Below are positions 1 through 64,000 of a DNA stretch of 64,000 nt, in pieces; position 1 is the stretch's first letter; each line of letters begins with the position of its first letter. The notes beneath the pieces were generated by a model that worked only from the letters and a program-made list of their open reading frames with translations, was not told where the DNA came from and did not search any database. This stretch comes from Rhodanobacteraceae bacterium. Lineage in GTDB: Bacteria > Pseudomonadota > Gammaproteobacteria > Xanthomonadales > SZUA-5. The stretch is from positions 14 through 64,013 of the forward strand of contig JANOQN010000065.1 in the NCBI GenBank assembly GCA_031422315.1. The letters run 5' to 3'. A program made the position numbers and the translations under genes.

Positions 1-33
1 TTTGATGCATTCGTTATTGCCTTGATTTCATCT

Positions 34-1970
34 GTGGCGCGACTGCTTTTTCCCCATCGCGGTAGGAACCTGCCTTACAGCAGGCCCCCCGCACAGATCC
101 CGGCGGGCGCAACTTACGCACCGGGCTCCTGCCTTGGATGTTTGACGAGAAAGCGCATATTTGGCCACGGGTGCAGAATGCGCGGCATCGGAAGCCAGTC
201 GGCGGCAAGCCGCTCGATGCGTTGCCACGTCATCTTGTCCTTTTGGCTACGCCGCTTTAGCGCGCGCCGCCATAAGTCCACTACGAAGTGACGAAAAGCG
301 TCGAGGCGCCTTGAGTTGGTAGGTACCGCATGATATTGAAAATAGCCACCTACCACTTGGCCTAACCACTTCCCTTGCTCTGGAATTGTCCAGTGCCAGC
401 GCTTGCGCAAAGTTTGTTTGACTTTGCGCAGCGCAGTACGCATCCGATCCCGTCGTGTGTGACGTTGCAGTTGGAAATTGCCATGACGATCCACGCTACT
501 GATATGCGTGAAGCCTAAGAAGTTAAACGTCTCGGCTTTACGCTCCCCTTGCTGACGGCGATACGCATTCGCATATCGACCAAAAGCAATCAGTCGTGTT
601 TTCTCTGGGTGCAGTTCTAGTCCAAACCTTTGCAGCCGCTCGCGCATTGCCGCCAAGAAGCGTTCTGCATCCTTTTGATACTGAAAACCCACCACAATGT
701 CGTCGGCATAGCGAACCATCGTCACCTTGCCTGTCGCGTGTCGTCCTCGCCACTGATGTGCCCATAAATCGAACACATAGTGCAAGTACACATTCGCCAG
801 CAAAGGTGAGATCACCGCGCCTTGCGGCGTGCCTTCGTTCGTTTCCTGATATTCCCCTGCGTCCATCACGCCCGCTTTGAGCCATTTCTGGATTAGCCTC
901 AGTATCCGTGGATCGGTGATCCGGTGGGCCACGAACTGCATCAGCCAATCGTGATTTACCGTGTCAAAGAACTTCGATACATCCGCATCCAGTATCCAAT
1001 TAACGTTGCGACTGCTGATTCCAACCGCTAATGCATCGAGCGCGTCATGCTGACCGCGCCCAGGCCGGAAACCATACGAAAACCCCAAAAAATCCTTCTC
1101 GTAAATCGCATTCAATACCTCGACCACGGCGCGCTGAACGATCTTGTCTTCCAGCGCCGCAATCCCAAGTGGCCGCAATTTTCCATCGGCTTTGGGTATG
1201 TACTTGCGTTTGGAAGGCAGTGCCCGATAGCCGCCACGGTGTAAGCGCTGGTGCAAATCTGCCAGTTGCTCTTCTTGAGTAGCTTCGTAGTCTTTCCACG
1301 TCACCCCATCAATCCCAGATGCTGCATCTCGCTTTAACCACGAAAATGCGAGCCCCAATACTTCAGGTGTGATGTAGTGCAGTAATGACGTAAATCGCTC
1401 TGTTTTATGGCTTTTTGCTCTCTCCCGTACACGATCCAATCGCTGGGACAAACTTTCCCGACTCAGCGTTCGGTGCTTGCTCGATTGACTCGTGTTCTCC
1501 TTGGCCCCAGGCCTTCGCTCCATCGTCTCCGCATTTGCTTGCGCAAACTTGTTCGCCGACTTCATCGCTACTATGCCCAAGTCTGACTTCTCCTGCCCGT
1601 GCATCATTGGCTTCGGCTCCTCGCCTTCCCAATGCGGACCGTTTGATTTACATCAACGCGGTCAGGCGGGAGATCTCCCGGCTCCCGTACAAAGCGCTTA
1701 CCGACATGCCAGGGTCTGCGACCACGCTGGACTGCACCGACACTCGCGATCACGCGCCGTTGCATGCTGTCTTCCGCTGAGTAAAAAGCGTCGACATCCA
1801 GATTAAGGTTTTTATCGCGGCTCAATGGCTGGCCTATCGGCACCCCTGTCAACGCTTCGCGCTGCACCTCACGGTTCAACTCGCATGACTCGGGGACAAA
1901 CATGGTTCGCTACTCCTTTTGTTGTGGGGGACTTTCACCCATTACGCTCTGCCGGTTTGTGCCGGCGCAC
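34..1970 (-). mobile_element. Group II intron, apparently full length (3' boundary approximate)
   Basis: The minus-strand 5' end reads GTGCGCCGGCACAAACCGGCAGAGCGTAATGGGTGAAAGTCCC from 1970 downward, which is the canonical GUGYG start. An RT/maturase ORF lies inside. Downstream of the ORF is a domain V-like hairpin GGGCCTGCT-GTAA-GGCAGGTTCC (plus 65-87, GNRA loop) and a short domain VI-like stem (about 38-60). The 3' end near 34 was placed by eye only. Confidence 0.8.
114..1607 (-). CDS. Group II intron-encoded reverse transcriptase/maturase
   Basis: 497-aa ORF with RT blocks (GIDGVTWKDY, PKADGKLRPLGI, FSYGFRPGRGQHDAL, TPQGAVISPLLANVYL, YADDIVVGF) and a C-terminal maturase/X-like region (..FRHFVVDLWRRALKRR..ILHPWPNMRF). 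No obvious En domain. The true start may be an internal Met (for example MERRPG). Confidence 0.93.
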   Translation of the reverse strand: MMHGQEKSDLGIVAMKSANKFAQANAETMERRPGAKENTSQSSKHRTLSRESLSQRLDRVRERAKSHKTERFTSLLHYITPEVLGLAFSWLKRDAASGIDGVTWKDYEATQEEQLADLHQRLHRGGYRALPSKRKYIPKADGKLRPLGIAALEDKIVQRAVVEVLNAIYEKDFLGFSYGFRPGRGQHDALDALAVGISSRNVNWILDADVSKFFDTVNHDWLMQFVAHRITDPRILRLIQKWLKAGVMDAGEYQETNEGTPQGAVISPLLANVYLHYVFDLWAHQWRGRHATGKVTMVRYADDIVVGFQYQKDAERFLAAMRERLQRFGLELHPEKTRLIAFGRYANAYRRQQGERKAETFNFLGFTHISSVDRHGNFQLQRHTRRDRMRTALRKVKQTLRKRWHWTIPEQGKWLGQVVGGYFQYHAVPTNSRRLDAFRHFVVDLWRRALKRRSQKDKMTWQRIERLAADWLPMPRILHPWPNMRFLVKHPRQEPGA

Positions 1971-2837
1971 CTACTCAAAGCCATTTTTAAATATGGCGTC
2001 GAGCTGCACGACTGGGCTTGCTGTTAGATAGGTTACTACCGTTGCGCTGGTGGCTGCAGCATTTAAGTCCACAGCGAAGGCAGACGAGGGGTCAGATGGG
2101 CTTTCAAATATCTTGTAGGCGGTAATTGCCGGCAGTCTTGGATCCGAAGTGGTGACTAAAATATTGTCTAAAATTCCGCTGACGCTAAACACCTCGCGCG
2201 TTGAGCTGATAATGTTGGAAAACAATGGTGAAAAATCGCGCATCACCCAGCCTGCGTAGCTGGCGTTTACCAGCGTCGATTGCGCAATCCCATGAGAGAT
2301 GCCGCTGGTGCTGACACTTTGATCTTCGGTGTAGTACTGAAGATTGAAATTCGGTGTGCCCGGATCAATCAATCCGGCGCGGTCGATCACGCTGCCGTCC
2401 AGTAGGTTGATGAAGCGCACGGCGCCGAAAGGCGCTGTACTGCTGAAGGTGATTTTATTTTCAAAGCGCTGTGGCCCGCTAAGCCGCGCTTCGGAAACCC
2501 AAGAAATAGGGCCGTTGGGTCCGCTCACCGTGCCGGTAGAGCGCACCGTTTGGGTTTGCGCAATGAAGACAATCGAATCGCTTGAGCGAAATAATTCCAC
2601 GGCACCACCAACCGCCCCAAGCTGCAAGAAGGGTATGAACCCGTCCACCAGGTCATAGTTTGACGTCACTGAGGGGATGGGGAACACCGCAGCAAAATTG
2701 GTTCCGCCGCCGTTTTCCACCGAGAGTTCAAATCTACCCGGGCCGCTGACGTTATTGTTTATCTGTATCGAGCCGGCAAACGCCGCATTGGGCATCAGGC
2801 AAAGCAGAGAAAGTGCGATCATTGTGGGGTGTTTCAT
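1971..2837 (-). CDS. Secreted hypothetical protein with C-terminal FKNGFE tail
   Basis: 288-aa ORF with an N-terminal signal peptide MKHPTMIALSLLCLMPNAAFA. It ends ..LDAIFKNGFE*. Its TAG stop (1971-1973) abuts the intron 5' end. Confidence 0.75.
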   Translation of the reverse strand: MKHPTMIALSLLCLMPNAAFAGSIQINNNVSGPGRFELSVENGGGTNFAAVFPIPSVTSNYDLVDGFIPFLQLGAVGGAVELFRSSDSIVFIAQTQTVRSTGTVSGPNGPISWVSEARLSGPQRFENKITFSSTAPFGAVRFINLLDGSVIDRAGLIDPGTPNFNLQYYTEDQSVSTSGISHGIAQSTLVNASYAGWVMRDFSPLFSNIISSTREVFSVSGILDNILVTTSDPRLPAITAYKIFESPSDPSSAFAVDLNAAATSATVVTYLTASPVVQLDAIFKNGFE

Positions 2838-2974
2838 GGCGTGCTCCGGCTGAAAGTCATTGGGTTGCGCAGAGGATTTGCCCTGCTCATCGACTTGAAC
2901 GAAATTTCCAGGCGTTTTGAACAGGCTCTCAGATAAAAGGTACAGTGATGTTTAGCTTGGAAATATTTGACTTT

Positions 2975-3030
2975 CTCGTTTGCCAAGGCAAACAAGTGTT
3001 TGATTGCCTCGTTTGCCAAGGCAAACAAGT
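2975..3030. promoter_or_regulatory. Two tandem copies (33-bp period) of a 23-bp palindromic motif upstream of the ECF sigma gene
   Basis: CTCGTTTGCCAAGGCAAACAAGT occurs at 2975-2997 and again at 3008-3030. Each copy has 10-nt inverted arms (CTCGTTTGCC / GGCAAACAAG, one mismatch). The motif lies immediately 5' of the candidate start codons 3036/3048. A 20/22-identical copy is at 62607-62628. Confidence 0.5.
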
Positions 3031-3035
3031 TCGCT

Positions 3036-3569
3036 ATGAAAATCGCTATGTCACCTAGCGCGCCGACGCCCGATGCGGAACTGTTCGAGTCGCTGTATGT
3101 GGAGCTAAAAGCCCGCGCCCAAAGTTTGCGCAGGCGTTTTGACGCACCCACGCTCAACACCACGGCCATCGTGCATGAGGCCTTCCTTAAGCTGGCAGAA
3201 AGCAAGCACCAAAGCGTTGATCGCGCACATTTGCTGCGCACCGCAGCGCTGGCTATGCGACAGATCCTGTTGGATCACGCGCGCGCATGGCAGGCACAAA
3301 AGCGCGGTGATCGAAAGCTTACGCACATCACGCTGACCGATCTGGAGCTGCAGGGCGAGAACGCGCCAGATCAGCTGTTCGAAATGCTTCAGGCATTGGA
3401 TCGACTGCAGCAAGTCGATGCTCGCTGCCACGAAACCTTTTTACTGCGCACCTTCGCTGGCCTTTCTTTAGAAGAAATTGGGCAAATGCAGGGCGTGTCG
3501 CACATGACGTGTTCTAGAGATCACCAAACTGCACGTGCCTATTTGCTGAGTGCGATGGATCCGGGTTGA
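3036..3569 (+). CDS. ECF-type RNA polymerase sigma factor (PF07638 / TIGR02999-like), with no adjacent kinase
   Basis: The translation ..LFESLYVELKARAQSLRRR..TAIVHEAFLKLAESK..LRTAALAMRQILLDHARAWQAQKRG..LSLEEIGQMQGVS.. parallels the sigma at 37927-38475 block by block. The start is uncertain (3036 or 3048). The ORF-track start 2967 runs through the palindromic repeats. Confidence 0.8.
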   Translation: MKIAMSPSAPTPDAELFESLYVELKARAQSLRRRFDAPTLNTTAIVHEAFLKLAESKHQSVDRAHLLRTAALAMRQILLDHARAWQAQKRGDRKLTHITLTDLELQGENAPDQLFEMLQALDRLQQVDARCHETFLLRTFAGLSLEEIGQMQGVSHMTCSRDHQTARAYLLSAMDPG

Positions 3570-3705
3570 GGAATGCACTGACTGCTGACGACTCCTGCCT
3601 GTAATTGGCGCGCAGATTTCCACAGGACATTCAATGAACCGAGCTTCAAAGATTTTCACCTTCGCTTAGCAAGCAATTTTTCTGAGCGCGCCGGTTTTTG
3701 CCGCG

Positions 3706-4585
3706 ATGGAGTCCGATGGCGTGGTAGCGGACGGGGCTGCATTAAGGACGACGTTATCGACGATTCGAATGATTGCTTGCCGGGCGGCACCCACGACCTC
3801 ACGAGATCCCAGAAAGATCCGCCGACGCCTAGCAGCCCGACACCGACACCGACACAAACGCCAGCACCAACACCTGAAGACACACCGCAGACCCAACACG
3901 ACGCGGGTGGCGACCCCGCCGCCGAAACGCCCGACTCGGCTGAGCCCGAAGCAGCTAGCGATGAAGGCAGTGAAGCCGCCGACGAAAGCGAAGAATCTGC
4001 AGACGAAAGCGAAGATTCGACCGCCGAGGGCGTAGGTTCCGATGAGGAAGATTCGACCGCCGACGGCTTAGGTTCCGATGACGAAGATTCAAACGACGAA
4101 TTGCGAAAAAGAATTTCGAAGGATTACCGGCGGCGAGCAGCTGTGCGAAGGAACGCCTGAACAGATTCGCCAAAAAGAGCAGCGGCTCGACGGATGGCTC
4201 GACGACATGAAGCGTGTACGAGAACAGCAGCTCGCCTCATCGCTCGACGAGGAAAAGCGCCGTGCCGTCGCCGACCCTGTCACGCGGACCAAGCCTTTCC
4301 GAAACGTCGGAGCATCAGGTTTGTTCATAACGGCGGGTACCTCGCCGATTTTTACGTCTATTGGCAGTCGCCGTGTCGGCCGGGCAGTTGGGCTAGCGGG
4401 CGCAAAACTGGCGGCTCCGAATTTCTCGCCATCCTGAACTCTGCAACTAGCATAAAAATCCGAGCAACCAACATGAGTGGGATGGTGTGGGATTGATTTT
4501 TGAGCGCAACGAGTTGCAGCAGACTGGCGAGCGCTGTTTCAAGGTCTCTGGGAGCTCACTTAACCCTAAGGTGAGCGACTGTTAG
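3706..4585 (+). pseudogene. Frameshifted gene: Pro/Thr-rich and acidic linker plus a C-terminal domain resembling cholesterol-dependent-cytolysin domain 4
   Basis: Plausible coding signal hops frames. Frame 3 (3777-4160) gives PTPTPTQTPAPTPEDT..SDEGSEAADESEES... Frame 1 (4078-~4320) gives EQIRQKEQRLDGWLDDMKRVREQQ..KPFRNVGASG. Frame 3 (~4315-4496) gives FVHNGGYLADFYVYWQSP..SEFLAILNSATSIKIRATNMSGMVWD*. Frame 2 (4502-4585) gives ERNELQQTGERCFKVSGSSLNPKVSDC*. The last two pieces together resemble the ..AYVAQFEVAWDE..IRIKARECTGLAWEWWRDV..VSIWGTTLYPG.. layout of CDC domain 4. That comparison is from memory, not from a search. Confidence 0.45.
4011..4097 (+). repeat. 36-nt tandem repeat (about 2.4 copies) encoding an acidic EDSTA(E/D)G(V/L)GSD(E/D) unit
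   Basis: GAAGATTCGACCGCCGAGGGCGTAGGTTCCGATGAG (4011-4046), GAAGATTCGACCGCCGACGGCTTAGGTTCCGATGAC (4047-4082), then a partial GAAGATTCAAACGAC. Confidence 0.85.
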
Positions 4586-4671
4586 GGCAGCGGCGGAGGA
4601 ACACGCTGAACACGCACTAAGAAAAGCTTCGCGGTAAATCACCCACTTCGCACTGGTTTGCTTTGTGCTTC

Positions 4672-5640
4672 TCAAGGCTGTGCGGCCCTCGCTACTTTAC
4701 TTCCGGATTCCAGCGCCATGGCACCGTTATCGACTAGCGCGCCGGTCAGCGCTTTCGGCGTGTGTTTGCTTTTGCGGGAACCAAAGATGTGTGAATACGC
4801 CCAAGTGAACTCAGCGCCCATCAAAAATATCTGCGCCGAGTAATACACCCACACTAGCAAAGCCACCAAAGATCCAGCAGCACCAAATGTGCTGCCGACG
4901 CCGCTGCTACCAATGTAAAAGCCGATCAGAAATTTGCCAATGGTAAATAGCACAGCGGTGATCGCCGCACCAATCCACACCTCGTCCCAGCGCACTCGTA
5001 CCCTGGGCATAATTTTGTAGATCATGGCAAACATGCCGGTCGCCATGAAAAAACTGAAAATGAAATTGACGATATTCGCGGCAAATTCCCAGCCCGTGAA
5101 TAGCGGCCCCCACCACCTGGTGGTTGCAGATAAAGCAGCGCTAAAAACCAAAGACACCATCAGTAAGAAGCCAATGCCCAGAATCATGCCAAATGAAAGC
5201 AAACGTGCACGGATCAAATTCCATAAACCACTGCCTTCCCGCACCGGAGCGCGCCAGATTCGGTCTAGTGAATCTTGCAATTCGCCAAATACAGACGTTG
5301 CCCCAATCAGCAACAAAACTACGCCTATAACGGTTGCGGTAATGCCCTGCGCAGGTTTATTGACGCTTTCGAGTAAAGACTGCACCGCTAGTGCACTTTG
5401 GGCGCCCAATAGGCTTTGCAATTGCCCGGTAATTTCGCCTCGCGCGGCCTCTTCGCCGAAAACCATTCCAGCAATCGAGATGACAATGAGCAATAGCGGC
5501 GCGATCGAAAACAAGCTGTAATAGGCCAAAGCTGCGCCCATACTCTGCGCATAGTCATCGCTCCAAGATGATAATGCGGTTTTGACCAGCACCCAGGTTT
5601 CTTCAATGGTTATTTTTATTCTCTGCCTGTGCTTACTCAC
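4672..5640 (-). CDS. YihY/BrkB (virulence factor BrkB / RNase BN-like) family inner-membrane protein
   Basis: 322 aa. Contains the N-terminal signature ..SWSDDYAQSMGAALAYYSLFSIAPLLLIVISIAG.. and multiple transmembrane segments. Confidence 0.9.
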   Translation of the reverse strand: MSKHRQRIKITIEETWVLVKTALSSWSDDYAQSMGAALAYYSLFSIAPLLLIVISIAGMVFGEEAARGEITGQLQSLLGAQSALAVQSLLESVNKPAQGITATVIGVVLLLIGATSVFGELQDSLDRIWRAPVREGSGLWNLIRARLLSFGMILGIGFLLMVSLVFSAALSATTRWWGPLFTGWEFAANIVNFIFSFFMATGMFAMIYKIMPRVRVRWDEVWIGAAITAVLFTIGKFLIGFYIGSSGVGSTFGAAGSLVALLVWVYYSAQIFLMGAEFTWAYSHIFGSRKSKHTPKALTGALVDNGAMALESGSKVARAAQP

Positions 5641-5778
5641 TACAAAATCCTGTGCGGCTGCGCGCTAGGTGGCGCAATAAAACTACTACTTGGCGGTTGC
5701 TGTCTGTGCGCAAAGGAACTTTGGGTCGACGGCGCGTAGCAACTCTTGTAACCGAGCTGATCAGTCAAGCTGTCAATC

Positions 5779-6573
5779 TCACCGCGCGCATTGAATGACC
5801 ACCACCGCAATCGTGCTGGCATCATCAAAAACGACCGACTGCGGTAGGCCGCGCTGATAGCTATCGAGCGTGGTTTTCTTGGCGCCGCTGGCGTCGAAAA
5901 CTTCTTTGACCAAACCCGCTTGCGCGCCGGTGCTGTAGTAGTTGCGCTGCTGCATGAGCTTGTTAAACGCAAAGCGAAAGATAGGTAAGGCGGTAGCGGC
6001 ATCATATCCCGTCGTCTCAACTACATCGCTGCCGACGGTGACAAATTGCAGCTGGCCAATGACCCATATCGCCGTATCGTCGTAATAGCTCATGCTTTCC
6101 GTACGGCTAAAACCTAAGCTGCTGGCTCTGGTAGCGTTGGTCGCCCTGGCATAAGCATCAAAGCTATCCGCCGTCCAGTCAAACGTCGCGCCATCGCGTG
6201 CGATGCGGTGGCTGCGCTTTGGGCGCTGATACTCGGATACAAAGCCATCGCCACGATTGCGTAGGCTCCTACCCATCGGCGTGGCGAAGCTTTGCCCGAT
6301 TTACCCTAGCTGATAGCCGGTGGTTTCCACTTGCAGAATGTTGGTTTCACTGCTGCCACGCTCGACGCTGGTCAGCTTGCCTTCGTTATATCGATAGCTG
6401 TTGCCAAATTTATAGCGCCGATAATCATTATCTGGCCCTTGCACCACGGCGGTTACCGAGCTCGCGCAGCTATTGAATACGCAGACCGGCTCAGCGCAGG
6501 TCAAGCTGTTGCAAGTAGGGCAAAAACTAGAGTCGACGCCCACAAACGCTTTTTCCGCTTTTTGGCTAAAAAG
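5779..6573 (-). pseudogene. Gene fragment of unknown family interrupted by an in-frame TAA
   Basis: ORFs 6301-6543 and 5779-6276 are in the same minus-strand frame and are separated only by the TAA at 6301-6303 (..VETTGYQLG*IGQSFATPMGRSL..). The frame opens just after a stop at 6574-6576, with no credible N-terminus or signal peptide. An AT-rich stretch at 6545-6670 lies upstream. Confidence 0.5.
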
Positions 6574-6673
6574 TTATTTTCCGTTAATTGACGAATCTAA
6601 AGAAGCTATTTTATTCAATTTTCGATGCCTTCATTACCGACGAAGCCCCCAACCACAATAGCTGTCCGCACCA

Positions 6674-7987
6674 TCAAGCCTTCAACTTCGCCAAAATACT
6701 CGCCCTGGCCTCTCGCAGGATCGAATCTCGATCAATGCCCTCAAGAATTTCACTGACCACGCGCTTGGGGCCAAGTTCGCCCCAGCTTTTGCCGTTTTGC
6801 AAGTAGCGCTCGGCGGCGCGTCCGGTCAGTGTAGTAGCGTAATAGGCCAGTGCGCCTTGGGCACCGGCGGTTAGCGCAGTTGACAGGCCCACGCTCAAAC
6901 CTTTCAATGCGCTGGCGACCAGATGAACGCCCCAAATTGCGCCCATCAGCACCGCTAGCTGCGCACAAATGGTGCCGATTAGCTGGCCGGCTTCGGTTTT
7001 AGTCAGCGGCAAGCCATACACGCGGCTCAAATGCAGCACCAGTGCAATATCAATGCCGGCAGCCGCTAATAAATCAGCAATCGGAATCGGGTTGAGCCCC
7101 ACCGCAACGCCTTTGGTTAGGCTGTAGGTATGCACCAGCTTAGCCGCCACATCGGCCCTAATTTCAACCATGCGCAAGCCAAGCCGATCGGTCATGGCGC
7201 TCGCCATCAAGCTGGCATTGAGCGCTGAAATCGCGCGCCCATCGCGCCCGAGTAGCGCATTCAGGCTATCCGTTAGTGCCGACAAATCGGGTGCCAGCAC
7301 GCGGCGCTCCTCGAATTCTTTGCCGTTTGCATCTACGCGAATGACAATCCGTGCGCGCGGTTTGGCCGACACGCTCAACACACGATCAGGGCCAAGCAAG
7401 CCCTGCACGCGTTCGCGTAATCGATTAAGTAGATCGGTTTTTTCTGATTCGGTATAGCGATCAGATTTATTTAATACCAACACCAGCGGCCGTACAGGAT
7501 CGATCAGCGTTTTCAGCGCGCTAAGCTCGGTTTCAGTGATATCACCTTCCACGACAAAGATCACCAAATCGACTCTTTGCGCCGCTGAAAACGCGCTCAT
7601 TTCACGCGCTTCGCCGCCTAGCTCATCAATACCTGGCGTATCGATCAAATGCAGCATGCCCGCTTGGGTTGACTGCCATACTTCTTGCTCAGCGCGCGTG
7701 GTGGTGCCGTGTAGCACGCCAACGGTGAACTCATCACGCCCCAAAAGACCGTTCAACAGCGCACTTTTGCCAACGCTGACACGCCCAAAAACCGCGATGT
7801 GGATTTCATCATTGCGAAGCTTAGCCAGCGTGCGCGCCAGCTCAGCGAATTCGGGCTGCATCAGCTCGCGTACCTCCACTGGAATCTCTGGATCATCCAG
7901 CAGCCTGCTCAGGCTTAATAATGCGCGCTGGCGTGGATCATCGACACTCGCGTTCGCTGCGCTGCTCATTTGCCAAGGCTCATTCAT
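6674..7987 (-). CDS. GTP-binding protein (MMR_HSR1-type G domain) with a C-terminal DUF697-like membrane domain
   Basis: P-loop GRVSVGKSALLNGLLG, then ..TTTRAE.., DTPGIDE and NKSD motifs. The C-terminal half (..LNPIPIADLLAAAGIDIALVLHLSRVYGLPL..) is hydrophobic, as in YcjF/DUF697 proteins. Confidence 0.85.
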   Translation of the reverse strand: MNEPWQMSSAANASVDDPRQRALLSLSRLLDDPEIPVEVRELMQPEFAELARTLAKLRNDEIHIAVFGRVSVGKSALLNGLLGRDEFTVGVLHGTTTRAEQEVWQSTQAGMLHLIDTPGIDELGGEAREMSAFSAAQRVDLVIFVVEGDITETELSALKTLIDPVRPLVLVLNKSDRYTESEKTDLLNRLRERVQGLLGPDRVLSVSAKPRARIVIRVDANGKEFEERRVLAPDLSALTDSLNALLGRDGRAISALNASLMASAMTDRLGLRMVEIRADVAAKLVHTYSLTKGVAVGLNPIPIADLLAAAGIDIALVLHLSRVYGLPLTKTEAGQLIGTICAQLAVLMGAIWGVHLVASALKGLSVGLSTALTAGAQGALAYYATTLTGRAAERYLQNGKSWGELGPKRVVSEILEGIDRDSILREARASILAKLKA

Positions 7988-7999
7988 GCAGTTAGCGCC

Positions 8000-8620
8000 C
8001 TATTTTCTTGCCGGTTTGAATTCAGGGTCAAGCGCGGCTTCAACTTCAATCCACAGTTCAACCTCATCGCCAATCATTTCGCTTGCGTAGTCCATACCAA
8101 AACTCGATCGTTTAAGCGTGCCGCGCGCAGAAAACCCAATCATGGCGCGCGGCAGCATCGGGTGCATGCCTGATTTATTCAGCGTGTAATCTAGCGTGAT
8201 TTTGCGTTGCGCGCCCAAAATCGTAATGAGCGCATCGAATTGGCCTTTGTTGGCCTCACTGGAACGCACCTCGGTCGATTTGAACAAGATTGACTTGAAT
8301 CGTTTGACGTTGAAATAGCGTTTGCCTTGCATGGCTTTGTTCCATGCAGCATCGCCGAAATCGATTTTGCTGGCGTCGATTTCCACCTCAACCCGCGAAC
8401 GCTCAGGCGCGACAGAATCCCACCAGAGCTTGCCAGTGGGCCGAAGCGCTTGCCCGATTGATCTGGAAAATCCAGCGTGCTTAACTAGAAAAACGACGCG
8501 CGTGTGCACCGGATCAATCCGATAGCGGCGCAGTTCCGCGCTGACCGGGAGTGTAACGATCGTCACCAGCAACATCAGCGCAATCAACTGACAAATTTGG
8601 CTAAATTTTAGGGTTTTCAT
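8000..8620 (-). CDS. YceI family (polyisoprenoid-binding-like) periplasmic protein
   Basis: Signal peptide followed by the [26 protein letters not shown].. YceI-type N-terminal motif. 206 aa. Confidence 0.85.
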
Positions 8621-8692
8621 GGTTTACCGGGTGCTAGAGCATGCGCATACGGTAGCATTCGCGCCTTCCCTTTGCTGATTGACACGATAACT

Positions 8693-9616
8693 ATGGCCGG
8701 AGCTAGCCTTTTTGCATTACTAGATGACATTGCCACGCTGCTGGATGATGTCGCCATTCTTTCCAAAGTCGCTGCGAAAAAAACCGCTGGCGTGCTGGGC
8801 GATGATTTAGCACTTAACGCCAACCAAGTCGCAGGCGTTGCCGCTGAGCGCGAATTGCCGGTGGTATGGGCGGTGGCGGTAGGCTCATTTAAGAACAAAG
8901 CCATTTTGGTGCCCACCGCACTGGCGATTAGCGCATTTTTGCCCTGGCTAGTTATTCCACTATTGATGATTGGCGGCGCCTATCTGTGCTTTGAAGGCGT
9001 AGAAAAATTAGCGCACAAATATCTACACGCGCCCGCCGAAGATGCCGCCGAACATGCCGCACAGCTCAAGGCCATTGCCGATGAAAACGTCGATATGGTG
9101 GCATTCGAAAAAGATAAAATTAAGGGCGCAATTCGCACTGACTTTATTTTATCAGCCGAAATTTTGGTGATTACGCTGGGCACTGTCAAAACGCAGCCGT
9201 TTTTATCGCAAGTCATGGTGCTGGTGGTCATTGCGATTGTGATGACGGTAGGCGTGTATGGACTCGTGGCAGGCATAGTCAAACTTGACGATGTCGGGCT
9301 TTGGCTGACGAAAAAACCTTCGCAAGCCATGCAAGCGTTTGGGCGCGGTCTGCTTCGGGCAGCGCCGCTATTGATGAAGTTCCTATCGATTGCCGGCACC
9401 GCCGCGATGTTCTTAGTCGGCGGCAGTATTTTGCTGCACGGTATTCCCGGCGCTGAAGTTTGGTTGCATCATATTGAAAGCTACTTCACAGCCATTCCAG
9501 GCGGCAAACTCACCGCTGGACTGTTGGTTGAAGGCATCGTCGGCTTTATCGCCGGAGTGATCTGCTTGTTAGGCTTTTTGGGTGTGCAAAAATTACGGGG
9601 TAAGGCGGCGCATTGA
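8693..9616 (+). CDS. yedI: DUF808 family inner-membrane protein (YedI-like)
   Basis: [69 protein letters not shown].. closely follows the E. coli YedI pattern. The start is moved to the Met at 8693. Confidence 0.88.
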
Positions 9617-9670
9617 GTGCCTGGGGTTGGGCCGAAGATTGCTGCTGGGAAAAACGCAGATATCGCCCCA

Positions 9671-9817
9671 CCTCTTCATCCCCGCGAAGGCGGGGACCCA
9701 GTACAGGTGTCAGAAATTCGCTCGGCTTTTGTTAGCCTTAAAATTTGCGCAATTTGTCCAGCGAGCGCGCCGATAGATCAAGGCACCTGGGTTCCCGACT
9801 TCGCGGGAATGACGAGG
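9671..9817. repeat. Inverted pair of REP-like elements (BIME/MITE-like)
   Basis: The left arm is CCTCTTCATCCCCGCGAAGGCGGGGACCCAG (9671-9701). The right arm, CTGGGTTCCCGACTTCGCGGGAATGACGAGG (9787-9817), is its imperfect reverse complement. Each arm carries its own small hairpin. Related copies lie at 21286-21313 and 61494-61542. Confidence 0.7.
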
Positions 9818-9836
9818 TAGCCCATCGTTCAACGCC

Positions 9837-11633
9837 CTAAAACCTCCACACATTCGGCGTGTACTTAATCGTATTCGCCTGTACTTCGGTAATTCGATTC
9901 AATGCAGCTTGCGTGCTGCCTACATTATTGCGGCTCATCCAGCCCGCTGCTGCACCGGCGGCCTGCCCTATTGCGAATTCTTCGGGTTGTAGGCGCGTCG
10001 ATGTCGATGCCCAAAACGATTGCGCGATAGTTTTGCCAGCTACCAATAGGTTCTCAGTGCTTACGTTGGTCAACGCACGAAACGGAATGTAGTACGGGTA
10101 AGGATGCACCACCGCTGGCGTGCCGGCAGCGCCGGTACAGGCGGTCGATTTAATTGGGTGAATGTCGAGCGGATAGTTCGCCAGCGCTACTTTATCGGCA
10201 AATACTTTGCCAGTTTTGCTGGCAACCGTTTCAGGCTTGAAATCGCTGGATGTCAGTTTGAAATTACCCAAACCCACACTACGGCGGGTCGAGCGTAAAT
10301 ACGGAAAGCGCGTCAAACCCGAAAACGTGCCGGTGATTTCCGTACCGATGGTGATGCGCGCGGCGGAGCTTGCCGGGGTGCGCGCTTTCATCCAGTAGTA
10401 CCAGCCGATCGCGTGTTTTTCAGATTCCGCAAGCGCGGTTAAGTCCAAGCCACCGGCCCAGCCTTGCGTGGCTTCAGCTTGACTGGCCGCTTTGGATTTG
10501 AACAGCGTGCGGTACGGATAATCGTTGCCGGTAGTCCAATTTTGCAGGCTGATATTGTTGGCTAAATCTGCAACCTTGTATTCGGTGGTGAAATTACCGC
10601 CGCCAACAATTAGCGAGCCAGCAGGGTTATGCACCCGACGGTACGCCCAAATCTGCGACCAAGTAAAGCTTCTGCCTGCACTATTCGTATCAAATGCATA
10701 GTGATTCGGGAATGGCACGGTCCAATTCGGCGCGTTCTCAATCGCCGCACCGGAGGTGCCTTTGTACTTCATAAAAAACGGAAACACGATCGCTTGGCCG
10801 CAGGCTTCATTGGTGCTCATGCTGGCTTCGTTATTGCCAGTTTCAGTGCCGACCAAATAGCTTGATCCGGAAGTAGCCAGCACATCGCCAAACTCACTCG
10901 CGTCGATAACCACCAGCCCGCGCATGCGCGCCGTAATCGTCAACACGGATTTGGTCCAGCGGCGTGAATTAACCGGGCTATACCAATCGCTAACATCACT
11001 CGATAGCGTGGCATCGAAGCCATCCATGGTGGTGGCCGGGGTTGCGATGCGCTGGGTCGCGATCACGCTGGTGATTTTGCGAACCACTGGCTGGCCGGCG
11101 GCGGACGTTACAGCAGTATTGGATTTGCGCACGACGGTGTTGTAAATCACCCGCAAATTGGGCGTGTTGGCGAGCGCCGGGGTTATGAAATCGCGCAGCA
11201 AATTTTTATCGGTGCTGGCGTTAAAACTTGAATTGAGCGGCAAGAAGCAATCATCAAAACCTGCCACCCAGCAATTGCCGTTAGTACCACCCGCGCCGCC
11301 CAACTGACGCAGCCAATCGCGCAAAATAGGCGGCTGATTCTCATAAATCTTATCGACATCGCCCGACTTCACCAGCGCGTGCGCCGCAGTTGGTTTATCG
11401 GCGGTGTGCCACGCATGATCAATTGCTGGCGTGTTGAGCAGCTGCCCACCGGCCTGATTAAAGGGTTCAAGCAGGCAGGTAAATGCGCCATCTTTTGCAC
11501 TGGTTAGCGCAGCGGACAGCGCGGCGGTGCTGCCACCGGCGATTACGACATCACACTGCACGGTTTCGGCGGTTTGCGCGTAAGCGCTTGAGCTTAAAAC
11601 TGCGGCGATAAGTAAAACGGCGGGCTTTTGCAT
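9837..11633 (-). CDS. Secreted FAD-dependent oxidoreductase (PF12831-like)
   Basis: Signal peptide MQKPAVLLIAAVLSSSAYA, then the dinucleotide-binding motif CDVVIAGGSTAALSAALTSAKDG. 598 aa. Confidence 0.8.
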   Translation of the reverse strand: MQKPAVLLIAAVLSSSAYAQTAETVQCDVVIAGGSTAALSAALTSAKDGAFTCLLEPFNQAGGQLLNTPAIDHAWHTADKPTAAHALVKSGDVDKIYENQPPILRDWLRQLGGAGGTNGNCWVAGFDDCFLPLNSSFNASTDKNLLRDFITPALANTPNLRVIYNTVVRKSNTAVTSAAGQPVVRKITSVIATQRIATPATTMDGFDATLSSDVSDWYSPVNSRRWTKSVLTITARMRGLVVIDASEFGDVLATSGSSYLVGTETGNNEASMSTNEACGQAIVFPFFMKYKGTSGAAIENAPNWTVPFPNHYAFDTNSAGRSFTWSQIWAYRRVHNPAGSLIVGGGNFTTEYKVADLANNISLQNWTTGNDYPYRTLFKSKAASQAEATQGWAGGLDLTALAESEKHAIGWYYWMKARTPASSAARITIGTEITGTFSGLTRFPYLRSTRRSVGLGNFKLTSSDFKPETVASKTGKVFADKVALANYPLDIHPIKSTACTGAAGTPAVVHPYPYYIPFRALTNVSTENLLVAGKTIAQSFWASTSTRLQPEEFAIGQAAGAAAGWMSRNNVGSTQAALNRITEVQANTIKYTPNVWRF

Positions 11634-11882
11634 ATTGATTTCACTTGCGTTGAGAGTGCGGCAAGTGTCCAGGCTTGCAAGCGCGCCGTCTTACAGAATC
11701 GGCGCGCGGCGTTTCAAAATCGGCGCAAGTAAATGCTCTAACTTAGCTTGCGGTTCAGGGCTATTTTCTGTTTTTTGTTCTAGCTTGTCAGTTGCACTCT
11801 CATTTCACCGGTGTTTGCACACACTTACAAGCTGTGCGCGGATAAACTCCTGGTCTCCAGCGTACACGGGTTAGCGAATCAA

Positions 11883-12407
11883 ATGACCGCACATATCAAC
11901 AAATGGCTCGCCATTGCGTTAGCACTTTCAATACAAACTGCCCATGCAGGCGGCGCCTTTCCAGCGCTGACTTGCGATGCGTTACCTTCTGGACCCATTA
12001 CGCCGAACGTCAGTTTTGCAAGCGATATTTTTCCACTGTTGACCGATAACTGCGCAGGCGGCTGTGGCTATGCTTCGTGCATTAACTGCCACGCTGGGCC
12101 GGCAACCGCGCAAAACCGACTCATCGTTAACGGCGGCAGCGTTGATCTGACGGCATTGACGCTGCTGGATTTAAATCGCGATTGGGTTGTGCCGATTGAT
12201 CCGCGCCGCTCAAGGCTGTATGCGCACATCAATTGCAGCGCTACCGGTGGTGGCGTTTGGCGTATGCCGCTGATCGGCAATGCCGTGCAGCTGGCTAGGC
12301 AAGCGCTTATTTTTGATTGGATCAATCAAGGCGCGCGCGCAGATTTTGATAGCCAGCCTATTAGCGATGTGGTGTTTCGCGATAGCTTGGAGTCAATCCG
12401 CCGATAG
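11883..12407 (+). CDS. Secreted Cys-rich protein with a CXXCH heme-attachment-like motif
   Basis: Signal peptide MTAHINKWLAIALALSIQTAHA. Contains ..NCAGGCGYASCINCHAGP.. (CINCH = CXXCH). It ends ..VVFRDSLESIRR*. The start is moved to the Met at 11883. Confidence 0.65.
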   Translation: MTAHINKWLAIALALSIQTAHAGGAFPALTCDALPSGPITPNVSFASDIFPLLTDNCAGGCGYASCINCHAGPATAQNRLIVNGGSVDLTALTLLDLNRDWVVPIDPRRSRLYAHINCSATGGGVWRMPLIGNAVQLARQALIFDWINQGARADFDSQPISDVVFRDSLESIRR

Positions 12408-12473
12408 CGCAATGACTTACTAGTTTGATTTGCTAAACTGATGATTCTTTCATAGCCTTTTTGGACCCAAAAC

Positions 12474-13022
12474 ATGAGCCTGCAGCAGGTTAGCACCGGG
12501 CGCGACGCGCCGAACGATATCAACGTCGTGATCGAAATTCCGCTCAACGGTGAAGCGGTCAAATATGAAGTCGACAAAGAAACCGGCGCAATTTTCGTCG
12601 ATCGCGTGCTCAACACGGCCATGCGCTATCCGGTGAATTATGGCTACGTACCCAAAACCTTATGTGGCGATGGTGATCCGGTTGACGTATTAGTCGTCAT
12701 GCCGATACCCTTAATTCCAGGCTCAGTGGTGCGCTGCCGCCCAATTGGCGCACTCAAAATGATCGACGACGCCGGTGAGGACGTAAAAGTGCTAGCGGTG
12801 CCGATTAATAAAGTTACTGAACTCTATGCGCAGGTTGATTCCATGCGTCAGTTACCGCCGAATTTACTGGATCAAATCCAGCACTTTTTCCAGCACTACA
12901 AAGATTTGGAGAAAGGCAAATGGGTCAAAATTGACGGCTGGGTTGGCCCGGAAGAAGCGAAAAAAGAAATTATCGAAGCTATTGAGCGCTTTAAAAATGC
13001 GCCTGATAAGCCGAATTATTGA
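12474..13022 (+). CDS. ppa: Inorganic pyrophosphatase
   Basis: INVVIEIP..VKYEVDKETGAIFVDRVL..YPVNYGYVPKTLCGDGDPVDVLVV.. is a classical family I PPase signature. 182 aa. Confidence 0.96.
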   Translation: MSLQQVSTGRDAPNDINVVIEIPLNGEAVKYEVDKETGAIFVDRVLNTAMRYPVNYGYVPKTLCGDGDPVDVLVVMPIPLIPGSVVRCRPIGALKMIDDAGEDVKVLAVPINKVTELYAQVDSMRQLPPNLLDQIQHFFQHYKDLEKGKWVKIDGWVGPEEAKKEIIEAIERFKNAPDKPNY

Positions 13023-13099
13023 GCCAATCGCTTTCTAAGCTAAGGTCTTTGCCTCGACGTCAGGAGAGACTGCACCAGTTTGTATCGCGCCAACTACCG

Positions 13100-13804
13100 C
13101 TACCGCATTGCCAAACAGCGCTCCATAAAGCGCTTTTCGGTATTCAAAACTGCGGTCAAAAACGGCTTGGCACCATCTAGCTTTACAAACGCCGCAAAAC
13201 CGCGCTCTAAAAACGCTTGCAGAGCGCCCAAGCCCGCCATTTTGGCTGGCCATTTGCACATTTGCAGCAGCTTGTACATCAGCGGAATTTTAACCACGCG
13301 GGCTAGTTCGCGGCCTAGCTTCAAAATTCGGGCTAACTGATAGCGGCGCGCACCGCTGAGCTCGGTTTTTTGATAGGCAGCGGCGTACATTTCTTGAGTG
13401 ATTACGCCAGTGCTTGGCAAGTGCGTCAGCATTTCTAAATCCAGTTCATGGCTGAGCGCGTTAAGCTCAACTGCGCGCCCAACGGTTTCCAAAACCTGGG
13501 TGGGTAGCAACTTAACCATAATCGGGTAAATGCGCTCAACATCCTGATCGCGCTTGGAAAAATCCTGATCACCGTAGAGCTCGTTCAAGAAAAAATCGCA
13601 AGCGGCATCATTTTTTGGCAGGCGCCGGAGCGCGTCATAATCTTGCACTAAGCGCTGCGCTTGAAAGCGCTGCAATTCCTTCAAACGCGGATCATGATTG
13701 CGCACATCGGATGGATCTCGCACGCGCCGATTGCGCTCAAGCTGAAATTTTAGGCTGGCAGCGCCACCCGCGCGCGTATGTAGTTTGCTGGGCAGTGTTG
13801 GCAT
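13100..13804 (-). CDS. Conserved hypothetical protein
   Basis: 234-aa ORF with non-repetitive, balanced composition (..FFLNELYGDQDFSKRDQDVERIYPIMVKLLP..). It is spaced 2 nt from the upstream minus-strand gene. No family was recognised with confidence. Confidence 0.7.
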   Translation of the reverse strand: MPTLPSKLHTRAGGAASLKFQLERNRRVRDPSDVRNHDPRLKELQRFQAQRLVQDYDALRRLPKNDAACDFFLNELYGDQDFSKRDQDVERIYPIMVKLLPTQVLETVGRAVELNALSHELDLEMLTHLPSTGVITQEMYAAAYQKTELSGARRYQLARILKLGRELARVVKIPLMYKLLQMCKWPAKMAGLGALQAFLERGFAAFVKLDGAKPFLTAVLNTEKRFMERCLAMR

Positions 13805-13806
13805 GC

Positions 13807-15270
13807 TTAGTCCTTACGGGCAAATAGCCACATAGAGCCGATCAGCGTCAAAAGCCCCGCCAAAATGCTCAATGAAATGCGATTCGCAAATGGCAACTGG
13901 ATGGCTGCGACCACGACGTTTTGCACGGCTGAATTATTGGTCAAATTCAAATCGTTGCTCGTGCTGATCAGTGTGGAGCTAATCACAGTGGAGCCAATTC
14001 CCGCGCCGCTTAAGGTGATCACACAGACGATGCGCGATTGCGCGGGCAGCGCGCCGATCGTCCAAACCAAGCTATTGCCTTGCAGAGCCGCGCCGCAGTT
14101 GCTGTTTTGAAATGCTAGCGGAAACGCAATGCTTGATGCCACCTGCACGCCCGCTGCCGCAAGTGCTGCGTCAGAATTCCGCACTTCCAAGCTGAGCGTT
14201 ACGGTTTCGCCGATGCCAATTTGGGTGCGGCTTAGCGTTTGCGTCAATGCCAAATCCGGGCCGGCGGCCTGCACGAATTCAATGTAACGGCCTTGCACGT
14301 CAGCCACCACGGTGCGCACCAGTGCGCCTGTGCTGCGATCTAACTCGAACACGCCTGCACCCGTGGTAGTCAACACATTGCCATTTGTCAGCTCATACAC
14401 GCCGCGATAGCCGCCGGTGCTGGCGTTATCTAAGCGTGAAATTTGCTGCCCGGTTGGAGTAAATTCGAATACGCCATCGGCATTCACGCCAAAGCCTGCA
14501 ACTAAAATATTGCCGTTACGCGCCTGCGCGATTTGCTGGGCAAAGCTGCCTGCGATGGCGAAATCAGCGATAAATTGCCCAGTGGCCGAAAGCCTGACAA
14601 CTTTACCGCCGTTCGAGCTTGATACTAAGTATTCGCCCGCCAACAGGGGCGGTGCATCACGCGGAATGCGAAACACATCAAACGGCGAGGTAAAACCCGC
14701 AATGGCGTTGGAGGCACTTAACGGCGTTAGCTGCGCGCCCGTAACGCTGTTAAATCGAGCGACTGCATTAATATTGCCGCCCGAACCTACTGTCACCAAT
14801 AAATCGCCGTTGCTAGCGTAGCCCATACCGCGATTGTTATCTAAAATCGCAGGGTTCAAGCCGCCAACGGGTGCTAGCGCGCCGAGATATGTACCTGAGG
14901 CCAGGCTGTATTGCTGAATCAAATCATTGACCTGATCGCTGATATAAATGCGGGTAAAATCTGGGCTGAGCAACGCGTTGATTGGGGTAGACAAGTTAAC
15001 CGCATCGGGCGGTACAAAATTACTATCGACCAACGCGCCGGTGTCAGGATCAAATGCCATGACTCGGTTATTTCGTGAATCTGGAATCAGCAATAGCCCG
15101 CGCGCGGGCAAAATTGCCAGCGCAGCTTGGCGCGCCAATGCGTCTGGCAGTGCAAGTTCAGCTCGTGCCTGAGTGCGCGCGCCGCTGAGTTCGGAGTCGG
15201 TCGCTTGCTGGGCTTGAGTCAACGTCGATAAGCAAATTGCCGTTGCTAGCAAAAATAGGGGTGTTTTCAC
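13807..15270 (-). CDS. Secreted repeat (beta-propeller-like) protein with a DUF11-like domain and a C-terminal hydrophobic anchor
   Basis: Signal peptide MKTPLFLLATAICLSTLTQA. A DUF11-like stretch reads LALTQTLSRTQIGIGETVTLSLEVRNSD. The C-terminus ..IQLPFANRISLSILAGLLTLIGSMWLFARKD* is a TM helix followed by a basic tail. Confidence 0.8.
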   Translation of the reverse strand: MKTPLFLLATAICLSTLTQAQQATDSELSGARTQARAELALPDALARQAALAILPARGLLLIPDSRNNRVMAFDPDTGALVDSNFVPPDAVNLSTPINALLSPDFTRIYISDQVNDLIQQYSLASGTYLGALAPVGGLNPAILDNNRGMGYASNGDLLVTVGSGGNINAVARFNSVTGAQLTPLSASNAIAGFTSPFDVFRIPRDAPPLLAGEYLVSSSNGGKVVRLSATGQFIADFAIAGSFAQQIAQARNGNILVAGFGVNADGVFEFTPTGQQISRLDNASTGGYRGVYELTNGNVLTTTGAGVFELDRSTGALVRTVVADVQGRYIEFVQAAGPDLALTQTLSRTQIGIGETVTLSLEVRNSDAALAAAGVQVASSIAFPLAFQNSNCGAALQGNSLVWTIGALPAQSRIVCVITLSGAGIGSTVISSTLISTSNDLNLTNNSAVQNVVVAAIQLPFANRISLSILAGLLTLIGSMWLFARKD

Positions 15271-15394
15271 GCAGAATCCCGTTAATCAATGAGGTCGCAG
15301 TTTATCTCAAGCTGATACTTGTTCGCTTGTTCAGGCGCAAATTAGCGGCGCTCAGCCATATTGCGGGTTGAATATTTTAATTGAGGGCATCCAA

Positions 15395-15733
15395 ATGGGT
15401 ATTTCGCTATCACCGGCCGCAATCGCGCGTGTGCAGCAGTTCACCGCGCAAGACGCTAATGCGCTGGGGCTGCGTTTTGGCGTCAAGAAAATGGGCTGTT
15501 CGGGCTGGGCCTATGAAGTGGATGTCGCAGTTGATGCGCGCCTGCAAGATCAAGTGTTTGACTGCGAAGGCGTGAAAGTATTCGTCGACGAAGCTAGCCT
15601 AGCGATTGTCGATGGCACTGAAATAGACTTCCAACGCCAGGGCTTGAACTCAAATTTCGTTTTCAAAAACCCACGCATGACCGCGGCTTGCGGCTGCGGC
15701 GAGAGTTTTTCGGTGGATCGCGAGGCGATCTAG
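15395..15733 (+). CDS. Iron-sulfur cluster insertion/assembly protein (HesB/IscA/ErpA family)
   Basis: ..LRFGVKKMGCSGWAYEVD.. and a C-terminal ..CGCGESFSV motif. A GAGGG Shine-Dalgarno sequence lies 8 nt upstream of the ATG at 15395. Confidence 0.9.
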   Translation: MGISLSPAAIARVQQFTAQDANALGLRFGVKKMGCSGWAYEVDVAVDARLQDQVFDCEGVKVFVDEASLAIVDGTEIDFQRQGLNSNFVFKNPRMTAACGCGESFSVDREAI

Positions 15734-15749
15734 GGGGCACTTCGTTTTC

Positions 15750-15880
15750 CCTGAGCTCGCGCACCAAAATAGGCTAAACAGGACCGTTCGTGGTGAGCTT
15801 GTCGTCCGTTTTGGTGAGCTTATCGAACCATGAAGCCTCAAACAATTAAGTGCGGGCGAACGGTATCAAGGGCGCACTAT
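15750..15880. repeat. Palindromic intergenic repeat of the 'SLSNHE / LRANG' type
   Basis: CCGTTCGTGGTGAGCTTGTCG, GGTGAGCTTATCGAACCATGAAGC and GCGGGCGAACGG resemble the element at 29965-30080. That family is the widespread proteobacterial repeat whose spurious translations read VVSLSNHE / PFDRLRANG. Confidence 0.55.
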
Positions 15881-16165
15881 TTCGTCTAAATGCAAACTAC
15901 TTTTTACATTTAGTCGAACTATTTGTGAGTCCAGGCTATTTTTGAGCGCGAATTATGGCGATGGGTCTTGGCCGATGCATTGCAGCTGGCAGCTAGGCCA
16001 AGCAATAAAGCCCGCAATTTAGCACCGCAAGTTTGGTGCTAAAACCGCCGCTTTCGCAATCGCTAGGCAGCAATCTTCGGGCTATACTTCGCGCACTTTC
16101 ACCAGCGCTACACAGCGGCTAACTCTGTGTGGCTTGACTCATGCAACGCAAAAAGGACTGCTCAA

Positions 16166-19100
16166 ATGGCACCGACTGCACCGATTGACACCATCGTTGA
16201 ACAGCTAAAGGGCGCGGTTTCAGCGCCTAAATTAAGCGAAACGGAAGCTTTTGTGCGCACGCTTTACGCACATACGCCTAACGAGGAATTAGCGGAAAAA
16301 ACCAGCAAGCACTGGTCAGAATTAGCGCTGTCATTGATGAAGTTTTGGCGCGAACGCAAGTTAGGCGAAGCTAAAGTTCGGGTGTTTAACCCGAATCGGG
16401 ATGAGCATGGGTGGGAATCGAGCCACACGGTGATTCAAGTGGTGAATGACGACATGCCTTTTTTAGTGGATTCAACGGCAATTGCAATCCAAAACCACAA
16501 GCTGATGTCACATCTAATAATTCACCCAGTGCTTATGCCAAGCCGAGATCCGGGCGGCAATCTGCTCGATTTTAACGGCTCAGATCCCAGCAAGCGCGAG
16601 TCGATCATGCATTTTGAGGTTGATCGCATTGCCGACGCGAGTGCGATTGCTGCGCTACGCACTGATGTGCAAGCCGCAGTGGCCGCCGTACGCGCCTGTG
16701 TCATGGATTTCAAGGCGATGAAAGCCAAAGCGATCAGCATCGCCGAGGAGCTGAAAACCCGCAAAACCCCGCATGATGCGGAAACCGTAGCCGAAACTTC
16801 CGAGTATTTGCGCTGGATTGCCGGTGATCAATTTACCTTTTTAGGCTACCGGGAATATCGCGCGGCTAAGCAAGACGGGCGTGAGGTTCTGCAATCAGTG
16901 CCTGGCTCTGGCCTGGGAATTTTGCGCTCTGAAGAGGCCAAACCCTCATCACGCCCTACCGCGCATTTAGCCGCGCGCGATTTAGAAGGCAATGAAAAAC
17001 CGAGCATTGCTGTGCTGAGTAAAACCAATGCGCGCTCGATTGTGCATCACGCCGGCTACATGGATTACATCGGGATTTTGGCGTTTGATGAGGCCGGCGT
17101 CGCGGTTTCAGAGCAGCGCTTTTTAGGGCTGTACACATCAAGCGCCATCACCACGCACCCGTGGGAAGTGCCACTAATCCGCAAAAAAATTACCGAGGTG
17201 CAAGCGCGCGCCGGCTTAAACCCTACCGGCCATAGCGGCAAGGCACTGCTCCACGTATTAGAAGGCCTACCACGTGATGAGCTGCACCAAGCCAGCGTGG
17301 AAGAGCTGACCGATTTAGCGGTTGGAATTTTGAACCTGCAAGAGCGCCAGCGCAGCAAGCTATTTGTGCGGCGGGATCGTTTTGGCCGCTCGATTTCTTG
17401 CCTGGTATTTATTCCGCGTGATCGCATGAACACCGAGATTCGCGAACGCGTCGAAGGCATGCTCAAACGCGCGCTACATGGCGAACGGCTCGATTCCAGC
17501 GTACAGATGTCCGAAAGCGCTTTGGCGCGCCTGCACATTGTGGTGCGGCCAAAAGTGGGCGAAAAACCGCCGATTGAATTGACTGAACTGCAAGCCAAGC
17601 TGACCCAAATCGTACGCAACTGGCAAGACGAGCTGCGCGATACCTTGATTCAACGACACGGCGAAGAAAAAGGCCTGCGCATGGCGCAAAAATACGGCCG
17701 CGCGCTGCCCGCAGGCTACATTGAAGCCAGCACGCCGTTTGTTGCGGCCAACGATGTCGAGCTGGCGGCTGCATTGAAATCTACCGACGATATCAAGTTG
17801 TCCTTATATCGAAATCGCAAAAAATCTGAAGGTACGCTGCGCTTTAAGCTATTCAAATACAACAATACGATTGCCCTGAGCGATGCCCTGCCCTTGCTGG
17901 AAAACATGGGTTTGCGGGTGCTGAGTGAACACCCGTATGAAATGGCGCTCGCCGGTGAAAACATCTGGATCCAAGACTTTGAAGCGGAAGTTAGCGGTGA
18001 TACGCATATTGATGTCGAAGCCCTGAAAGACAGCTTTTCGCAAGCTTTCGAGCAAGCCTGGCGCGGCGAAGTTGAGAATGATGGCTTCAATAAGCTGGTG
18101 CTAGGCGCTGGCTTAAATGCAAGGCAAGTGTCGATTTTGCGCGCATTTTGCAAATATTTGCTGCAAACCAAACTGGCCTTTTCGCAAAGCTATATCGAGC
18201 AGGCGCTAAATGCGCACCCGCTGATTGCGCGGCTGCTGGTGGAGTTTTTTGAAGCCAAGTTTGATCCAGCGCGCGATGCCGTTAGCAAGTCCGCGCTTGA
18301 CGCCGCGCGCAAGCAGCTTAAAGTCGATTTGGATTCATTGATTAATGAAACGCAGCTCAAAAATCATCCAGAACTTGTCACCAAGCTGGTCGCCGCGCGA
18401 TCGGAAGCCAGAGCTAAACAAACCGAAGCGGCGCATCAGGCGATTCAAAACATACTCAATGACGTGCAATCACTGGATGAAGATCGCATCTTGCGCGCGT
18501 TTTTACAGCTGATTGATGCTAGCTTGCGCACCAATGCCTTCCAAAGCGATGAAGATGGCAAAACTAAGGCTGCGATCAGCTTTAAGCTCAACAGCAGCAA
18601 AGTGCCTGAGCTGCCCAAGCCGGTTCCGTATCGGGAGATTTTTGTGTACTCGCCGCGCGTGGAAGGCGTGCATTTGCGCTTTGGCAAAGTGGCGCGCGGT
18701 GGCTTGCGCTGGTCCGATCGCAAAGAAGATTTCCGCACCGAAGTTCTGGGCTTAGTGAAGGCGCAGCAGGTCAAAAATACGGTGATCGTGCCGGTTGGCG
18801 CGAAGGGCGGTTTTTACGTCAAGCGCCCGGCACCAGCGAGCGATCGCGACGCAGTACTCGCTGAAGGTATCGCCTGCTATCGGATTTTTATTGCTAGCTT
18901 GCTGGACATCACCGATAACGTGGTTTCCGGCAGATTGGTAGCGCCAGCGAATTTGATTCGCCACGATGAAGACGATCCATACTTGGTAGTAGCCGCTGAT
19001 AAAGGCACCGCGACCTTCTCCGACATTGCCAATGCAATCAGCCTAGATTACGGGCACTGGCTGGGGGATGCTTTTGCGTCAGGCGGCAGTAAAGGCTATG

Positions 19101-21109
19101 ACCATAAAAAAATGGGCATCACCGCCAAAGGCGGCTGGGAAAGCGTTAAACGGCACTTTCGTGAACTCGGCAAAGACTGCCAAACCGAGGCGTTTAGCTG
19201 CGTCGGCATCGGCGATATGTCGGGCGATGTATTCGGCAACGGCATGCTTTTATCGCGCAAAATCAAATTGTTAGCGGCTTTTGATCATCGGCATTTCTTT
19301 ATTGATCCAAGCCCTGATTGTGAAATCAGCTTTGTAGAGCGCGAACGCATGTTCAATCTGCCGCGCTCCAGCTGGGCGGATTACGATAAATCGCTGATTA
19401 GTGCAGGCGGCGGCATTTTTCCGCGTTCGGCGAAAACAATTCCGCTATCGACCGAACTCAAAGCCGTGCTCGGAATTGACGAAGACATCAGCGAATTTTC
19501 CCCTAATCAGCTGATGCAAGCGATATTAAAAGCGCCGGTTGAGCTGTTGTGGAATGGCGGCATTGGCACCTACGTCAAATCCGAGAAAGAAAGCCACGCC
19601 GACGTCGGTGATCGCGCCAATAACGCGATTCGCGTCAACGGACGCGAGCTGCGCTGCAAAGTGGTCGGTGAAGGCGGCAATTTGGGCTTCACCCAGCTTG
19701 GCCGAGTTGAGTTTGCGCTCGCAGGCGGCTTACTCAACACCGATTTTATTGACAACTCGGCCGGCGTTGACACCTCTGATCATGAAGTCAACATCAAAAT
19801 TCTATTGAACGAAGCGCAAAGTGCGGGCGAGCTCGATAGCAAAGCGCGCGACGAGCTTTTGGTTTCCATGACCGATGAAGTCGGTGAAATGGTGATCTAC
19901 GATAACTATCGGCAAAATTTAGCGGTTTCCTTGATGCAGGCTTTTGGTGCCAGCCGCTTGGGCGCCAAGCAACACTTTATCCGCACTTTAGAAAGCCAGG
20001 GTTTGTTAGATCGCACAATCGAGTTTTTGCCCTCTGAAGAAGAATTTGCTGAGCGAAAAGCCCGCCGCATTGGCTTAACGCGGCCAGAGCTATCTACGCT
20101 GCTTTCGTATGCCAAGCTGGTGTTGTACCAACAGCTGCTCGATTCGGATGTGCCGGAAGATCCGTACCTGAAAGGCGAGTTAGCGCTGTATTTCCCAAGC
20201 GTGCTGCGCGAAAAATATGCCAGCGCGATGGAGCGGCACCGCCTAAAGCGCGAAATTATTGCCACGCAAGTCACCAATTCAGTCGTCAATCGTATGGGCA
20301 GTACGTTTGTGATGCGCATGCAAGAAGATACCGGCGCCACACCCGCAAAAGTCGCAAAGGCCTTTACGATTGCCAGAGACGTTACCCAGGCGCGCATTTG
20401 GTGGGCGGATTTGGACGATCTCAACAGCCAAGTGCCCGGCAAAAGCCAACTCGATGCGCACGTCAAGATTTGGAATTTGCTGCGTAACTTGACGCGCTGG
20501 CTGCTTAATCTTCCGGGCGGACTGACCGATATTGCCGCGCTAGTCAGCAAATATAGCGAAGGCACCAGCGCGCTACTCGCCTGTTTGGAGCGTGTACTAC
20601 CCAACACCCAGCTTAAACGCATCGCTGAGGAAGCTAAGGATTATCAAGAGCAAGGCTTTAGCGCACCGCTTTCGCAAACCATTGCTCGGCTCAACCCAAT
20701 GGCGGCCGCGTTTGATGTCATTGAAGTGGCGAGCCGGCATGGCTGCGCTATCGAGCGTGCTGCGAAAGTCTATTTTGATCTGGGCGATGCGCTGCATTTG
20801 AAATGGCTGCAAGATCAAATCGAAAAACTCCCGGTCGAAGGCCGCTGGCATGCAAACGCGCGCGGCGTGATGCGCGATGAACTTTTCGCGCAGCACCGCG
20901 CATTAGCCTCACAGCTATTAGCCAGCGCCGAAAAACTGAGCGATGCCACCGTCGTACCGAACTGGCTCAGCAGCGCACAAAGCGATTTAACTTACACGCT
21001 GAATATGTTCAATGAAATGCGAGCCAGCGCACAGATGGATTACGCCACCATGAGCGTTGCTATACGCCGCTTAGCGCAGTTGGTGAGTGCGGGGAATTCG
21101 AGCGCATAG
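16166..21109 (+). CDS. gdhB: NAD-specific glutamate dehydrogenase, large (about 180 kDa) Bac_GDH type
   Basis: An uninterrupted ORF of about 1650 aa with the catalytic-core pattern ..[61 protein letters not shown].. The start is set at ATG 16166, preceded by AAGGA. Confidence 0.95.
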   Translation: [1647 protein letters not shown]

Positions 21110-21285
21110 CAATGTGTTGACCGCTGGCACGGTTGGAAAATCATGCCAGCGGCTGAAGCACAAATGTCACGTTTGGTTTTTCGGTGTGACTATGCCTGCG
21201 GTTCGCTGTTACGTTCTCCCTGATTTCAATGAGTGCATTGCGGCGAAAGCGAAGATCCAAAATAAGTCAAGCGGTCGAGGCATTT

Positions 21286-21313
21286 AGGTTCCCGACTTCG
21301 CGTGAATAATGAG
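21286..21313. repeat. Degenerate REP-like element (same family as 9787-9817)
   Basis: AGGTTCCCGACTTCGCGTGAATAATGAG compared with GGGTTCCCGACTTCGCGGGAATGACGAG. Confidence 0.5.
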
Positions 21314-21383
21314 ATAGCGCAGCGGTTTAATCGTTGAAATGATAAAAAAACTATATTTCTGAGAATTATTTGATGTTGAGCCT

Positions 21384-23186
21384 ATGTTGAACTCCGCGCG
21401 CTGGCGCACGCTGATTGCAGAAGTACGATTGGTTGGCGGCAGCAGCCTTAAAACGATACCGCTGATCTTCTTTTTTATGTTGATCAGCGTATTTTTAGAA
21501 TTATCGGGCGTGATTTTAATCGCGCCATTTGTTGGCTTGTTGATGGGCAACTCGCTGTCGATGCTGCCAGCGCCGATATTATCGTTTTTGGGATCAGATC
21601 CACTAAAAACGGTCGGCATACTCATTGTAGTGGTGTATTTAACCAAAGCCATCGCTACCTTGATTTTACAAGGCACTATTACTCGGATGTCTGAAACCAT
21701 TCGCGGCAATGTGATGACCCGGCTACTCGATGCTTACCAACACCGGCCATACCGCATACATCTTGAACAGCCAAGTAGTGATTTGATCAATCGTTTGCTT
21801 TGGTATTCAAACGCTTTTGCGACCGGGTTTGTCGGCGCTACGCTACGGTTTTTAAGCGATGCTTTGGTGTTCTTAGTCATCAGCGTGACAATTGCGCTGG
21901 CAAACCCAAAAGCCATGCTGTTGCTTGGAACTGTTTTAGTTTTGGTGTTTACGTTCGTGCAGTTTTATATTAAAGATAGGCTCGCCCGCGCCTCCGCGAT
22001 ACAAGCTCGTATGACCAGTGAAGTCATGCATTCGAGCACACAAGCGCTAGCTGGCCTGCGCGAGGTGCGTATTTTAGGCTGCGAATCCTATTTTCTAGCG
22101 CGCCTAACGGCAGCTTGTCGGGGACTAGTCGAGGGCAGCCGTCAACAAACCGTGCTGACCATGATTCCGCGTCAGTCAATTGAATTTACAATGGTCACCT
22201 TTATTGTCGTGTTGGTATTTCTAAGCCGCTATTTAAACGCTGATGATCCTAATTTGTTGCCGTTTTTAGGGCTCATGGGCGCTGCTGCGATTCGGCTAAT
22301 GCCAGCAAGCACGTCTTTACTGACCAGCTTTAATCAAGTTCGTAGCAATCGATTTGCAGTTGGGGCGCTAGCGCGGGATTTATCACAGCGAGGCGAAAGT
22401 ACTACCGGCGTACCTCAGCTCAATCAATTGTTGCCGGCCACTAAAAGTCAGTTAAAAGTAAAGCGAGTGCCGTTCGCAAACCTCTCTGTGCGCGGCATTT
22501 CATTTGCCTACAGCAGCAAAGCACCCAACGTAATTGATAACCTGAGCTTCGATATCAAAGCCGGTGAAACGGTTGGATTAGTCGGCAATTCCGGCGCCGG
22601 GAAAAGCACATTGGCGGATTTGCTGCTCGGTTTTTTAGAGCCTACGCACGGGGAAATCTACATCAACGGCAGCAGCCTAAAAGCAGGCGGTGTCACGGCG
22701 ATGGCGCATTGGCAATCGATGGTCGCCTATATTCCGCAGCAATCTTATTTAACCGACGACACCTTGCGCCGCAATGTGGCGCTCGGTGTGCACGATGAAG
22801 AAATTGACGATGCGGCGGTGATAAAAGCCTTAGAAGATGCGCAGCTCGGCGCCGTACTGCGGCAACTTCCCAATGGCTTGGATACCGAGCTGGGTGAGCG
22901 CGGCGTGCGGTTTTCCGGCGGGCAGCGCCAGCGCGTGTCGATTGCTAGAGCGCTATATCACGACCGGGAATTCTTGGTGCTAGATGAAGCCACCAGCGCA
23001 CTGGATGTAGAGACTGAGCGTGAAATCGTCGAAACCATACGCGCGCTTTCTGGCCGAAAAACAATCTTGCTGATTGCGCATCGTGAAACCACCCTCGCCG
23101 TCTGTAGCCGATTGCTAAGGCTAGGGGCGCAGCAAAAAACGCCGATGGAAATACCGGTAGTTGATGCCAAAGCGGCACCGCAGTAG
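21384..23186 (+). CDS. ABC transporter, fused permease/ATP-binding exporter (MsbA-like type 1)
   Basis: The N-terminal half has six hydrophobic segments. The C-terminal half has Walker A GNSGAGKST, signature FSGGQRQR and Walker B LVLDEATSALD. Confidence 0.92.
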   Translation: MLNSARWRTLIAEVRLVGGSSLKTIPLIFFFMLISVFLELSGVILIAPFVGLLMGNSLSMLPAPILSFLGSDPLKTVGILIVVVYLTKAIATLILQGTITRMSETIRGNVMTRLLDAYQHRPYRIHLEQPSSDLINRLLWYSNAFATGFVGATLRFLSDALVFLVISVTIALANPKAMLLLGTVLVLVFTFVQFYIKDRLARASAIQARMTSEVMHSSTQALAGLREVRILGCESYFLARLTAACRGLVEGSRQQTVLTMIPRQSIEFTMVTFIVVLVFLSRYLNADDPNLLPFLGLMGAAAIRLMPASTSLLTSFNQVRSNRFAVGALARDLSQRGESTTGVPQLNQLLPATKSQLKVKRVPFANLSVRGISFAYSSKAPNVIDNLSFDIKAGETVGLVGNSGAGKSTLADLLLGFLEPTHGEIYINGSSLKAGGVTAMAHWQSMVAYIPQQSYLTDDTLRRNVALGVHDEEIDDAAVIKALEDAQLGAVLRQLPNGLDTELGERGVRFSGGQRQRVSIARALYHDREFLVLDEATSALDVETEREIVETIRALSGRKTILLIAHRETTLAVCSRLLRLGAQQKTPMEIPVVDAKAAPQ

Positions 23187-23201
23187 CCATTAAATCTCGC
23201 A

Positions 23202-23786
23202 ATGCCTGAACGCGTAGAACTTTCAGAACTACCGAGCACGCTGAAATCTGAGCGGTTAAGACTTCGGGCATTTCATCCTCGCGATGCCGCGCAGCTGGCT
23301 AAACTCGCCGGGGTTTATTCGGTCGCCAGATACACACTCGGCATTCCGCTGCCATATTCAACGGCGGCAGCGAAAGCCTGGATTGACGCCTTGCCAGCTC
23401 GGCGCGCGCAAGGCATCGAGCAAATCTATGCGATCAGTATGGCGGATTCGACTGTGCTAGGCGCGATTAGCCTAGCGATCGAGGCCGAACATCGCCGCAT
23501 TGAAATCGGCTACTGGATAGGCGAGCCCTCGCGCGGCAATGGCTTTGCTAGGGAAGCGCTACGCGCGCTGCTGCCGGAGATTTTTAACGCCGGATATTCG
23601 CGGGTTTATGCGCTGACTTTCCTTGAAAATCTTGCGTCAATGCGGCTTTTGCGTGAGCTTGGATTTACCCGTGAAGGTACGCTGCGCCAGCATATCGTTA
23701 AATGGGATGAGCCAATGGACGTCATCTGTTTCGGCATGAGCGCAGCGCGCGCTAAGCGCTGCGGACTCATAGAGAAAGGCTTATAA
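23202..23786 (+). CDS. GNAT family N-acetyltransferase (RimJ/RimL-like)
   Basis: ..LRLRAFHPRDAAQLAKL.. and ..IGYWIGEPSRGNGFAREALRALL.. are typical of Acetyltransf_3 members. 194 aa. Confidence 0.85.
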   Translation: MPERVELSELPSTLKSERLRLRAFHPRDAAQLAKLAGVYSVARYTLGIPLPYSTAAAKAWIDALPARRAQGIEQIYAISMADSTVLGAISLAIEAEHRRIEIGYWIGEPSRGNGFAREALRALLPEIFNAGYSRVYALTFLENLASMRLLRELGFTREGTLRQHIVKWDEPMDVICFGMSAARAKRCGLIEKGL

Positions 23787-24761
23787 ACCCAAAAGCGCGC
23801 GCTCGGCGGCTTTGAAAACGTCAGGTGATAGTTTGACGTTTATGGTCGCAAGATTTTGTTCTAACTGTTCGAGTTTGGACGCGCCTAAAATCACTGTGCT
23901 CACGTTCGGATTGCGCAAACACCACGCCACGCCGAGCTGTGCTAGCGGCACCCCAGCCTCTTTGGCAACGGCAGCAAGCCGCTGAATTTGTTGGAATTTT
24001 TGCATTTTTGTTTCGCCCATGGCAAAGCCTTGTAGCCATTCTAGGCCCGGCAAACCAAAGCGATAGTTTTCGTCAAATTTCTCAAAGCTTGAGTATTTGC
24101 CAGATAGCAGTCCAGAAGCCAAAGGCGACCAAATTGTGGTGCCCAATCCCTGCGTACTTTGATAGAGCGGCAGATACTCGTTTTCGACGCGTTCTCTAGC
24201 CAGCAAGTTGTATTGTGGCTGCTCCATCATGGGCCCGATTAGGTGATTTTTTACGGCAAATTCTTGCGCCGCCAAAATATCTTTCGCCGCCCATTCTGAT
24301 GTGCCCCAGTAAAGCACTTTGCCCTGCATGATCAGCTGATGCATGCTCCAGGCGATCTCTTCAATGCCTACTTCAGGATCAGGCCGGTGGCAAAAATACA
24401 GGTCAAGATAATCAACCCGCAAGCGCACTAATGCTTGATGACAGGCTTCAATAATATGTTTACGGCTCAAGCCTTTTTGCGTCGGCTTGGCTTTTTCCGC
24501 GCTGCCAAAAAACACCTTGGATGAGACGCACCAAGAATCACGGCTATAGCCTAGCTGCTGCAATGCCTCGCCCATGAGATTCTCAGCTTCACCATTCGCA
24601 TAGCCTTCGGCATTGTCAAAAAAATTGACACCAGCGCCGTAAGCCACACTCAATAGCTCTTTAACCTGTACCAGCCCAAGCTGGCGCCCAAAAGTAATCC
24701 ATGCGCCAAACGATAGTGCAGAGAGTTTTAGCCCAGTTTTGCCGAGTCGACGATATTCCAT
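23781..24761 (-). CDS. Aldo/keto reductase (Kv-beta-like subgroup)
   Basis: MEYRRLGKTGLKLSALSFGAW..NFFDNAEGYANGEAE..LDLYFCHRPD.. The start is moved to ATG 24761 (Met75 of the track ORF). The upstream extension has no support. Confidence 0.9.
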   Translation of the reverse strand: MEYRRLGKTGLKLSALSFGAWITFGRQLGLVQVKELLSVAYGAGVNFFDNAEGYANGEAENLMGEALQQLGYSRDSWCVSSKVFFGSAEKAKPTQKGLSRKHIIEACHQALVRLRVDYLDLYFCHRPDPEVGIEEIAWSMHQLIMQGKVLYWGTSEWAAKDILAAQEFAVKNHLIGPMMEQPQYNLLARERVENEYLPLYQSTQGLGTTIWSPLASGLLSGKYSSFEKFDENYRFGLPGLEWLQGFAMGETKMQKFQQIQRLAAVAKEAGVPLAQLGVAWCLRNPNVSTVILGASKLEQLEQNLATINVKLSPDVFKAAERALLGL

Positions 24762-24963
24762 TTGAAGCTCCTTAAATTGGGGAGAAAAAGTACTGATGTT
24801 AAACACGATAATTTCTTCAAGTCGTCCAAAGTATCTACCGTATCGCGTGTGTTTTACACCCCTTGATTGGGCCGGAGTTTTAGCTTGCTTTCCGTGCGCC
24901 AGTGTACTTGTCGAATTTTCAACGCGCTTTCCGCGCCAGCAATTAGCGCTAGTAATAAATAGC

Positions 24964-25302
24964 TCAAACCGCAGTATCCGCATTCGAAAAGCGCCAAATC
25001 AGGTAAATCGTGGCAGTGACTGCCACCCAAAATAGCAGCCCAATAAGCGTTGCCGCATCATCCGATACGACGTTTGCTTTGCGCGCAAACGAATATTTTC
25101 GGCTTTTTCCATAGCGCTTACGGCCTTGCACCACAAACGGCTCAACTTGATAGCGTCCCAACGTAACAATTGGCACCACCACATATCCTGTCAGATAGCC
25201 CGCCACGTACAAAATGAGTTCAAGGATTGGCCACAAAATCAGCTCAGCGAGTGCGCTCCCGGGCACTAATTTAGGATCCGTGTTGGACTGCTCAATACCC
25301 AT
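24964..25302 (-). CDS. Small hypothetical membrane protein (candidate cassette gene)
   Basis: 112-aa ORF with two or three hydrophobic helices. No family was recognised. Confidence 0.55.
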   Translation of the reverse strand: MGIEQSNTDPKLVPGSALAELILWPILELILYVAGYLTGYVVVPIVTLGRYQVEPFVVQGRKRYGKSRKYSFARKANVVSDDAATLIGLLFWVAVTATIYLIWRFSNADTAV

Positions 25303-25430
25303 CTTTTTCTAGGCTGCGCACACTGAGCGCTGCCAGAAATACAGATCAAAACCCTGCTCCTTATAACTGGCATGGCGATTTGCATGATCGCTTTTAATCA
25401 GGGCAGGGCTTATTCGTGAGCTATCCTTAT

Positions 25431-26153
25431 TCAGGCATCAGCGACCAACCGCTGCATGCCCCTGGGCCCTGGTTCTAGCCTTGCACGCAGACCCGCCGAC
25501 TCGAATGCCTCACACGCCACCTCAGGCCGTAACTTTAGCTTGGGGTAGCTGCTCACCTTGGTGGCCCACTTCCCTTCTAGCCGCTCAAGCAAGATGTCGT
25601 GAACCTGGATATGGTTCGGGTGTTCCTCCAAGAAGCACGTGAGGATGCGATCATCGTCGGCCCGCACCGGAATGAAACGGCTGTCCCCGCTCGGCGGCTT
25701 AGTATAGTCTCGAAAGGTAGCAACGAATCGCCCGCCGGGCTCCAAACTCTCGGCGACGCTCTGGGCCAGCAAGCATACCGATTCGACGCTCTCAAGGTGT
25801 GTGAGCGTGTCTCCCATACAAACGATGAGTCGCGGCTTGAACTCGCAAGGTAAAAGCGCAGGAAAAGACAATAGATCCGCGCACTTGACGTCAATGGGAA
25901 GCGATTCGGCGAGCCTGGAGAGTTCAGCCAGAAGAAGCTCTGATGAGTCGATGGCGAGGACTTGATATCCAGCTCGAGCAAGAGGGATGCTGTGCATCCC
26001 AAAGCCCGCACCCAGATCTACGGCTAGACCAAGCCCAGGCACGAGGCCAAGCAGGTCAGACTCGCCAACATTGATGGCTGCGGAGACACCGCCTGCCATC
26101 CAAATATAGATAGGAGCCAAGTGACTTGAGTAGTGCTCGTGGACAGTGGTCAT
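25431..26153 (-). CDS. Class I SAM-dependent methyltransferase (candidate cassette gene)
   Basis: Motif I VDLGAGFGMHSIPLARAG, post-I LAIDSS, and ..LEPGGRFV.. 240 aa. Confidence 0.85.
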   Translation of the reverse strand: MTTVHEHYSSHLAPIYIWMAGGVSAAINVGESDLLGLVPGLGLAVDLGAGFGMHSIPLARAGYQVLAIDSSELLLAELSRLAESLPIDVKCADLLSFPALLPCEFKPRLIVCMGDTLTHLESVESVCLLAQSVAESLEPGGRFVATFRDYTKPPSGDSRFIPVRADDDRILTCFLEEHPNHIQVHDILLERLEGKWATKVSSYPKLKLRPEVACEAFESAGLRARLEPGPRGMQRLVADA

Positions 26154-26165
26154 GCGGTTTCTGAT

Positions 26166-26262
26166 GCCTAACGTTTAATTCAGCCGACAGGCGGCCCGAG
26201 CGTTGATGATAGCTCGATATCGCAAAAGATCGCAGAGTTGGCCTTCGACTTTCAGTTATGCC
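26166..26262 (-). other. attC-like recombination site (best example in the window)
   Basis: On the minus strand, just 3' of ORF 26280-26783, the sequence reads GCATAAC-TGAAAGTCGAAGGCC-[loop]-GGCCGCCTGTCGGCTGAATTAAAC-GTTAGGC. The outer boxes fit RYYYAAC...GTTRRRY, and GTTAGGC is a consensus core site. The inner arms pair imperfectly with bulged bases. Length is 97 nt. Confidence 0.55.
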
Positions 26263-26279
26263 ACAAATGCCCTTGGTAC

Positions 26280-26783
26280 CTAGCGCGCTTTGTCGTGCTC
26301 AAGCTGATTCAGCAGTTCCGCAATATGCGATTTTAACGTATCCCGCGTCGCTGCATAGTTGATGGAAGCGGGCGGAACATCTGCCCATTGATAGGATTTC
26401 ACTGAAGCACTAGAGACAGTCGAGGGCAAAGCAACACCAATGAGAACTGCGTGGCTTGAAGACCTGTAGTCTGCGGATGTTATTGCAGTGGGATGAAAGC
26501 GAGAGACATCAAATCCTTCGGCGCTTAACCCGGCAAAAATTGCTGGTGGGGCAGTATCAGAATCTATCGCGGTTCCGCGCGAGATCGCCCAGTATGGGAG
26601 GTTACGATTCGACGCGATTTCATTGAAATACGTAGCAGCCATTAAGCTCTTCACGTTTCCATGCTGACAGAGAAAAACAATCTGCGACTGCCCAGAATCA
26701 GTGCGCGTAGGCGCTGCAGAGCAAGCCGTAAGTATAAAAGTAATTGCAAACGTGAGCGCCACAAATAGCCTTTGAAAACGCAT
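26280..26783 (-). CDS. Putative lipoprotein, low-molecular-weight phosphatase/arsenate-reductase-like fold (candidate cassette gene)
   Basis: Lipobox-like ..FILTAC.. The stretch IVFLCQHGNVKSLMAATYF resembles the CX5R(S/T) P-loop of LMW-PTPs, but with K in the Arg position. 167 aa. Confidence 0.55.
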   Translation of the reverse strand: MRFQRLFVALTFAITFILTACSAAPTRTDSGQSQIVFLCQHGNVKSLMAATYFNEIASNRNLPYWAISRGTAIDSDTAPPAIFAGLSAEGFDVSRFHPTAITSADYRSSSHAVLIGVALPSTVSSASVKSYQWADVPPASINYAATRDTLKSHIAELLNQLEHDKAR

Positions 26784-26807
26784 TGCCTTATCTCCTAGAG
26801 GTTGTAG

Positions 26808-26866
26808 AACAAGTTAACAAGCCGCAGTTCGCCGAATGCCAAATTGCCGACTTGATTAACTAATCA
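26808..26866 (-). other. Short attC-like imperfect palindrome
   Basis: On the minus strand between two ORFs: TTAATCAAGTCGGC-[loop]-GCGGCTTGTTAAC. The arms pair, leaving unpaired bases (TTAA-T-CAAG-T-C..). The site ends in GTTAAC(T). It is shorter and less canonical than 26166-26262. Confidence 0.4.
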
Positions 26867-26873
26867 CCAACGA

Positions 26874-27266
26874 TCACCCATAAATCATATGAGTCCAATA
26901 GGCCAACCGCGCACTCACAAATAACAGGCTGATGCTTAAAACTGCGGGTATTGCGTACCGACGAGGCTCAACACGCGCCTTGTAGCCCAAAACACAGCAG
27001 TAAAGTGCTGAAAAAGCGGATATACCCGCTAACGCATTTAGCAACCTTAATAATGATAATTCAGTAATCGGTATCAAAGGTGATTCGCGAAATTCCGGCG
27101 GTCCAGGCTCCAATGCAAACAACGCGAAGAAGTCGAAAACAAACTGCATGTTGGTTTCAGTTAGGTATAGACCGTTGCTAAAAGCCAAATTTGCGCGATA
27201 CCAAAAAAGGAATGAAACCACGAGAAATAAGTAGCTTAGAAAACCCAATCTCGCTTGTTTTTGCAT
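26874..27266 (-). CDS. Hypothetical membrane protein (candidate cassette gene)
   Basis: 130-aa ORF with four hydrophobic segments. It looks AT-richer than its surroundings by eye. Confidence 0.6.
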   Translation of the reverse strand: MQKQARLGFLSYLFLVVSFLFWYRANLAFSNGLYLTETNMQFVFDFFALFALEPGPPEFRESPLIPITELSLLRLLNALAGISAFSALYCCVLGYKARVEPRRYAIPAVLSISLLFVSARLAYWTHMIYG

Positions 27267-27271
27267 GACTG

Positions 27272-27314
27272 TCCTAACGATCTGCTAAGCCGACGCCACG
27301 CGATAGCGTTCGGT
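27272..27314 (-). other. Degenerate or half attC-like site
   Basis: The minus strand reads ..CGTGGCGTCGGCTTAGCAGATC-GTTAGGA. This matches the L'-R' half of the sites at 48808-48898 (GCGTCGGCTTAGCGCGAAC-GTTGGGG) and 26166-26262. The 5' half is poorly defined. Confidence 0.3.
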
Positions 27315-27322
27315 GAAACCAA

Positions 27323-29269
27323 CTACTCAAACCCATTCGCAAAACTATAGTCCGAAGCCGTTTGCGCCAACCGCGTACCAGTCAAACGCGCGGCAAGCGC
27401 AGACTGGCGATTCGGAAGTGCGCTACCCCAGTTGGGCACATCAATAGTGGGTACCGGATTACCGAGCGCTACTGGAACTGCCGGCGGCGCAGGGTTATCC
27501 GAGTTGTGTTGGCCGACCACAATCACGTGCCCAGCGGCTTGCGCTATGCCGACCAACTTGGTGTTATCGCCGCCCAAACCCGTTACTTGATTCCAGGCGC
27601 CCACCACCAATGAGCTATAGCGCAAGCTGGCTAAATCCGGCGAATAGACCCGCACGAACTGGTTCCAGGCGCTGGGCACGAACGGCGTTAGGTTTGGCCT
27701 GGGCATGGTTTGGAACGCATCGGTTGTGGTGACGGTGCGGCGCCCGGCGCACATCACTGCAATGCTGCCATCAGTTAGGATGCTGATTTCGCCGCTAAAC
27801 CCGGCATCCGCGCCGCAGCGCGTGGTGTTCAAATCAGGCCAGCCGCCATTTGGGTTTGGCCAACCGCCGAGCAAACCATCAGGATGTGCTGCGCCAAAAT
27901 TTGTGCTGCCATCAACCAGTTCGCCCAAGTAACTGGCAGCGCGAACGCGACCATCTAGCCCATAACTTGCTAGCCAGCTCAAATGAATATTGCCATTCGT
28001 GCCGGAGAAGGATTTTTGAAAGCCGACTAAACCCGGCGATGCGGCAATCTGATCACCCTTCCAAAAATTAATGGTGTTATTGCCGTGCGTGCGTGCCAAA
28101 ACTACAAGCCGATCGTTGGTGTGATCAAGCGCCAGCCCGTCAACATATTGATCGGGTGAGGAATTCGCTGCCGTCTCTTGATAAAGCCGATCCCACCACT
28201 TCAAGCTGCCATCAGCGCGCATGGCGACGATTGCCGGTTCAAAATCTGGATTGCCGCCTGGCAGCGTGCTTTTGGTGCTGTAGCCAAAGTAGATATCGTT
28301 ATTGCGCCGATCCACTGTAATCGCACCGACGCGCTGCGTTTGCGGGCCTTGGGAGTTGTAACCCGTGTAGCCTGGGCCTGTGGTTAAACAAGTATTAGTG
28401 CCGCTCAGCGCGCAAGCGCTGGCGAAAAAATAATCATCAGGAAAGCGGCCTTTTCGACCGGTATTGCCGTTCGCATCGATGCTAGTGGAATCGAAATCAG
28501 ACTGTGTAAGGCTGCGTAAACTGCCGCGCCGGCTGGCTTTCATGACCACCGCGCTGTAAGCCAATGCCGGTGTGCCGTTGTAGCTGCTGGCGGGTGTGCC
28601 GTCCCATTCGGTGTCCGATATCGTCCAGTGCGCGTGCCAATTATTGACGACATCGGGCCCGCCGGTAGCAGTTAAGCGCTGAATCGCGTGCCAATCGTTG
28701 GCGAAATAATTGCCCAGCGCGTACACCACTTTGCCATCGCCACCGACGTCCCAAGGCTGGCGCTCTTTATTATCGCCGCTGGCGCGCACGTTGACTAAAA
28801 AGCTCAGCGCCGATGGCACCGTGCCTACGAAATTGCCATTGAGCTTGGCCAAATAGTAACCGTTAGTTACCGCACCATCTCGGCTGCCCGAAATATAAAT
28901 GCTGCCAGTCGCCTGACCCGGCACTTCGGTGCTGCGGATTTTGAAGACATCGCGCACACTGCCCGCCGGGAAATGCACGACGCGCAAAATTTGCCCTAAA
29001 TCGGCGCTCACTTGCAAAACAAATCCGATTTGCCCTGGCGCGCTTGAATCCGCACCAGTTGCGGCGATGGCGACGCGTGGCACGCCTGCCGCAATCCAAT
29101 CTAAATTTTGCGCCTGCCCGGCGATCAGTAGCGTGCCATCCGATAGCGCATGAACGTCATTAAAGCGCTCTTGGCTATCGTTACCGGCGTAAAACACGCG
29201 ATTAGCGGCACTGGTAAATTCGCTAATGCTCGCGAACATAATGATCGACATCCAGAAAATACTTCGCAT
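27323..29269 (-). CDS. Secreted hypothetical protein (beta-propeller-like) with C-terminal FANGFE tail
   Basis: 648 aa. N-terminal signal [21 protein letters not shown]. It ends ..[10 protein letters not shown]. The last 15 nt, AATGGGTTTGAGTAG, nearly match the 3' end of ORF 1971-2837. Confidence 0.8.
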
Positions 29270-29445
29270 GGCAACTCTTGCTTAGTTTGACGGCAGAAAG
29301 CTTGATCAAAACACAGTTAATTTTCTGTGATTTGAGCCCGCACAAATCAGCATCTTGCACATTTATTTTTTCAATGTCACCCAAAGCACATTGGCGCAAA
29401 TTAGACTTGCGCTACTCACCAAACACGACTTACTCGGAGCACGCA

Positions 29446-29904
29446 ATGGCATTCAATCTGCAAGTTAATGGTAAAACCGAAATCATCGACGCGGATGCCG
29501 CTATGCCGTTGCTCTGGGTGCTGCGAGATACGCTCAAACTTACCGGCACCAAATACGGCTGCGGTATTGCTCAATGCGGTGCGTGCACGGTGCTAGTTGA
29601 CGGCATACCGATGCGATCTTGCATCACCCCAGCCAGCGCGCTGGTCGGACAGAAAATCAGCACCATTGAAGGCGCGAACAGTGCGGCCTCAGGGGCTCTG
29701 CAAAGCGCGTGGCAGGCGCTAAACGTGCCGCAATGTGGCTATTGCCAAAGCGGGCAAATATTAAGCGCTACAGCGTTACTGGCTCAGAATAAAGCGCCTA
29801 GCGACGCGGAAATTGACGCCGCCATGGCGGGCAATCTATGCCGCTGCGCAACTTACGGGCGCATACGTGCAGGTATCAAACAAGCCGCAGCGACGCTGGT
29901 TTAA
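29446..29904 (+). CDS. iorA: (2Fe-2S)-binding small subunit of a molybdo-hydroxylase (isoquinoline 1-oxidoreductase alpha-like)
   Basis: [53 protein letters not shown]: both 2Fe-2S cysteine clusters are present. The start is moved to ATG 29446. Confidence 0.92.
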
Positions 29905-29964
29905 CGATGAGAGCCAAAAAAATGCCTAAGTTTAAATCCGAGGATAGCGTGAAAAAGAATTTAA

Positions 29965-30080
29965 TGACCATTCGTGCTGAGCTTGTCGAAGCAGGTAGCG
30001 TTAGGCTTCGAGATGCAAAAGCTTGTGTAATCGAAGGTTGCCGCTCTGCCCTTCGACAGGCTCAGGGCGAACGAGTTTGT
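29965..30080. repeat. Long palindromic repeat element inside the iorA-iorB spacer
   Basis: TTCGTGCTGAGCTTGTCGAAGCAG (29970-29994) and CTGCCCTTCGACAGGCTCAGGGCGAACGA (about 30046-30076) are imperfect inverted copies. This is the same family as 15750-15880. Confidence 0.6.
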
Positions 30081-30132
30081 CGTAATCACTTTATATCTTT
30101 TTTGACCGAGTCGACATTCTTAAGGAAACCTC

Positions 30133-32373
30133 ATGTTCAATGAAAAACAAATCGCGCGGTTTAGGAGTACTGACTCCGCTGCTTTGAAATCCACCGAATC
30201 GACACGCCCCACCTTGCTCGCAAGGCGCGACTTTTTATTCGCCAGCGCACTGATCGGCAGCACCTTGATCATTGGCTGCAAATCCTCACCCGCCACGGAT
30301 AGCACAGCTGAGGCCGCCAAAGCGCTGCCTGTACCCATCAATCCTTTTGATGCTTACATTGGCATTCAAGCGAACGGCAAAGTCATGGTTTACTCCAGCC
30401 AGTTTGAGATGGGGCAAGGCGTATATCACGGGCTGGCTACGCTGGTCGCTGAAGAAATGCAGATTGATGTGGCGGGCATCCAAGTTGAAGGCCGCGCGGG
30501 CAATCCAGCGTTCTATGGTAATCCGATGATGGGCGGCGCATTTCAACTCACGGGTGGCTCATCCAGCATGCCCGGCTCGTGGGAGCGCTATCGAAAAGCC
30601 GGCGCAATGGCAAGAACCTTACTACTATCGGCGGCTGCGAAAAAACTCACAGTACCAGTAAGCGAGCTTGCTATTGATCAGGGCAATATCTTGCATAGCA
30701 GCACTGGCACGCGCCTGCACTTCGGCGAAGTGGTGAGCGAAGCTGCCGCGTTGTCTTTAGATTTTGAAGTGCCGTTAAAAGCAATCGCCGACTGGACTCA
30801 AATCGGCAAGGATCAGCGTTTTCGCGTTGACGGCGGCGCGAAAACCAACGGCGCGCAGCGCTACACGATTGATATCGATCTACCCGGCATGCTGAGCGCC
30901 GCCATTTTGCATTCGCCAAAATTTGGCGGCAAGCTCGTTAGCTTTGATGCAGCTGACAGCTTGAAGATTTCAGGCGTACTGGAGGTGGTGAAAATATCGC
31001 GCGGCGTAGCGGTAGTTGCAGAGAATTATTGGGCTGCGATGCAAGGCTTGGCGGTGTTAAAAGCTACCTGGGACGACAGCAATGCCGAAAGCCGATCTAG
31101 CGCGCAAATTTTTGCTGATTTCGACAAGCTCGCGAACTTACCTGGCACCGTGGCCAAAACCGCGGGTGACGCCAGCAAAGCGCTCAAATCTGCGGCAAAA
31201 AGTATCAGCGCGACCTATCACTTTCCTTATCTTGCGCACGCTGCAATGGAGCCGCTCAACGCGGTGGTCCACAAATCAGGCGATGAGCTGCATATTTATG
31301 GTGGCCTGCAAATGCCGGACATGGTCAAAAGCGTATGCGCAAGTATTTGCGCGGTACCGCCGGAGCAAGTCAAACTGTTTGTGATGCAATCTGGCGGTGG
31401 CTTTGGTCGGCGCGCGGTAGCCGATTGCGATGTATTTGCCGAAGCAGCCGAAATTGCCAATGCGCTTAAATTTCGCGCACCGATTAAAGTGCAATGGACC
31501 CGCGAAAACGATATGCGCGGCGGCCGCTATCGGCCATTGCATGTGCATCAAGTCAAAGTCGGCATTGATGCTTCGAAAAAAGTGAGCGGCTGGCAGCATC
31601 ATATTGTTGGGCAGTCCATTCTTTCAGGCACGCCGTTTGAAGCCATGTTGAAAAACGGCGTCGATGAAAGCATGACCGAGGGCGTACACAATAGTCCTTA
31701 TCAGCTAGCTGATTTCGAGCTGCATATAACGCACCCGGTGTCGCCAATTCCAGTGCTATGGTGGCGTTCGGTCGGGCATACCCACACCGCCTACGTTATG
31801 GAAACTATGATCGATGAAATCGCACAGCTAACCGACGTTGACCCAGTTGCGCTGCGCCTGCAATTACTGCCCAAAGCGGCACGCGAACGCGGCGTTTTAC
31901 AATTGGCCGCCGATAAAGCGGATTGGGCCAGTCCGCCCGCGCCAGGACGCTTTCGCGGCATTGCCGTGCATTCGAGTTTTGGCAGCTTTGTCGCGACGGT
32001 TGCGGAAGTTAGTAAAGCAGCGGATGGCAGCATTAAAGTCGAGCGCTGCGTGGTGGCATCGGATTGCGGCGTGGTGATCAACCCCGATATTGTGCGCGCG
32101 CAGCTTGAAGGCGGCACTGGTTTTGGGCTCAGCGCATTCTTGGGCGAGCAATTGACTATCGAAAATGGCGCGGCGGTCGAAGGCAATTTCGATGCCTACC
32201 GAACCTTGCGCATGGATGCCATGCCGATCATTGAAACGCATTTATTTGCTTCCACCGAATCACCCACCGGCATTGGCGAATGTGCGGTGCCAACCATTGC
32301 ACCCGCCGTGGCAAACGCCATTTTCAAAGCCACAGGTAAGCGCATTCGAACGCTGCCGTTTTTGCAGGCGTAG
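30133..32373 (+). CDS. iorB: Molybdopterin-binding large subunit of a molybdo-hydroxylase (isoquinoline 1-oxidoreductase beta-like) with a Tat-type leader
   Basis: 746 aa. Twin-arginine-like leader ..LLARRDFLFASALIGSTL.. The aldehyde-oxidase/xanthine-dehydrogenase a/b-hammerhead and MoCo-binding pattern continues to ..GIGECAVPTIAPAVANAIFKATGKRIRTLPF. Confidence 0.92.
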   Translation: MFNEKQIARFRSTDSAALKSTESTRPTLLARRDFLFASALIGSTLIIGCKSSPATDSTAEAAKALPVPINPFDAYIGIQANGKVMVYSSQFEMGQGVYHGLATLVAEEMQIDVAGIQVEGRAGNPAFYGNPMMGGAFQLTGGSSSMPGSWERYRKAGAMARTLLLSAAAKKLTVPVSELAIDQGNILHSSTGTRLHFGEVVSEAAALSLDFEVPLKAIADWTQIGKDQRFRVDGGAKTNGAQRYTIDIDLPGMLSAAILHSPKFGGKLVSFDAADSLKISGVLEVVKISRGVAVVAENYWAAMQGLAVLKATWDDSNAESRSSAQIFADFDKLANLPGTVAKTAGDASKALKSAAKSISATYHFPYLAHAAMEPLNAVVHKSGDELHIYGGLQMPDMVKSVCASICAVPPEQVKLFVMQSGGGFGRRAVADCDVFAEAAEIANALKFRAPIKVQWTRENDMRGGRYRPLHVHQVKVGIDASKKVSGWQHHIVGQSILSGTPFEAMLKNGVDESMTEGVHNSPYQLADFELHITHPVSPIPVLWWRSVGHTHTAYVMETMIDEIAQLTDVDPVALRLQLLPKAARERGVLQLAADKADWASPPAPGRFRGIAVHSSFGSFVATVAEVSKAADGSIKVERCVVASDCGVVINPDIVRAQLEGGTGFGLSAFLGEQLTIENGAAVEGNFDAYRTLRMDAMPIIETHLFASTESPTGIGECAVPTIAPAVANAIFKATGKRIRTLPFLQA

Positions 32374-32431
32374 GTAGATGAGTTGTGGCGGCAAGCAAGC
32401 GCCTTTGCGTGCTGATTTCCATCGTTAGCTA

Positions 32432-33352
32432 TTGGGAGCCACTGAAATAGCGCCGCTTGATTTCTACACGCAGCGCTATTTGGCCGGCACGCCTTGCGCG
32501 CTCGTTACGCTGCTCAACATTGACGGCTCTGCACCTAGGCGAGTCGGCACGCAAATCGCTGTTAGCCCAGATTCGCACTGTGGTTCGCTCTCGGGCGGCT
32601 GTTTAGATGCGGCGGTACACATGGAAGCTCGCGCGGCGTTAGAAGCTGGCCGCAATAGTCGACTAGCGCTGGGTGAGCGCTCCGAGATCATCGATTTGCG
32701 CCTGCCCTGTGGCAGCACGCTGCTGCTACAAATCGATACTGCACTTACCGCAAAAGTCAGCGAAGCGATTGTTAACGCTCGAAAAAATCGCCAACCGATC
32801 ACGCTTGCTTGGAATGAGCCAGCGCAGGGCGCGCAGCTTTTAAGCGCTGCCAGCACACCCAACTATCAACATCGCTACCTACCCGCGCTTAAGCTCTGTG
32901 TTGTTGGCGCCGAACCCATGCTGTCAATTTTTTTACGCATTGTACGGGCTGCCAACGTGGAGGTAATCGCGTACAGCCAAAAGTTAGCTAACTCAGTAAC
33001 TCCGGATGGCCTTGGCATTTTAGATTGGACTAATAGCTTGCAAGGAAATCAGCCAAGCTTGATGCTGGATGCCTACACGGCAGCCTTGACGCTATTGCAT
33101 GAGCACGAATTCGAGCTGCCATTTCTATCTGCCGCATTGCAAAGCGACGCGTTTTGGGTCGGTGCGATGGGCAGCCAAAAAGCGCACCGCGCGCGCTGCG
33201 TAGCATTAGCCGAACGGGCCGTTGCCAGCGCCTTGATCCAAACGCTGCATGGCCCGGTAGGCATACAAGGCCAAAGTTTAGCTAAAACGCCCGAACTGAT
33301 TGCGTTGGCGATTTTGCTGGAGATTTTGACTGCCTATGAGCAGCTTTATTAG
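32432..33352 (+). CDS. XdhC/CoxI family molybdoenzyme maturation protein
   Basis: ..ALVTLLNIDGSAPRRVGTQIAV..GSLSGGCLD.. and a C-terminal Rossmann-like half, in the expected position after iorB. The start (TTG 32432) is uncertain. Confidence 0.85.
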   Translation: MGATEIAPLDFYTQRYLAGTPCALVTLLNIDGSAPRRVGTQIAVSPDSHCGSLSGGCLDAAVHMEARAALEAGRNSRLALGERSEIIDLRLPCGSTLLLQIDTALTAKVSEAIVNARKNRQPITLAWNEPAQGAQLLSAASTPNYQHRYLPALKLCVVGAEPMLSIFLRIVRAANVEVIAYSQKLANSVTPDGLGILDWTNSLQGNQPSLMLDAYTAALTLLHEHEFELPFLSAALQSDAFWVGAMGSQKAHRARCVALAERAVASALIQTLHGPVGIQGQSLAKTPELIALAILLEILTAYEQLY

Positions 33353-33989
33353 CGCGAACTTTGCCGCCGTAGTGTTGGCGGCCGGTAGCTCATCACGCTT
33401 AGGGCAGCCCAAAGCGCTGCTGCGCTGGCAAGGCGAAACTTTGCTAGCACGGGCCCTGCAGCTCGCACAAATTGGCAAGCCTTCCGCCTGCCTGCTGGCA
33501 ATCGGCCACAATGCCGATTCACTCTGGCGCACCTGGCAGCAAGACGTCAGCAATAGATTACTGTCTCAACACATTCAACGCATGGATGTAGTGGATTGGC
33601 AGCTCGGTATGGGCGCTTCGCTGCAAGCGGCAGTGCGCGCCGTTAATGCGCGCGCTGAAGTTAACGGTTTGCTGGTGCTATTGGTTGATCAGTACCGAAT
33701 TGAGCCCGAATTTATCGGCGCGCTCGTCCAGCGCTGGCGCGCGCAGCCTGATTTTGCCGCCTGCGCGGGCTATCCCGATGTTCAACACGAATCTCCAGCT
33801 ACGCAAAATGTTCTGGGTGCGCCAGCCATTTTGCCGCGCAGCTGGTTTAGCGAAATACTCAGGCTGCCAGCCGTTGATGTCGGCGCGCGTGAACTACTGC
33901 GCTCGAGAAACGACGTCAACGCACTGGCGATACCAGCGCCGGGGGATGTGGATTCGCTGGGTGATTTGGGTGGGTTTAGCGCAAACTGA
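33336..33989 (+). CDS. MobA/MocA-like nucleotidyltransferase (molybdenum cofactor cytidylyl/guanylyl-transferase family)
   Basis: FAAVVLAAGSSSRLGQPKALLRWQGETLLARAL is the NTP_transf_3 N-terminal motif. It overlaps the xdhC 3' end by 17 nt. Confidence 0.8.
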   Translation: MSSFISANFAAVVLAAGSSSRLGQPKALLRWQGETLLARALQLAQIGKPSACLLAIGHNADSLWRTWQQDVSNRLLSQHIQRMDVVDWQLGMGASLQAAVRAVNARAEVNGLLVLLVDQYRIEPEFIGALVQRWRAQPDFAACAGYPDVQHESPATQNVLGAPAILPRSWFSEILRLPAVDVGARELLRSRNDVNALAIPAPGDVDSLGDLGGFSAN

Positions 33990-34014
33990 TGTGCCGTTGC
34001 ATTTTTAAATTCAA

Positions 34015-34150
34015 CGCCAACGGCGTTATGCCTTCAGCCGAGCCACCCGAATGAAATGAGGCTTGTGCTGGACGAAACCGCGTTGCGGTTTAAATTAACT
34101 ATGCTCGATAACAAGGGTAGCCTTCGGCAACCCTAGCCTTAAGGCAAAAG
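34015..34150 (-). other. Possible orphan attC-like site (weak)
   Basis: The plus strand CGCCAAC-GGCGTTATGCCT-TCAGCCGAG follows the same YCYAAC-N-T(C/A)AGCCGA pattern as 26166, 27272 and 48808. A partner arm, ..GTAGCCTTCGGC.., lies about 100 nt downstream. No clear second core box and no adjacent minus-strand gene. Confidence 0.3.
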
Positions 34151-34357
34151 CCCGCCCAGCTTGAACTGAGATATTCAGCTTGCCTATCGCGCAGCGTTTT
34201 GTACCGAGTACTGACGTTGTCTGACTGCAATTGAGTGACTCAGCCCCGTGCCTAAGAGACGTGTTGATTTTGAATTGGCTCCATCCACTTTTGATAGTGT
34301 CACCGCAACGCCATCAATTGCGCTGAGGTTTGTCAGAATAAGCGGGCACACTATTCC

Positions 34358-35128
34358 ATGCCTTGGACTTTCGCTCACCCTGCCATCATGCTGCCGCTGC
34401 GGCAATGTTTCCCCCAACCGATTTTTTTCACAGCAGCGATCTTTGGCAGCTTGATGCCTGATTTCAACTACTACCTTGACACCCGCGTGCCAGCCATGTT
34501 CGGTTGGGGCAGCCATAGCCTAGTTGGCAGTGCGCTTTTGGCCTGTAGCCTTGGATTGCTGTGTTTGGCGCTGGTGATGTGGAGCGCAGCAATCTTGTGT
34601 GCACCGTTGCCAAACCCGCATCGAGGCAAAGTGTTTGCGACGCTGCAATCGCTGCAATGGCCCAGCACTTTGTTTACTTGGCTGGCGCTATTCGCATGTT
34701 TGATACTGGGCGCTTGGAGCCACGTGTTTTGGGACGCTTGGACGCACCGCACAGGTTATTTTTCTCAGCTTTTAAGCCTGCATCAGGTGATCTATGGCAC
34801 TCCGATTTTTCGTTGGTTACAGCACGCGAGTACTGTGTTTGGTTGTGCGGCGTTAGCCTATGTTTATAGTCAAAGCAAACCAAGTACGAACCAATTCGAA
34901 GGGCCAGCTTTGCGCGAGGCTATTTTTTGGTCAAAGGGATATGGCTTCATCTTGCTAGTGGCAATCACCACGATTGCAGCTGCCGCATTAGGTTGGAGTG
35001 ACGCCATGCGCGCCGAATCAGTCTATTTTTGGCGTGTGTTCTATTTTCGCTCAGCCGTTGCTGGCACGCAGATATTAGGAGTGCTTTGGCTGGTTTGCGG
35101 AGCGCTTCGGTTATGGCAGGAAAAGTAA
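34358..35128 (+). CDS. DUF4184-like membrane protein
   Basis: MPWTFAHPAIMLPLRQ.. N-terminus and ..HVFWDAWTH.. motif, with six or more hydrophobic segments. Confidence 0.75.
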   Translation: MPWTFAHPAIMLPLRQCFPQPIFFTAAIFGSLMPDFNYYLDTRVPAMFGWGSHSLVGSALLACSLGLLCLALVMWSAAILCAPLPNPHRGKVFATLQSLQWPSTLFTWLALFACLILGAWSHVFWDAWTHRTGYFSQLLSLHQVIYGTPIFRWLQHASTVFGCAALAYVYSQSKPSTNQFEGPALREAIFWSKGYGFILLVAITTIAAAALGWSDAMRAESVYFWRVFYFRSAVAGTQILGVLWLVCGALRLWQEK

Positions 35129-35236
35129 GCTTCCTAGCCGAACCCGCATTAGCCGTTGCATTTTGTTACACAGAAGCGTGAGCCCTAAGCCCTGGATTTA
35201 CTGCTTTAAGCGCTAACACCCAAACTTGGAACACTC

Positions 35237-37183
35237 ATGATTCGCCAAATCTTTGCGCTTGCTTTGCTTTACACAAGTCAATCGCTGTGGGGGGCGACCT
35301 ACGTAGTCGACACCACGATCGACAACACTTCAACGCTGTTTTTACAATGCACCGCCGCGCCGAATAACTGCTCACTGCGGGGCGCCGTCCAAAAAGCCAA
35401 CGCCAATCCTGGGCCGGATGTCATTGAATTCAACGTACCCGCAATCGATGATGCAGGCTGCGATTCGGTTAGTGGCGGCTGCCGCTTCAACCTGTCAGGC
35501 ATGCCACTTAGCGTCTCTGAAGCCGTCAGCTTTGATGGCTATACGCAGCCCGGCGCGCAGGCCAATACGATTCCGGCGAGCCAAGGTGAAATGAATGCGT
35601 CTTTGAAGATAGAGCTTCTAAACGGCGGTGGCTCGGCAATCTTGGTTGCGCAGCAAAATGGGGGATTGATCGATGGATTATTGTCGGTGCAAGGGCTGAT
35701 TTTTGGCGTACATACCAACGCGATCGGGGCGACGAATCTTCGCAGCCTTACCGTACATGGCTGCTGGTTTAATTCGGCGTTAAACGGCCAGGTGGTCGAC
35801 GGTGGCGGCTCGCTAACTTATGTCACCAATGGCGATTCGGGCACCCCGTATATTGTCCGAATCGGCGGTCTGCTACCCGAACAGCGAAACTGGTTTCCCA
35901 ATGGCAATGTCAATCTAACCCCGCGTGCTTCTTTCAATCAATCGCCCACGTTCGATATGCGAATTGAAGGCAATCTTTTCGGGGCAGCCCGCGATGCTAT
36001 GACATCCGCTAGCGCAGCAGCGTTTCGATTCTATTCTGGGATTTCTTTTAGCCCACCGCCTGCCCCAAATTCGCTGCTGTTGATTGGCGGAACTGATCCA
36101 AACGCCCGCAATATTTTTGCCGGGATAGGCTATGGAATCGTCGGCGGCGGAGTAAATAACAACGTCGCAATTGTCAAAATCCAAGGCAATTACTTTGGCG
36201 TCGGAAAGGATGGCGTGACATCGATTCCGCTGCAATTCGGAGTCGACGCTGAGGGCGCAACTGTGGGTGGTCAAGCGCTAGGCGAAGGCAATCTTTTCGT
36301 GGGGAATCCATCGTTAGTCAAAGCAGCTTCAAAAGGCGTGACTAGCCCTGGACGTATGCGCGTGTTGGGCAATCGATTTCGCAACCACCTTGAGTGCGCG
36401 CTTTGTAATCCTGAGGAAGGTAGCACTTTCCTGCGCCCCAATGATCCAGGTGATGCAGATGCCTATGGATTCACCGGAAACACCCTACAAAACTATCCAG
36501 AAATTACCGCCGTTAGCCAAAACGGTGCGCAGTTAAGCGTTACCTATCGCGTCACTACCGCCTCTACAAATGCCGTGTATCCGCTTGATATTGAGTTTTA
36601 CAAAGCGGCTGGCTGGGAAGGCGAGGAAATTCTGGGACGCGATGTTTACAGCACGCCGGAGCTTGAAAAAACCGTTGTGCTGACCATCCCGGCGGGCACT
36701 TCGTTCAACGCGGCAAGCGATATGGTGTTGGCAAGCACCAACGCCGCCGCGCCTTTAGGTGGCTTCAGCCGGTTTAGCTGGCACCCTATCGTGTTGACAT
36801 TTTTGGGCAACGCGCCGCTGTCGTTAAACACGCCCACCAGCGTTCGCGTACGTGCACAATCGATTTGGAGCCCGTACACGCCGCGCGGCCAAGTCAGCAT
36901 TGATTTTGGCGGCTTAGGCGGTGGAACGCCCTGCACGCTGAATTTACAGCCCACGGCAAACCCCGGCGTTGCCGAAGGCAACTGCCAAATAACGGCAACT
37001 TCGATTCCTTTTAGCGGCATCTCGCAGCTGACTGCCAGCTTTCGCGTGCAAACCGGCATTCCCTTCGGCGGTGAAGATGGCCGAGTTGCCATCGCCATGC
37101 GAAATGCAGCGGTAATTCAAGACAACCTTTTTTGCCACGGTTTTGAAGATAATTCGAACGGTACTTGTAGGCCGTTGCCGTAG
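35237..37183 (+). CDS. Secreted hypothetical protein (parallel beta-helix-like N-terminal region), with an HGFE motif near the C-terminus
   Basis: Signal peptide MIRQIFALALLYTSQSLWG. The CSLRGAVQKANANPGPDVIEFNV motif is common at the start of beta-helix surface proteins. It ends ..DNLFCHGFEDNSNGTCRPLP*. Confidence 0.8.
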   Translation: MIRQIFALALLYTSQSLWGATYVVDTTIDNTSTLFLQCTAAPNNCSLRGAVQKANANPGPDVIEFNVPAIDDAGCDSVSGGCRFNLSGMPLSVSEAVSFDGYTQPGAQANTIPASQGEMNASLKIELLNGGGSAILVAQQNGGLIDGLLSVQGLIFGVHTNAIGATNLRSLTVHGCWFNSALNGQVVDGGGSLTYVTNGDSGTPYIVRIGGLLPEQRNWFPNGNVNLTPRASFNQSPTFDMRIEGNLFGAARDAMTSASAAAFRFYSGISFSPPPAPNSLLLIGGTDPNARNIFAGIGYGIVGGGVNNNVAIVKIQGNYFGVGKDGVTSIPLQFGVDAEGATVGGQALGEGNLFVGNPSLVKAASKGVTSPGRMRVLGNRFRNHLECALCNPEEGSTFLRPNDPGDADAYGFTGNTLQNYPEITAVSQNGAQLSVTYRVTTASTNAVYPLDIEFYKAAGWEGEEILGRDVYSTPELEKTVVLTIPAGTSFNAASDMVLASTNAAAPLGGFSRFSWHPIVLTFLGNAPLSLNTPTSVRVRAQSIWSPYTPRGQVSIDFGGLGGGTPCTLNLQPTANPGVAEGNCQITATSIPFSGISQLTASFRVQTGIPFGGEDGRVAIAMRNAAVIQDNLFCHGFEDNSNGTCRPLP

Positions 37184-37342
37184 GGTTTTGAACCGTTGCG
37201 CTCAATCTTGCGTTGGCAGGTTTAACGTTTCAGCGTCAGAATCCGTTCGGGATTTTCAATTTGTTGAATACCGCGAAATACGTCAATTCTTACTTATGGC
37301 CGCGCTATGCTATTTTACTAGCGCTATTTTCCGGAGGAAGTC

Positions 37343-37588
37343 ATGTCAACGGTATCCAAGATGATCACGCTTTCCCAGCACCAGGATGGTTGGATTAAAG
37401 CCCAAATCACTGCTGGAAACTACACCAGTGACAGCGAGTTTATTCACGCGCTGATACGCCGGGATCAAGAGCGGGTTGCGGAAATCGAGGCAATTCAAAC
37501 GGCGCTCATCGTAGGTGAAAACAGTGGCCAAGCCGTTTCATTCGACGTGTCCGCATTTAAGCAACGGATGCGCGCTGAGCTTGGCTGA
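37343..37588 (+). CDS. parD: Type II antitoxin, ParD family
   Basis: ..ITLSQHQDGWIKAQITAGNYTSDSEFIHALIRRDQER..IQTALIVGENSG.. is typical of ParD/COG3609. 81 aa. Confidence 0.9.
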   Translation: MSTVSKMITLSQHQDGWIKAQITAGNYTSDSEFIHALIRRDQERVAEIEAIQTALIVGENSGQAVSFDVSAFKQRMRAELG

Positions 37589-37871
37589 GTTTCGCCTAGC
37601 ACCCGCTGCAGAACGCGATCTCGAAAGCATCTGGCGTTACACCCAGTCACGTTGGGGCACCAACCAGGCTGATCGCTACACCGATTGCTTGGTGAACGCT
37701 TTTTCTAAGTGGGCGAATTCGCCCACTTCAGCCGCTCGATGCGAGCATATCCGAGCCGGATACCGCAGAGGTAATGTGGAGAGCCATGTAGTTTACTTCC
37801 TAACCATGGACTACGGCATTAGCATCGTTCGCGTGCTGCACAATCGAATGGATCCGGCTTGGCATTTATAG
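37581..37871 (+). CDS. parE: Type II toxin, ParE/RelE family
   Basis: ..FRLAPAAERDLESIWRYTQSRWGTNQADRY..HVVYFLTMDYGISIVRVLHNRMD.. The likely TTG start at 37581 overlaps the parD stop (TTGGCTGA). The track start 37515 would overlap parD by 74 nt. Confidence 0.85.
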   Translation: MAEFRLAPAAERDLESIWRYTQSRWGTNQADRYTDCLVNAFSKWANSPTSAARCEHIRAGYRRGNVESHVVYFLTMDYGISIVRVLHNRMDPAWHL

Positions 37872-37926
37872 GCAGTAGCGTGCAATCAAAATACTGACTT
37901 CGAGATAAAGCACGTCAAGCCACCCA

Positions 37927-38475
37927 TCAAACCCTCACCTCTAACTCTCTAGCCAGCCACAGCTTGGCATACAGCCAATCGCGCTTTGCAGTAGCCGGGG
38001 AAATCGCGAGCGCTTCGGCTGCTTCCTCTAATGACAGGCCAGCAAAGGCGCGCAGCTCGGCTAGCTTGGCGGCGCGTGGATCGTGTTCGTGCAGCCGAGT
38101 TAATGCGCTATCAAGTGCCAGCACATCGAAGGGGTTGCTGGCTTCGCTTGCATCTAAACCGCTAAGCGTGACGCGCTCACCCGCTGCGCGCTTGTCTGCT
38201 TTTTTAGCAAGCGCATAGTTCACCAAAATGTGCCGCATGGATTTACCCACCAGCGCTAAAAAATGCTGCCGCTGCGCCGGCACCACTGCGCCCTGCAGCT
38301 TGAGCCAGGCTTCGTGTACTAATGCGGTAGGCGAAAGCGTGTGATTGCGGCGCTCAGCGCTCAGGTGCTTTCGGGCAATGTGTTTGAGCTGCTCGTATAC
38401 CGCTGGCAACATCAAATCAGCATTGGGCTCTGCATCGGCAGCCATCTGATTTTCTTGCTGCGGTGGTTCGGTCAT
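37927..38475 (-). CDS. ECF-type sigma factor (PF07638 / TIGR02999-like), kinase-associated
   Basis: ..LMLPAVYEQLKHIARKHL..TALVHEAWLKL..HILVNYALAKKADKRAAG..LSLEEAAEALAISPATAKRDW.. Its ATG overlaps the upstream kinase stop as ATGA (38472-38475). Confidence 0.9.
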   Translation of the reverse strand: MTEPPQQENQMAADAEPNADLMLPAVYEQLKHIARKHLSAERRNHTLSPTALVHEAWLKLQGAVVPAQRQHFLALVGKSMRHILVNYALAKKADKRAAGERVTLSGLDASEASNPFDVLALDSALTRLHEHDPRAAKLAELRAFAGLSLEEAAEALAISPATAKRDWLYAKLWLARELEVRV

Positions 38476-41078
38476 GGCGCGTTTTTCCCTTTGGCGATTT
38501 GTTGCGCTTCCAGCAGTAGCGCCTGCGCTTTTTTAATCGGCGGCGCGTCCATGCCATACACCGCCTGCAAGCTTGTAATCACCGATGGTAATTCTTGCAG
38601 GACGCGCTCAGGCTTGCCTTGCGCTAGCCACAGCTTTGCGCGCTCGGCGGTCATTTCCAACAAGGATGGATTGTCAGCACCGTATGCCACCGGTGCGTCT
38701 GCAGCAGCGCGCTCCAGCAGTTTTTCAGCAGCGGCAAGCTCGCCACGTGCTAGCAGCAGCAAGCCATAGCGATGCCGCGCCGGAATCATCGTCCAAGCGT
38801 CCTTTTCGCGGCCGCTGTTGATAATTTCAAGGAAATTGCGCTCGGCTTCAGCGATTAAACCCGCCTGCCACTGCGCGGTGGCAAGCCAGCCCTGTGCGTA
38901 GTAACCAACGTCGCTGTTTTTATGCGCATCAAATGCCAGCTGCAGCGGTGCAAGCGCTTCATTTTCCCGATTAGCTTTAATCAATGCCACGCCTAACGCG
39001 ACTCGCGAATATAAAAGCTCAATGTGCTCAGGCTTATAAAGCTGTAGATCAACCGCTAGAGATTTTTCTAGCGCAATAATCGCAGGGCTGTATTGATGCA
39101 TGCCCATATACAGCACGCCCAAACGCGAGTAAGCACCGCTGACATCTGGGTGAATATCGCCCTTTTGCGCAAGCGCGCTTTGCAACAGCTGCTGCGCAAG
39201 CGGAATGTGCTTAAGCCCCGCCTTGCGCCATTTCACCACCACGCTCAGGTAAGCACGCGCGGCCGCATCTAATGCCTGCTGATCGCCCTGCTTTTCAAGC
39301 CGCGCCAAGGTCGCTTCAAACTGCGCTAGCGAAGGCTCAATTTGCAGCTGCATCTGCAAGATATGTGCGCGAAACAGCTCAGCCTGAGTTTTTTCCGATG
39401 CGCTCAGATACGGATTAACCAGTGCAGGCGAATCAAATTGCGCCAAAAACGCCTCAGGCGTCAGCTTATTAACGTGTTGTACGGATTGCCACTGCGCTTG
39501 CAGTGCGAACAGCTCCGAGCTAGCGCGAAGCTCAGCGTCTGGCTCGGCGATTCGGGCAAGCGCGGCGTTTGCGCGTTTAGACAGCATCAGCGCATCATCG
39601 GCGCGATCCAGTGCAAGCATCGCGCGCCCTAGCGTAATGTCCACCCGCGCGGCTACTGCTGGATCGGCTGGCATCTGGTAGTTGGCTTTCAATGCGGGCT
39701 CGATGACTCCCAAAACCGTCGGCGTTTTGCCTTTGGCCTGCGCTGGGTCAATGGCGGTCAGCAATCGATCTAAAAACTGCGTGACCGCTTGCGATTCCTC
39801 AGATTTACGCACCGCAATCACCCGCTGACGCGCCTCTTGCTGCGCGGCAATAAACGCCCAGCTGGCGCCGCCCAGAATGCTCGCGAGTGAGATCGCCGCC
39901 GCTGTACACAATGCAAGATTGCGGCGCACGAATTTCTTAGCAGCGACCCATTTGCTGGGCGCAATCGCCAAAATCGGCCGATGCGCCAACACATTTTGCA
40001 AATCTGCTGCCAGCGCATCCACGCTGCTGTAGCGCGCTTCCGGGGCTTTTTCCAACGCTTTTAGGATGATGGTTTCTAGATCACCGCGAATCAGCTTGCG
40101 AAATTGCGGCCAAAGCGCGCCGAGCGGGCTTTGCGCAAGCTTTGAAGGCGGCGTAGGCTCGGTTTGCACCGCCGCAAAGGCGAGCTCAGACGGGAATGTG
40201 GTGTTTTGCCCGTACGGCATTTGCCCGGTTAGCAGCTCGTATAAAATCAGCCCAAGCGCATAAACATCGGTTGCGGTGCTGACCGGCAGGCCTTGAACTT
40301 GCTCCGGTGTGGCGTAGCGTGGCGTAAAAAAGCGCTGTTCTGGCTGAGTGGCAAGCGCGGGTTGGGCATCAACATCCAGCGCTTTGGCGATACCAAAATC
40401 CAGCAGCTTAAGCACGCCATCACGCCGGACCAGCACATTGGATGGCTTTAAATCGCGGTGTACGATCAGCTTGCGGTGCGCATATGCCACCGCATCGCAG
40501 AGCTGCAAAAAGATCCGAATGCGCGCTTTAAAGTCCAGATTTTCGACAAAATTATCCAGCGGTACGCCATCGACCCATTCCATCACGAAATAGGGCCGGC
40601 TTTCGCTATCCAAGCCCGCATCAAACAAGCGCGCGATATTGAGGTGATCCAGCTGCGCGAGCGCGTGCTGCTCCTGGCGAAAGCGCAGCAGCGCGTGCGC
40701 GTGGCGAACCCCAACGCTTAAGCATTTGATCGCTGCGCGGCCACGAAATGCACCATCGTTGCGCTCCGCTAAAAAAACCTCACCCATGCCGCCTTTGCCG
40801 ATGAGCTCCAGCAGCTTCCAGGGCCCGATTTGATCGCCCTGCGCCACGCTATCGGAAGCTTCCGCTTGCTCAAGTGCGGCCTGCGCCTGCTGTAGGGCTG
40901 GCGCTGCGGTCTGGGTTTCCCGTGCGTGCAAGAGTAGCGAAGCCAATTCGGCTTTTTCCTCAGGCGTAGCGTCAAGCGCTGCAATAGCCGCTTGCCACTG
41001 CGCTGGCGCAAGTGCCAGCAGCGCCTCCAGATTGGATTTCAATACGGCCTGATTGATATCGGACATCACGGTGCTCAA
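38472..41078 (-). CDS. Ser/Thr protein kinase with one TM segment and a long TPR-like C-terminal domain
   Basis: Hanks-type motifs IGKGGMGEVFLAE, AIK, HRDLKPSNVLV, DFGIAK and TPRYATPEQ. The TM segment is ..LALCTAAAISLASILGGASWAFIAA.. About 470 aa of helical-repeat sequence follow. Confidence 0.92.
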   Translation of the reverse strand: MSTVMSDINQAVLKSNLEALLALAPAQWQAAIAALDATPEEKAELASLLLHARETQTAAPALQQAQAALEQAEASDSVAQGDQIGPWKLLELIGKGGMGEVFLAERNDGAFRGRAAIKCLSVGVRHAHALLRFRQEQHALAQLDHLNIARLFDAGLDSESRPYFVMEWVDGVPLDNFVENLDFKARIRIFLQLCDAVAYAHRKLIVHRDLKPSNVLVRRDGVLKLLDFGIAKALDVDAQPALATQPEQRFFTPRYATPEQVQGLPVSTATDVYALGLILYELLTGQMPYGQNTTFPSELAFAAVQTEPTPPSKLAQSPLGALWPQFRKLIRGDLETIILKALEKAPEARYSSVDALAADLQNVLAHRPILAIAPSKWVAAKKFVRRNLALCTAAAISLASILGGASWAFIAAQQEARQRVIAVRKSEESQAVTQFLDRLLTAIDPAQAKGKTPTVLGVIEPALKANYQMPADPAVAARVDITLGRAMLALDRADDALMLSKRANAALARIAEPDAELRASSELFALQAQWQSVQHVNKLTPEAFLAQFDSPALVNPYLSASEKTQAELFRAHILQMQLQIEPSLAQFEATLARLEKQGDQQALDAAARAYLSVVVKWRKAGLKHIPLAQQLLQSALAQKGDIHPDVSGAYSRLGVLYMGMHQYSPAIIALEKSLAVDLQLYKPEHIELLYSRVALGVALIKANRENEALAPLQLAFDAHKNSDVGYYAQGWLATAQWQAGLIAEAERNFLEIINSGREKDAWTMIPARHRYGLLLLARGELAAAEKLLERAAADAPVAYGADNPSLLEMTAERAKLWLAQGKPERVLQELPSVITSLQAVYGMDAPPIKKAQALLLEAQQIAKGKNAP

Positions 41079-41172
41079 AAAAGCCGAACTAGATCATAGC
41101 AAACAGGTGTAGCAAGGACTTTCTCTCGCGAGGCGGCGATGGGAGACATCATCAGAGAACCTCCAAAAAACC

Positions 41173-41712
41173 CTACACAAACAGCATCTTCAAACCAATC
41201 AAAATCAATATGATGCCGCCCAATAGTTCAGCCTTGTTCTCAAGCTGGGTGCCGCTTTTTTCGCCAACAAAAACGCCGATATAGCTCAACACACAGGTGG
41301 TGATGCCAATTACAAGGCACGCAATGAGCGCATTGACGCTCAGCAAGTTCAAAACAAAGCCCGCTGCCATCGCATCGATACTAGTTGCTACGGTCAGTAC
41401 CAACATGACCTGATGCGTAATATGTTTTAACTCGTCTTCAATGCCGGCGCGCAATGACTCGTAAATCATTTTGGCACCCAATGTTGCTAGCAAGGTAAAA
41501 GCGACCCACGGCGCATAGGCCGCAACCCAGCCTAAAACGCCCTTCCCTGCCCAATAGCCAATCAGCGGCATCAAAGCTTGAAACAGCCCAAAATAGCCAG
41601 CGGCCATCAGCGCCAATTTTTTCGAGTCTTTCTTTTGCTTCGCGCCTAGGCCTATTGAGATGGTGAAAGCGTCCATGCTTAGAGCAACTGCAAGTAAAAA
41701 TACTTCTAACAT
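41173..41712 (-). CDS. mntP: Manganese efflux pump MntP
   Basis: MLEVFLLAVALSMDAFTISIGLGAK.. and the second ..TSIDAMAAGF.. half (DUF204 duplication). 179 aa. Confidence 0.92.
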   Translation of the reverse strand: MLEVFLLAVALSMDAFTISIGLGAKQKKDSKKLALMAAGYFGLFQALMPLIGYWAGKGVLGWVAAYAPWVAFTLLATLGAKMIYESLRAGIEDELKHITHQVMLVLTVATSIDAMAAGFVLNLLSVNALIACLVIGITTCVLSYIGVFVGEKSGTQLENKAELLGGIILILIGLKMLFV

Positions 41713-41761
41713 TTAAGCGCCTTGAATTAGCAACATTAGAAGCATGCACTAGCCAGCCAAC

Positions 41762-41788
41762 AAAAAACCCGCCAGAAGCGGGTTTTTT
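41762..41788. terminator. Rho-independent, potentially bidirectional terminator
   Basis: AAAAAACCCGCCAGAAGCGGGTTTTTT: a GC stem with a 5-nt loop, flanked by an A-run and a T-run. It sits immediately 3' of the minus-strand gene ending at 41812. Confidence 0.8.
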
Positions 41789-41811
41789 GTTGCACACCAG
41801 CTAATTAAACT

Positions 41812-44016
41812 TTATGGCGCGCTTTCAAAGCCATCTTTGAAATCGCCGTTCGCACACTGATTTGAAAAGATGCACCTGACCCATTCAGGCCGATCAATAA
41901 ACGGATTGCGATTGCCTTGGCTGGTGAACACGATGCCGTTGCGCTCGACTTCACGCGCATCGGGTGGATCTTGCTCGTGCCATGCAAGTAACACCGATTT
42001 CAGGCCCATGTAAGCCGGTGATGTGCTAGTAATAACGATTTGACTGGCGTCATCAGTCACAATTAAATCTGGCTCATTCTGGCCGTTGGTTCCACCATGC
42101 ACGCCGCCTTCATAGCGCAAATCCATGTACAAAATAGCGCGCGCCATATCGCCTTTGCGTTTGTTCCACACTTCAAAACGACCAGTGTTGCCATCCGGTC
42201 CAAACACCCAGTTGCTATTGCCCGGATAAACGCCAGTGCCACCACCTTGGTTCGCGTTGATATCAGTCGCTTTTTCTGCGCACTGCGCTGGAATTGCGCA
42301 GTTGCCGTAGGGCTTATTGCCACGATCTGAGTTGTATTGTTTATCGGATAAATACAGCATGTGGCAGTCGGTGTAAGGTGGGTTAGGAAGCCCTAAATTT
42401 CCGGTTGGGCTGCCAAAACCTAGTGAATTTGGCCAGGTATGTTCGCGGTTATATCGCCCCGGTGTTACCGTGCCGTTATCGCGATCAGTAACTTTGGCAA
42501 AGCTCTGGTTTTTATACACATCCAACACGCGCGTGGCGTTGTCAGGATTGCTATCAGCAGCCTCCAAAATCGTCCAAGCGTCAAAATAGCTAAACACTGC
42601 GTGGTCGTCGATTAAGTTGTGCAGATTGCTTCGTAAGAGTGCGCTATCGGCGGCAATGGCTGGCGTTATGGCGCTGTAGTAATTCGCAGCGGAGGGCGTG
42701 GTGGTGAACTGGAAGCTAAAATTCGCGCCCATCGGGGTTGGCGTGCCGTCTTGATCGCTGACATTGGCGGCAATAACGGTAAAGGAGCAGAGCTCCCCGT
42801 TTTGCAAATTGGCAGCCGGGTCAACCACATACGAACTTGGACCGCCAGTCACGACGGCAGCTAAATTATTACCGCTTTGTGCGCAGCTCAACGTGTACCA
42901 AGTGCCGGTAGCGGTGACAGGCTCGCTAAAGTTGACCGTGACATTACTGGTGAGTGAAACGCCGGTTGCGCCATTTCCGGGCGCTGTGCTCGTAACAATC
43001 GGCGCGGTATCGTTTGCAACCGTAAAATTGACCAGCACATTGGCAGCCATCGCATCTGGCGTGCCGTCTTGATCTAAAACATTGGCAGCAACAATCGTCA
43101 ACGTGCAGGTTTCGCCAAACGCAAATGCCGGGCTAGGTGCCAGCGTAAACGTGCCCGGCCCACCGGTGACAACTGCGGTATGCGCGCCGCTGACGGCACA
43201 GGAAATCGTAAACCAATTGCCGGTTACGGTTACCGCTTCGCTAAAACTGACGCTTAAATTGCTGTTGAACGCTACACCGGTCGCGTTATTTGCCGGGCTG
43301 GTAGCGTTAACCGTAGGTGGCACGTCGGTCGCTGAGCCGCCAATGCTGATATCGTCGATGCCTATGTATTCGTCATTCATCGGCGCATTGCTGGTCATAA
43401 TTCGAAGCTGCACTAGCGCTTGATTTTCCACCGCAACCGGCAAAGTGATCGATACCGGCGTTACGAGCGTTGCTAAGCTAGGCCCACTAGAGGCATCTGC
43501 AACAAAGGCCGCTGGGATATTAGTGAACACGCCGGTACTGCCCAAGCGATACTGCAATGCTACAGGTTGAATGACGTTATCAACAGAATCATCAAGATCG
43601 CGCAGAACATAGCTCATGGGGATTGATGCGCGCCCTAAGGTATTGATACTGATCAATAAATACGGCGCATCGGCAGTACCGCTACCTTGAAAACCGACAA
43701 CCGCCGTCGGTTCCAATTCGGCAATGCCGCCGGATGGCAGTAACCCAGGTGCGCCTAATTGATTCGCCAAAACATTTGCGACTGGCGCAGCATCTTCCAA
43801 GAGTATGGTTTGCGGATCTGTACCGGTGCCACCGGTCAAAGCATCACCGCGCGCACCCACAATACCTGGCACGCCACTCCAATCATTGTCAGCAAAAATC
43901 AGTGCCGGATTGCTCCAGTTTTGATTAAACGGCAGCGTTTGCGGCGTAGTGTCGGCGTAGGCTGCGGTGCTTATTAAGCTCAGCAAGGCTGTGCATAAAA
44001 TAGTTCTAATTGTCAT
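41812..44016 (-). CDS. Secreted nuclease: N-terminal domain, two tandem Ig-like (SbsA/Big_5-like) domains and a C-terminal endonuclease I domain, with a FKDGFESAP tail
   Basis: Signal peptide MTIRTILCTALLSLISTAAYA (start moved to ATG 44016). Two ~95-aa repeats read ..SPANNATGV..VSFSEAVTVTGNWFTISCA.. and ..APGNGATGV..VNFSEPVTATGTWYTLSCA.. Endonuclease_1-like motifs YNREHTWPNSLGF and ..NRNPFIDRPEW.. are present. Confidence 0.85.
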   Translation of the reverse strand: MTIRTILCTALLSLISTAAYADTTPQTLPFNQNWSNPALIFADNDWSGVPGIVGARGDALTGGTGTDPQTILLEDAAPVANVLANQLGAPGLLPSGGIAELEPTAVVGFQGSGTADAPYLLISINTLGRASIPMSYVLRDLDDSVDNVIQPVALQYRLGSTGVFTNIPAAFVADASSGPSLATLVTPVSITLPVAVENQALVQLRIMTSNAPMNDEYIGIDDISIGGSATDVPPTVNATSPANNATGVAFNSNLSVSFSEAVTVTGNWFTISCAVSGAHTAVVTGGPGTFTLAPSPAFAFGETCTLTIVAANVLDQDGTPDAMAANVLVNFTVANDTAPIVTSTAPGNGATGVSLTSNVTVNFSEPVTATGTWYTLSCAQSGNNLAAVVTGGPSSYVVDPAANLQNGELCSFTVIAANVSDQDGTPTPMGANFSFQFTTTPSAANYYSAITPAIAADSALLRSNLHNLIDDHAVFSYFDAWTILEAADSNPDNATRVLDVYKNQSFAKVTDRDNGTVTPGRYNREHTWPNSLGFGSPTGNLGLPNPPYTDCHMLYLSDKQYNSDRGNKPYGNCAIPAQCAEKATDINANQGGGTGVYPGNSNWVFGPDGNTGRFEVWNKRKGDMARAILYMDLRYEGGVHGGTNGQNEPDLIVTDDASQIVITSTSPAYMGLKSVLLAWHEQDPPDAREVERNGIVFTSQGNRNPFIDRPEWVRCIFSNQCANGDFKDGFESAP

Positions 44017-44268
44017 TGATATTTTCGTCGTGGTTTTGGAGTGGCGGCATTCTAATGCACGGAGGTTACTGATTTGTGATCCGAACTTGGCTTTTGCGCT
44101 CGCAAGCAAGTTAGCCCGAAATCGATGCAAGCAGCTCGAAGCTACTTGTCCAGCAGGCGATTAAATACGGGTGTCACCAAACTTCGTCGGTTCTCGTCAA
44201 AATTCACACCTCAATCGATTAAGCTTGCGGGCCTTGCCAAATCTCGGCAATCGTTGATATTTGTATTT

Positions 44269-44733
44269 ATGACCGCAGCTCGCTTTCGAACCTTGATTTG
44301 GATTTATGTTGCCGTCACCGTAGCGCTGATCGCATCTATGTTTTTCCCGACTCACTCGGATGCGCTTTTGGCGGCCTATGAAGAAGAGCCGCCGACTTGG
44401 CTGATAAGCACCGTTTGGGTCATGCTTCCCTTGGCGATTGGACTTCTATTTGCTTGGCTGATTGGCCTTGTCGGTTTGTTTTTTTTCAAGAATTGGGCGC
44501 GTTCGCTATCAATGTGGGTAACGTTGCTGGGCCTAGCCAGCCACCCTTTTATCGGCCCGTCGCTTTATTCAGCCCTAGAAAGCACCTTTTTGGAGGCGTC
44601 GGCGCTAATTTGGGGCGCAATTCTCGCGCTCTCGTATTACTCAGGGGTAAGTGTTCGGTTTGAGAAACAGCCTAGCACTGTTGCTTCTTCCGAGCCTTTA
44701 CCGCGAACAGAATTTCAACAGTGGCCACCTTGA
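44269..44733 (+). CDS. Hypothetical membrane protein
   Basis: 154 aa counted from the Met at 44269. Four hydrophobic segments. No family was recognised. Confidence 0.6.
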   Translation: MTAARFRTLIWIYVAVTVALIASMFFPTHSDALLAAYEEEPPTWLISTVWVMLPLAIGLLFAWLIGLVGLFFFKNWARSLSMWVTLLGLASHPFIGPSLYSALESTFLEASALIWGAILALSYYSGVSVRFEKQPSTVASSEPLPRTEFQQWPP

Positions 44734-45287
44734 GTAAAGAGCACATTGCCAGCGCATTGATGATTTCATTTTGGTTTGTCGGCTCCGCATTTGCTTTCAG
44801 CAATGCGGGTATTGATTTGCTCAGCTTCGTGATCGCGCTTTACATTGCTGCTGCGTGGATCGTCGTCCGTGTAGGATTTTCGTTGTGGCAACAAATGCTT
44901 GGGAAACGGTTGGATCGCCCTTGGCGATTCCGGCTCTTAGAGGCAGCCTGCATTGCTTTGCCGCTGGTACTTGCAGACGTTGGCGTGTTTTCTTTGATTC
45001 GCTTCACGCTAAGCGAGCCTGCGCTTTTAGATTATGCAAAAAACGTTCGCGCTAGAAAAATTGATATGGCGTTTGAATTTCGCCATTCACCGCGCAACGT
45101 CGGGCTGTATACCGTCACAGTGACTGATTTGCTGTCAGATGGCACCGTTAGAGTCATTACCTCAAGGGCTGGCATGTTCGATAATGCTGGCTTTGCTCAT
45201 ACGGTCGATGGCGCTCCGCCTGAGCAATATCAGAACCGTTATCGGCCTATTTATCGGGAGTGGTGGCACTGGACACAGAAATGGTGA
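44721..45287 (+). CDS. Hypothetical membrane protein
   Basis: 188-aa ORF (GTG start) overlapping the previous stop. Three N-terminal hydrophobic segments, then a soluble C-terminal domain. Confidence 0.6.
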   Translation: MATLSKEHIASALMISFWFVGSAFAFSNAGIDLLSFVIALYIAAAWIVVRVGFSLWQQMLGKRLDRPWRFRLLEAACIALPLVLADVGVFSLIRFTLSEPALLDYAKNVRARKIDMAFEFRHSPRNVGLYTVTVTDLLSDGTVRVITSRAGMFDNAGFAHTVDGAPPEQYQNRYRPIYREWWHWTQKW

Positions 45288-45607
45288 GCTAGCGCCGTTG
45301 GCTCTGCGCTTCATTTGGTGTGTCCTTGGAGCGCACGATATCAAAATTGCGATTCGCCAAATCAATTGCTAAAGCGCAAATCCCTCGGGGTTGAGAATGG
45401 CGCTAACAATGAGGTTGCTATTTAGAATGATCGTTCTAGGCTTCGTCAGAATCACTGTTGTTTGGAATCAATAAATACGCAGGCCGCCAATACTTTGTCA
45501 CCGCGAACAACACCCGACATAATTTAGTTGGATGACGAGTTGTAAATTTCGATCCACTCGTTTCAGCTCGCTGATGATTGGCGCTAACCGGGTTTTTGGG
45601 GCCATTT

Positions 45608-46498
45608 CTACTTCTCTAAAACCTTCCTCTTATACTCCGACCAAGTCGTCGCATTGGGCTGCACCCATTCTTTCGGTGCGCCTAGATACTCCGGTGCAGT
45701 TTTCTCGATATAGGCTTTGAAATCGGGGGCAATATCGGCAAAACTGTCGACTTTGCGGCCCCAGGCGGAGAACATCAGTGAACCCGGACGTTTGCCCATA
45801 CGCATCCACGGTAACCAAGGGCTGGTGCGGCTCCAGGATATTTGCACGGGCACGCTGGTGAGTTCGGGATTGGCGAAGTCGGCGAGTTTGCCGAAAAAGC
45901 CAAAATGTTCGGAGCCAGCGTAGATCTTGTTGCCGACTACATCCGGGTATTTTTTCACGTCAATTGGGTTCGGATAGGCGAGCGGTACATCGAACCCCAT
46001 TTGCACATCGGGGCCCTGCACTTTAAAAGGCATCGGGTAAACCTTGCCTTCGGCGGATTTGCGGCCAAAGTTTTGATTGACCGGATCGTTTTGTACGTGA
46101 AACACCACGTTGAGCTTTTTGCTGTACGGGTTTTGCCAAGTGTCTAGGATGGCGTTGGTTGTAGGGTCGCGGTAAATCGCGTATTCGCGGGTCAGCATAC
46201 GCCAGGAGCCATCAGCCTGCTTTTCCATGCGTGACACGTTAAAGCCTTCAAAGCCGAAGATGCGCTTGGGCGCTTCGTTAGCAAATACGGCAAACACGCT
46301 GCCGGACCAGTGCATGAGGCTATCTTTTCCAGCGGTGTCGCCGCGCATGCGGATGAAAGCTTCGATATTAGTGGTAGGGTCATCTAACGAATACGCCTTG
46401 CCGGTTTTGCTGTCACTTTCATGATCATGGGCGCTGGCGCTAGTGCAACAACCGATGACTAGAGCGGTAAATAGAATTTTGCGAAAGGTGCTGAGCAT
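45608..46498 (-). CDS. Secreted hypothetical protein (possibly DUF1838 family)
   Basis: Signal peptide MLSTFRKILFTALVIGCCTSASA. 296 aa. The DUF1838 assignment is from memory of the family pattern and is not verified. Confidence 0.75.
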   Translation of the reverse strand: MLSTFRKILFTALVIGCCTSASAHDHESDSKTGKAYSLDDPTTNIEAFIRMRGDTAGKDSLMHWSGSVFAVFANEAPKRIFGFEGFNVSRMEKQADGSWRMLTREYAIYRDPTTNAILDTWQNPYSKKLNVVFHVQNDPVNQNFGRKSAEGKVYPMPFKVQGPDVQMGFDVPLAYPNPIDVKKYPDVVGNKIYAGSEHFGFFGKLADFANPELTSVPVQISWSRTSPWLPWMRMGKRPGSLMFSAWGRKVDSFADIAPDFKAYIEKTAPEYLGAPKEWVQPNATTWSEYKRKVLEK

Positions 46499-46530
46499 GG
46501 TTAGCGTTCCTGGGTGATCGAATGGATGAG

Positions 46531-47718
46531 TTAAGGCGTTTTGACGATTTTGAGTTCGGTAACAGCAGCGTTTTTTGGCGGGGTTTTAAGCGCCAGGATT
46601 TGCCACGTTGCGCCATCTGGACCGGTGAAAACAAAGCTGCGTTCGCCGAATTCATTGTCTTGCAGCGCGCTCGGCTTTAGCTTATTGCGCTTAACCGCCG
46701 CGTAAAGTGCGTCGAGTTTATCGGTATAAAGCGAATGCAGCGTGATGCCCAGCTCGCCAACGCGCTGGTGTTTTGCTCGATTTGCCCGCACATCGCGCGG
46801 GGCGAAAAATTTGAGTTTGCCGCAGATGTTATTCGGGGAAACAAAGCCGCGATAATAATGCGAGCCGCCATCTGGCATGCCGAACACTTTTTTAGGGCCC
46901 TCGAGCCAATCGCCATCCAACACGCCGTCGTTTTCCGCTTTGAAGCCGAGCACGTCTTGGTAATAGTTGGTTGAGCTTTTAATATCAGTGTTGATAAAAA
47001 AATCGTGGTGGGTAAATTCGCTTCCCTGCAATGCGCTGTTCGGATTGACGGTGCCGTAGCCCGGAATGGTGTAGCCATAGCGCTGGAAAAATACGTGGTT
47101 GAACCATTCGCCATAGACGCCCGATTCCCGCACGCCAACGCGCCGGTTCTGCAAATCTGGCGTGCCGGTAGTGAGCTTGAACAAATCCGCAAATACCGGT
47201 GCGATCGGCAGCCAAGCTTGCGCGGCGGCCCTTGCATCGGTAAAAACATCATCCACTCGAACAATGTCGCTGGTCATCATGACTGCCAAACGCTGTCCGA
47301 TGGTTTCTGGCGGCGCATAGCCAACGCCTGGCCCAATCGGCTTAGCCCACATCAACACGCGCAGCAGGCCATGACTGTCAATGCCGCCGTTTTGCATGCG
47401 AATCGCGGTGAGCGCAGAATTTACCCCGTAAATGCGTTTGGCTTGACTCGCACTCAAGCTGGCGCGCTGGATTTCCTTGAAGCCAAACAGCTCAAAGTGC
47501 TGCACGATGGCGGCTTCATTCGCGTAGCCCTGGCTATCTGGCTTGCCTAAATCAGGAGCGAATTGATCAACGCCGACCATGACTTCATAAACGCCACTAA
47601 TGCCGGTGTCAGGTGGTGGCGCTTTGGGCGCATCAACAGCCAGCGCGAGCGTGCTTGCCATGCAAAACAGCAGGCCGATGAGCCAGTAATTCAACCGTGC
47701 GATGGGTGCAATTCGCAT
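46531..47718 (-). CDS. Secreted protein with a C-terminal VOC/glyoxalase-like domain
   Basis: Signal-like N-terminus MRIAPIARLNYWLIGLLFCMASTLALA. The C-terminal part reads ..HHDFFINTDIKSSTNYYQDVLGFKAE..GITLHSLYTD..FTGPDGATWQIL.. It lies 32 nt upstream of the next minus-strand gene. Confidence 0.7.
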   Translation of the reverse strand: MRIAPIARLNYWLIGLLFCMASTLALAVDAPKAPPPDTGISGVYEVMVGVDQFAPDLGKPDSQGYANEAAIVQHFELFGFKEIQRASLSASQAKRIYGVNSALTAIRMQNGGIDSHGLLRVLMWAKPIGPGVGYAPPETIGQRLAVMMTSDIVRVDDVFTDARAAAQAWLPIAPVFADLFKLTTGTPDLQNRRVGVRESGVYGEWFNHVFFQRYGYTIPGYGTVNPNSALQGSEFTHHDFFINTDIKSSTNYYQDVLGFKAENDGVLDGDWLEGPKKVFGMPDGGSHYYRGFVSPNNICGKLKFFAPRDVRANRAKHQRVGELGITLHSLYTDKLDALYAAVKRNKLKPSALQDNEFGERSFVFTGPDGATWQILALKTPPKNAAVTELKIVKTP

Positions 47719-47860
47719 AGGAATAACGCCTTGATAGTGAAGCCGCATGCTCGCTTGTCAGTTTGAATGCGTCAATCTGCAAAACTGTAGAGAATGTGCA
47801 AATGACCGGTTTTTCTGGCTGTGGAATAGCAGGCTGGCTTGAAAAATCGCTCGCCCCCAG

Positions 47861-48670
47861 TTACGGCTGCGCAGAAATAACCTTTTCAATCCAATCTTTG
47901 TAATGGCTAAGGCGCACATTGCAAGTGAATTGGCCATAGCGCCCGGGCGTCCTAACAGCGCTTTGTGGATCTGCCCAAGATGTTAGTCCAGCCAACAACC
48001 AATCGTTCTTCTGAGCTTTGATGAGAATTGGCCCACCGCTGTCACCGCTTCCTGACCCGCCCTCAAGCGGCAGGGCGCCCGAGGACTTATCGAACCTATA
48101 GCAAAACCATCGATCATGGGCGCTGGTGACTTTGTTGTACGCACGGCGAAGCTTAGTGCGGTGGGAACTACTAAACCCATACCCAGTGACGCCGTTACCG
48201 GTAGCGCCTTTTCCGATGATCTTGACGATTTGGCCGAATTCGGCTTCGCTCTTGTAAACCGCGACAGCAGATACGTCATTAACGGGCTGCGCCAGTTTTA
48301 GCAGTGCGATGTCATCTGAGGACGCTAGCTGTGCCCTAAAAAGCGTCCAATCCCAAGTCTCCAGCGCATAATCAAGCAGTTCTTGCGGCGGCTTTTGATA
48401 GCCAGGGTGTATCACGATACGCTCAACCTCTCTGGCTTTCCCGTTAAGCGTTATCTGCTTAATTTCAGATTGCCAGGTGATCGCATGAGCGGCGGTAATA
48501 ACCCACTGCGGAGCAATCAGAACACCATGGCCTTCGCTGGGCAGATCAACAAGCGCAAGAAACTCAGACGCTGGAACAAGGTATTTTGAGTCAGCAACGT
48601 CATGTCGAATGACAATCGCGCTTGCGTTGAAAGACACCGCGAGCAGTGCGGGCATTAAGAGTCGGTGCAT
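47861..48670 (-). CDS. Secreted trypsin-like serine protease (S1 family)
   Basis: Catalytic-triad contexts WVITAAHA (His), DIALLKL (Asp) and GDSGGPIL (Ser). Signal peptide MHRLLMPALLAVSFNASA. Confidence 0.9.
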   Translation of the reverse strand: MHRLLMPALLAVSFNASAIVIRHDVADSKYLVPASEFLALVDLPSEGHGVLIAPQWVITAAHAITWQSEIKQITLNGKAREVERIVIHPGYQKPPQELLDYALETWDWTLFRAQLASSDDIALLKLAQPVNDVSAVAVYKSEAEFGQIVKIIGKGATGNGVTGYGFSSSHRTKLRRAYNKVTSAHDRWFCYRFDKSSGALPLEGGSGSGDSGGPILIKAQKNDWLLAGLTSWADPQSAVRTPGRYGQFTCNVRLSHYKDWIEKVISAQP

Positions 48671-48807
48671 GGGCGATTCCTTTGGTAGTGGCTTTGAGGG
48701 CTAACAACCAAAGTAATGCGCCAATTCGCTAGAAGCAAGGATTGAATTCAGTACGTCCACGGTGCTAGTGAGCTTTTCCTATACTTTAGGCGTTTCTTCG
48801 CCCAAGA

Positions 48808-48898
48808 CCCCAACGTTCGCGCTAAGCCGACGCCGCGCGGCAGATTTCATTTGAAACACTAAACGATTTCGGCAGCGGGTTACAGCCAAACGTTAGCG
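48808..48898 (-). other. attC-like recombination site
   Basis: The minus strand reads CGCTAAC-GTTTGGCTGTAACCCGCTGCCG-[loop]-CCGCGCGGCGTCGGCTTAGCGCGAAC-GTTGGGG. The inner arms are imperfectly complementary. It shares the GTCGGCT(T/G)A block with the sites at 26166-26262 and 27272-27314. Confidence 0.5.
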
Positions 48899-48904
48899 CT
48901 TGCA

Positions 48905-49010
48905 TGTGTGCGCTCCGAAACGTTTTGATGCGCTGAACTTTAAGTGCCGGAAAAGTTACTGCGAAGCCGGTTTCGGCGCAAGCCGCTAAACCAACTTTCA
49001 AAGCAGGCAA
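48905..49010 (-). pseudogene. Possible truncated hicB-like antitoxin remnant
   Basis: The translation ..VGLAACAETGFAVTFPALKVQRIKTFRSAH.. resembles the N-terminal ..EEGGFTVTCPALPGC.. strand of HicB antitoxins. The frame then runs straight into the attC-like site and no DNA-binding domain follows. Confidence 0.3.
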
Positions 49011-49018
49011 AGTGCGCC

Positions 49019-49198
49019 CTATGGTTCAGCAAGAATGTCATGACGGCCGATATCGCGAGGTACGGCTTGGCTGATCTTGACTAGGATGTGGTGGCTACCG
49101 TGTATGCGGTTGACCAGCCAACCTGCGGCCTTGAGCTTCATGATGGCTTCTTTGTCTGTTATGGGCCTCAGGATGTGTAGGGAGCGATCTAATCTCAC
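49019..49198 (-). CDS. HicA-like small ORF (possibly C-terminally truncated toxin)
   Basis: Not in the ORF track because it is under 60 aa. The translation is (V)RLDRSLHILRPITDKEAIMKLKAAGWLVNRIHGSHHILVKISQAVPRDIGRHDILAEP*, which fits the HicA/YcfA pattern L+..+.KE.I..L...GW...R..GSHH. The GTG at 49198 overlaps the stop of the upstream gene as GTGA. An alternative ATG is at 49141. Confidence 0.45.
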   Translation of the reverse strand: MRLDRSLHILRPITDKEAIMKLKAAGWLVNRIHGSHHILVKISQAVPRDIGRHDILAEP

Positions 49199-49935
49199 TG
49201 TTGATTTTTTGCAGAATGGGCAGCACTTCCCCAGCCGGTGAGTGCAAAACGCGGCTTATCAACAAAAGCCGGAACCGCGCTCACCGCTTGCGGTTTGGGT
49301 ACGCGAAACAGTGCCATGGCATTAAAGCTCGGCGTAAACGCGCGCTCGATGTGGCCGTCAGCGTCGATAAACTGCAAGATTCCGCCAAAGTCAGCGCGCC
49401 AGTTTTGCGTCAAATTGATGACAAAAGCCGCACGCCGCAAACCGGGTGCATGGCTGTGATCGTGCCCAGTCAAAAAGTGCCCGGCACGATAGCGCGATAG
49501 CTGTAAGTCAGTGTCTTCCAGATCGCCTATTTGGGTGATTTGCTTCAGAAGCGCGATAAACGCTGCACTGCGCACGGATTGCAGTGCTTGCGCCAATATC
49601 GGATCGGTTAGCAGCCCCATGCGCGCCCGATCATCTAGCGGATAGCGCTCATACAAATACTGAAAACCCGAACGGGCTTGCGCGTGCACCATGGCAAGAA
49701 ACGCTTCGGATTTATCCACGGGCAGTTCGCTCATGGCTTTGGCGTCAAATGCTTTATGTGCATCGCCAATTCGCGTGACTAAATTCCACTCAGTCCAGGA
49801 CTGCGCGCGCGCCAGCACGGCCTTAGCGAATTCAGTGGACAGCACATTGGGCACCAGCACATAGCCGTTGCGGCAAAACGATTGCGCCAGTTGCTCAATG
49901 TCTGTTCGGTGCGCCAGCGTGCAGCTTGATTCCAA
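49195..49935 (-). CDS. 2OG-Fe(II) oxygenase family protein (prolyl-hydroxylase-like)
   Basis: ..LSRYRAGHFLTGHDHSH..RRAAFVINLTQNWRADFGGILQF..ALFRVP.. shows an HxD...H facial-triad context. The TTG start at 49935 is preceded by AGGA. Confidence 0.8.
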   Translation of the reverse strand: MESSCTLAHRTDIEQLAQSFCRNGYVLVPNVLSTEFAKAVLARAQSWTEWNLVTRIGDAHKAFDAKAMSELPVDKSEAFLAMVHAQARSGFQYLYERYPLDDRARMGLLTDPILAQALQSVRSAAFIALLKQITQIGDLEDTDLQLSRYRAGHFLTGHDHSHAPGLRRAAFVINLTQNWRADFGGILQFIDADGHIERAFTPSFNAMALFRVPKPQAVSAVPAFVDKPRFALTGWGSAAHSAKNQQ

Positions 49936-50141
49936 ATTTTATCCTGCCTAGTCAATCAAAAGAGCGTTAACAGCGCGTCGCTCGTTGAAGCGTGCCGAAA
50001 ACGAAGATATCCAGATCCAGCGCTCACTTTTGGCGACGGCAAATTTGCGTGCGCTGGGCTATTCGCATCGGTCGCAGGCGAAAGTGCTTCTGATTGGTGC
50101 AGGCGGATTGAGATCAGCAGCGGCACAGCCAGCAAGTTTTG

Positions 50142-51332
50142 CTACCAAACAAAACGGTCGTTCGCGCGCGCGGGCACGATGGTTTCAAAGCCGTCTTTAA
50201 ACTCAAGCGGCACCTCAGCCGATTCAGGCACAGGCGAAATACCGCGAAACGCTTTGTTCGGGCCAGCATTGACGACACTGGCAAACAAAATTGCTGGCGC
50301 TACGTTGTAGCCCGCGGTGTCAATCCCGACCACGATGTTTGCGCCATCAGATACGGTGGCCAATGCGACGCCAGTTCCGTTAACATTGCGACCGATCAGG
50401 CTGCGCGGATTTAGTAATGGACCGGCTGGCTGGGCAATGGTGGTTACCGTGCCCGTGAGCGTCCAAGTGCCGCCAACGAGGGACCACTTTTGCACGCTAT
50501 CGGTTGCACCATCGTCCGCGATATAGGCAGTATCAACACCGCCGACAGTAGCATCGAGATCAGCAAACACAAAACCATAAAAAGACGGACCGCCAATCGT
50601 CGGAAATCCAGCAATCGAGGTCATTACCTGACCGGAAGTAGTCGGCAACCCAGTGCCAACTTGAACAAGCCTAGAAAAAACTGCGCCACTGGCATGCGAT
50701 ACCAATAAATTTCCGCGAACGATGTCGATTTGGCGAAGATTGGTAATCGTGGTCGAAATTTCCGTGGACGTGGTTTGCCCTAAGGTAGCATGGCGAACAC
50801 CGCCAGTGCCGCCAACGGCCCAAAACCCGGTGCCGTCAGTAACTGCGCTGCGCGCGTTAAAACCGTTTGCGAAATCCGTCAATGCCGTGCTCGTATCAAT
50901 TACACCTGCGCTAGATACCCGAGCAATGACGCGCGGAACGGTAGTTGAGGCGGTACCGCTTATCGTTCCCACGCCGGTTGGCACTAAATTACGTGCATAG
51001 CAGGTAAGCGCTAAATACTCACCGTTTGGACTGCGCGTCATCAAGCCTTCGGATGTGGCCGTACCGCTGGCGACGCACTGGCGTTGTAAATCGCCATCCG
51101 CAGCAATCGTGGGCATCGCAATGGATTGCACCAGCGTGGCACCACCCGCCTGAGAAATGCTGTATTCATCCAAAAACACGGCATTTCCGGTGGGCACGAG
51201 CAGCTCGGTTCCATCGCTGACTCGGTAAACGACCAAATTGCCTGGCGTAAAGGCGGCTGCAGCTGCCTGTGTGCTAGCGAAAACGCCAGAGGCTACAGTG
51301 AAGGCTAAAGCGATTTTTGAAACTTGAAGCAT
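50142..51332 (-). CDS. Secreted hypothetical protein with an FKDGFE motif near the C-terminus
   Basis: The start is moved to ATG 51332 (MLQVSKIALAFTVASGVFASTQAAAAA signal peptide). ..FTPGNLVVYRVSDG.. follows. It ends ..PLEFKDGFETIVPARANDRFVW*. Confidence 0.8.
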   Translation of the reverse strand: MLQVSKIALAFTVASGVFASTQAAAAAFTPGNLVVYRVSDGTELLVPTGNAVFLDEYSISQAGGATLVQSIAMPTIAADGDLQRQCVASGTATSEGLMTRSPNGEYLALTCYARNLVPTGVGTISGTASTTVPRVIARVSSAGVIDTSTALTDFANGFNARSAVTDGTGFWAVGGTGGVRHATLGQTTSTEISTTITNLRQIDIVRGNLLVSHASGAVFSRLVQVGTGLPTTSGQVMTSIAGFPTIGGPSFYGFVFADLDATVGGVDTAYIADDGATDSVQKWSLVGGTWTLTGTVTTIAQPAGPLLNPRSLIGRNVNGTGVALATVSDGANIVVGIDTAGYNVAPAILFASVVNAGPNKAFRGISPVPESAEVPLEFKDGFETIVPARANDRFVW

Positions 51333-51620
51333 GTGAAACTCCGGTAGTAAGTTAGCGGCGCAAAATAGTCGCAGATCATAACTTGCGCAAACGCACCCGC
51401 AAAGGAATCCGTAGAAACGAAAAAAGAAAACGTAAATAGGTAGCCACCAACAATTCCCAAGAAGTTGGCTAGCGGTCAACGGCGGCTTTTAGGGGAACCT
51501 CAAAAAACCTCACTACTAAGTCAAGCTAGGCGAGAATGACAAATATTGTGGCTGTACATGGTTGATATCTTGAGCTTTGAGCCTCACGACGAAAATGGGG
51601 TTTTAGAGGTTCGCTAAGGT

Positions 51621-52334
51621 TTATCGTAGCGACTCTACCTCCGCTTCCGTCAATGCCCGCCACCTGCCCTTCGCTAAATTCCCCAAAATTAACGGGCCGA
51701 TTTGCACGCGAATCAGCCGCAACACCTCAGCACCGATGGCCGCACACATGCGGCGCAGTTGGCGATTTTTGCCTTCGATTAATGTGCATTCTAGCCAACA
51801 GGTTTTGCCGCCGCTGCGTAAAATATGCACGGCTGCCGCGGACAAGCGCTCACCCGCGTCATCAATACCCGCGCGCAGCTGCGCCAACTCATTTTCGTTA
51901 GGCACTTTGCTAATCTGCACGTGATAGATTTTTGGCAATACGCGCGCGGGTTCGGTAATGCCAGCGGCCCAGACGGAATCATTGCTCATCAGCAGCAGGC
52001 CTTCTGAAGCTTGATCTAATCGTCCAACGGCTGATAGGTGCGGCACGGCTAGCTCATCAAACAGCGCACGCACGGTGCTTCTGCCGCGCTCATCGGCATT
52101 GCTGCAGATCAAGCCGCGCGGTTTATTGAGCGCGAAATACACGCGCTCGACAATTAACGCCTGAGTTTGCGCGTCAATTTGGATGTCTGCAGCTGGATCG
52201 GTGCGGCTTTCAGGATCACGCACGGGTTTGCCTGCCACGCTAACTCGGCCCGCACGAATTAGCGCCTCCGCTTGGGATCTAGAGCAAAGGCCGCGCTTGC
52301 TCATGACTCTAGCTAGGCCGTGGGATTGTTGCAT
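51621..52334 (-). CDS. Pseudouridine synthase (RsuA/RluB/E/F family) with an N-terminal S4 domain
   Basis: ..RVMSKRGLCSRSQAEALIRAGRVSVAGKPV.. (S4) and ..YFALNKPRGLI..GRLDQASEGLLLMSND.. (catalytic Asp motif). The start is uncertain (52334 or 52304). Confidence 0.9.
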   Translation of the reverse strand: MQQSHGLARVMSKRGLCSRSQAEALIRAGRVSVAGKPVRDPESRTDPAADIQIDAQTQALIVERVYFALNKPRGLICSNADERGRSTVRALFDELAVPHLSAVGRLDQASEGLLLMSNDSVWAAGITEPARVLPKIYHVQISKVPNENELAQLRAGIDDAGERLSAAAVHILRSGGKTCWLECTLIEGKNRQLRRMCAAIGAEVLRLIRVQIGPLILGNLAKGRWRALTEAEVESLR

Positions 52335-52412
52335 TTGGCGTTTTACCTTTTCTAACAAGCGCGAAGCATGCCCAGTGACTACACTTGGTATTCGATATTG
52401 TAGAGGCCGTTG

Positions 52413-52799
52413 ATGAAACCGCAAATGCTTAAAGCAGCGAATTGCCCCTGCGGCGGCCTAAGCTATCAAAGCTGCTGCGCGCCAATCCATGCTGGCGCAC
52501 CTGCGCGCACTGCCGAGCAACTGATGCGCTCACGCTACTGCGCCTACGTCATGCAGCTGGAAGCGTATTTACTAGCGACTTGGCATGAAAGCCACAGGCC
52601 CGAAGTGATCGAATTTGATGCGCGCACGCGCTGGTTGGGTTTGAGCGTGTTGGCGCATGCAGAAACTGAAAACAGCGCGCAGGTGGAGTTCGTCGCGCGT
52701 TATGCTGAAGGTGGTAGACGGGCGCAGCGCTTGCATGAAGTCAGCCGATTTGCGCGGGTAGATTCGCATTGGTTTTATGTGGATGGAATTGTCGATTGA
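52413..52799 (+). CDS. ychJ: YchJ family protein (UPF0225, SEC-C motif)
   Basis: CPCGGLSYQSCCAPIH..AEQLMRSRYCAYV.. and a C-terminal NTF2-like part. Confidence 0.9.
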   Translation: MKPQMLKAANCPCGGLSYQSCCAPIHAGAPARTAEQLMRSRYCAYVMQLEAYLLATWHESHRPEVIEFDARTRWLGLSVLAHAETENSAQVEFVARYAEGGRRAQRLHEVSRFARVDSHWFYVDGIVD

Positions 52800-52858
52800 A
52801 AATAGTCAATCACTTTAGAATGGTTACAATCAAATACTGTTAAAGCGAATACCTATCC

Positions 52859-53203
52859 ATGGCAACTGACTTAAGCTTCGTCCAATACGTCTGCGAGCAA
52901 ACCGGCTTGCAGGCGCTGACTTATAAGAAAATGTTCGGCGAATACGCACTCTATCTGGATGGCAAGGTAGTCGCGCTGATTTGCGACAATCAAGTGTTTC
53001 TTAAGCCTACGGCTGAAGCTCGGGCGATGTTGAGCAATGTTGTTGAAGCATCGCCGTACCCAGGTGCCAAGCCCAGCTTGCGGCTCGGTGATGAGTTGGA
53101 TGATCGTGATTTGCTCAAACGCTTGTTAGAAACTACCGCGCTGGCACTACCCGCTGCAAAACCCAAACCCAGCCCACGCAAACCCAAATCCAGCTCGGTT
53201 TAG
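52859..53203 (+). CDS. TfoX/Sxy N-terminal domain protein
   Basis: ..YKKMFGEYALYLDGKVVALICDNQVFLKPT.. is the TfoX_N signature. 114 aa. There is no C-terminal TfoX domain. Confidence 0.85.
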   Translation: MATDLSFVQYVCEQTGLQALTYKKMFGEYALYLDGKVVALICDNQVFLKPTAEARAMLSNVVEASPYPGAKPSLRLGDELDDRDLLKRLLETTALALPAAKPKPSPRKPKSSSV

Positions 53204-53313
53204 TCATTTGTTCGTTAAGCAAGCAACACCTAAAAGCAAGTCAAAAAGGCTTAATGGTTGTGCATCTGTACTTTCAACGCCAGAATGCAGGCCGTGATTG
53301 ACCGAGTAGCACT

Positions 53314-53976
53314 ATGCATACCGTAAAACCCAAAATCCCACTGGCCTTGAAGCTGCTATTCACCGCTTTTATGGCGATATTAGTGCCGGTCTATTGGAAA
53401 AACTACGGACCAAGCAATTTTCTATATTTTTGCGATGTTGCGCTGTTTTTTACCCTAGCTGCCGTTTGGACTGAAAAACCGCTGCTGGCCGCAATGCCGG
53501 CAGTCGGCATTATGCTGCCGCAATTGCTGTGGTGCGCGGACTTTATCGGCAGTGCGATTGGTGCGCCGATTACCGGCATGACGAACTATATGTTTGAGGA
53601 CAAGCTATCGCTATTTACTCGCGGACTGTCGTTCTTTCATTTTTGGCTGCCGCTACTGCTCATCTACTTGGTATGGAAGCTAGGCTACGATCGTCGCGCG
53701 TTTAAAGCCTGGACGCTGATGGCCTGGGTGCTATTGATTGTTTGCTATTTTATTTCCCCCGCGCCGCCGACGGATAACCCAAATTTGCCGGTCAATATTA
53801 ATTATGTCTACGGCTGGAATGATCAGGGCCCGCAAATGCTCATGGCGCGCCCGCTTTGGCTGTTGAGTTTGATGATTGCGCTGCCAGTACTGCTATTTTG
53901 GCCGACACACTGGGCGCTGCAACGGCTGTTTCCTGACAAAAATCGCGGCGCAAAGCTAATTCCAATGAAGTTTTAG
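53314..53976 (+). CDS. Hypothetical integral membrane protein
   Basis: 220 aa with six hydrophobic segments. No family was recognised. Confidence 0.75.
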   Translation: MHTVKPKIPLALKLLFTAFMAILVPVYWKNYGPSNFLYFCDVALFFTLAAVWTEKPLLAAMPAVGIMLPQLLWCADFIGSAIGAPITGMTNYMFEDKLSLFTRGLSFFHFWLPLLLIYLVWKLGYDRRAFKAWTLMAWVLLIVCYFISPAPPTDNPNLPVNINYVYGWNDQGPQMLMARPLWLLSLMIALPVLLFWPTHWALQRLFPDKNRGAKLIPMKF

Positions 53977-54352
53977 CATCGAGTGGAATCAAAATCGGAG
54001 TATTCGGCAGTTTTATTTGCGCCATCTAGAATTCAACGGAATTTCATTTTCAGCCCCCGAAATAAGTTATAAACAATTGATTGTTATAGCTATTTTTCAT
54101 TGGACCAGCGAAAACTGGTGACCCGCTAAATGGCTTTTCGGGCAAGCCAGATGCGAAATAGCGCCGCTTTTTGGATGTTTGACTAGCGGCTCGCCACAAT
54201 TTGGTTATCCTTGCGCCCGGCTGATCAAGGCAAGTCTACGCGCCAGTGCTTCATATCGAGCGTTGGACGCGCGTGCATTTTTCGTACGTCAACCGCCAAT
54301 GATCCGCATTACGAATTCGAATTTTGAGGCATACGCCATTGAGTAAAACGCT

Positions 54353-56989
54353 ATGAGTAAAAAGCTACTGATTGTGGAATCACCCACGAAAGTCAAAACC
54401 ATCGGCAAGCTGCTGGGCAAGGATTACACCGTGCTCGCCTCGTTTGGACATGTACGTGATTTGCCTTCCAAAGATGGCTCGGTGGACGTCAATAATGATT
54501 TTCAGATGGCGTATCAGATTATTGACCGCAACGCCAAGCACGTCGATCAAATCGCTAAAGCGGCGCGCGATTGCGATGAAATTCTGCTGGCGACCGACTT
54601 AGATCGCGAGGGTGAAGCAATCAGCTGGCATATCGCGGAAATTTTGCGCGGCAAAAAGCTGTTGAAAGATAAAATCATCCGCCGTGTCACGTTTTCTGAA
54701 ATCACCCCACGCGCGATTAAAGAGGCGATTGCCAAGCCGCGCGAGCTGGCGATGAACTTGGTGAATGCGCAGCAGGCAAGGCGTGCGCTGGATTATTTAG
54801 TCGGCTTTAATCTCTCGCCGCTGCTGTGGCGCAAAGTGCAGCCCGGGCTTTCCGCAGGGCGCGTGCAAAGCCCAGCGCTGCGCATGATTGTCGAGCGTGA
54901 AGAAGAAATCGAGCGCTTTATTGCGCGCGAGTATTGGACGATTGATGCCGGGCTGAATCAGCACGGCGGCGCATTCAAAGCCAAGCTGACGCACTACCAA
55001 GGCGAAAAACTCGACCAGTTCGAGCTTAACAATGAAGATATTGCCGGGCGTGTGCGCTCTGAGCTTTTAGGCTTCGCCATGCGCCAAGGCACAGGGCCGC
55101 TCGGCGCGCTAAAAGTCACTGACATTCAGCGCAAAGATCGGCAGCGCAGGCCATCCGCGCCGTTTACCACCTCGACCATGCAGCAAGAGGCTTCGCGCAA
55201 GCTCGGCTTTGGCGCGCAGCGCACGATGCGGGTTGCGCAATCGCTGTACGAGGGCGCGCAAACTGGTGAGGGCCAAGTCGGCCTGATTACCTATATGCGT
55301 ACTGATTCGGTATCTATTAGCCAGGACGCGTTGGTGGAGCTGCGCCAATTGATCAGTCAGCAGTTCGGGCCGAATTTGCTGCCGCCTGCGGCAGTCGAAT
55401 ACAAAAACAAAAGCAAAAACGCGCAAGAAGCGCATGAAGCCATACGCCCTAGCTCGGCGTTTCGAACGCCCGCATCGCTGCGACAGTATTTGAATGCCGA
55501 CGAGTACGCGCTGTATGAGCTGATTTGGAAGCGCACGGTGGCGTGTCAGATGAAGCCTGCGACGCTCAATACCGTAAGCGTTGATTTTGAATGCGGGCGC
55601 GGCAATATCTTTCGCGCCAGTGGTTCGACCATCGTTGAACCGGGGTTTTTGTTAGTTTACGAAGAAGGTCGTGATGCCAAATCGGAGGATGACGATAACA
55701 GCTCACTGCTGCCGGTTTTCACGCTAGGCGATAAAGTACCGCTGGAAACGCTAGTAGCGGATCAGCACTTTACCGAGCCACCGCCGCGCTTTAATGAAGC
55801 CACGCTGGTCAAAGCGATGGAAGAGATTGGCATCGGCCGCCCGAGTACCTACGCCACGATTATTCAAGTATTGCTGGCAAGAGAATATGTCACGCTGGAC
55901 AGCAAGCGCTTCTATCCGACTGATATTGGCCGCGTTGTGTCGAACTTTCTATCCGGTCACTTTACCCAATACGTGGATTATGACTTCACCGCCAAGCTTG
56001 AAGATGAGCTTGATGCAGTTGCGCGCGGCGAGCAAGATTACGTGCCAGTACTGCGCCGCTTCTGGGAGCCGTTCAAAAAATTAGTTGATGAAAAATCCGA
56101 AAGCGTGACCCGCGCGGAAGTATCGAATGCCAGAGTGATCGGCGTGCATCCAGAAAGCGGCAAGGAAATGAGCGTGCGGCTCGGCCGCTTCGGGCCGTTC
56201 GCGCAAATTGGCACCAAAGATGACGAAGACAAGCCTAAATTCGCTTCATTGCGCCCCGGCCAGCGCATGGATTCGATCACCTTTGATGAGGCACTTAAGT
56301 TGTTCGATCTGCCGCGCAAGCTCGGGCTCGATCATCAGGACCGCGAAATTACCATTGCAATCGGCCGCTTTGGCCCGTTTGCGAAAGTCGGCACGATGTT
56401 TGTGTCGCTGCCAAAAGAAGATGATCCGTATGAAGTGACGCAGGAACGCGCGATTGAAATCATCAAAGCCAAAGAGCAGATGTTGGCGGAGCGGGTTATC
56501 AAAACCTTTAACGATGGCGCGATCCAAGTCTTGAAAGGCAAATATGGTCCGTACGTTACCGATGGCGAACGTAACGGCAAGATCGCCAAAGATATGGAAC
56601 CTAACGATTTAACGCTTGAAGACTGCATTGCATCGCTAGCGGCAGCGCCGAAAAACAAAGCGAAAGGAAGAGCGGCATCCGCCAAGGGCGCCACTGAACG
56701 TGCCAAACGTGAAGTTGCGCGTCAGCGCGGCAAAACTAAAGCGCCAGCGAAAAAGGCAGCGGCTAAGAAAGTAGCCAGCAGCAAAACTGCCAAAGCGAAA
56801 GTGAAATCAGAAACTGCCAAGCTGCTCAGTAACGATGAAATCAACGCGATTGAGTCGAAAAAGGCGGCAGTGAAAAAGCCCGCTGCAAAGAAGAAACCAG
56901 CAGTGAAGAAAAAAGCGGCAGCGAAAAAAGGCGCAGCTAAATCTGCCGCTAGCAAAAAAACCACCAAGGCCATTGTTGACGCGAGCTAG
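54353..56989 (+). CDS. topA: DNA topoisomerase I with a Lys/Ala-rich C-terminal tail
   Basis: MSKKLLIVESPTKVKTIGKLLG..ATDLDREGEAISWH..YMRTDS.. covers the Toprim and catalytic-Tyr region. The C-terminal ~115 aa are AKK/PAAKK-rich. Confidence 0.97.
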   Translation: MSKKLLIVESPTKVKTIGKLLGKDYTVLASFGHVRDLPSKDGSVDVNNDFQMAYQIIDRNAKHVDQIAKAARDCDEILLATDLDREGEAISWHIAEILRGKKLLKDKIIRRVTFSEITPRAIKEAIAKPRELAMNLVNAQQARRALDYLVGFNLSPLLWRKVQPGLSAGRVQSPALRMIVEREEEIERFIAREYWTIDAGLNQHGGAFKAKLTHYQGEKLDQFELNNEDIAGRVRSELLGFAMRQGTGPLGALKVTDIQRKDRQRRPSAPFTTSTMQQEASRKLGFGAQRTMRVAQSLYEGAQTGEGQVGLITYMRTDSVSISQDALVELRQLISQQFGPNLLPPAAVEYKNKSKNAQEAHEAIRPSSAFRTPASLRQYLNADEYALYELIWKRTVACQMKPATLNTVSVDFECGRGNIFRASGSTIVEPGFLLVYEEGRDAKSEDDDNSSLLPVFTLGDKVPLETLVADQHFTEPPPRFNEATLVKAMEEIGIGRPSTYATIIQVLLAREYVTLDSKRFYPTDIGRVVSNFLSGHFTQYVDYDFTAKLEDELDAVARGEQDYVPVLRRFWEPFKKLVDEKSESVTRAEVSNARVIGVHPESGKEMSVRLGRFGPFAQIGTKDDEDKPKFASLRPGQRMDSITFDEALKLFDLPRKLGLDHQDREITIAIGRFGPFAKVGTMFVSLPKEDDPYEVTQERAIEIIKAKEQMLAERVIKTFNDGAIQVLKGKYGPYVTDGERNGKIAKDMEPNDLTLEDCIASLAAAPKNKAKGRAASAKGATERAKREVARQRGKTKAPAKKAAAKKVASSKTAKAKVKSETAKLLSNDEINAIESKKAAVKKPAAKKKPAVKKKAAAKKGAAKSAASKKTTKAIVDAS

Positions 56990-56997
56990 AAGGCCCC

Positions 56998-57783
56998 GTG
57001 TTTGATAGCCACTGCCATCTTGACGCGCCTGAGTTTGACGCTGACCGCGCGCAGGTTTTAGCGCGCGCGAAAGCCGCTGGCGTGCATGCGTTAGTCTTGC
57101 CAGCAATTCGCGCGGAGGATTTTATAGCGCTGGCGGATTTGTGCGCGACCGATGCGAATCTGGCCTTCGCGCTTGGCCTGCATCCGATCTGTTTGGCACA
57201 GCACCGGCCTGCGCACTTAGTTGAGCTAGCTAACTATTTACGTAGCGGCATTGGTAATCAGCGCGCCTGCGCCGTCGGCGAATGCGGGCTGGATTATTTT
57301 TTGCCAGAGTTAGATCCCACGCTGCAAATGCACTATTTTGAAGCGCAGCTGCGCTTGGCGCGCGAGTTCGATTTGCCGGTGATCGTCCATGCGCGGCGCG
57401 CGCATGACGCAGTTATCCATGGTTTGCGCCGATTTGGCATCACCAAAGGCGTGGTTCACAGCTTTGCTGGCAGTGAAGTGCAGGCTAGCGCGCTGTTCAA
57501 AATGGGCATCCACTTAGGCATTGGTGGGCCGGTGACTTATCCACGCGCGCAGCGTCTGCGTAGCATCGTCCAAAACATGCCAATTGAGTATTTGCTACTT
57601 GAAACCGATGCGCCGGATCAACCGCTAATGGGTCGGCAAGGCGCGCGCAATGAGCCTGCATATCTGACCGAAGTGGCGAACTGCATTGCGCAGCTGCGCG
57701 GCGTGGCGCTGGCCGAGCTTGTCCAGCTGACTGACGCCAACAGTGCCAAGCTTTTTCATCTACAAGGCAACGCTGCCGCTTGA
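56998..57783 (+). CDS. TatD family metal-dependent hydrolase/DNase
   Basis: (GTG)MFDSHCHLD.. start, with ..GECGLDY.., ..VIVHAR.., ..HSFAGS.. and ..LLLETDAPD.. motifs. Confidence 0.92.
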   Translation: MFDSHCHLDAPEFDADRAQVLARAKAAGVHALVLPAIRAEDFIALADLCATDANLAFALGLHPICLAQHRPAHLVELANYLRSGIGNQRACAVGECGLDYFLPELDPTLQMHYFEAQLRLAREFDLPVIVHARRAHDAVIHGLRRFGITKGVVHSFAGSEVQASALFKMGIHLGIGGPVTYPRAQRLRSIVQNMPIEYLLLETDAPDQPLMGRQGARNEPAYLTEVANCIAQLRGVALAELVQLTDANSAKLFHLQGNAAA

Positions 57784-58691
57784 ATACCGCGTTACAAAAC
57801 CAGCGCGCACAGGCCATGCTGTTGATGCACTTTTGCGTGCTGCTGTGGGGCTTCACTGCGATTTTAGGCAAAGTCATTAGCATCTCTGCGCTCAATTTAG
57901 TGCTGTGGCGGGTGTTTCTAGCCGGGCTTTGCCTTTACGGCTACATGTGGCTGCGCGGCCAGAGAATCGCCAAGCTTGACGCTAGATTGCACGGCAAAAT
58001 CTTTATCACCGGCGCACTTATCGGGCTGCACTGGGTGGCGTTTTACGGCTCGGTCAAGCTGGCGAATGCGTCTATCGGCGTGCTGTGCATGTGCTGCGCG
58101 CCAATTTTTAGTGCTCTGTTAACGCCGCTTTTTGAGCGTACGAAAATCCGCTGGGGCGATTTTTGGATCGCACTCGCGGTGTTGCCCGGCATGTTGGCGG
58201 TCGTGGGCGGCGTGGAATCACGATTTTATGCGGGTATCACGCTTGGCATTCTGGCGGCGCTGTTGGTAGCGGCGTTTGGACTAATGAATAAACAGCTGGT
58301 CGAACGGGTTGATGTGCTACAGCTGAGTATTTTGCAAATGCTGAGCGCGGGTTTACTGCTGCTAGTGCCAGCGCTACTCAGCGGCTTTGCCCTGCCAACC
58401 GAATCGGACTGGCCGATTTTGCTGCTGTTTGCAGTGCTGTGTACCGCCATGCCGTTCGTCTGGGCGGCTAGCGCGCTGAAATACTTAAGCGCCTTTAGCG
58501 CGCAATTCGCGATTAACTTAGAACCGGTTTACGGCATAGTGTTCGCCGCACTTTTATTAGGTGAAACCAGCGAGCTGAGCCTGCAATTTTATCTTGGCGC
58601 GATAGGTATTTTATTGGCGGTGGCATTGCAAGGATTCTTACAGCTTAAGCGGCCAGTGCGCGCGGAAGTTCAGGCTATCGCACAGCCATGA
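57780..58691 (+). CDS. EamA/DMT superfamily transporter
   Basis: Ten hydrophobic segments in two EamA-like halves. The TTG start overlaps the tatD stop, and Met13 is an alternative start. Confidence 0.85.
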   Translation: MNTALQNQRAQAMLLMHFCVLLWGFTAILGKVISISALNLVLWRVFLAGLCLYGYMWLRGQRIAKLDARLHGKIFITGALIGLHWVAFYGSVKLANASIGVLCMCCAPIFSALLTPLFERTKIRWGDFWIALAVLPGMLAVVGGVESRFYAGITLGILAALLVAAFGLMNKQLVERVDVLQLSILQMLSAGLLLLVPALLSGFALPTESDWPILLLFAVLCTAMPFVWAASALKYLSAFSAQFAINLEPVYGIVFAALLLGETSELSLQFYLGAIGILLAVALQGFLQLKRPVRAEVQAIAQP

Positions 58692-59560
58692 GCACACCCC
58701 AATTCCTAGCCGGTCAAACGCTGGTTTTGCTACCCAGCCTAAAGGCCGCACTGGCGGCGCAGCCAAGCTTGGTAATTACACCGTCGCGCGCGCTGAAGTA
58801 TCAGATGCCGCCAGAAAAACTGCCCGCATGTTTGGGCTACCCACTTTCACTCGCTGCAATCAAATTGGCCAGCGTTAAAGCCGATCAAACGATTAACACA
58901 TTAGCCGCAGGCAATTTTTGCTGCGCCGATCTTGCTCAGCTGCGCGTTGAGGTGAATGGCATACGTGCGCTCGCCATCGGCAATATCGCCATGACCGAAA
59001 TACAAGACGCCCAAATTAGCGCCCTGTTGAATAGCCACTTTGACGAACTTGGCATGCGCCTGCACCGATTGGGCGCAGCGCAGTATGTGCTCGAATTGCC
59101 CGCTGACGTGCAAGGTCCGACTGCGCTAGCGCCCTCTGAGCTTATCGGTAGCGCCATCAGCGGCCAGCTGCCTGAGCCAGCGCGCTGGCGCATGCTGCTC
59201 AATGAAAGCCAAATGCTATTGGCGCAAACGCCCATGCCTAGCGCGAATAGCCTGTGGTTTTACGGTGCGGAAAAGCCAAAGCAAAGCGCTGGAAATCTTG
59301 TGCCAGTAAAACTTACAGCGCCTTCAAATGATCCACTGCTGCTGGGTCTACAAACATTGAGTCAAGCCAGCACTAGTTCGCAATCGCTCGCCATTTTTGA
59401 TTACCGCAGCCCGCGAACGGCGCAGCAAGCATTGCCATCCAAGCCACTTTGGCTAAGCTTTGATAGCAGCGAGCTTTTTTACGTTGATCGATTTGATTCG
59501 CTCAAATTTTGGCGCAAAAAACGCGGTTTCGACGGCGAGCGCAGCCATGCGCCGCTCTAG
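58688..59560 (+). CDS. Conserved hypothetical protein
   Basis: 290-aa ORF that overlaps the flanking genes at both ends (ATGA with the upstream gene), which suggests an operon with recJ. No family was assigned with confidence. Confidence 0.7.
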   Translation: MSTPQFLAGQTLVLLPSLKAALAAQPSLVITPSRALKYQMPPEKLPACLGYPLSLAAIKLASVKADQTINTLAAGNFCCADLAQLRVEVNGIRALAIGNIAMTEIQDAQISALLNSHFDELGMRLHRLGAAQYVLELPADVQGPTALAPSELIGSAISGQLPEPARWRMLLNESQMLLAQTPMPSANSLWFYGAEKPKQSAGNLVPVKLTAPSNDPLLLGLQTLSQASTSSQSLAIFDYRSPRTAQQALPSKPLWLSFDSSELFYVDRFDSLKFWRKKRGFDGERSHAPL

Positions 59561-61286
59561 CACTGCACCGCGCGTTGAGCGCCGCAAATTACCCGCAGAT
59601 TTTGATGCGAATTGCTATGCCATGCCCGCCATTTTGGCGCGCATCCACGCCGCACGCGCGGGTGATCCATCCGCTAGCTTGACGCTTAAACACCTACTTG
59701 CGCCCGCCAATTTGAGCGGCTTAAACGCTGCGGTAATCGCGTTGGCCGATGCGATAGCTTGCCAGCGCGCCATTGTCGTGGTCGGGGATTTTGATGCCGA
59801 TGGTGCCACCGGCACTGCCGTTGCGGTACGCGGTTTGCGGCTTTTGGGCGCAAGCAATATCGCGTTTAAAGTGCCAAATCGCTTTACCCACGGCTATGGC
59901 TTAAGCCCAAGTTTGGTTGATGAGATTGCCCCTGAATTTGCCGGCGCATTGTTATTGACGGTCGATCAAGGCACCACCAGCGTGGCTGGCGTAGCGCGCG
60001 CAAATGCGCTGAATTTAGCCGTGGTGATTAGTGATCATCATTTGCCCGGTAACGAACTGCCCGCCGCATTAGCGATCGTGAACCCAAATCTGGACGGCGA
60101 TGCATTCGCTTCAAAAAGCCTTTGCGGCGTCGGTACGGTTTTCTATTTGCTGCTGGCCTTGCGCGCACACTTTCGTGCATTAGGAAACTACCAAAGCAAG
60201 CCTGAGCCTAATTTGGGTGAGCTATTGGATTTAGTAGCGCTTGGCACAGTAGCCGATTTAGTACCGCTGGATTACAACAATCGTATATTGGTCGAACAAG
60301 GCTTAAAACGCATGCGCGCGGGCGCTGCCTGTATGGGCCTGCGCGCGCTTCTGAGCGTGTCGAAAGTGGATATTAAGAACGTCAATGCGGCTGATTTAGC
60401 CTTTAGAATTGCACCGCGTTTAAACGCTGCGGGCCGCTTGGATGACATGGCAGTTGGCATTGAATGTTTGCTGACCGATGACCCAAGCCAGGCGCGCGCC
60501 TTTGCCGAAACGCTGAGCGACTTGAACCGCGAGCGCCGCGAAATCCAAGAGACCATGCAAGCTCAAGCGCTGAGCTTAGTCGAGAACATTAATGCCAAAC
60601 GCGCCGCCGTGCCTGCGGGCAGCGCAAGCGATGCAGTGCTGATTGTAGAAGACACCGAGTTTCACCAAGGCGTGGTGGGTTTAGTGGCAAGCAAGCTAGT
60701 CGAGCGCTATCACCGCCCCGCGCTTGCGTTCGCACCGAGCGATGATGGCTGGCGCGGCTCCGCCCGGTCTATTCCTGGTCTACATTTGCGCGATGTGTTG
60801 GCCGACATCGATGCGCAGTATCCGGGCTTGATCGTCAAGTTCGGCGGCCACGCGATGGCAGCCGGCTTGACCGTCAGCCACAGCGAATTTGCGCGCTTCA
60901 AAAAGCTAGCACCGGCGGCGTTTAGCGCCAGGCTGAGCCCTGAATTACTCGAACAAATCGTGCTGACCGATGGCCCGCTGCTGCGCAGTGAATTTAATCT
61001 CAATCTAGCGCAGCACATACGCCTCGGCGGCCCTTGGGGGCAAAGCTATCCAGAGCCGCTGTTTGAAGTCGACGCCGAAATCCTAGAAGCGAGTCGCATC
61101 AATGGCCGCCACCTGCGGCTGCGGCTGAACTGGCAGCAAAGCGTCGTGCCTGCTATGTGGTTCAACACTGAGTTAGAACCTAGTGAACTACCTAAGCAAG
61201 CCAGGCTGCTGGCGCAAGTTGAATTGGATGAGTATCAGGGGCTTTACAGTGCACGGTTGTTGGTTCGGTATTTGCGGGTGGACTAG
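59547..61286 (+). CDS. recJ: Single-stranded-DNA-specific exonuclease RecJ
   Basis: DHH motifs ..IVVVGDFDADGATG.., ..VISDHH.. and ..LVALGTVADLVPL.., and DHHA1 ..GGHAMAAGLTV.. The start is moved to the Met at 59547. Confidence 0.95.
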   Translation: MRRSSTAPRVERRKLPADFDANCYAMPAILARIHAARAGDPSASLTLKHLLAPANLSGLNAAVIALADAIACQRAIVVVGDFDADGATGTAVAVRGLRLLGASNIAFKVPNRFTHGYGLSPSLVDEIAPEFAGALLLTVDQGTTSVAGVARANALNLAVVISDHHLPGNELPAALAIVNPNLDGDAFASKSLCGVGTVFYLLLALRAHFRALGNYQSKPEPNLGELLDLVALGTVADLVPLDYNNRILVEQGLKRMRAGAACMGLRALLSVSKVDIKNVNAADLAFRIAPRLNAAGRLDDMAVGIECLLTDDPSQARAFAETLSDLNRERREIQETMQAQALSLVENINAKRAAVPAGSASDAVLIVEDTEFHQGVVGLVASKLVERYHRPALAFAPSDDGWRGSARSIPGLHLRDVLADIDAQYPGLIVKFGGHAMAAGLTVSHSEFARFKKLAPAAFSARLSPELLEQIVLTDGPLLRSEFNLNLAQHIRLGGPWGQSYPEPLFEVDAEILEASRINGRHLRLRLNWQQSVVPAMWFNTELEPSELPKQARLLAQVELDEYQGLYSARLLVRYLRVD

Positions 61287-61493
61287 TTTAATTTGAGTCA
61301 TTCTTTTGCAACGAAAAGCGAACCAAACTGATGCTTTTCTGCTGAGCAATTCAAAAGGACGTGGAAACCAAATTTAGTGGTTTCAAGTTTTCAGCCACTT
61401 GGAGGAACGAATGACCCTTCAGCAGAGTCGAAGAGCTTTCGGCGTTCTCGCTGTTGGCAGCACGCGCAGATTGTGGCTATTTGATAGTGCATG

Positions 61494-61542
61494 GAAATGC
61501 TGACACCTGCACTGGATCCCCGCCTTCGCGGGGATGACGAGG
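61494..61542. repeat. REP-like element (same family as 9671-9719, opposite orientation)
   Basis: GAAATGCTGACACCTGCACTGGATCCCCGCCTTCGCGGGGATGACGAGG is the near reverse complement of CCTCTTCATCCCCGCGAAGGCGGGGACCCAGTACAGGTGTCAGAAATTC at 9671-9719. Confidence 0.65.
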
Positions 61543-61611
61543 GGTAACATGCCCCCAGAAAAATCGACTGCGCGATACACCGAAGTATTGCTTCTGCAAG
61601 CACCCCTTACC

Positions 61612-62562
61612 CTACTCCGAATTCGCCACTCCATGCTGCACATGCGCGCTGGCGATATTATTGAGCGCCGCTGAAGTGACGTGTTTGTTTTGATCGTCAA
61701 AGAAAATATCTGCCCCAAAGGCTTGTAAGAAAGGCCATTTATCGCGCCCGCCGAGAAAAAACGCCTCATCTATACGGATACCCCAATCGCGTAGCGTGAG
61801 GATCACGCGCTTGTGCGCTGGCGCCGATCGCGCGGTGACAAGCGCGGTGCGCACTGGCGATTCGCCGGCCGGAAACGCGGCTTGAATATGCTGTAAAGCC
61901 CACAGGATGTTCTTGAACGGGCCGCCCAACAGTGGCGTTTGCGCTAAGGCGCGTTCGCTGGCATGGAATTCATCCAAGCCTTGTTCGCGCGAGACTTTTT
62001 CGGCTTCATCGCTAAATAACACCGCGTCGCCATCAAAGGCAATCCGCAGCTCGGTATTGCCGGTTTCTTTTGCGCTACCCGGCAAAATCCGTGCGGCGGC
62101 AAAGCCGGCGTTGAGCGCGGCTTTGGCATCGGAGTTATGCGCGGACAAAAACAAATCCGCGCCAAACGCTTCAATGTAGCGATGCGGCGGCGCGCCGTTG
62201 GTAAAGGCCGCGCGCACAATATCCAAGCCGTAGTGTTCAATCGAATTGAAAATGCGCAGCCCGCTATCGCCAGAATTTCGCGACAGCAGCAATACTTCAA
62301 TCGCCAGATGCGCGCGCGATGGGTTGCTTTTCAAAAGCAGATTGAGCGCGAGCAATTTTTTGACCAGCGGAAACGCCATGCCCGGATTAAGCACGTCGTT
62401 CTCATGCTGCATTTGATAGCGCGTATAGGCATCTAAGCCTTCACTTTCATAGAGTTGATGCGCTTGATCTAGATCAAATAGTGCGCGCGACGAAATCGCT
62501 AGCGCTAGAGTGCGCGGCGCATTTTCTAAGTTTGGCTCAGCCAAGTCGGTGCTAGTTATCAT
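61612..62562 (-). CDS. 5'-nucleotidase (PF06189-like, cytosolic IMP/GMP-type bacterial homologue)
   Basis: ..LALAISSRALFDLDQAHQLYESEGLDAYTRYQ..IAFDGDAVLFSDEAE..IFFDDQ.. shows a HAD-like DxD context. 316 aa. Confidence 0.8.
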   Translation of the reverse strand: MITSTDLAEPNLENAPRTLALAISSRALFDLDQAHQLYESEGLDAYTRYQMQHENDVLNPGMAFPLVKKLLALNLLLKSNPSRAHLAIEVLLLSRNSGDSGLRIFNSIEHYGLDIVRAAFTNGAPPHRYIEAFGADLFLSAHNSDAKAALNAGFAAARILPGSAKETGNTELRIAFDGDAVLFSDEAEKVSREQGLDEFHASERALAQTPLLGGPFKNILWALQHIQAAFPAGESPVRTALVTARSAPAHKRVILTLRDWGIRIDEAFFLGGRDKWPFLQAFGADIFFDDQNKHVTSAALNNIASAHVQHGVANSE

Positions 62563-62603
62563 GGTGCCAGCGTAGCAAATTCAGCGCGCAACAACGTCTC
62601 TAT

Positions 62604-63215
62604 TTACTTGTTTGCCAAGCCAAACAAGATTCGGATCGCCGCTTCAATCTGATCAATCGGCATACACGGCGCGCCAGCGTTTTTTCCGCAGATTTGCACT
62701 GGCGCGAATGGAATATGCACGAACAGCGTTTGCATATTGGGATAGCGCGCATCCCGCAGCTGGCAAAGCTGAAAGTAAAGCGCGTTACACACAAAGGCCC
62801 CGGCGCTCAGCGAAGCTTGGGCTGGAATATGCGCCTCAGTAAGCGCGATCAGCGCCGCACTTATCGGAAAATTACTAAAGTAGGCAGGCGGCGCAGCCTC
62901 ATCAAGCCTGCCGATCGCTGGCTTTAACCCGGCATTGTCAGCTATGCGCGGATCAACAAAATTCAGCGCGACGCGCTCCAGTGCGATGTTACTACTACCA
63001 CCGGATTGACCGATCGCAATCACCAAATCAGGCATAAGCTGTTGAATGCGGGGCGCCAACACAGCCATTGCACCGGTAAATTCAACCGGTAAGCGCTGCA
63101 CGTGAACATTTGCGCCGGCTATCGCTAATCCGTCAAAACGTTTTGCGGCATCCCAAGATGGATTACATCGCTCACCATCGAAGGGCTCAAAACCAGTCAA
63201 CAATACCGTGCGCAT
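62604..63215 (-). CDS. pcp: Pyroglutamyl-peptidase I (pyrrolidone-carboxylate peptidase)
   Basis: MRTVLLTGFEPFDGERCNPSW..AIGQSGG..SAGAFVCNALYF..FVHIP.. contains the Glu-Cys-His triad contexts. The start is moved to ATG 63215. Confidence 0.92.
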   Translation of the reverse strand: MRTVLLTGFEPFDGERCNPSWDAAKRFDGLAIAGANVHVQRLPVEFTGAMAVLAPRIQQLMPDLVIAIGQSGGSSNIALERVALNFVDPRIADNAGLKPAIGRLDEAAPPAYFSNFPISAALIALTEAHIPAQASLSAGAFVCNALYFQLCQLRDARYPNMQTLFVHIPFAPVQICGKNAGAPCMPIDQIEAAIRILFGLANK

Positions 63216-63262
63216 TTTCGTGTGCAGATCTTCGATACAAACTTTCGATACGAACCTAATAA

Positions 63263-63910
63263 CTACGCGGCATTCGGCCGGCAATCAAAAATCACCATGG
63301 TTTTACCCGCTGCAGCAATTCGTCCTTCGGCTTCAAGCTGCTTTAGCACTCGTCCAACCATCTCACGCGAGCAGCCGACAATTCGGCTGATTTCCTGACG
63401 CGAAACCCGAATTTGAGTGCCTTTTGGGTGCGTCATGGCGTCTGGTTCGCTGCATAAATCCACCAAGGTCGAGGCAATCCGGCTAGTCACATCCATAAAG
63501 GCTAGTCGCGACACCTTGCGTGAGGTATGCAGCAACCGTTTAGTCAGCTGCGTACCGATCATAAATAAAATGCGTGGCGCTTGCTCCTTGAGCGTGGTGT
63601 CAAACAGATTAAACAGGCGCTCGTAGCTAATTTCTGCTAGCTCACACGGAGATCTCGTGCGCACCATGACTTCGCGTTTTTCTGGCTCCATAAAAATGCC
63701 CATCTCACCGATAAAATCACCGGCATTGACGTAAGCCAAAATCAACTCGCGGCCGTCCTCATCCTCGGTCATGACCGCAAGTGAGCCCTCAATCACATAA
63801 TATAGCGTGTTGGCGATATCGCCGGGGCGGATAATGGGTGCCTTGCTCGGATATTTTCGGCGGTGGCATTCTTGTAAAAACGTCTCAATATGATGCGGCT
63901 GCGGCGCCAT
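63263..63910 (-). CDS. crp: cAMP receptor protein family global regulator (CRP/Vfr/Clp-like)
   Basis: ..ETFLQECHRRKYPSKAPIIRPGD..LYYVIEGSLAVM..GDFIGEMGIF..LAFMDVTSRIASTLVDLCSEPDAMTHPKGTQIRVSRQEISRIVGCSREMVGRVLKQLE.. is collinear with E. coli CRP. The start is chosen at Met28 (63910) by length comparison. The track start is 63991. Confidence 0.92.
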   Translation of the reverse strand: MAPQPHHIETFLQECHRRKYPSKAPIIRPGDIANTLYYVIEGSLAVMTEDEDGRELILAYVNAGDFIGEMGIFMEPEKREVMVRTRSPCELAEISYERLFNLFDTTLKEQAPRILFMIGTQLTKRLLHTSRKVSRLAFMDVTSRIASTLVDLCSEPDAMTHPKGTQIRVSRQEISRIVGCSREMVGRVLKQLEAEGRIAAAGKTMVIFDCRPNAA

Positions 63911-64000
63911 TGGCCGAACCTCAGCCAGCTTGCGGATTTCGGCCTGAAGCGCATAGCGCAGGAGTGGCTTTGGGGCTTTAGCAATCGTCATATCAAATTT

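Follow-up and report, generated by a model that had tools for sequence, protein, structure and literature searches.

Six proteins encoded in the window (the whole 64-kb stretch of DNA analyzed here) end in versions of a linear motif of 9 residues, [DE]-x-[ILV]-F-x-[ND]-G-F-[ED], and on balance we favor the view that this tail works as a modular trafficking tag at the C-terminus of Lysobacterales exoproteins, specific to their lineage and dispensing with a transmembrane (TM) helix. A first-pass annotation had read the tails as a shared C-terminal sorting or processing signal, and the comparisons below support that reading. All six tails lie where it had placed them, at the C-termini of otherwise unrelated proteins with N-terminal Sec-type (SPase I) signal peptides (6/6), and are listed here, each sequence running to the stop codon.

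Protein A, 1971..2837, minus strand: 288 aa; signal peptide, domain of unknown family, tail ..LDAIFKNGFE; motif at 1974-1991.
Protein B, 27323..29269, minus strand: 648 aa; signal peptide, predicted beta-propeller-type fold, tail FANGFE; motif at 27326-27343.
Protein C, 41812..44016, minus strand: 734 aa; signal peptide, two Big_5 Ig-like domains, Endonuclease I, tail ..GDFKDGFESAP; motif at 41824-41841.
Protein D, 50142..51332, minus strand: 396 aa; signal peptide, beta-rich domain ending ..AFRG, tail ..LEFKDGFE followed by the 13 aa TIVPARANDRFVW; motif at 50184-50201.
Protein E, 35237..37183, plus strand: 648 aa; signal peptide, tail ..DNLFCHGFE followed by the 11 aa DNSNGTCRPLP; motif at 37130-37147.
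Protein F, 11883..12407, plus strand: 174 aa; signal peptide, small Cys-rich protein, diverged tail ..DVVFRDSLESIRR ending FRDSLESIRR; motif at 12375-12392.

The strict form F.[DN]GFE occurs four times in the six-frame translation of the window, against 0.016 expected from composition (over 300 codon shuffles the mean was 0.017 and no shuffle had more than 1), and all four matches are 0-13 residues before the stop of signal-peptide proteins. Five such matches all fall within the last 20 residues of their own ORFs, with a chance probability of ~9e-8, and the window matches are thus far above chance. The two variants, FCHGFE and FRDSLE, are each supported by their own families: a homologue of protein E (L010:8176-9732) ends ..VFSDGFEP, and Wenzhouxiangella ORFs with a C-terminal region closely similar to that of protein F (L015:15446-16027 and L032:15336-15893) have ..IFTSRFD at the corresponding place, followed by 6 aa. 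The tail of protein F, described in the first-pass annotation as looser, is a true but diverged member.

Pfam and NCBIfam scans of the six window proteins report no known domain outside the nuclease of protein C. In its N-terminal part protein E has the sequence CSLRGA, similar to the CSLREA motif; NCBIfam gives no match on protein E itself, and its homologue matches CSLREA_Nterm below cutoff. The best PDB match of protein B is the CylK fold. AF2 models of proteins B and D have pLDDT values of 88 and 87, falling below 50 at tail residues 637-648 and at residues 375-396 respectively, and in these two different folds the tail is predicted not to pack against the domain.

A seventh match, FGSGFEG before a stop at 48681-48698 (plus strand), is spurious: its ORF has 65 codons and runs antisense to the beginning of a trypsin-like gene (47861-48670). 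The signal-peptide proteins of the window that have no tail are mostly of usually periplasmic types (YceI, DUF1838, FAD oxidoreductase, glyoxalase-like), together with the trypsin-like protease and a DUF11 protein with its own TM-type C-terminal anchor. With 6 tails in 64 kb, the window exceeds the frequency of ~1 per 25-40 kb seen elsewhere in the clade's sampled DNA.

The motif does not sit at random positions. In 441 kb of Lysobacterales loci all 24 strict matches are within 19 aa of a stop, and two further loci have one terminal tail each, giving 26 matches in ~490 kb of Lysobacterales DNA with none internal. Signal peptides are predicted for 23 of the 28 tail ORFs and 60 of the 327 other ORFs (odds ratio 20, p = 8e-12), both the signal-peptide and the gene calls being crude heuristics. 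The motif is therefore exclusively C-terminal and tied to signal-peptide proteins, an association that the first-pass annotation had anticipated. In the sampled DNA it is also confined to one bacterial order, the Xanthomonas-related Lysobacterales, its carriers being Lysobacterales MAGs and Dokdonella; 941 kb of DNA from Bacteroidota, Myxococcota and others has no match. The tail is found on at least ten unrelated folds, and its cargo includes a nuclease, a subtilase, an aminopeptidase, and beta-helix and beta-propeller proteins. In an independent metagenome test, 80 of 109 exact DNA matches to FANGFE plus stop end long ORFs, and the ratio of stop to TGG after FANGFE is 109:12, compared with 3:1 by chance. 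The upstream positions of these long ORFs, which were not selected for, have I/L/V at -1 (72/77) and D/E at -3 (53 of about 75).

Among 169 non-redundant tails, F0 (95%), G3 (93%), F4 (99%) and E5 (87%) are conserved, and at linker positions -8 to -4 no residue exceeds 25%. In 49% Glu is the last residue; the others run on for a further 1-13 Pro-rich residues, which means that a free carboxylate at the C-terminus cannot be essential. Orthologues of four window proteins retain the tail behind an unconserved linker; close homologues of protein A end [FL]RNGFE, the His variant FAHGFE recurs among protein B orthologues, and ~100 of 120 protein C homologues end in the tail. None of these 120 nuclease homologues has an internal match, and the tail is still terminal where fn3 domains come after the nuclease domain. 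Tail copies use different synonymous codons, evidence of selection at the protein level, and have unrelated DNA downstream. All six tails in the Wenzhouxiangella loci, representing three families, have Arg at a position that is Gly in the others (27/32); the tail varies in step by lineage.

At the site of the tail, relatives in other bacteria have known surface-sorting signals. Longer homologues of protein B, which a genome scan places in Bacteroidota, have a T9SS C-terminal domain (CTD; PF18962), and its Myxococcota homologues have nothing after the domain end. Members of the protein D family have either PEP-CTERM (PF07589, VPEP+TM+RRR) or a T9SS CTD behind the same ..AFRG end, and distant homologues of protein A have PEP-CTERM or an IPTL-CTERM-like sequence (IPTLSEWG+TM+RRR) after the same domain end. 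In seven tail proteins, all from other contigs, NCBIfam choice-of-anchor domains precede the tail: choice-of-anchor Q directly before it in six, of which four score above the curated cutoff, and choice-of-anchor J upstream in one. The tail thus replaces PEP-CTERM, IPTL-CTERM-like or T9SS domains at the same boundary in 4/4 families examined, and is evolutionarily interchangeable with them. This interchange shows that the position is equivalent and that the destination probably is too; an identical mechanism does not follow. Because the tail sits at the exact site of its relatives' surface-sorting signals, it is probably a small export or sorting tag.

No curated sorting-domain model covers the tail in NCBIfam scans of 36 tail-bearing proteins or Pfam scans of 16, and in NCBIfam, Pfam and the literature we found no model or paper describing it, in agreement with the first-pass annotation, whose separation of the tail from TM-containing CTERM, type IX (T9SS) and type I (T1SS) signals also holds. 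The tail resembles the tripartite CTERM signals (PEP-, IPTL-, GlyGly- and MYXO-CTERM, and LPXTG, processed by exosortase, rhombosortase, myxosortase or sortase) in being a short C-terminal signature on signal-peptide proteins, with many unrelated cargo proteins per genome and a sporadic, clade-restricted spread, and in its place behind choice-of-anchor domains; in families A and D the two are directly interchangeable. Unlike them, it has neither a hydrophobic TM segment after the motif (none follows in the six window proteins) nor a terminal Arg/Lys cluster, two of the three defining parts of that class (10.1101/2023.06.07.544157). Lacking these parts, the precursor cannot present itself in membrane-anchored form to an intramembrane or inner-membrane enzyme, and synteny reveals no cognate sorting enzyme near tail genes. 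The T9SS CTD, an outer-membrane export and attachment signal restricted to Bacteroidota, is likewise C-terminal and TM-less on Sec-exported folded proteins and occupies the same junction in longer B and D homologues, but it is an Ig-like beta-sandwich of 70-100 aa, whereas the tail is 6-9 residues, is predicted to be disordered, has no PF18962/TIGR04183 match, and belongs to Gammaproteobacteria (Lysobacterales), in which we know of no T9SS. T1SS signals are uncleaved, C-terminal and often accompanied by RTX repeats on proteins without N-terminal signal peptides, in contrast to the six window proteins, which have Sec signal peptides (6/6) and no RTX domains.

We propose that the tag would mark Sec-exported, folded exoproteins of this Lysobacterales clade for a step past the inner membrane, either outer-membrane crossing, retention at the cell surface, or both. 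The exposed peptide would be read by one shared, co-evolving periplasmic or outer-membrane receptor; with no TM helix or Arg cluster in the tail, the reader should not be a sortase-type inner-membrane enzyme acting on a membrane-anchored precursor. The window contains no recognizable partner gene, as the first-pass annotation had noted, and synteny of tail loci reveals none. Most economically, a folded periplasmic intermediate might be passed to the machinery for type II secretion (T2SS) or an unknown translocon, with surface attachment after translocation as a possible last step. Like T2SS substrates, the tail proteins have Sec signal peptides, include folded soluble hydrolases, and come from a gammaproteobacterial host. 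To our knowledge no linear T2SS targeting motif has been established. Counting against this route, T2SS is generally considered to recognize structural signals, unlike the linear tail. GlyGly-CTERM and MYXO-CTERM cargo are reported to cross the outer membrane via T2SS (10.1101/2023.06.07.544157), and dependence on the GspC PDZ domain is reported only for a fold in VesB (PMC12369372).

Four other readings bear on this proposal. Export could be independent of the tail, with the aromatic and acidic peptide then holding the protein non-covalently at the outer membrane, perhaps through Phe residues inserted at the LPS interface and Asp/Glu bridged by cations, or through binding to a surface receptor. 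The tail does take the position of anchors that end in surface attachment (PEP-CTERM, IPTL-CTERM, T9SS CTD), and two invariant Phe residues plus I/L/V, acidic flanks and a predicted flexible linker would suit such a role; we nevertheless consider it unlikely, as 6-9 residues is very small for a stable anchor and the Gly-to-Arg lineage switch suits a protein receptor better than a lipid.

A signaling role is suggested by a kinase gene at 38472-41078, between the genes for proteins E and C and adjoining a TIGR02999-type ECF sigma gene (37927-38475); its product comprises a Pkinase domain at the N-terminus, a single TM helix (about 387-412) and, at the C-terminus, a TPR region of ~450 aa. Acidic C-terminal peptides are classical ligands of TPR domains, and the periplasmic TPR domains of such membrane Ser/Thr kinases, as ECF sigma partners, could sense the exposed tail as a ligand reporting a build-up of unexported cargo, with no direct part in transport, by analogy with the YxF signal of outer-membrane proteins (OMPs), the DegS PDZ domain and sigma-E. 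The tail resembles the OMP YxF/beta-signal (read by DegS PDZ and BAM) as a short aromatic C-terminal peptide of exported proteins, here putatively read in the periplasm, with a possible ECF sigma link. It differs in that its cargo is predicted to be soluble and non-barrel (AF2 models of B and D, beta-propeller-type), it ends in Glu rather than Phe/Trp, and the sensor gene beside tail genes encodes a TPR Ser/Thr kinase, not a PDZ protease. Homologous kinases are present in 13 tail-containing loci, often adjoining a tail gene (as in L105, L133, L175 and L184), and tail-bearing DNA has about 10-13 of them per Mb, compared with 2 per Mb for other phyla, although these loci were all chosen for tail genes and the figure is therefore no measure of genome background. 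ECF sigma factors commonly sit beside genes for secreted proteins under their control, so the adjacency may be a matter of regulation alone. For most tail genes there is no kinase close by, and the interchange with sorting domains is left unexplained, making a ligand role distinctly improbable as the explanation of the tail; signaling and trafficking roles are not mutually exclusive. This kinase type, together with its ECF sigma factor, is nevertheless one lead toward a possible partner of the tail.

The tail could instead direct proteolytic maturation or turnover, as a degron or a site for a periplasmic or extracellular protease that trims, for example, after Glu. The Pro-rich extensions of 1-13 residues could be cut to a common ..GFE end, and the trypsin-fold protease gene at 47861-48670 is nearby, but half of the tails already end at Glu, the protease gene is not conserved beside tail genes, and carriers include non-enzymes with no evident need of activation. 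It is difficult to see why ~100 exoproteins would share a degron whose place is taken by sorting domains in other phyla, and we regard this reading as very improbable. Finally, although the motif is short and its N-G pair could make a tight beta-turn, an intramolecular structural element, a DNA-repeat by-product or chance is effectively refuted already by the range of unrelated folds, the low tail pLDDT beside well-predicted domains in two families, the differing codons and unrelated flanking DNA, and the window, Lysobacterales-locus and metagenome statistics.

How Gram-negative bacteria choose folded periplasmic proteins for export is a long-standing question, and we know of no linear signal for type II secretion. 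The swaps with PEP-CTERM and T9SS signals and the Gly-to-Arg lineage variant make recognition of the trafficking tag proposed here directly testable. Extrapolating from one tail per 25-40 kb, the number of exoproteins it marks may be on the order of a hundred in each genome, and it would also improve exoproteome annotation in the Lysobacterales, an abundant group in sediment, soil and wastewater. The tail is probably an undescribed and unusually small export or sorting tag and, if transplantable, could serve as a very small secretion tag.

A six-frame scan of the window recovered all six C-terminal tails at the places given in the first-pass annotation, and its assignment of the carriers to the Sec-exported proteins is borne out, as all six begin with an SPase I-type signal peptide. 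The tail genes and two further features among them are:

114-1935, reverse strand: group II intron (Rfam RF02005 D1-D4 at 1712-1935, 176 bits; reverse-transcriptase ORF at 114-1607)
1971-2837, reverse strand: tail protein A
11883-12407, forward strand: tail protein F
27323-29269, reverse strand: tail protein B
35237-37183, forward strand: tail protein E
37927-41078, reverse strand: ECF sigma factor (TIGR02999 type) and TPR Ser/Thr kinase pair, between tail genes E and C
41812-44016, reverse strand: tail protein C, a nuclease
50142-51332, reverse strand: tail protein D

The strict core F-x-[DN]-G-F-E has four matches in the window, where 0.016 are expected from amino-acid composition; across 300 codon shuffles the mean was 0.017 and no shuffle exceeded one. 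The five best matches all lie in the last 20 residues (p ~9e-8 under random placement inside their ORFs). A possible seventh tail, FGSGFEG followed by a stop codon (48681-48698, forward strand), is a chance match; the 65-codon ORF that contains it is on the strand opposite the start of a trypsin-like gene (47861-48670). Pfam and NCBIfam recognise domains in only one of the six carriers: two Big_5 Ig-like domains and an Endonuclease I domain. The signal-peptide proteins of the window that lack the tail are mostly of usually periplasmic types (YceI, DUF1838, an FAD oxidoreductase and a glyoxalase-like protein), together with a trypsin-like protease and a DUF11 protein with a TM-type anchor of its own. 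The window derives from a freshwater-sediment habitat (metagenomes), and the closest relative of protein B in the genome database is in a Rhodanobacteraceae MAG (67% identity). The insertion point of the group II intron lies about 36 nt past the protein A stop codon.

A single scan of GTDB species genomes with the protein B alignment gave 80 loci, of which 24 from the Lysobacterales (including Rhodanobacteraceae, Dokdonella, Aquimonas, Tahibacter, Pseudolysobacter, unclassified Lysobacterales and Wenzhouxiangella) were combined with the window into a 441 kb sample. In ORFs of 100 aa or more, taken from all frames, the pattern [FYW].[DNHS]GFE has 24 matches in this sample, every one no more than 19 residues from the stop codon, and none in 941 kb of Bacteroidota, Myxococcota, Acidobacteriota and others; two additional Rhodanobacteraceae-type loci (~47 kb) have one terminal tail each. 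Leaving protein B out of the count, tail genes occur about once per 25-40 kb, which by extrapolation suggests some 100 per genome. The association with signal peptides that the annotation had proposed to check is strong, with 23 of 28 tail ORFs positive versus 60 of 327 other ORFs (odds ratio 20, p = 8e-12) by a crude gene call and a crude signal-peptide heuristic; the five negative tail ORFs are truncated or frameshifted, or in one case a false match.

An independent set of metagenome contigs was scanned for the exact DNA pattern of FANGFE followed by TRR, giving at least 121 matches. Among the matches listed, 109 have a stop codon and 12 have TGG, where chance predicts 3:1, and 80 of the 109 lie at the end of a long ORF. 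At positions outside the query pattern, these 80 have I, L or V immediately before the first Phe in 72 of 77 and D or E two residues further upstream in 53 of ~75, a pattern not seen in the listed TGG and short-ORF matches; 14 of the listed contigs also encode another tail protein, which has a different variant. With a slightly looser pattern, the metagenome-selected loci have 99 terminal matches and nine that are more than 20 aa from the stop codon or in ORFs truncated at a contig edge. The statistics of the window, the Lysobacterales loci and the metagenomes together rule out chance or composition as the source of the tail.

The tail is conserved within families A-D, and the linker before it is not. 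Among the best 120 homologues of protein B, ~60 orthologues (50-91% identity) close with [FY]-x-[NDHS]-G-F-E, 0-7 residues from the end, preceded by 5-15 unconserved residues. The motif [ILV]-F-x-[ND]-G-F-[ED] likewise terminates ~100 of 120 homologues of nuclease C, and in forms of 1150-1220 aa that have fn3 domains inserted after the nuclease domain the tail shifts with the C-terminus; families D and A show the same conserved, modular, terminal behaviour. The consensus of 169 non-redundant tails is [DE]-x-[ILV]-F-[AKR]-[ND]-G-F-[ED], with the first Phe at 95%, Gly at 93%, the second Phe at 99% and Glu at 87%, and linker positions at no more than 25% each; 49% end at the Glu and the remainder extend by 1-13 Pro-rich residues. 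In the Aquimonas MAG locus L012 (9059-12738) three overlapping ORFs share a B-type C-terminus (..RIFGNGFE), either a tandem duplication of the gene 3' end or an assembly artefact.

A DNA-level repeat or a terminator-encoded tail is ruled out because the copies use different synonymous codons and the DNA downstream is unrelated, and selection therefore acts on the peptide. Two further origins, a leftover first strand from a downstream domain that has been lost and a linker motif of internal position, are rejected, since the Lysobacterales sample (441 kb) and the 120 nuclease homologues have no internal strict matches and the tail remains terminal when extra domains are inserted. Nor is it part of the fold in proteins B and D: AlphaFold2 models made with family alignments (B, pLDDT 88 and pTM 0.90; D, pLDDT 87 and pTM 0.85) fall below pLDDT 50 in the tail regions (B residues 637-648, D residues 375-396), and the tail is predicted to be a free peptide in both. 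The best PDB match of protein B is to the CylK fold, followed by beta-propeller proteins.

The central result is that the tail, judged from homologue alignments, is positioned where sorting signals sit. In family B, distant homologues (Archangium, Polyangium) end at the domain boundary (..AHLRF) with nothing after it, and longer homologues (~700-760 aa), of a kind that the genome scan assigns to Bacteroidota, have a T9SS C-terminal domain (PF18962) there. In family D the domain ends at ..AFRG, from which Lysobacterales-type proteins reach F-x-N-G-F-E, homologues named Humisphaera, Tepidisphaeraceae, Phycisphaerae and others continue with VPEP, a hydrophobic helix and RRRR (PEP-CTERM, PF07589), and another set of longer homologues has PF18962. 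At the family A junction, homologues continue into the tail, into PEP-CTERM, or into an IPTL-CTERM-like end (IPTLSEWG, a helix and RRR). Choice-of-anchor families are named for occurring with alternative C-terminal anchors, and here the tail takes the place of such an alternative: choice-of-anchor Q (NCBIfam) directly precedes it in six proteins of related loci (four above the curated cutoff), and choice-of-anchor J lies upstream of it in one (residues 996-1150 of 1,621). Other tail proteins in related loci include an S8 subtilase with PA and fn3 domains and an M28 aminopeptidase, and some have partial similarity to myxosortase-, rhombosortase- and T9SS-dependent M36 peptidase models.

Other C-terminal motifs occur in the window and among homologues of the tail proteins. 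The DUF11-repeat secreted protein (13807-15270, reverse strand) ends in a hydrophobic helix and basic end (..IQLPFANRISLSILAGLLTLIGSMWLFARKD) resembling a classical TM-type anchor, and although it matches no NCBIfam sorting-domain model, this end indicates that a membrane-anchor type of signal is also used in the same genome. Specific to family D is a further motif conserved at the terminus, R-[IF]-[LV]-[WF], which follows the tail after ~9 variable Pro-rich residues (RILW in homologues P0122-P0133; RFVW in the window at 50142-50183, reverse strand); the ETIVP that starts the D extension is also found in some nuclease homologues ending FKDGFETIVP. Three B homologues without the tail (P0056, P0060 and P0067; best-matching locus L016, a Luteimonas MAG) share a different conserved Cys-containing tail (..GPCRMKRCTLP, ..ECRLKRCTLP and ..GPCQRRRCP), and protein E has ..GTCRPLP after FCHGFE (37148-37180), so there may be a second short C-terminal motif. 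The 810 aa protein P0382, a homologue of the protein A domain, ends ..FFADGFESGELSAWDVVMP, in which S-G-x-L-S-A-W comes after the tail core. This end may represent an extended motif, related to the tail, that other taxa use.

The tail corresponds to none of the described systems with which we compared it. The catalogued small prokaryotic C-terminal sorting signals share a tripartite design that combines a signature motif with a transmembrane segment and an Arg cluster (Haft preprint, 10.1101/2023.06.07.544157), and since the tail has only the first of these, lacking the TM segment and Arg cluster, it does not belong to this class. It is far too small for a T9SS C-terminal domain, and the bacteria that have it are not Bacteroidota; its carriers differ from T1SS substrates in having Sec signal peptides, and they are not beta-barrel proteins. 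No NCBIfam model lies at the tail in 36 tail proteins scanned and no Pfam model in 16, and no description was found in the literature searched on the motif, sorting signals, choice-of-anchor proteins, Dokdonella or T2SS signals, an absence that is no proof of novelty; this agrees with the earlier statement that no named signal with this consensus is known.

Within the window there is no convincing partner (the candidates are the trypsin-like protease, a 2OG oxygenase and DUF proteins), as the annotation had also concluded. Clustering of neighbouring ORFs in 25 Lysobacterales loci, and then in ~140 tail-containing loci, gave only generic ABC, RND and GGDEF proteins and the ECF sigma/kinase pair. 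The sole recurrent non-cargo neighbour family is the membrane Ser/Thr kinase. Its Pkinase domain is cytoplasmic and is followed by a single TM helix and a TPR region of ~450 aa (about residues 415-868 in the window copy, 38472-41078), which should be periplasmic given that arrangement. The kinase is usually paired with the sigma factor, is present in 13 tail-containing loci and often directly adjoins a tail gene; neighbours of the pair include tail-bearing CSLREA/choice-of-anchor Q beta-helix genes and others. Beyond the window, the pair is located as follows:

L010, L020, L022, L103, L105, L131, L133, L145, L147, L175, L184 and L197: ECF sigma factor and kinase pair

TPR domains in other systems bind acidic C-terminal peptides, so the kinase could sense the tail, by analogy with DegS and OMP C-termini; it could equally be a local regulator of tail-bearing genes. 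Its density is ~10-13 per Mb in tail-bearing DNA versus 2 per Mb in other phyla, in a sampling biased towards tail genes, and for this reason we treat it as a lead only.

A shared reader is suggested by a lineage variant. In the Wenzhouxiangella loci all six tails, on three different protein families, have the form F-x-[DS]-R-[FW]-x, whereas Gly takes the place of this Arg in 27 of 32 tails from the rest of the Lysobacterales; such a concerted change across unrelated cargo is as would be expected from a shared trans-acting reader. We propose that recognition of the tail would follow Sec export, take place in the periplasm or at the outer membrane and depend on a single co-evolving receptor, and that it would route folded exoproteins outward. 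Candidate steps would be hand-over to the T2SS, another translocon, or surface retention; T2SS substrate selection is described as still poorly understood (PMC12369372).

These analyses show a linear, exposed, terminal and clade-specific tag on exported proteins that is interchangeable with export and anchoring domains. The recurrence noted at first pass is real, and its reading as a shared signal holds as far as sequence analysis reaches. We lean slightly towards a trafficking tag overall, and regard the narrower role of a linear outer-membrane export signal as rather unlikely. On this reading the tail would be a C-terminal sorting tag without the membrane-anchor parts; it appears to be undescribed, and it could credibly turn out to be more fundamental than that.

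Follow-up and report, generated by a model that had tools for sequence, protein, structure and literature searches.

A probable integrase-less, decaying remnant of an integron cassette array between core genes of a Rhodanobacteraceae bacterium

The locus lies within a 64,000-nt stretch of DNA (the window) from a Rhodanobacteraceae bacterium. It carries four small ORFs on the minus strand, of 130, 167, 240 and 112 aa, with the sizes and positions given in the initial annotation, where they were read as a run of four cassettes separated by attC-like sites (Table 1). The annotation of the 240-aa protein as a SAM methyltransferase holds, and the enzyme is of class I. The 167-aa protein, previously described as an LMW-phosphatase-like lipoprotein, indeed has a lipobox and falls into the LMWPc/ArsC-like family; its homologues carry PF01451. 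On either side are core genes. The upstream 648-aa gene is syntenic, with 91-94% aa identity, in relatives L092 and L095-L097, and the aldo/keto reductase downstream shows 93-98% aa identity and is syntenic with GNAT, ABC and GDH genes in L092-L096. A scan of genome contigs seeded with the aldo/keto reductase returned only ~60%-identical genes from unrelated taxa, without synteny. The view that two 648-aa ORFs are paralogues was rejected, their sequences being unrelated. Promoter and terminator scanning gave fewer sites than shuffled sequence. Rfam had no match at the cassette locus; one match alone reaches the gathering threshold, a group II intron ~23 kb from the locus, which is the only mobile element of the window.

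Table 1. Features of the locus and its flanks, in window coordinates
Feature	Coordinates	Strand	Remarks
Upstream flank, 648-aa core gene	27323..29269	-	Not a cassette; homology of relatives stops at its stop codon
Truncated attC, right half	27272..27314	-	Multi-copy unit in metagenomes; window copy without L''
Predicted cassette ORF 1, 130-aa predicted membrane protein, orphan family	26874..27266	-	Homologues beside attC in L090/L089
Putative attC relic of cassette 1	26804..26873	-	~50-nt imperfect hairpin, R' mutated
Predicted cassette ORF 2, 167-aa lipoprotein, LMWPc (ArsC/PTP-like)	26280..26783	-	Homologue is a cassette in L088
Decayed full-length attC of cassette 2, by sequence	26166..26262	-	R3 match, 47.0 bits
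Predicted cassette ORF 3, 240-aa class I SAM-dependent methyltransferase	25431..26153	-	Pfam Methyltransf_25; homologue is a cassette in L084
Right end of imported block, spacer	25267..25430	-	Two hairpins, without recognisable attC
Native small membrane-protein gene (112-aa ORF)	24964..25266	-	Homologue in L092
Downstream flank, core aldo/keto reductase	23781..24761	-	Pfam PF00248

Candidate attC sites were scored with three models, R1, R2 and R3, serving as proxies for that of IntegronFinder. R1 was built from a single array (L084) and gives just ~12 bits to obvious attC of L088; being too lineage-specific, it was disregarded as negative evidence on the window. R2, a general attC model, was validated on an independent class 1 integron, where it found 5 of 6 attC at 41-54 bits. 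R3 is a family covariance model built from 27 distinct attC of ~96 nt on 36 metagenome contigs. Intact members of this family score 94-118 bits, form arrays of 2-5 sites per contig in metagenomes and, in L131, adjoin an IntI gene whose product shares 56% identity with IntI1 over 316 aa. The family is abundant in the same metagenome samples as the window organism.

One of the three proposed sites passed the statistical test. R3 matched the minus strand of 26166-26262 over model positions 1-96 with 47.0 bits and an E value of 5.6e-11 for the whole window, where the second-best match reached 12.7 bits. The same site is the top match of R2, with 14.1 bits and an E value of 0.24 for 64 kb or 0.01 for the 2.7-kb locus. 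An R2 alignment that took GGCCAAC as R'' and L'' as deleted was replaced, since R3 favours GCATAAC and a full-length alignment. With R'' GCATAAC and R' GTTAGGC, four of the five modelled R pairs form, the site shares blocks with the attC that follows the homologue in L088, and cassette 3 begins at G|TTAGGC. The stem is less well kept: of 24 modelled pairs, 14 are Watson-Crick, 3 are G-T and 7 are broken. Folding of the bottom strand, proposed as a check on this site, went against it, giving -11.3 kcal/mol (z -0.07) and no R/L hairpin, and the folding of the spacer did not surpass that of shuffled sequence (z +0.7/+1.4). The canonical hairpin does form, at -16 to -27 kcal/mol, in intact members of the family and in the aadA1 attC. 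Thus the site, judged by its sequence, is a genuine attC homologue, full length but decayed; the boxes first assigned to it hold, and its description as an imperfect palindrome does not. A weakly paired attC of this kind may still recombine at low frequency. None of the three models found a further attC in the 64 kb. The recurrences of the L'-R' block reported at 48808-48898 and ~34015 lie at noise level: R1 and R2 give them E ~1-3, R3 does not report them, and neither forms a hairpin.

The half-site at 27272-27314 (minus strand) reads ...GGCGTCGGCTTAGCAGATC-GTTAGGA. It is real: six metagenomes carry exactly this sequence as a unit in multiple copies, and in X1-X5 27274-27314 lies on separate contigs with differing flanks. 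Intact copies extend upstream into the complementary L'' AGCCGACCGCC; the window copy is without AGCCGACCGCC and has neither R'' nor L''. Cassette 1 begins at G|TTAGGA, with its ATG 5 nt further on, a 5' junction spacing that is the same as that of the L090 cassette (GTTAGAA, 5 nt, ATG). Of the shorter site placed at 26808-26866 little is left. At ~26804-26870 there is a modest hairpin (z -1.7), undetected by the models, and GTTCTAC stands at the R' position (26804-26810). R3 gives this site 4.2 bits (26804-26870) and the half-site 6.5 bits (27272-27333). Downstream of the stop codon of the 130-aa gene, TCGTTGGT is common to the window, L089 and L090, and the sibling 167-aa cassette in X1/X2 reads GTTATGC, AGCA, TCTAGGAG where the window reads GTTCTAC, AACC, TCTAGGAG. 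The middle site is only a weak relic. The assignment of both the half-site and the middle site rests on short-junction homology (p ~0.02 each) and on contig-end patterns of assemblies rather than on reads; a generic inverted-repeat search reported none of the claimed sites. The last spacer, 25267-25430, folds into two hairpins (z -2.1/-2.5), matches no attC model and has no homology to the native spacers of relatives. In L084 the stop codon TAA of the methyltransferase falls inside R'' GCCTAAC, and the window has GCCTGAATAAGG there. The attC of cassette 3 is lost.

The genes themselves have relatives in true arrays. One cassette of L084, an array of ~20 attC, encodes the methyltransferase homologue P0011 (63% identity), and the 5' junction of the 240-aa gene, AAACGTTAGGCATCRGA...CGC-ATG, is conserved with that cassette (local score 38 vs 14.6±2.1 for shuffled sequence, 0/1000). 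The LMWPc homologue P0124 (63% identity) comes from a cassette of L088, an array of 7 attC; the 3' junction of the 167-aa gene is conserved at the level of 22/1000 shuffles. Homologues of these two proteins are also found in non-cassette contexts (L082, L085, L087). The family of the 130-aa protein has just 3 homologues among 5.8e9 proteins and is found solely next to attC: in L090 an intact attC stands on either side of P0243 (62% identity), and P0242 (72%) lies behind a family attC of 59.9 bits in L089. Conservation of its 5' junction was equalled in 25/1000 shuffles. These comparisons identify the 130-, 167- and 240-aa genes, at the level of sequence, as integron gene cassettes.

The fourth gene is not one of them, and the four-cassette claim is thus reduced to three. 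A diverged form of the 112-aa gene is present in relatives without the block, as a 100-aa homologue in L092 (72% nt, 62% aa) and as a remnant in L095/L096; for this reason the gene is regarded as native and not as a cassette. It has no attC-like flank, and a metagenome scan with the protein found no relative. The true start is probably the GTG at 25266, giving 100 aa.

Comparison of strains showed that the block varies. L092, with flanks of 89-93% nt identity, has a 266-nt spacer instead of it, and L095-L097 (79-84% identity) are also without it; the native spacers of L092 and L095 share only chance 10-13-mers with the block and no residual homology. Nucleotide homology with relatives breaks at window positions 27326/27322 and resumes at 25265. 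In strain B, known just from short Logan contigs (runs X3-X6), 26234-27322 is missing and 51 other bases are found instead, so that the 130- and 167-aa genes are absent and the 240-aa gene is present. The two sister strains have an identical left junction, GAG-TAG, followed by different attC left halves and cassette sets. The 119-nt spacer of strain B was considered as an intact attC and rejected, for it does not fold (z +0.6). The presence/absence polymorphism anticipated for cassettes therefore exists, but its boundaries (the 648-aa stop codon, the attC centre at 26233/26234 and a point near 25266) are nowhere at G|TT, where they had been expected. The 32-nt L'-R' segment 26168-26199 occurs in X3-X6 at 6-27x the depth of flanking single-copy sequence and, in coarser depth bins, is also raised in X1/X2.

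No integrase accompanies the cassettes, as the initial annotation had noted: a Pfam scan of 47 ORFs found no member of the Phage_integrase family, and tblastn with IntI1 over the 64 kb gave E >= 2.8 only. A complete integron has intI, attI and the Pc promoter next to its array; here intI is absent from the 64 kb, and the array is bounded by core genes. A CALIN is defined by at least two attC (E <= 1) clustered within 4 kb (Cury et al. 2016, PMC4889954), and one attC passes with the proxy models, which would place the locus outside the formal definition. The suggested reading as a CALIN or decayed array thus stands as to a cassette run without integrase, supported by R3, the cassette homologues and the strain polymorphism. 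What is left here is a small, decaying remnant of cassettes that lacks an integrase and varies between strains, to be classed as a SALIN or a small CALIN; its attC sites are decayed and probably not recombinogenic.

These results make it very probable that 25267-27322 is a 2.06-kb piece of a cassette array between core genes, with decayed sites and frozen with respect to IntI. The block would consist of three promoterless same-strand cassettes, each starting a few bases past a G|TTRRRY-type junction. Its attC would form a series of decay, the first kept as a right half only, the second with a mutated core, the third with about a third of its stem pairs lost and the last gone. The short gaps suggest co-transcription with the 648-aa gene, and read-through from that gene is the most likely source of cassette-gene transcripts. 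Recombination within or near attC repeats, whether homologous or illegitimate, and not IntI crossover at G|TT, would account for the differences between strains. As the 64 kb hold no integrase, the block is probably frozen for IntI recombination.

It is unlikely that the locus is a still-active satellite array (a functional CALIN) on which an integrase elsewhere in the genome acts in trans, making the strain differences IntI-mediated. About half of CALINs are in IntI-encoding genomes (PMC4889954), the integrase search covers just the 64-kb window, cassette content varies among strains, and the 6-27x depth in X3-X6 would agree with the organism itself carrying a ~20-cassette array of this attC family. 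However, the surplus depth may stem from other community members, the breaks between strains A and B fall at the attC centre and the 648-aa stop codon and not at G|TT, the first site is without R''-L'', the middle one has GTTCTAC as R', and the best does not fold. That the block forms the distal end of some large sedentary chromosomal integron, with intI/attI just beyond the window, is highly improbable. The 64 kb without integrase and the abundance of the attC family in the same samples would allow it, but both flanks are core genes, syntenic in cassette-free relatives, and three models find no other attC in 64 kb; the array is therefore just 2 kb and isolated, which disposes of the suggestion that it belongs to a larger one.

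Hardly credible is the reading that these genes are ordinary chromosomal ones and that the palindromes or terminators between them look like attC only by coincidence. It could appeal to spacers that fold poorly or look terminator-like, to E >= 0.24 over the whole window with R1 and R2, and to the methyltransferase and LMWPc homologues outside cassettes. Against it, R3 reaches its E of 5.6e-11 exactly at the predicted site, a junction is conserved with that of a true cassette in a comparison that none of 1000 shuffles equalled, the orphan 130-aa family is seen just beside attC, and the three genes are not all present in any close relative compared, strain B keeping the 240-aa gene. A further proposal, which we put forward tentatively and consider rather doubtful, is that cassettes repeatedly land or are exchanged at the 3' end of the 648-aa gene, their source being a sedentary integron of ~20 cassettes with this attC family elsewhere in the genome. 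Homologous recombination at the conserved attC centre, and not IntI crossover, would mediate the exchange. The GAG-TAG junction shared by differing cassettes is consistent with it, as is the 32-mer, which tracks the organism at 6-27x depth (four runs, second study). If true, cassettes would have a second way of being shuffled into positions of the core chromosome, one that does not depend on the integrase.

The array remnant favoured here is a real but ordinary element and no new kind of system. Integrase-less clusters are common, and their origin and death are poorly documented. Close relatives present a natural series of 0, 1 and 3 cassettes at one chromosomal position, with attC at several stages of decay and intact family members in the same communities. 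The locus thus illustrates that cassettes can become ordinary chromosomal genes, and that an array can be remodelled via repeated attC sequence and not by integrase.

Among known systems, the sedentary chromosomal integron arrays, of which the Vibrio VCR arrays are an example, have homogeneous attC families. The site at 26166-26262 comes from such a homogeneous ~96-nt family, as in sedentary arrays (Vibrio VCR; metagenomic L084, L088, L100, L114), and the cassette genes are the usual orphans and small enzymes. Unlike these arrays, the locus shows no integrase or attI, has three cassettes only and degraded pairing, and its three sites are from different attC types. With CALIN and SALIN elements (Cury et al. 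2016, PMC4889954; Loot et al., bioRxiv 10.1101/2022.09.11.507474) it shares same-strand cassette ORFs with attC-type sites, a small size among ordinary chromosomal genes with no intI or intI pseudogene nearby, and immediate flanks without a transposable element. It differs from a CALIN in having one significant site, being formally a SALIN plus relics, and in its visible decay, and from both in that its variants break inside attC and not at the crossover point. As in insertions at attG or secondary sites (Loot et al., 10.1101/2022.09.11.507474), cassettes are found at a non-integron position beside a host gene from which a promoter could come. Insertion by attC x attG recombination is expected to start directly at TTRRRY and to have a complete attC at its end. 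In this block the upstream attC at the start is truncated and the end has none, and this speaks for an array fragment brought in by recombination of another kind.

The four small minus-strand genes listed in the initial annotation were all found, at 130, 167, 240 and 112 aa. Comparison with close relatives, located through 90%-identity protein clusters, showed that the block holding the first three (25267-27322) is absent or shorter in them.

Genes at the cassette locus and its flanks
Feature	Position	Strand	Remarks
648-aa flanking gene	27323-29269	minus	no Pfam family
130-aa ORF	26874-27266	minus	as initially described
167-aa ORF	26280-26783	minus	homologues with PF01451 (LMWPc); LTAC lipobox
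240-aa ORF	25431-26153	minus	class I SAM methyltransferase by Pfam
112-aa ORF	24964-25302	minus	as initially described
Aldo/keto reductase, other flank	23781-24761	minus	

Content of the interval from 648-aa gene to reductase
Source	Nucleotide identity	Content
Window; metagenomes X1, X2	same strain	three cassettes and small native gene
Strain B (runs X3-X6)	95-99% from methyltransferase to reductase, about 90-95% in 648-aa gene	methyltransferase cassette and small native gene
L092	flanks 89-93%	266-nt spacer and 100-aa homologue of the '112-aa' gene
L095-L097	flanks 79-84%	763 nt, small gene only as remnant; L097 contig stops just past the 648-aa gene
L093/L094	74%	upstream neighbour differs (CysG)

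None of the relatives L092-L097 carries the three cassette genes. Homology with them ends where the 648-aa gene reaches its stop codon (27326/27322) and restarts at 25265, beside GTG 25266, which lines up with the start codon of the relative. The relatives' native spacers have nothing in common with the block and yielded no attC. These observations together argue that the block is lineage-specific and the fourth gene native. Where four cassettes had been proposed, three of the genes are of cassette origin and the 112-aa gene, with its 100-aa homologue in L092, is native. Since homology of the small membrane-protein gene with this orthologue begins at GTG 25266, and the first 12 codons from ATG 25302 fall in imported DNA, ATG 25302 is probably not its true start. 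In L093/L094, cysG and not the 648-aa gene lies upstream of the reductase (window 24762-27322), so that synteny breaks at this intergenic position quite apart from the cassettes. A REP-like repeat, GTTCGACAAGCTCACCACGAACG / GCCCTGAG..CTGTCGAAGG, occurs in the native spacers of L092 (7600-7800) and L095 (7560-7780); a comparable unit apparently lies beneath the spurious window ORF 29838-30143 (about 29990-30110; peptide LRQAQGER).

The attC sites were searched with covariance models. The model built from contig L084 alone (R1) was negative on the window, which is uninformative because it is too narrow, true sites of contig L088 reaching only about 12 bits. A general model (R2), trained on 16 sites in four arrays from metagenomes, recovered 5/6 attC of an independent class 1 integron (L091; estX-psp-aadA2-cmlA1-aadA1-qacL) at 41-54 bits. 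Its top match in the whole window was the best site of the initial annotation, but at 14.1 bits, E 0.24, with the L stem unaligned. A pattern from the right half of this site (TCGGCTGAATTNAACGTTAG) retrieved 36 metagenome contigs bearing 27 distinct elements of about 96 nt, 2-5 per contig; their hairpins are of the canonical R''-L''...L'-R' form, with 93% of pair cells paired. The model seeded from these (R3) matched 26166-26262 (-) over its full length at 47.0 bits (E 5.6e-11), with GCATAAC as R'' as had been proposed; the next match in the window reached 12.7 bits. E-values of such home-built models are rough, but the gap of 47 vs 13 bits is not. Because of this match, 26166-26262 is a true attC, but a decayed one. 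Intact family members score 94-118 bits and a site on contig L089 scores 60.

Decay is seen in the stem, where 14 of 24 pairs are Watson-Crick, 3 are G-T and 7 are broken. The bottom strand of 26166-26262 forms no hairpin (-11.3 kcal/mol, z -0.07), whereas intact family members and the aadA1 attC do (-16 to -27 kcal/mol). Imperfect palindromes with the attC layout had been described here; the homology to attC stands, the fold does not. Folding spacer 26154-26279 as single-stranded DNA gave a lower stability than for shuffled versions of it (z +0.7 and +1.4). A hairpin of about 50 nt lies within spacer 26784-26873 (z -1.7), and two lie in the spacer 3' of the methyltransferase (z -2.1/-2.5). 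The other two proposed sites scored 6.5 and 4.2 bits in a search limited to the 2.7-kb locus. In X1/X2, the 167-aa cassette has a sibling of 92% identity whose GTTATGC is intact where the window reads GTTCTAC. The 27274-27314 stretch occurs elsewhere as intact copies, with a complementary L'' missing from the window copy. One attC is statistically secure and a second is a truncated half; the window sites would no longer be IntI substrates.

The recurrences suggested at 48808-48898 and about 34015 were not borne out. The former (-), reading CGGCTTA-N8-GTTGGGG and preceded by a short hicA-like ORF at 49020-49141 (-) (MKLKAAGWLVNRIHGSHHILV...), reached 9.8-11.2 bits (E 1-3), was unseen by R3, failed all three models and did not fold; nothing was detected near the latter. 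The window was shown to be without an integrase, as initially stated: no Phage_integrase family occurs among 47 ORFs scanned against Pfam, and tblastn with IntI1 found nothing in the 64 kb. On metagenome contig L131, a family attC of about 96 nt (1204-1299, -) lies divergent from an integron integrase (3143-4090, +) that shares 56% identity with IntI1 across 316 aa and is a candidate cognate integrase for the window's attC family. Rfam gave no match besides a distant group II intron at 114-1935 (-), comprising a reverse-transcriptase ORF (114-1607; RVT_1, E 5e-45) and a group-II-D1D4-6 match (1712-1935, 175.7 bits); R1, R2 and R3 found no attC beside it. A ParE-family toxin gene lies at 37515-37871 (+; PF05016, E 5e-14). 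Another ORF of exactly 648 aa (35237-37183, +), likewise without Pfam family, is unrelated to the flanking gene (BLASTP E 0.42), the same length being coincidence.

Homologues of the cassette genes were found in arrays elsewhere. Those of the methyltransferase number more than 5600 across phyla; one (P0011, 63% identity) lies on L084, where about 20 near-identical 78-nt attC sites separate small same-strand genes (glyoxalase, GNAT, DJ-1, BLUF, SnoaL, DHFR_2/dfrB-type). Its 5' junction keeps positions base for base (window AAACGTTAGGCATCAGAAACCGC-ATG, L084 AAACGTTAGGCATCGGAGTTCGC-ATG), with a local alignment score of 38 vs 14.6±2.1 for 1000 dinucleotide shuffles. The DHFR_2 gene (R67/dfrB-type dihydrofolate reductase; L084 9937-10185, -) of this environmental array belongs to a family otherwise known from trimethoprim-resistance cassettes. 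The 167-aa homologue P0124 (63%) is a cassette of the 3.2-kb contig L088, which bears seven classical attC of about 112 nt; the attC of this cassette starts GGGCATATGCCGCATAAC, the window counterpart GGGCATTTGTGGCATAAC, and both share the centre GCTATCATC (likeness 22/1000 shuffles). This lipoprotein reads C-Q-H-G-N-V-K-S vs C-X5-R-S/T of arsenate reductases and LMW phosphatases, with lysine at the catalytic-arginine position, and has a signal peptide besides its lipobox, and is perhaps not a phosphatase of the classical type. The 130-aa protein has just three homologues among 5.8 billion proteins, one flanked by two intact attC on L090 and another on L089, and junction spacing is the same in the window (GTTAGGA+5 nt+ATG) and L090 (GTTAGAA+5 nt+ATG). 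The metagenome scan detected no relative of the 112-aa protein.

Two metagenomes from freshwater sediment (X1, X2) contain the window locus, and four runs from another study (X3-X6) contain a sister strain, B. Strain B has zero depth across 26238-27271, and one short assembled contig per run links 27323 to 26233 through 51 other bases (gene orientation CCAACTCGCTGATAATATGCGCAGCAAATTCCACATGAGTGCGGGTGTCTG), thus indicating that the methyltransferase is its only cassette. Its attC has the right 68 nt in common with the window and a different left part, and its spacer has no attC fold either. Cassette polymorphism exactly at G|TT had been anticipated; polymorphism is seen, but with the break in the attC centre. 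Many short contigs in X3-X6 match just 26168-26199 or 27274-27314 and diverge at both ends. These attC right halves are multi-copy in metagenomes containing this organism, 26168-26199 reaching 6-27x the depth of neighbouring single-copy sequence in X3-X6, which suggests that the same genome may also contain a large array of this attC family.

The block opens with a truncated upstream attC and closes without one, which favours import as an array fragment over attC x attG insertion. Strain differences would arise from recombination within repeated attC sequence, and the cassette genes would be transcribed by read-through from the 648-aa gene. If attC are counted strictly by detection, the locus would be classed as a SALIN with relics; it fits the known integrase-less attC elements, CALIN/SALIN (PMC4889954; 10.1101/2022.09.11.507474).
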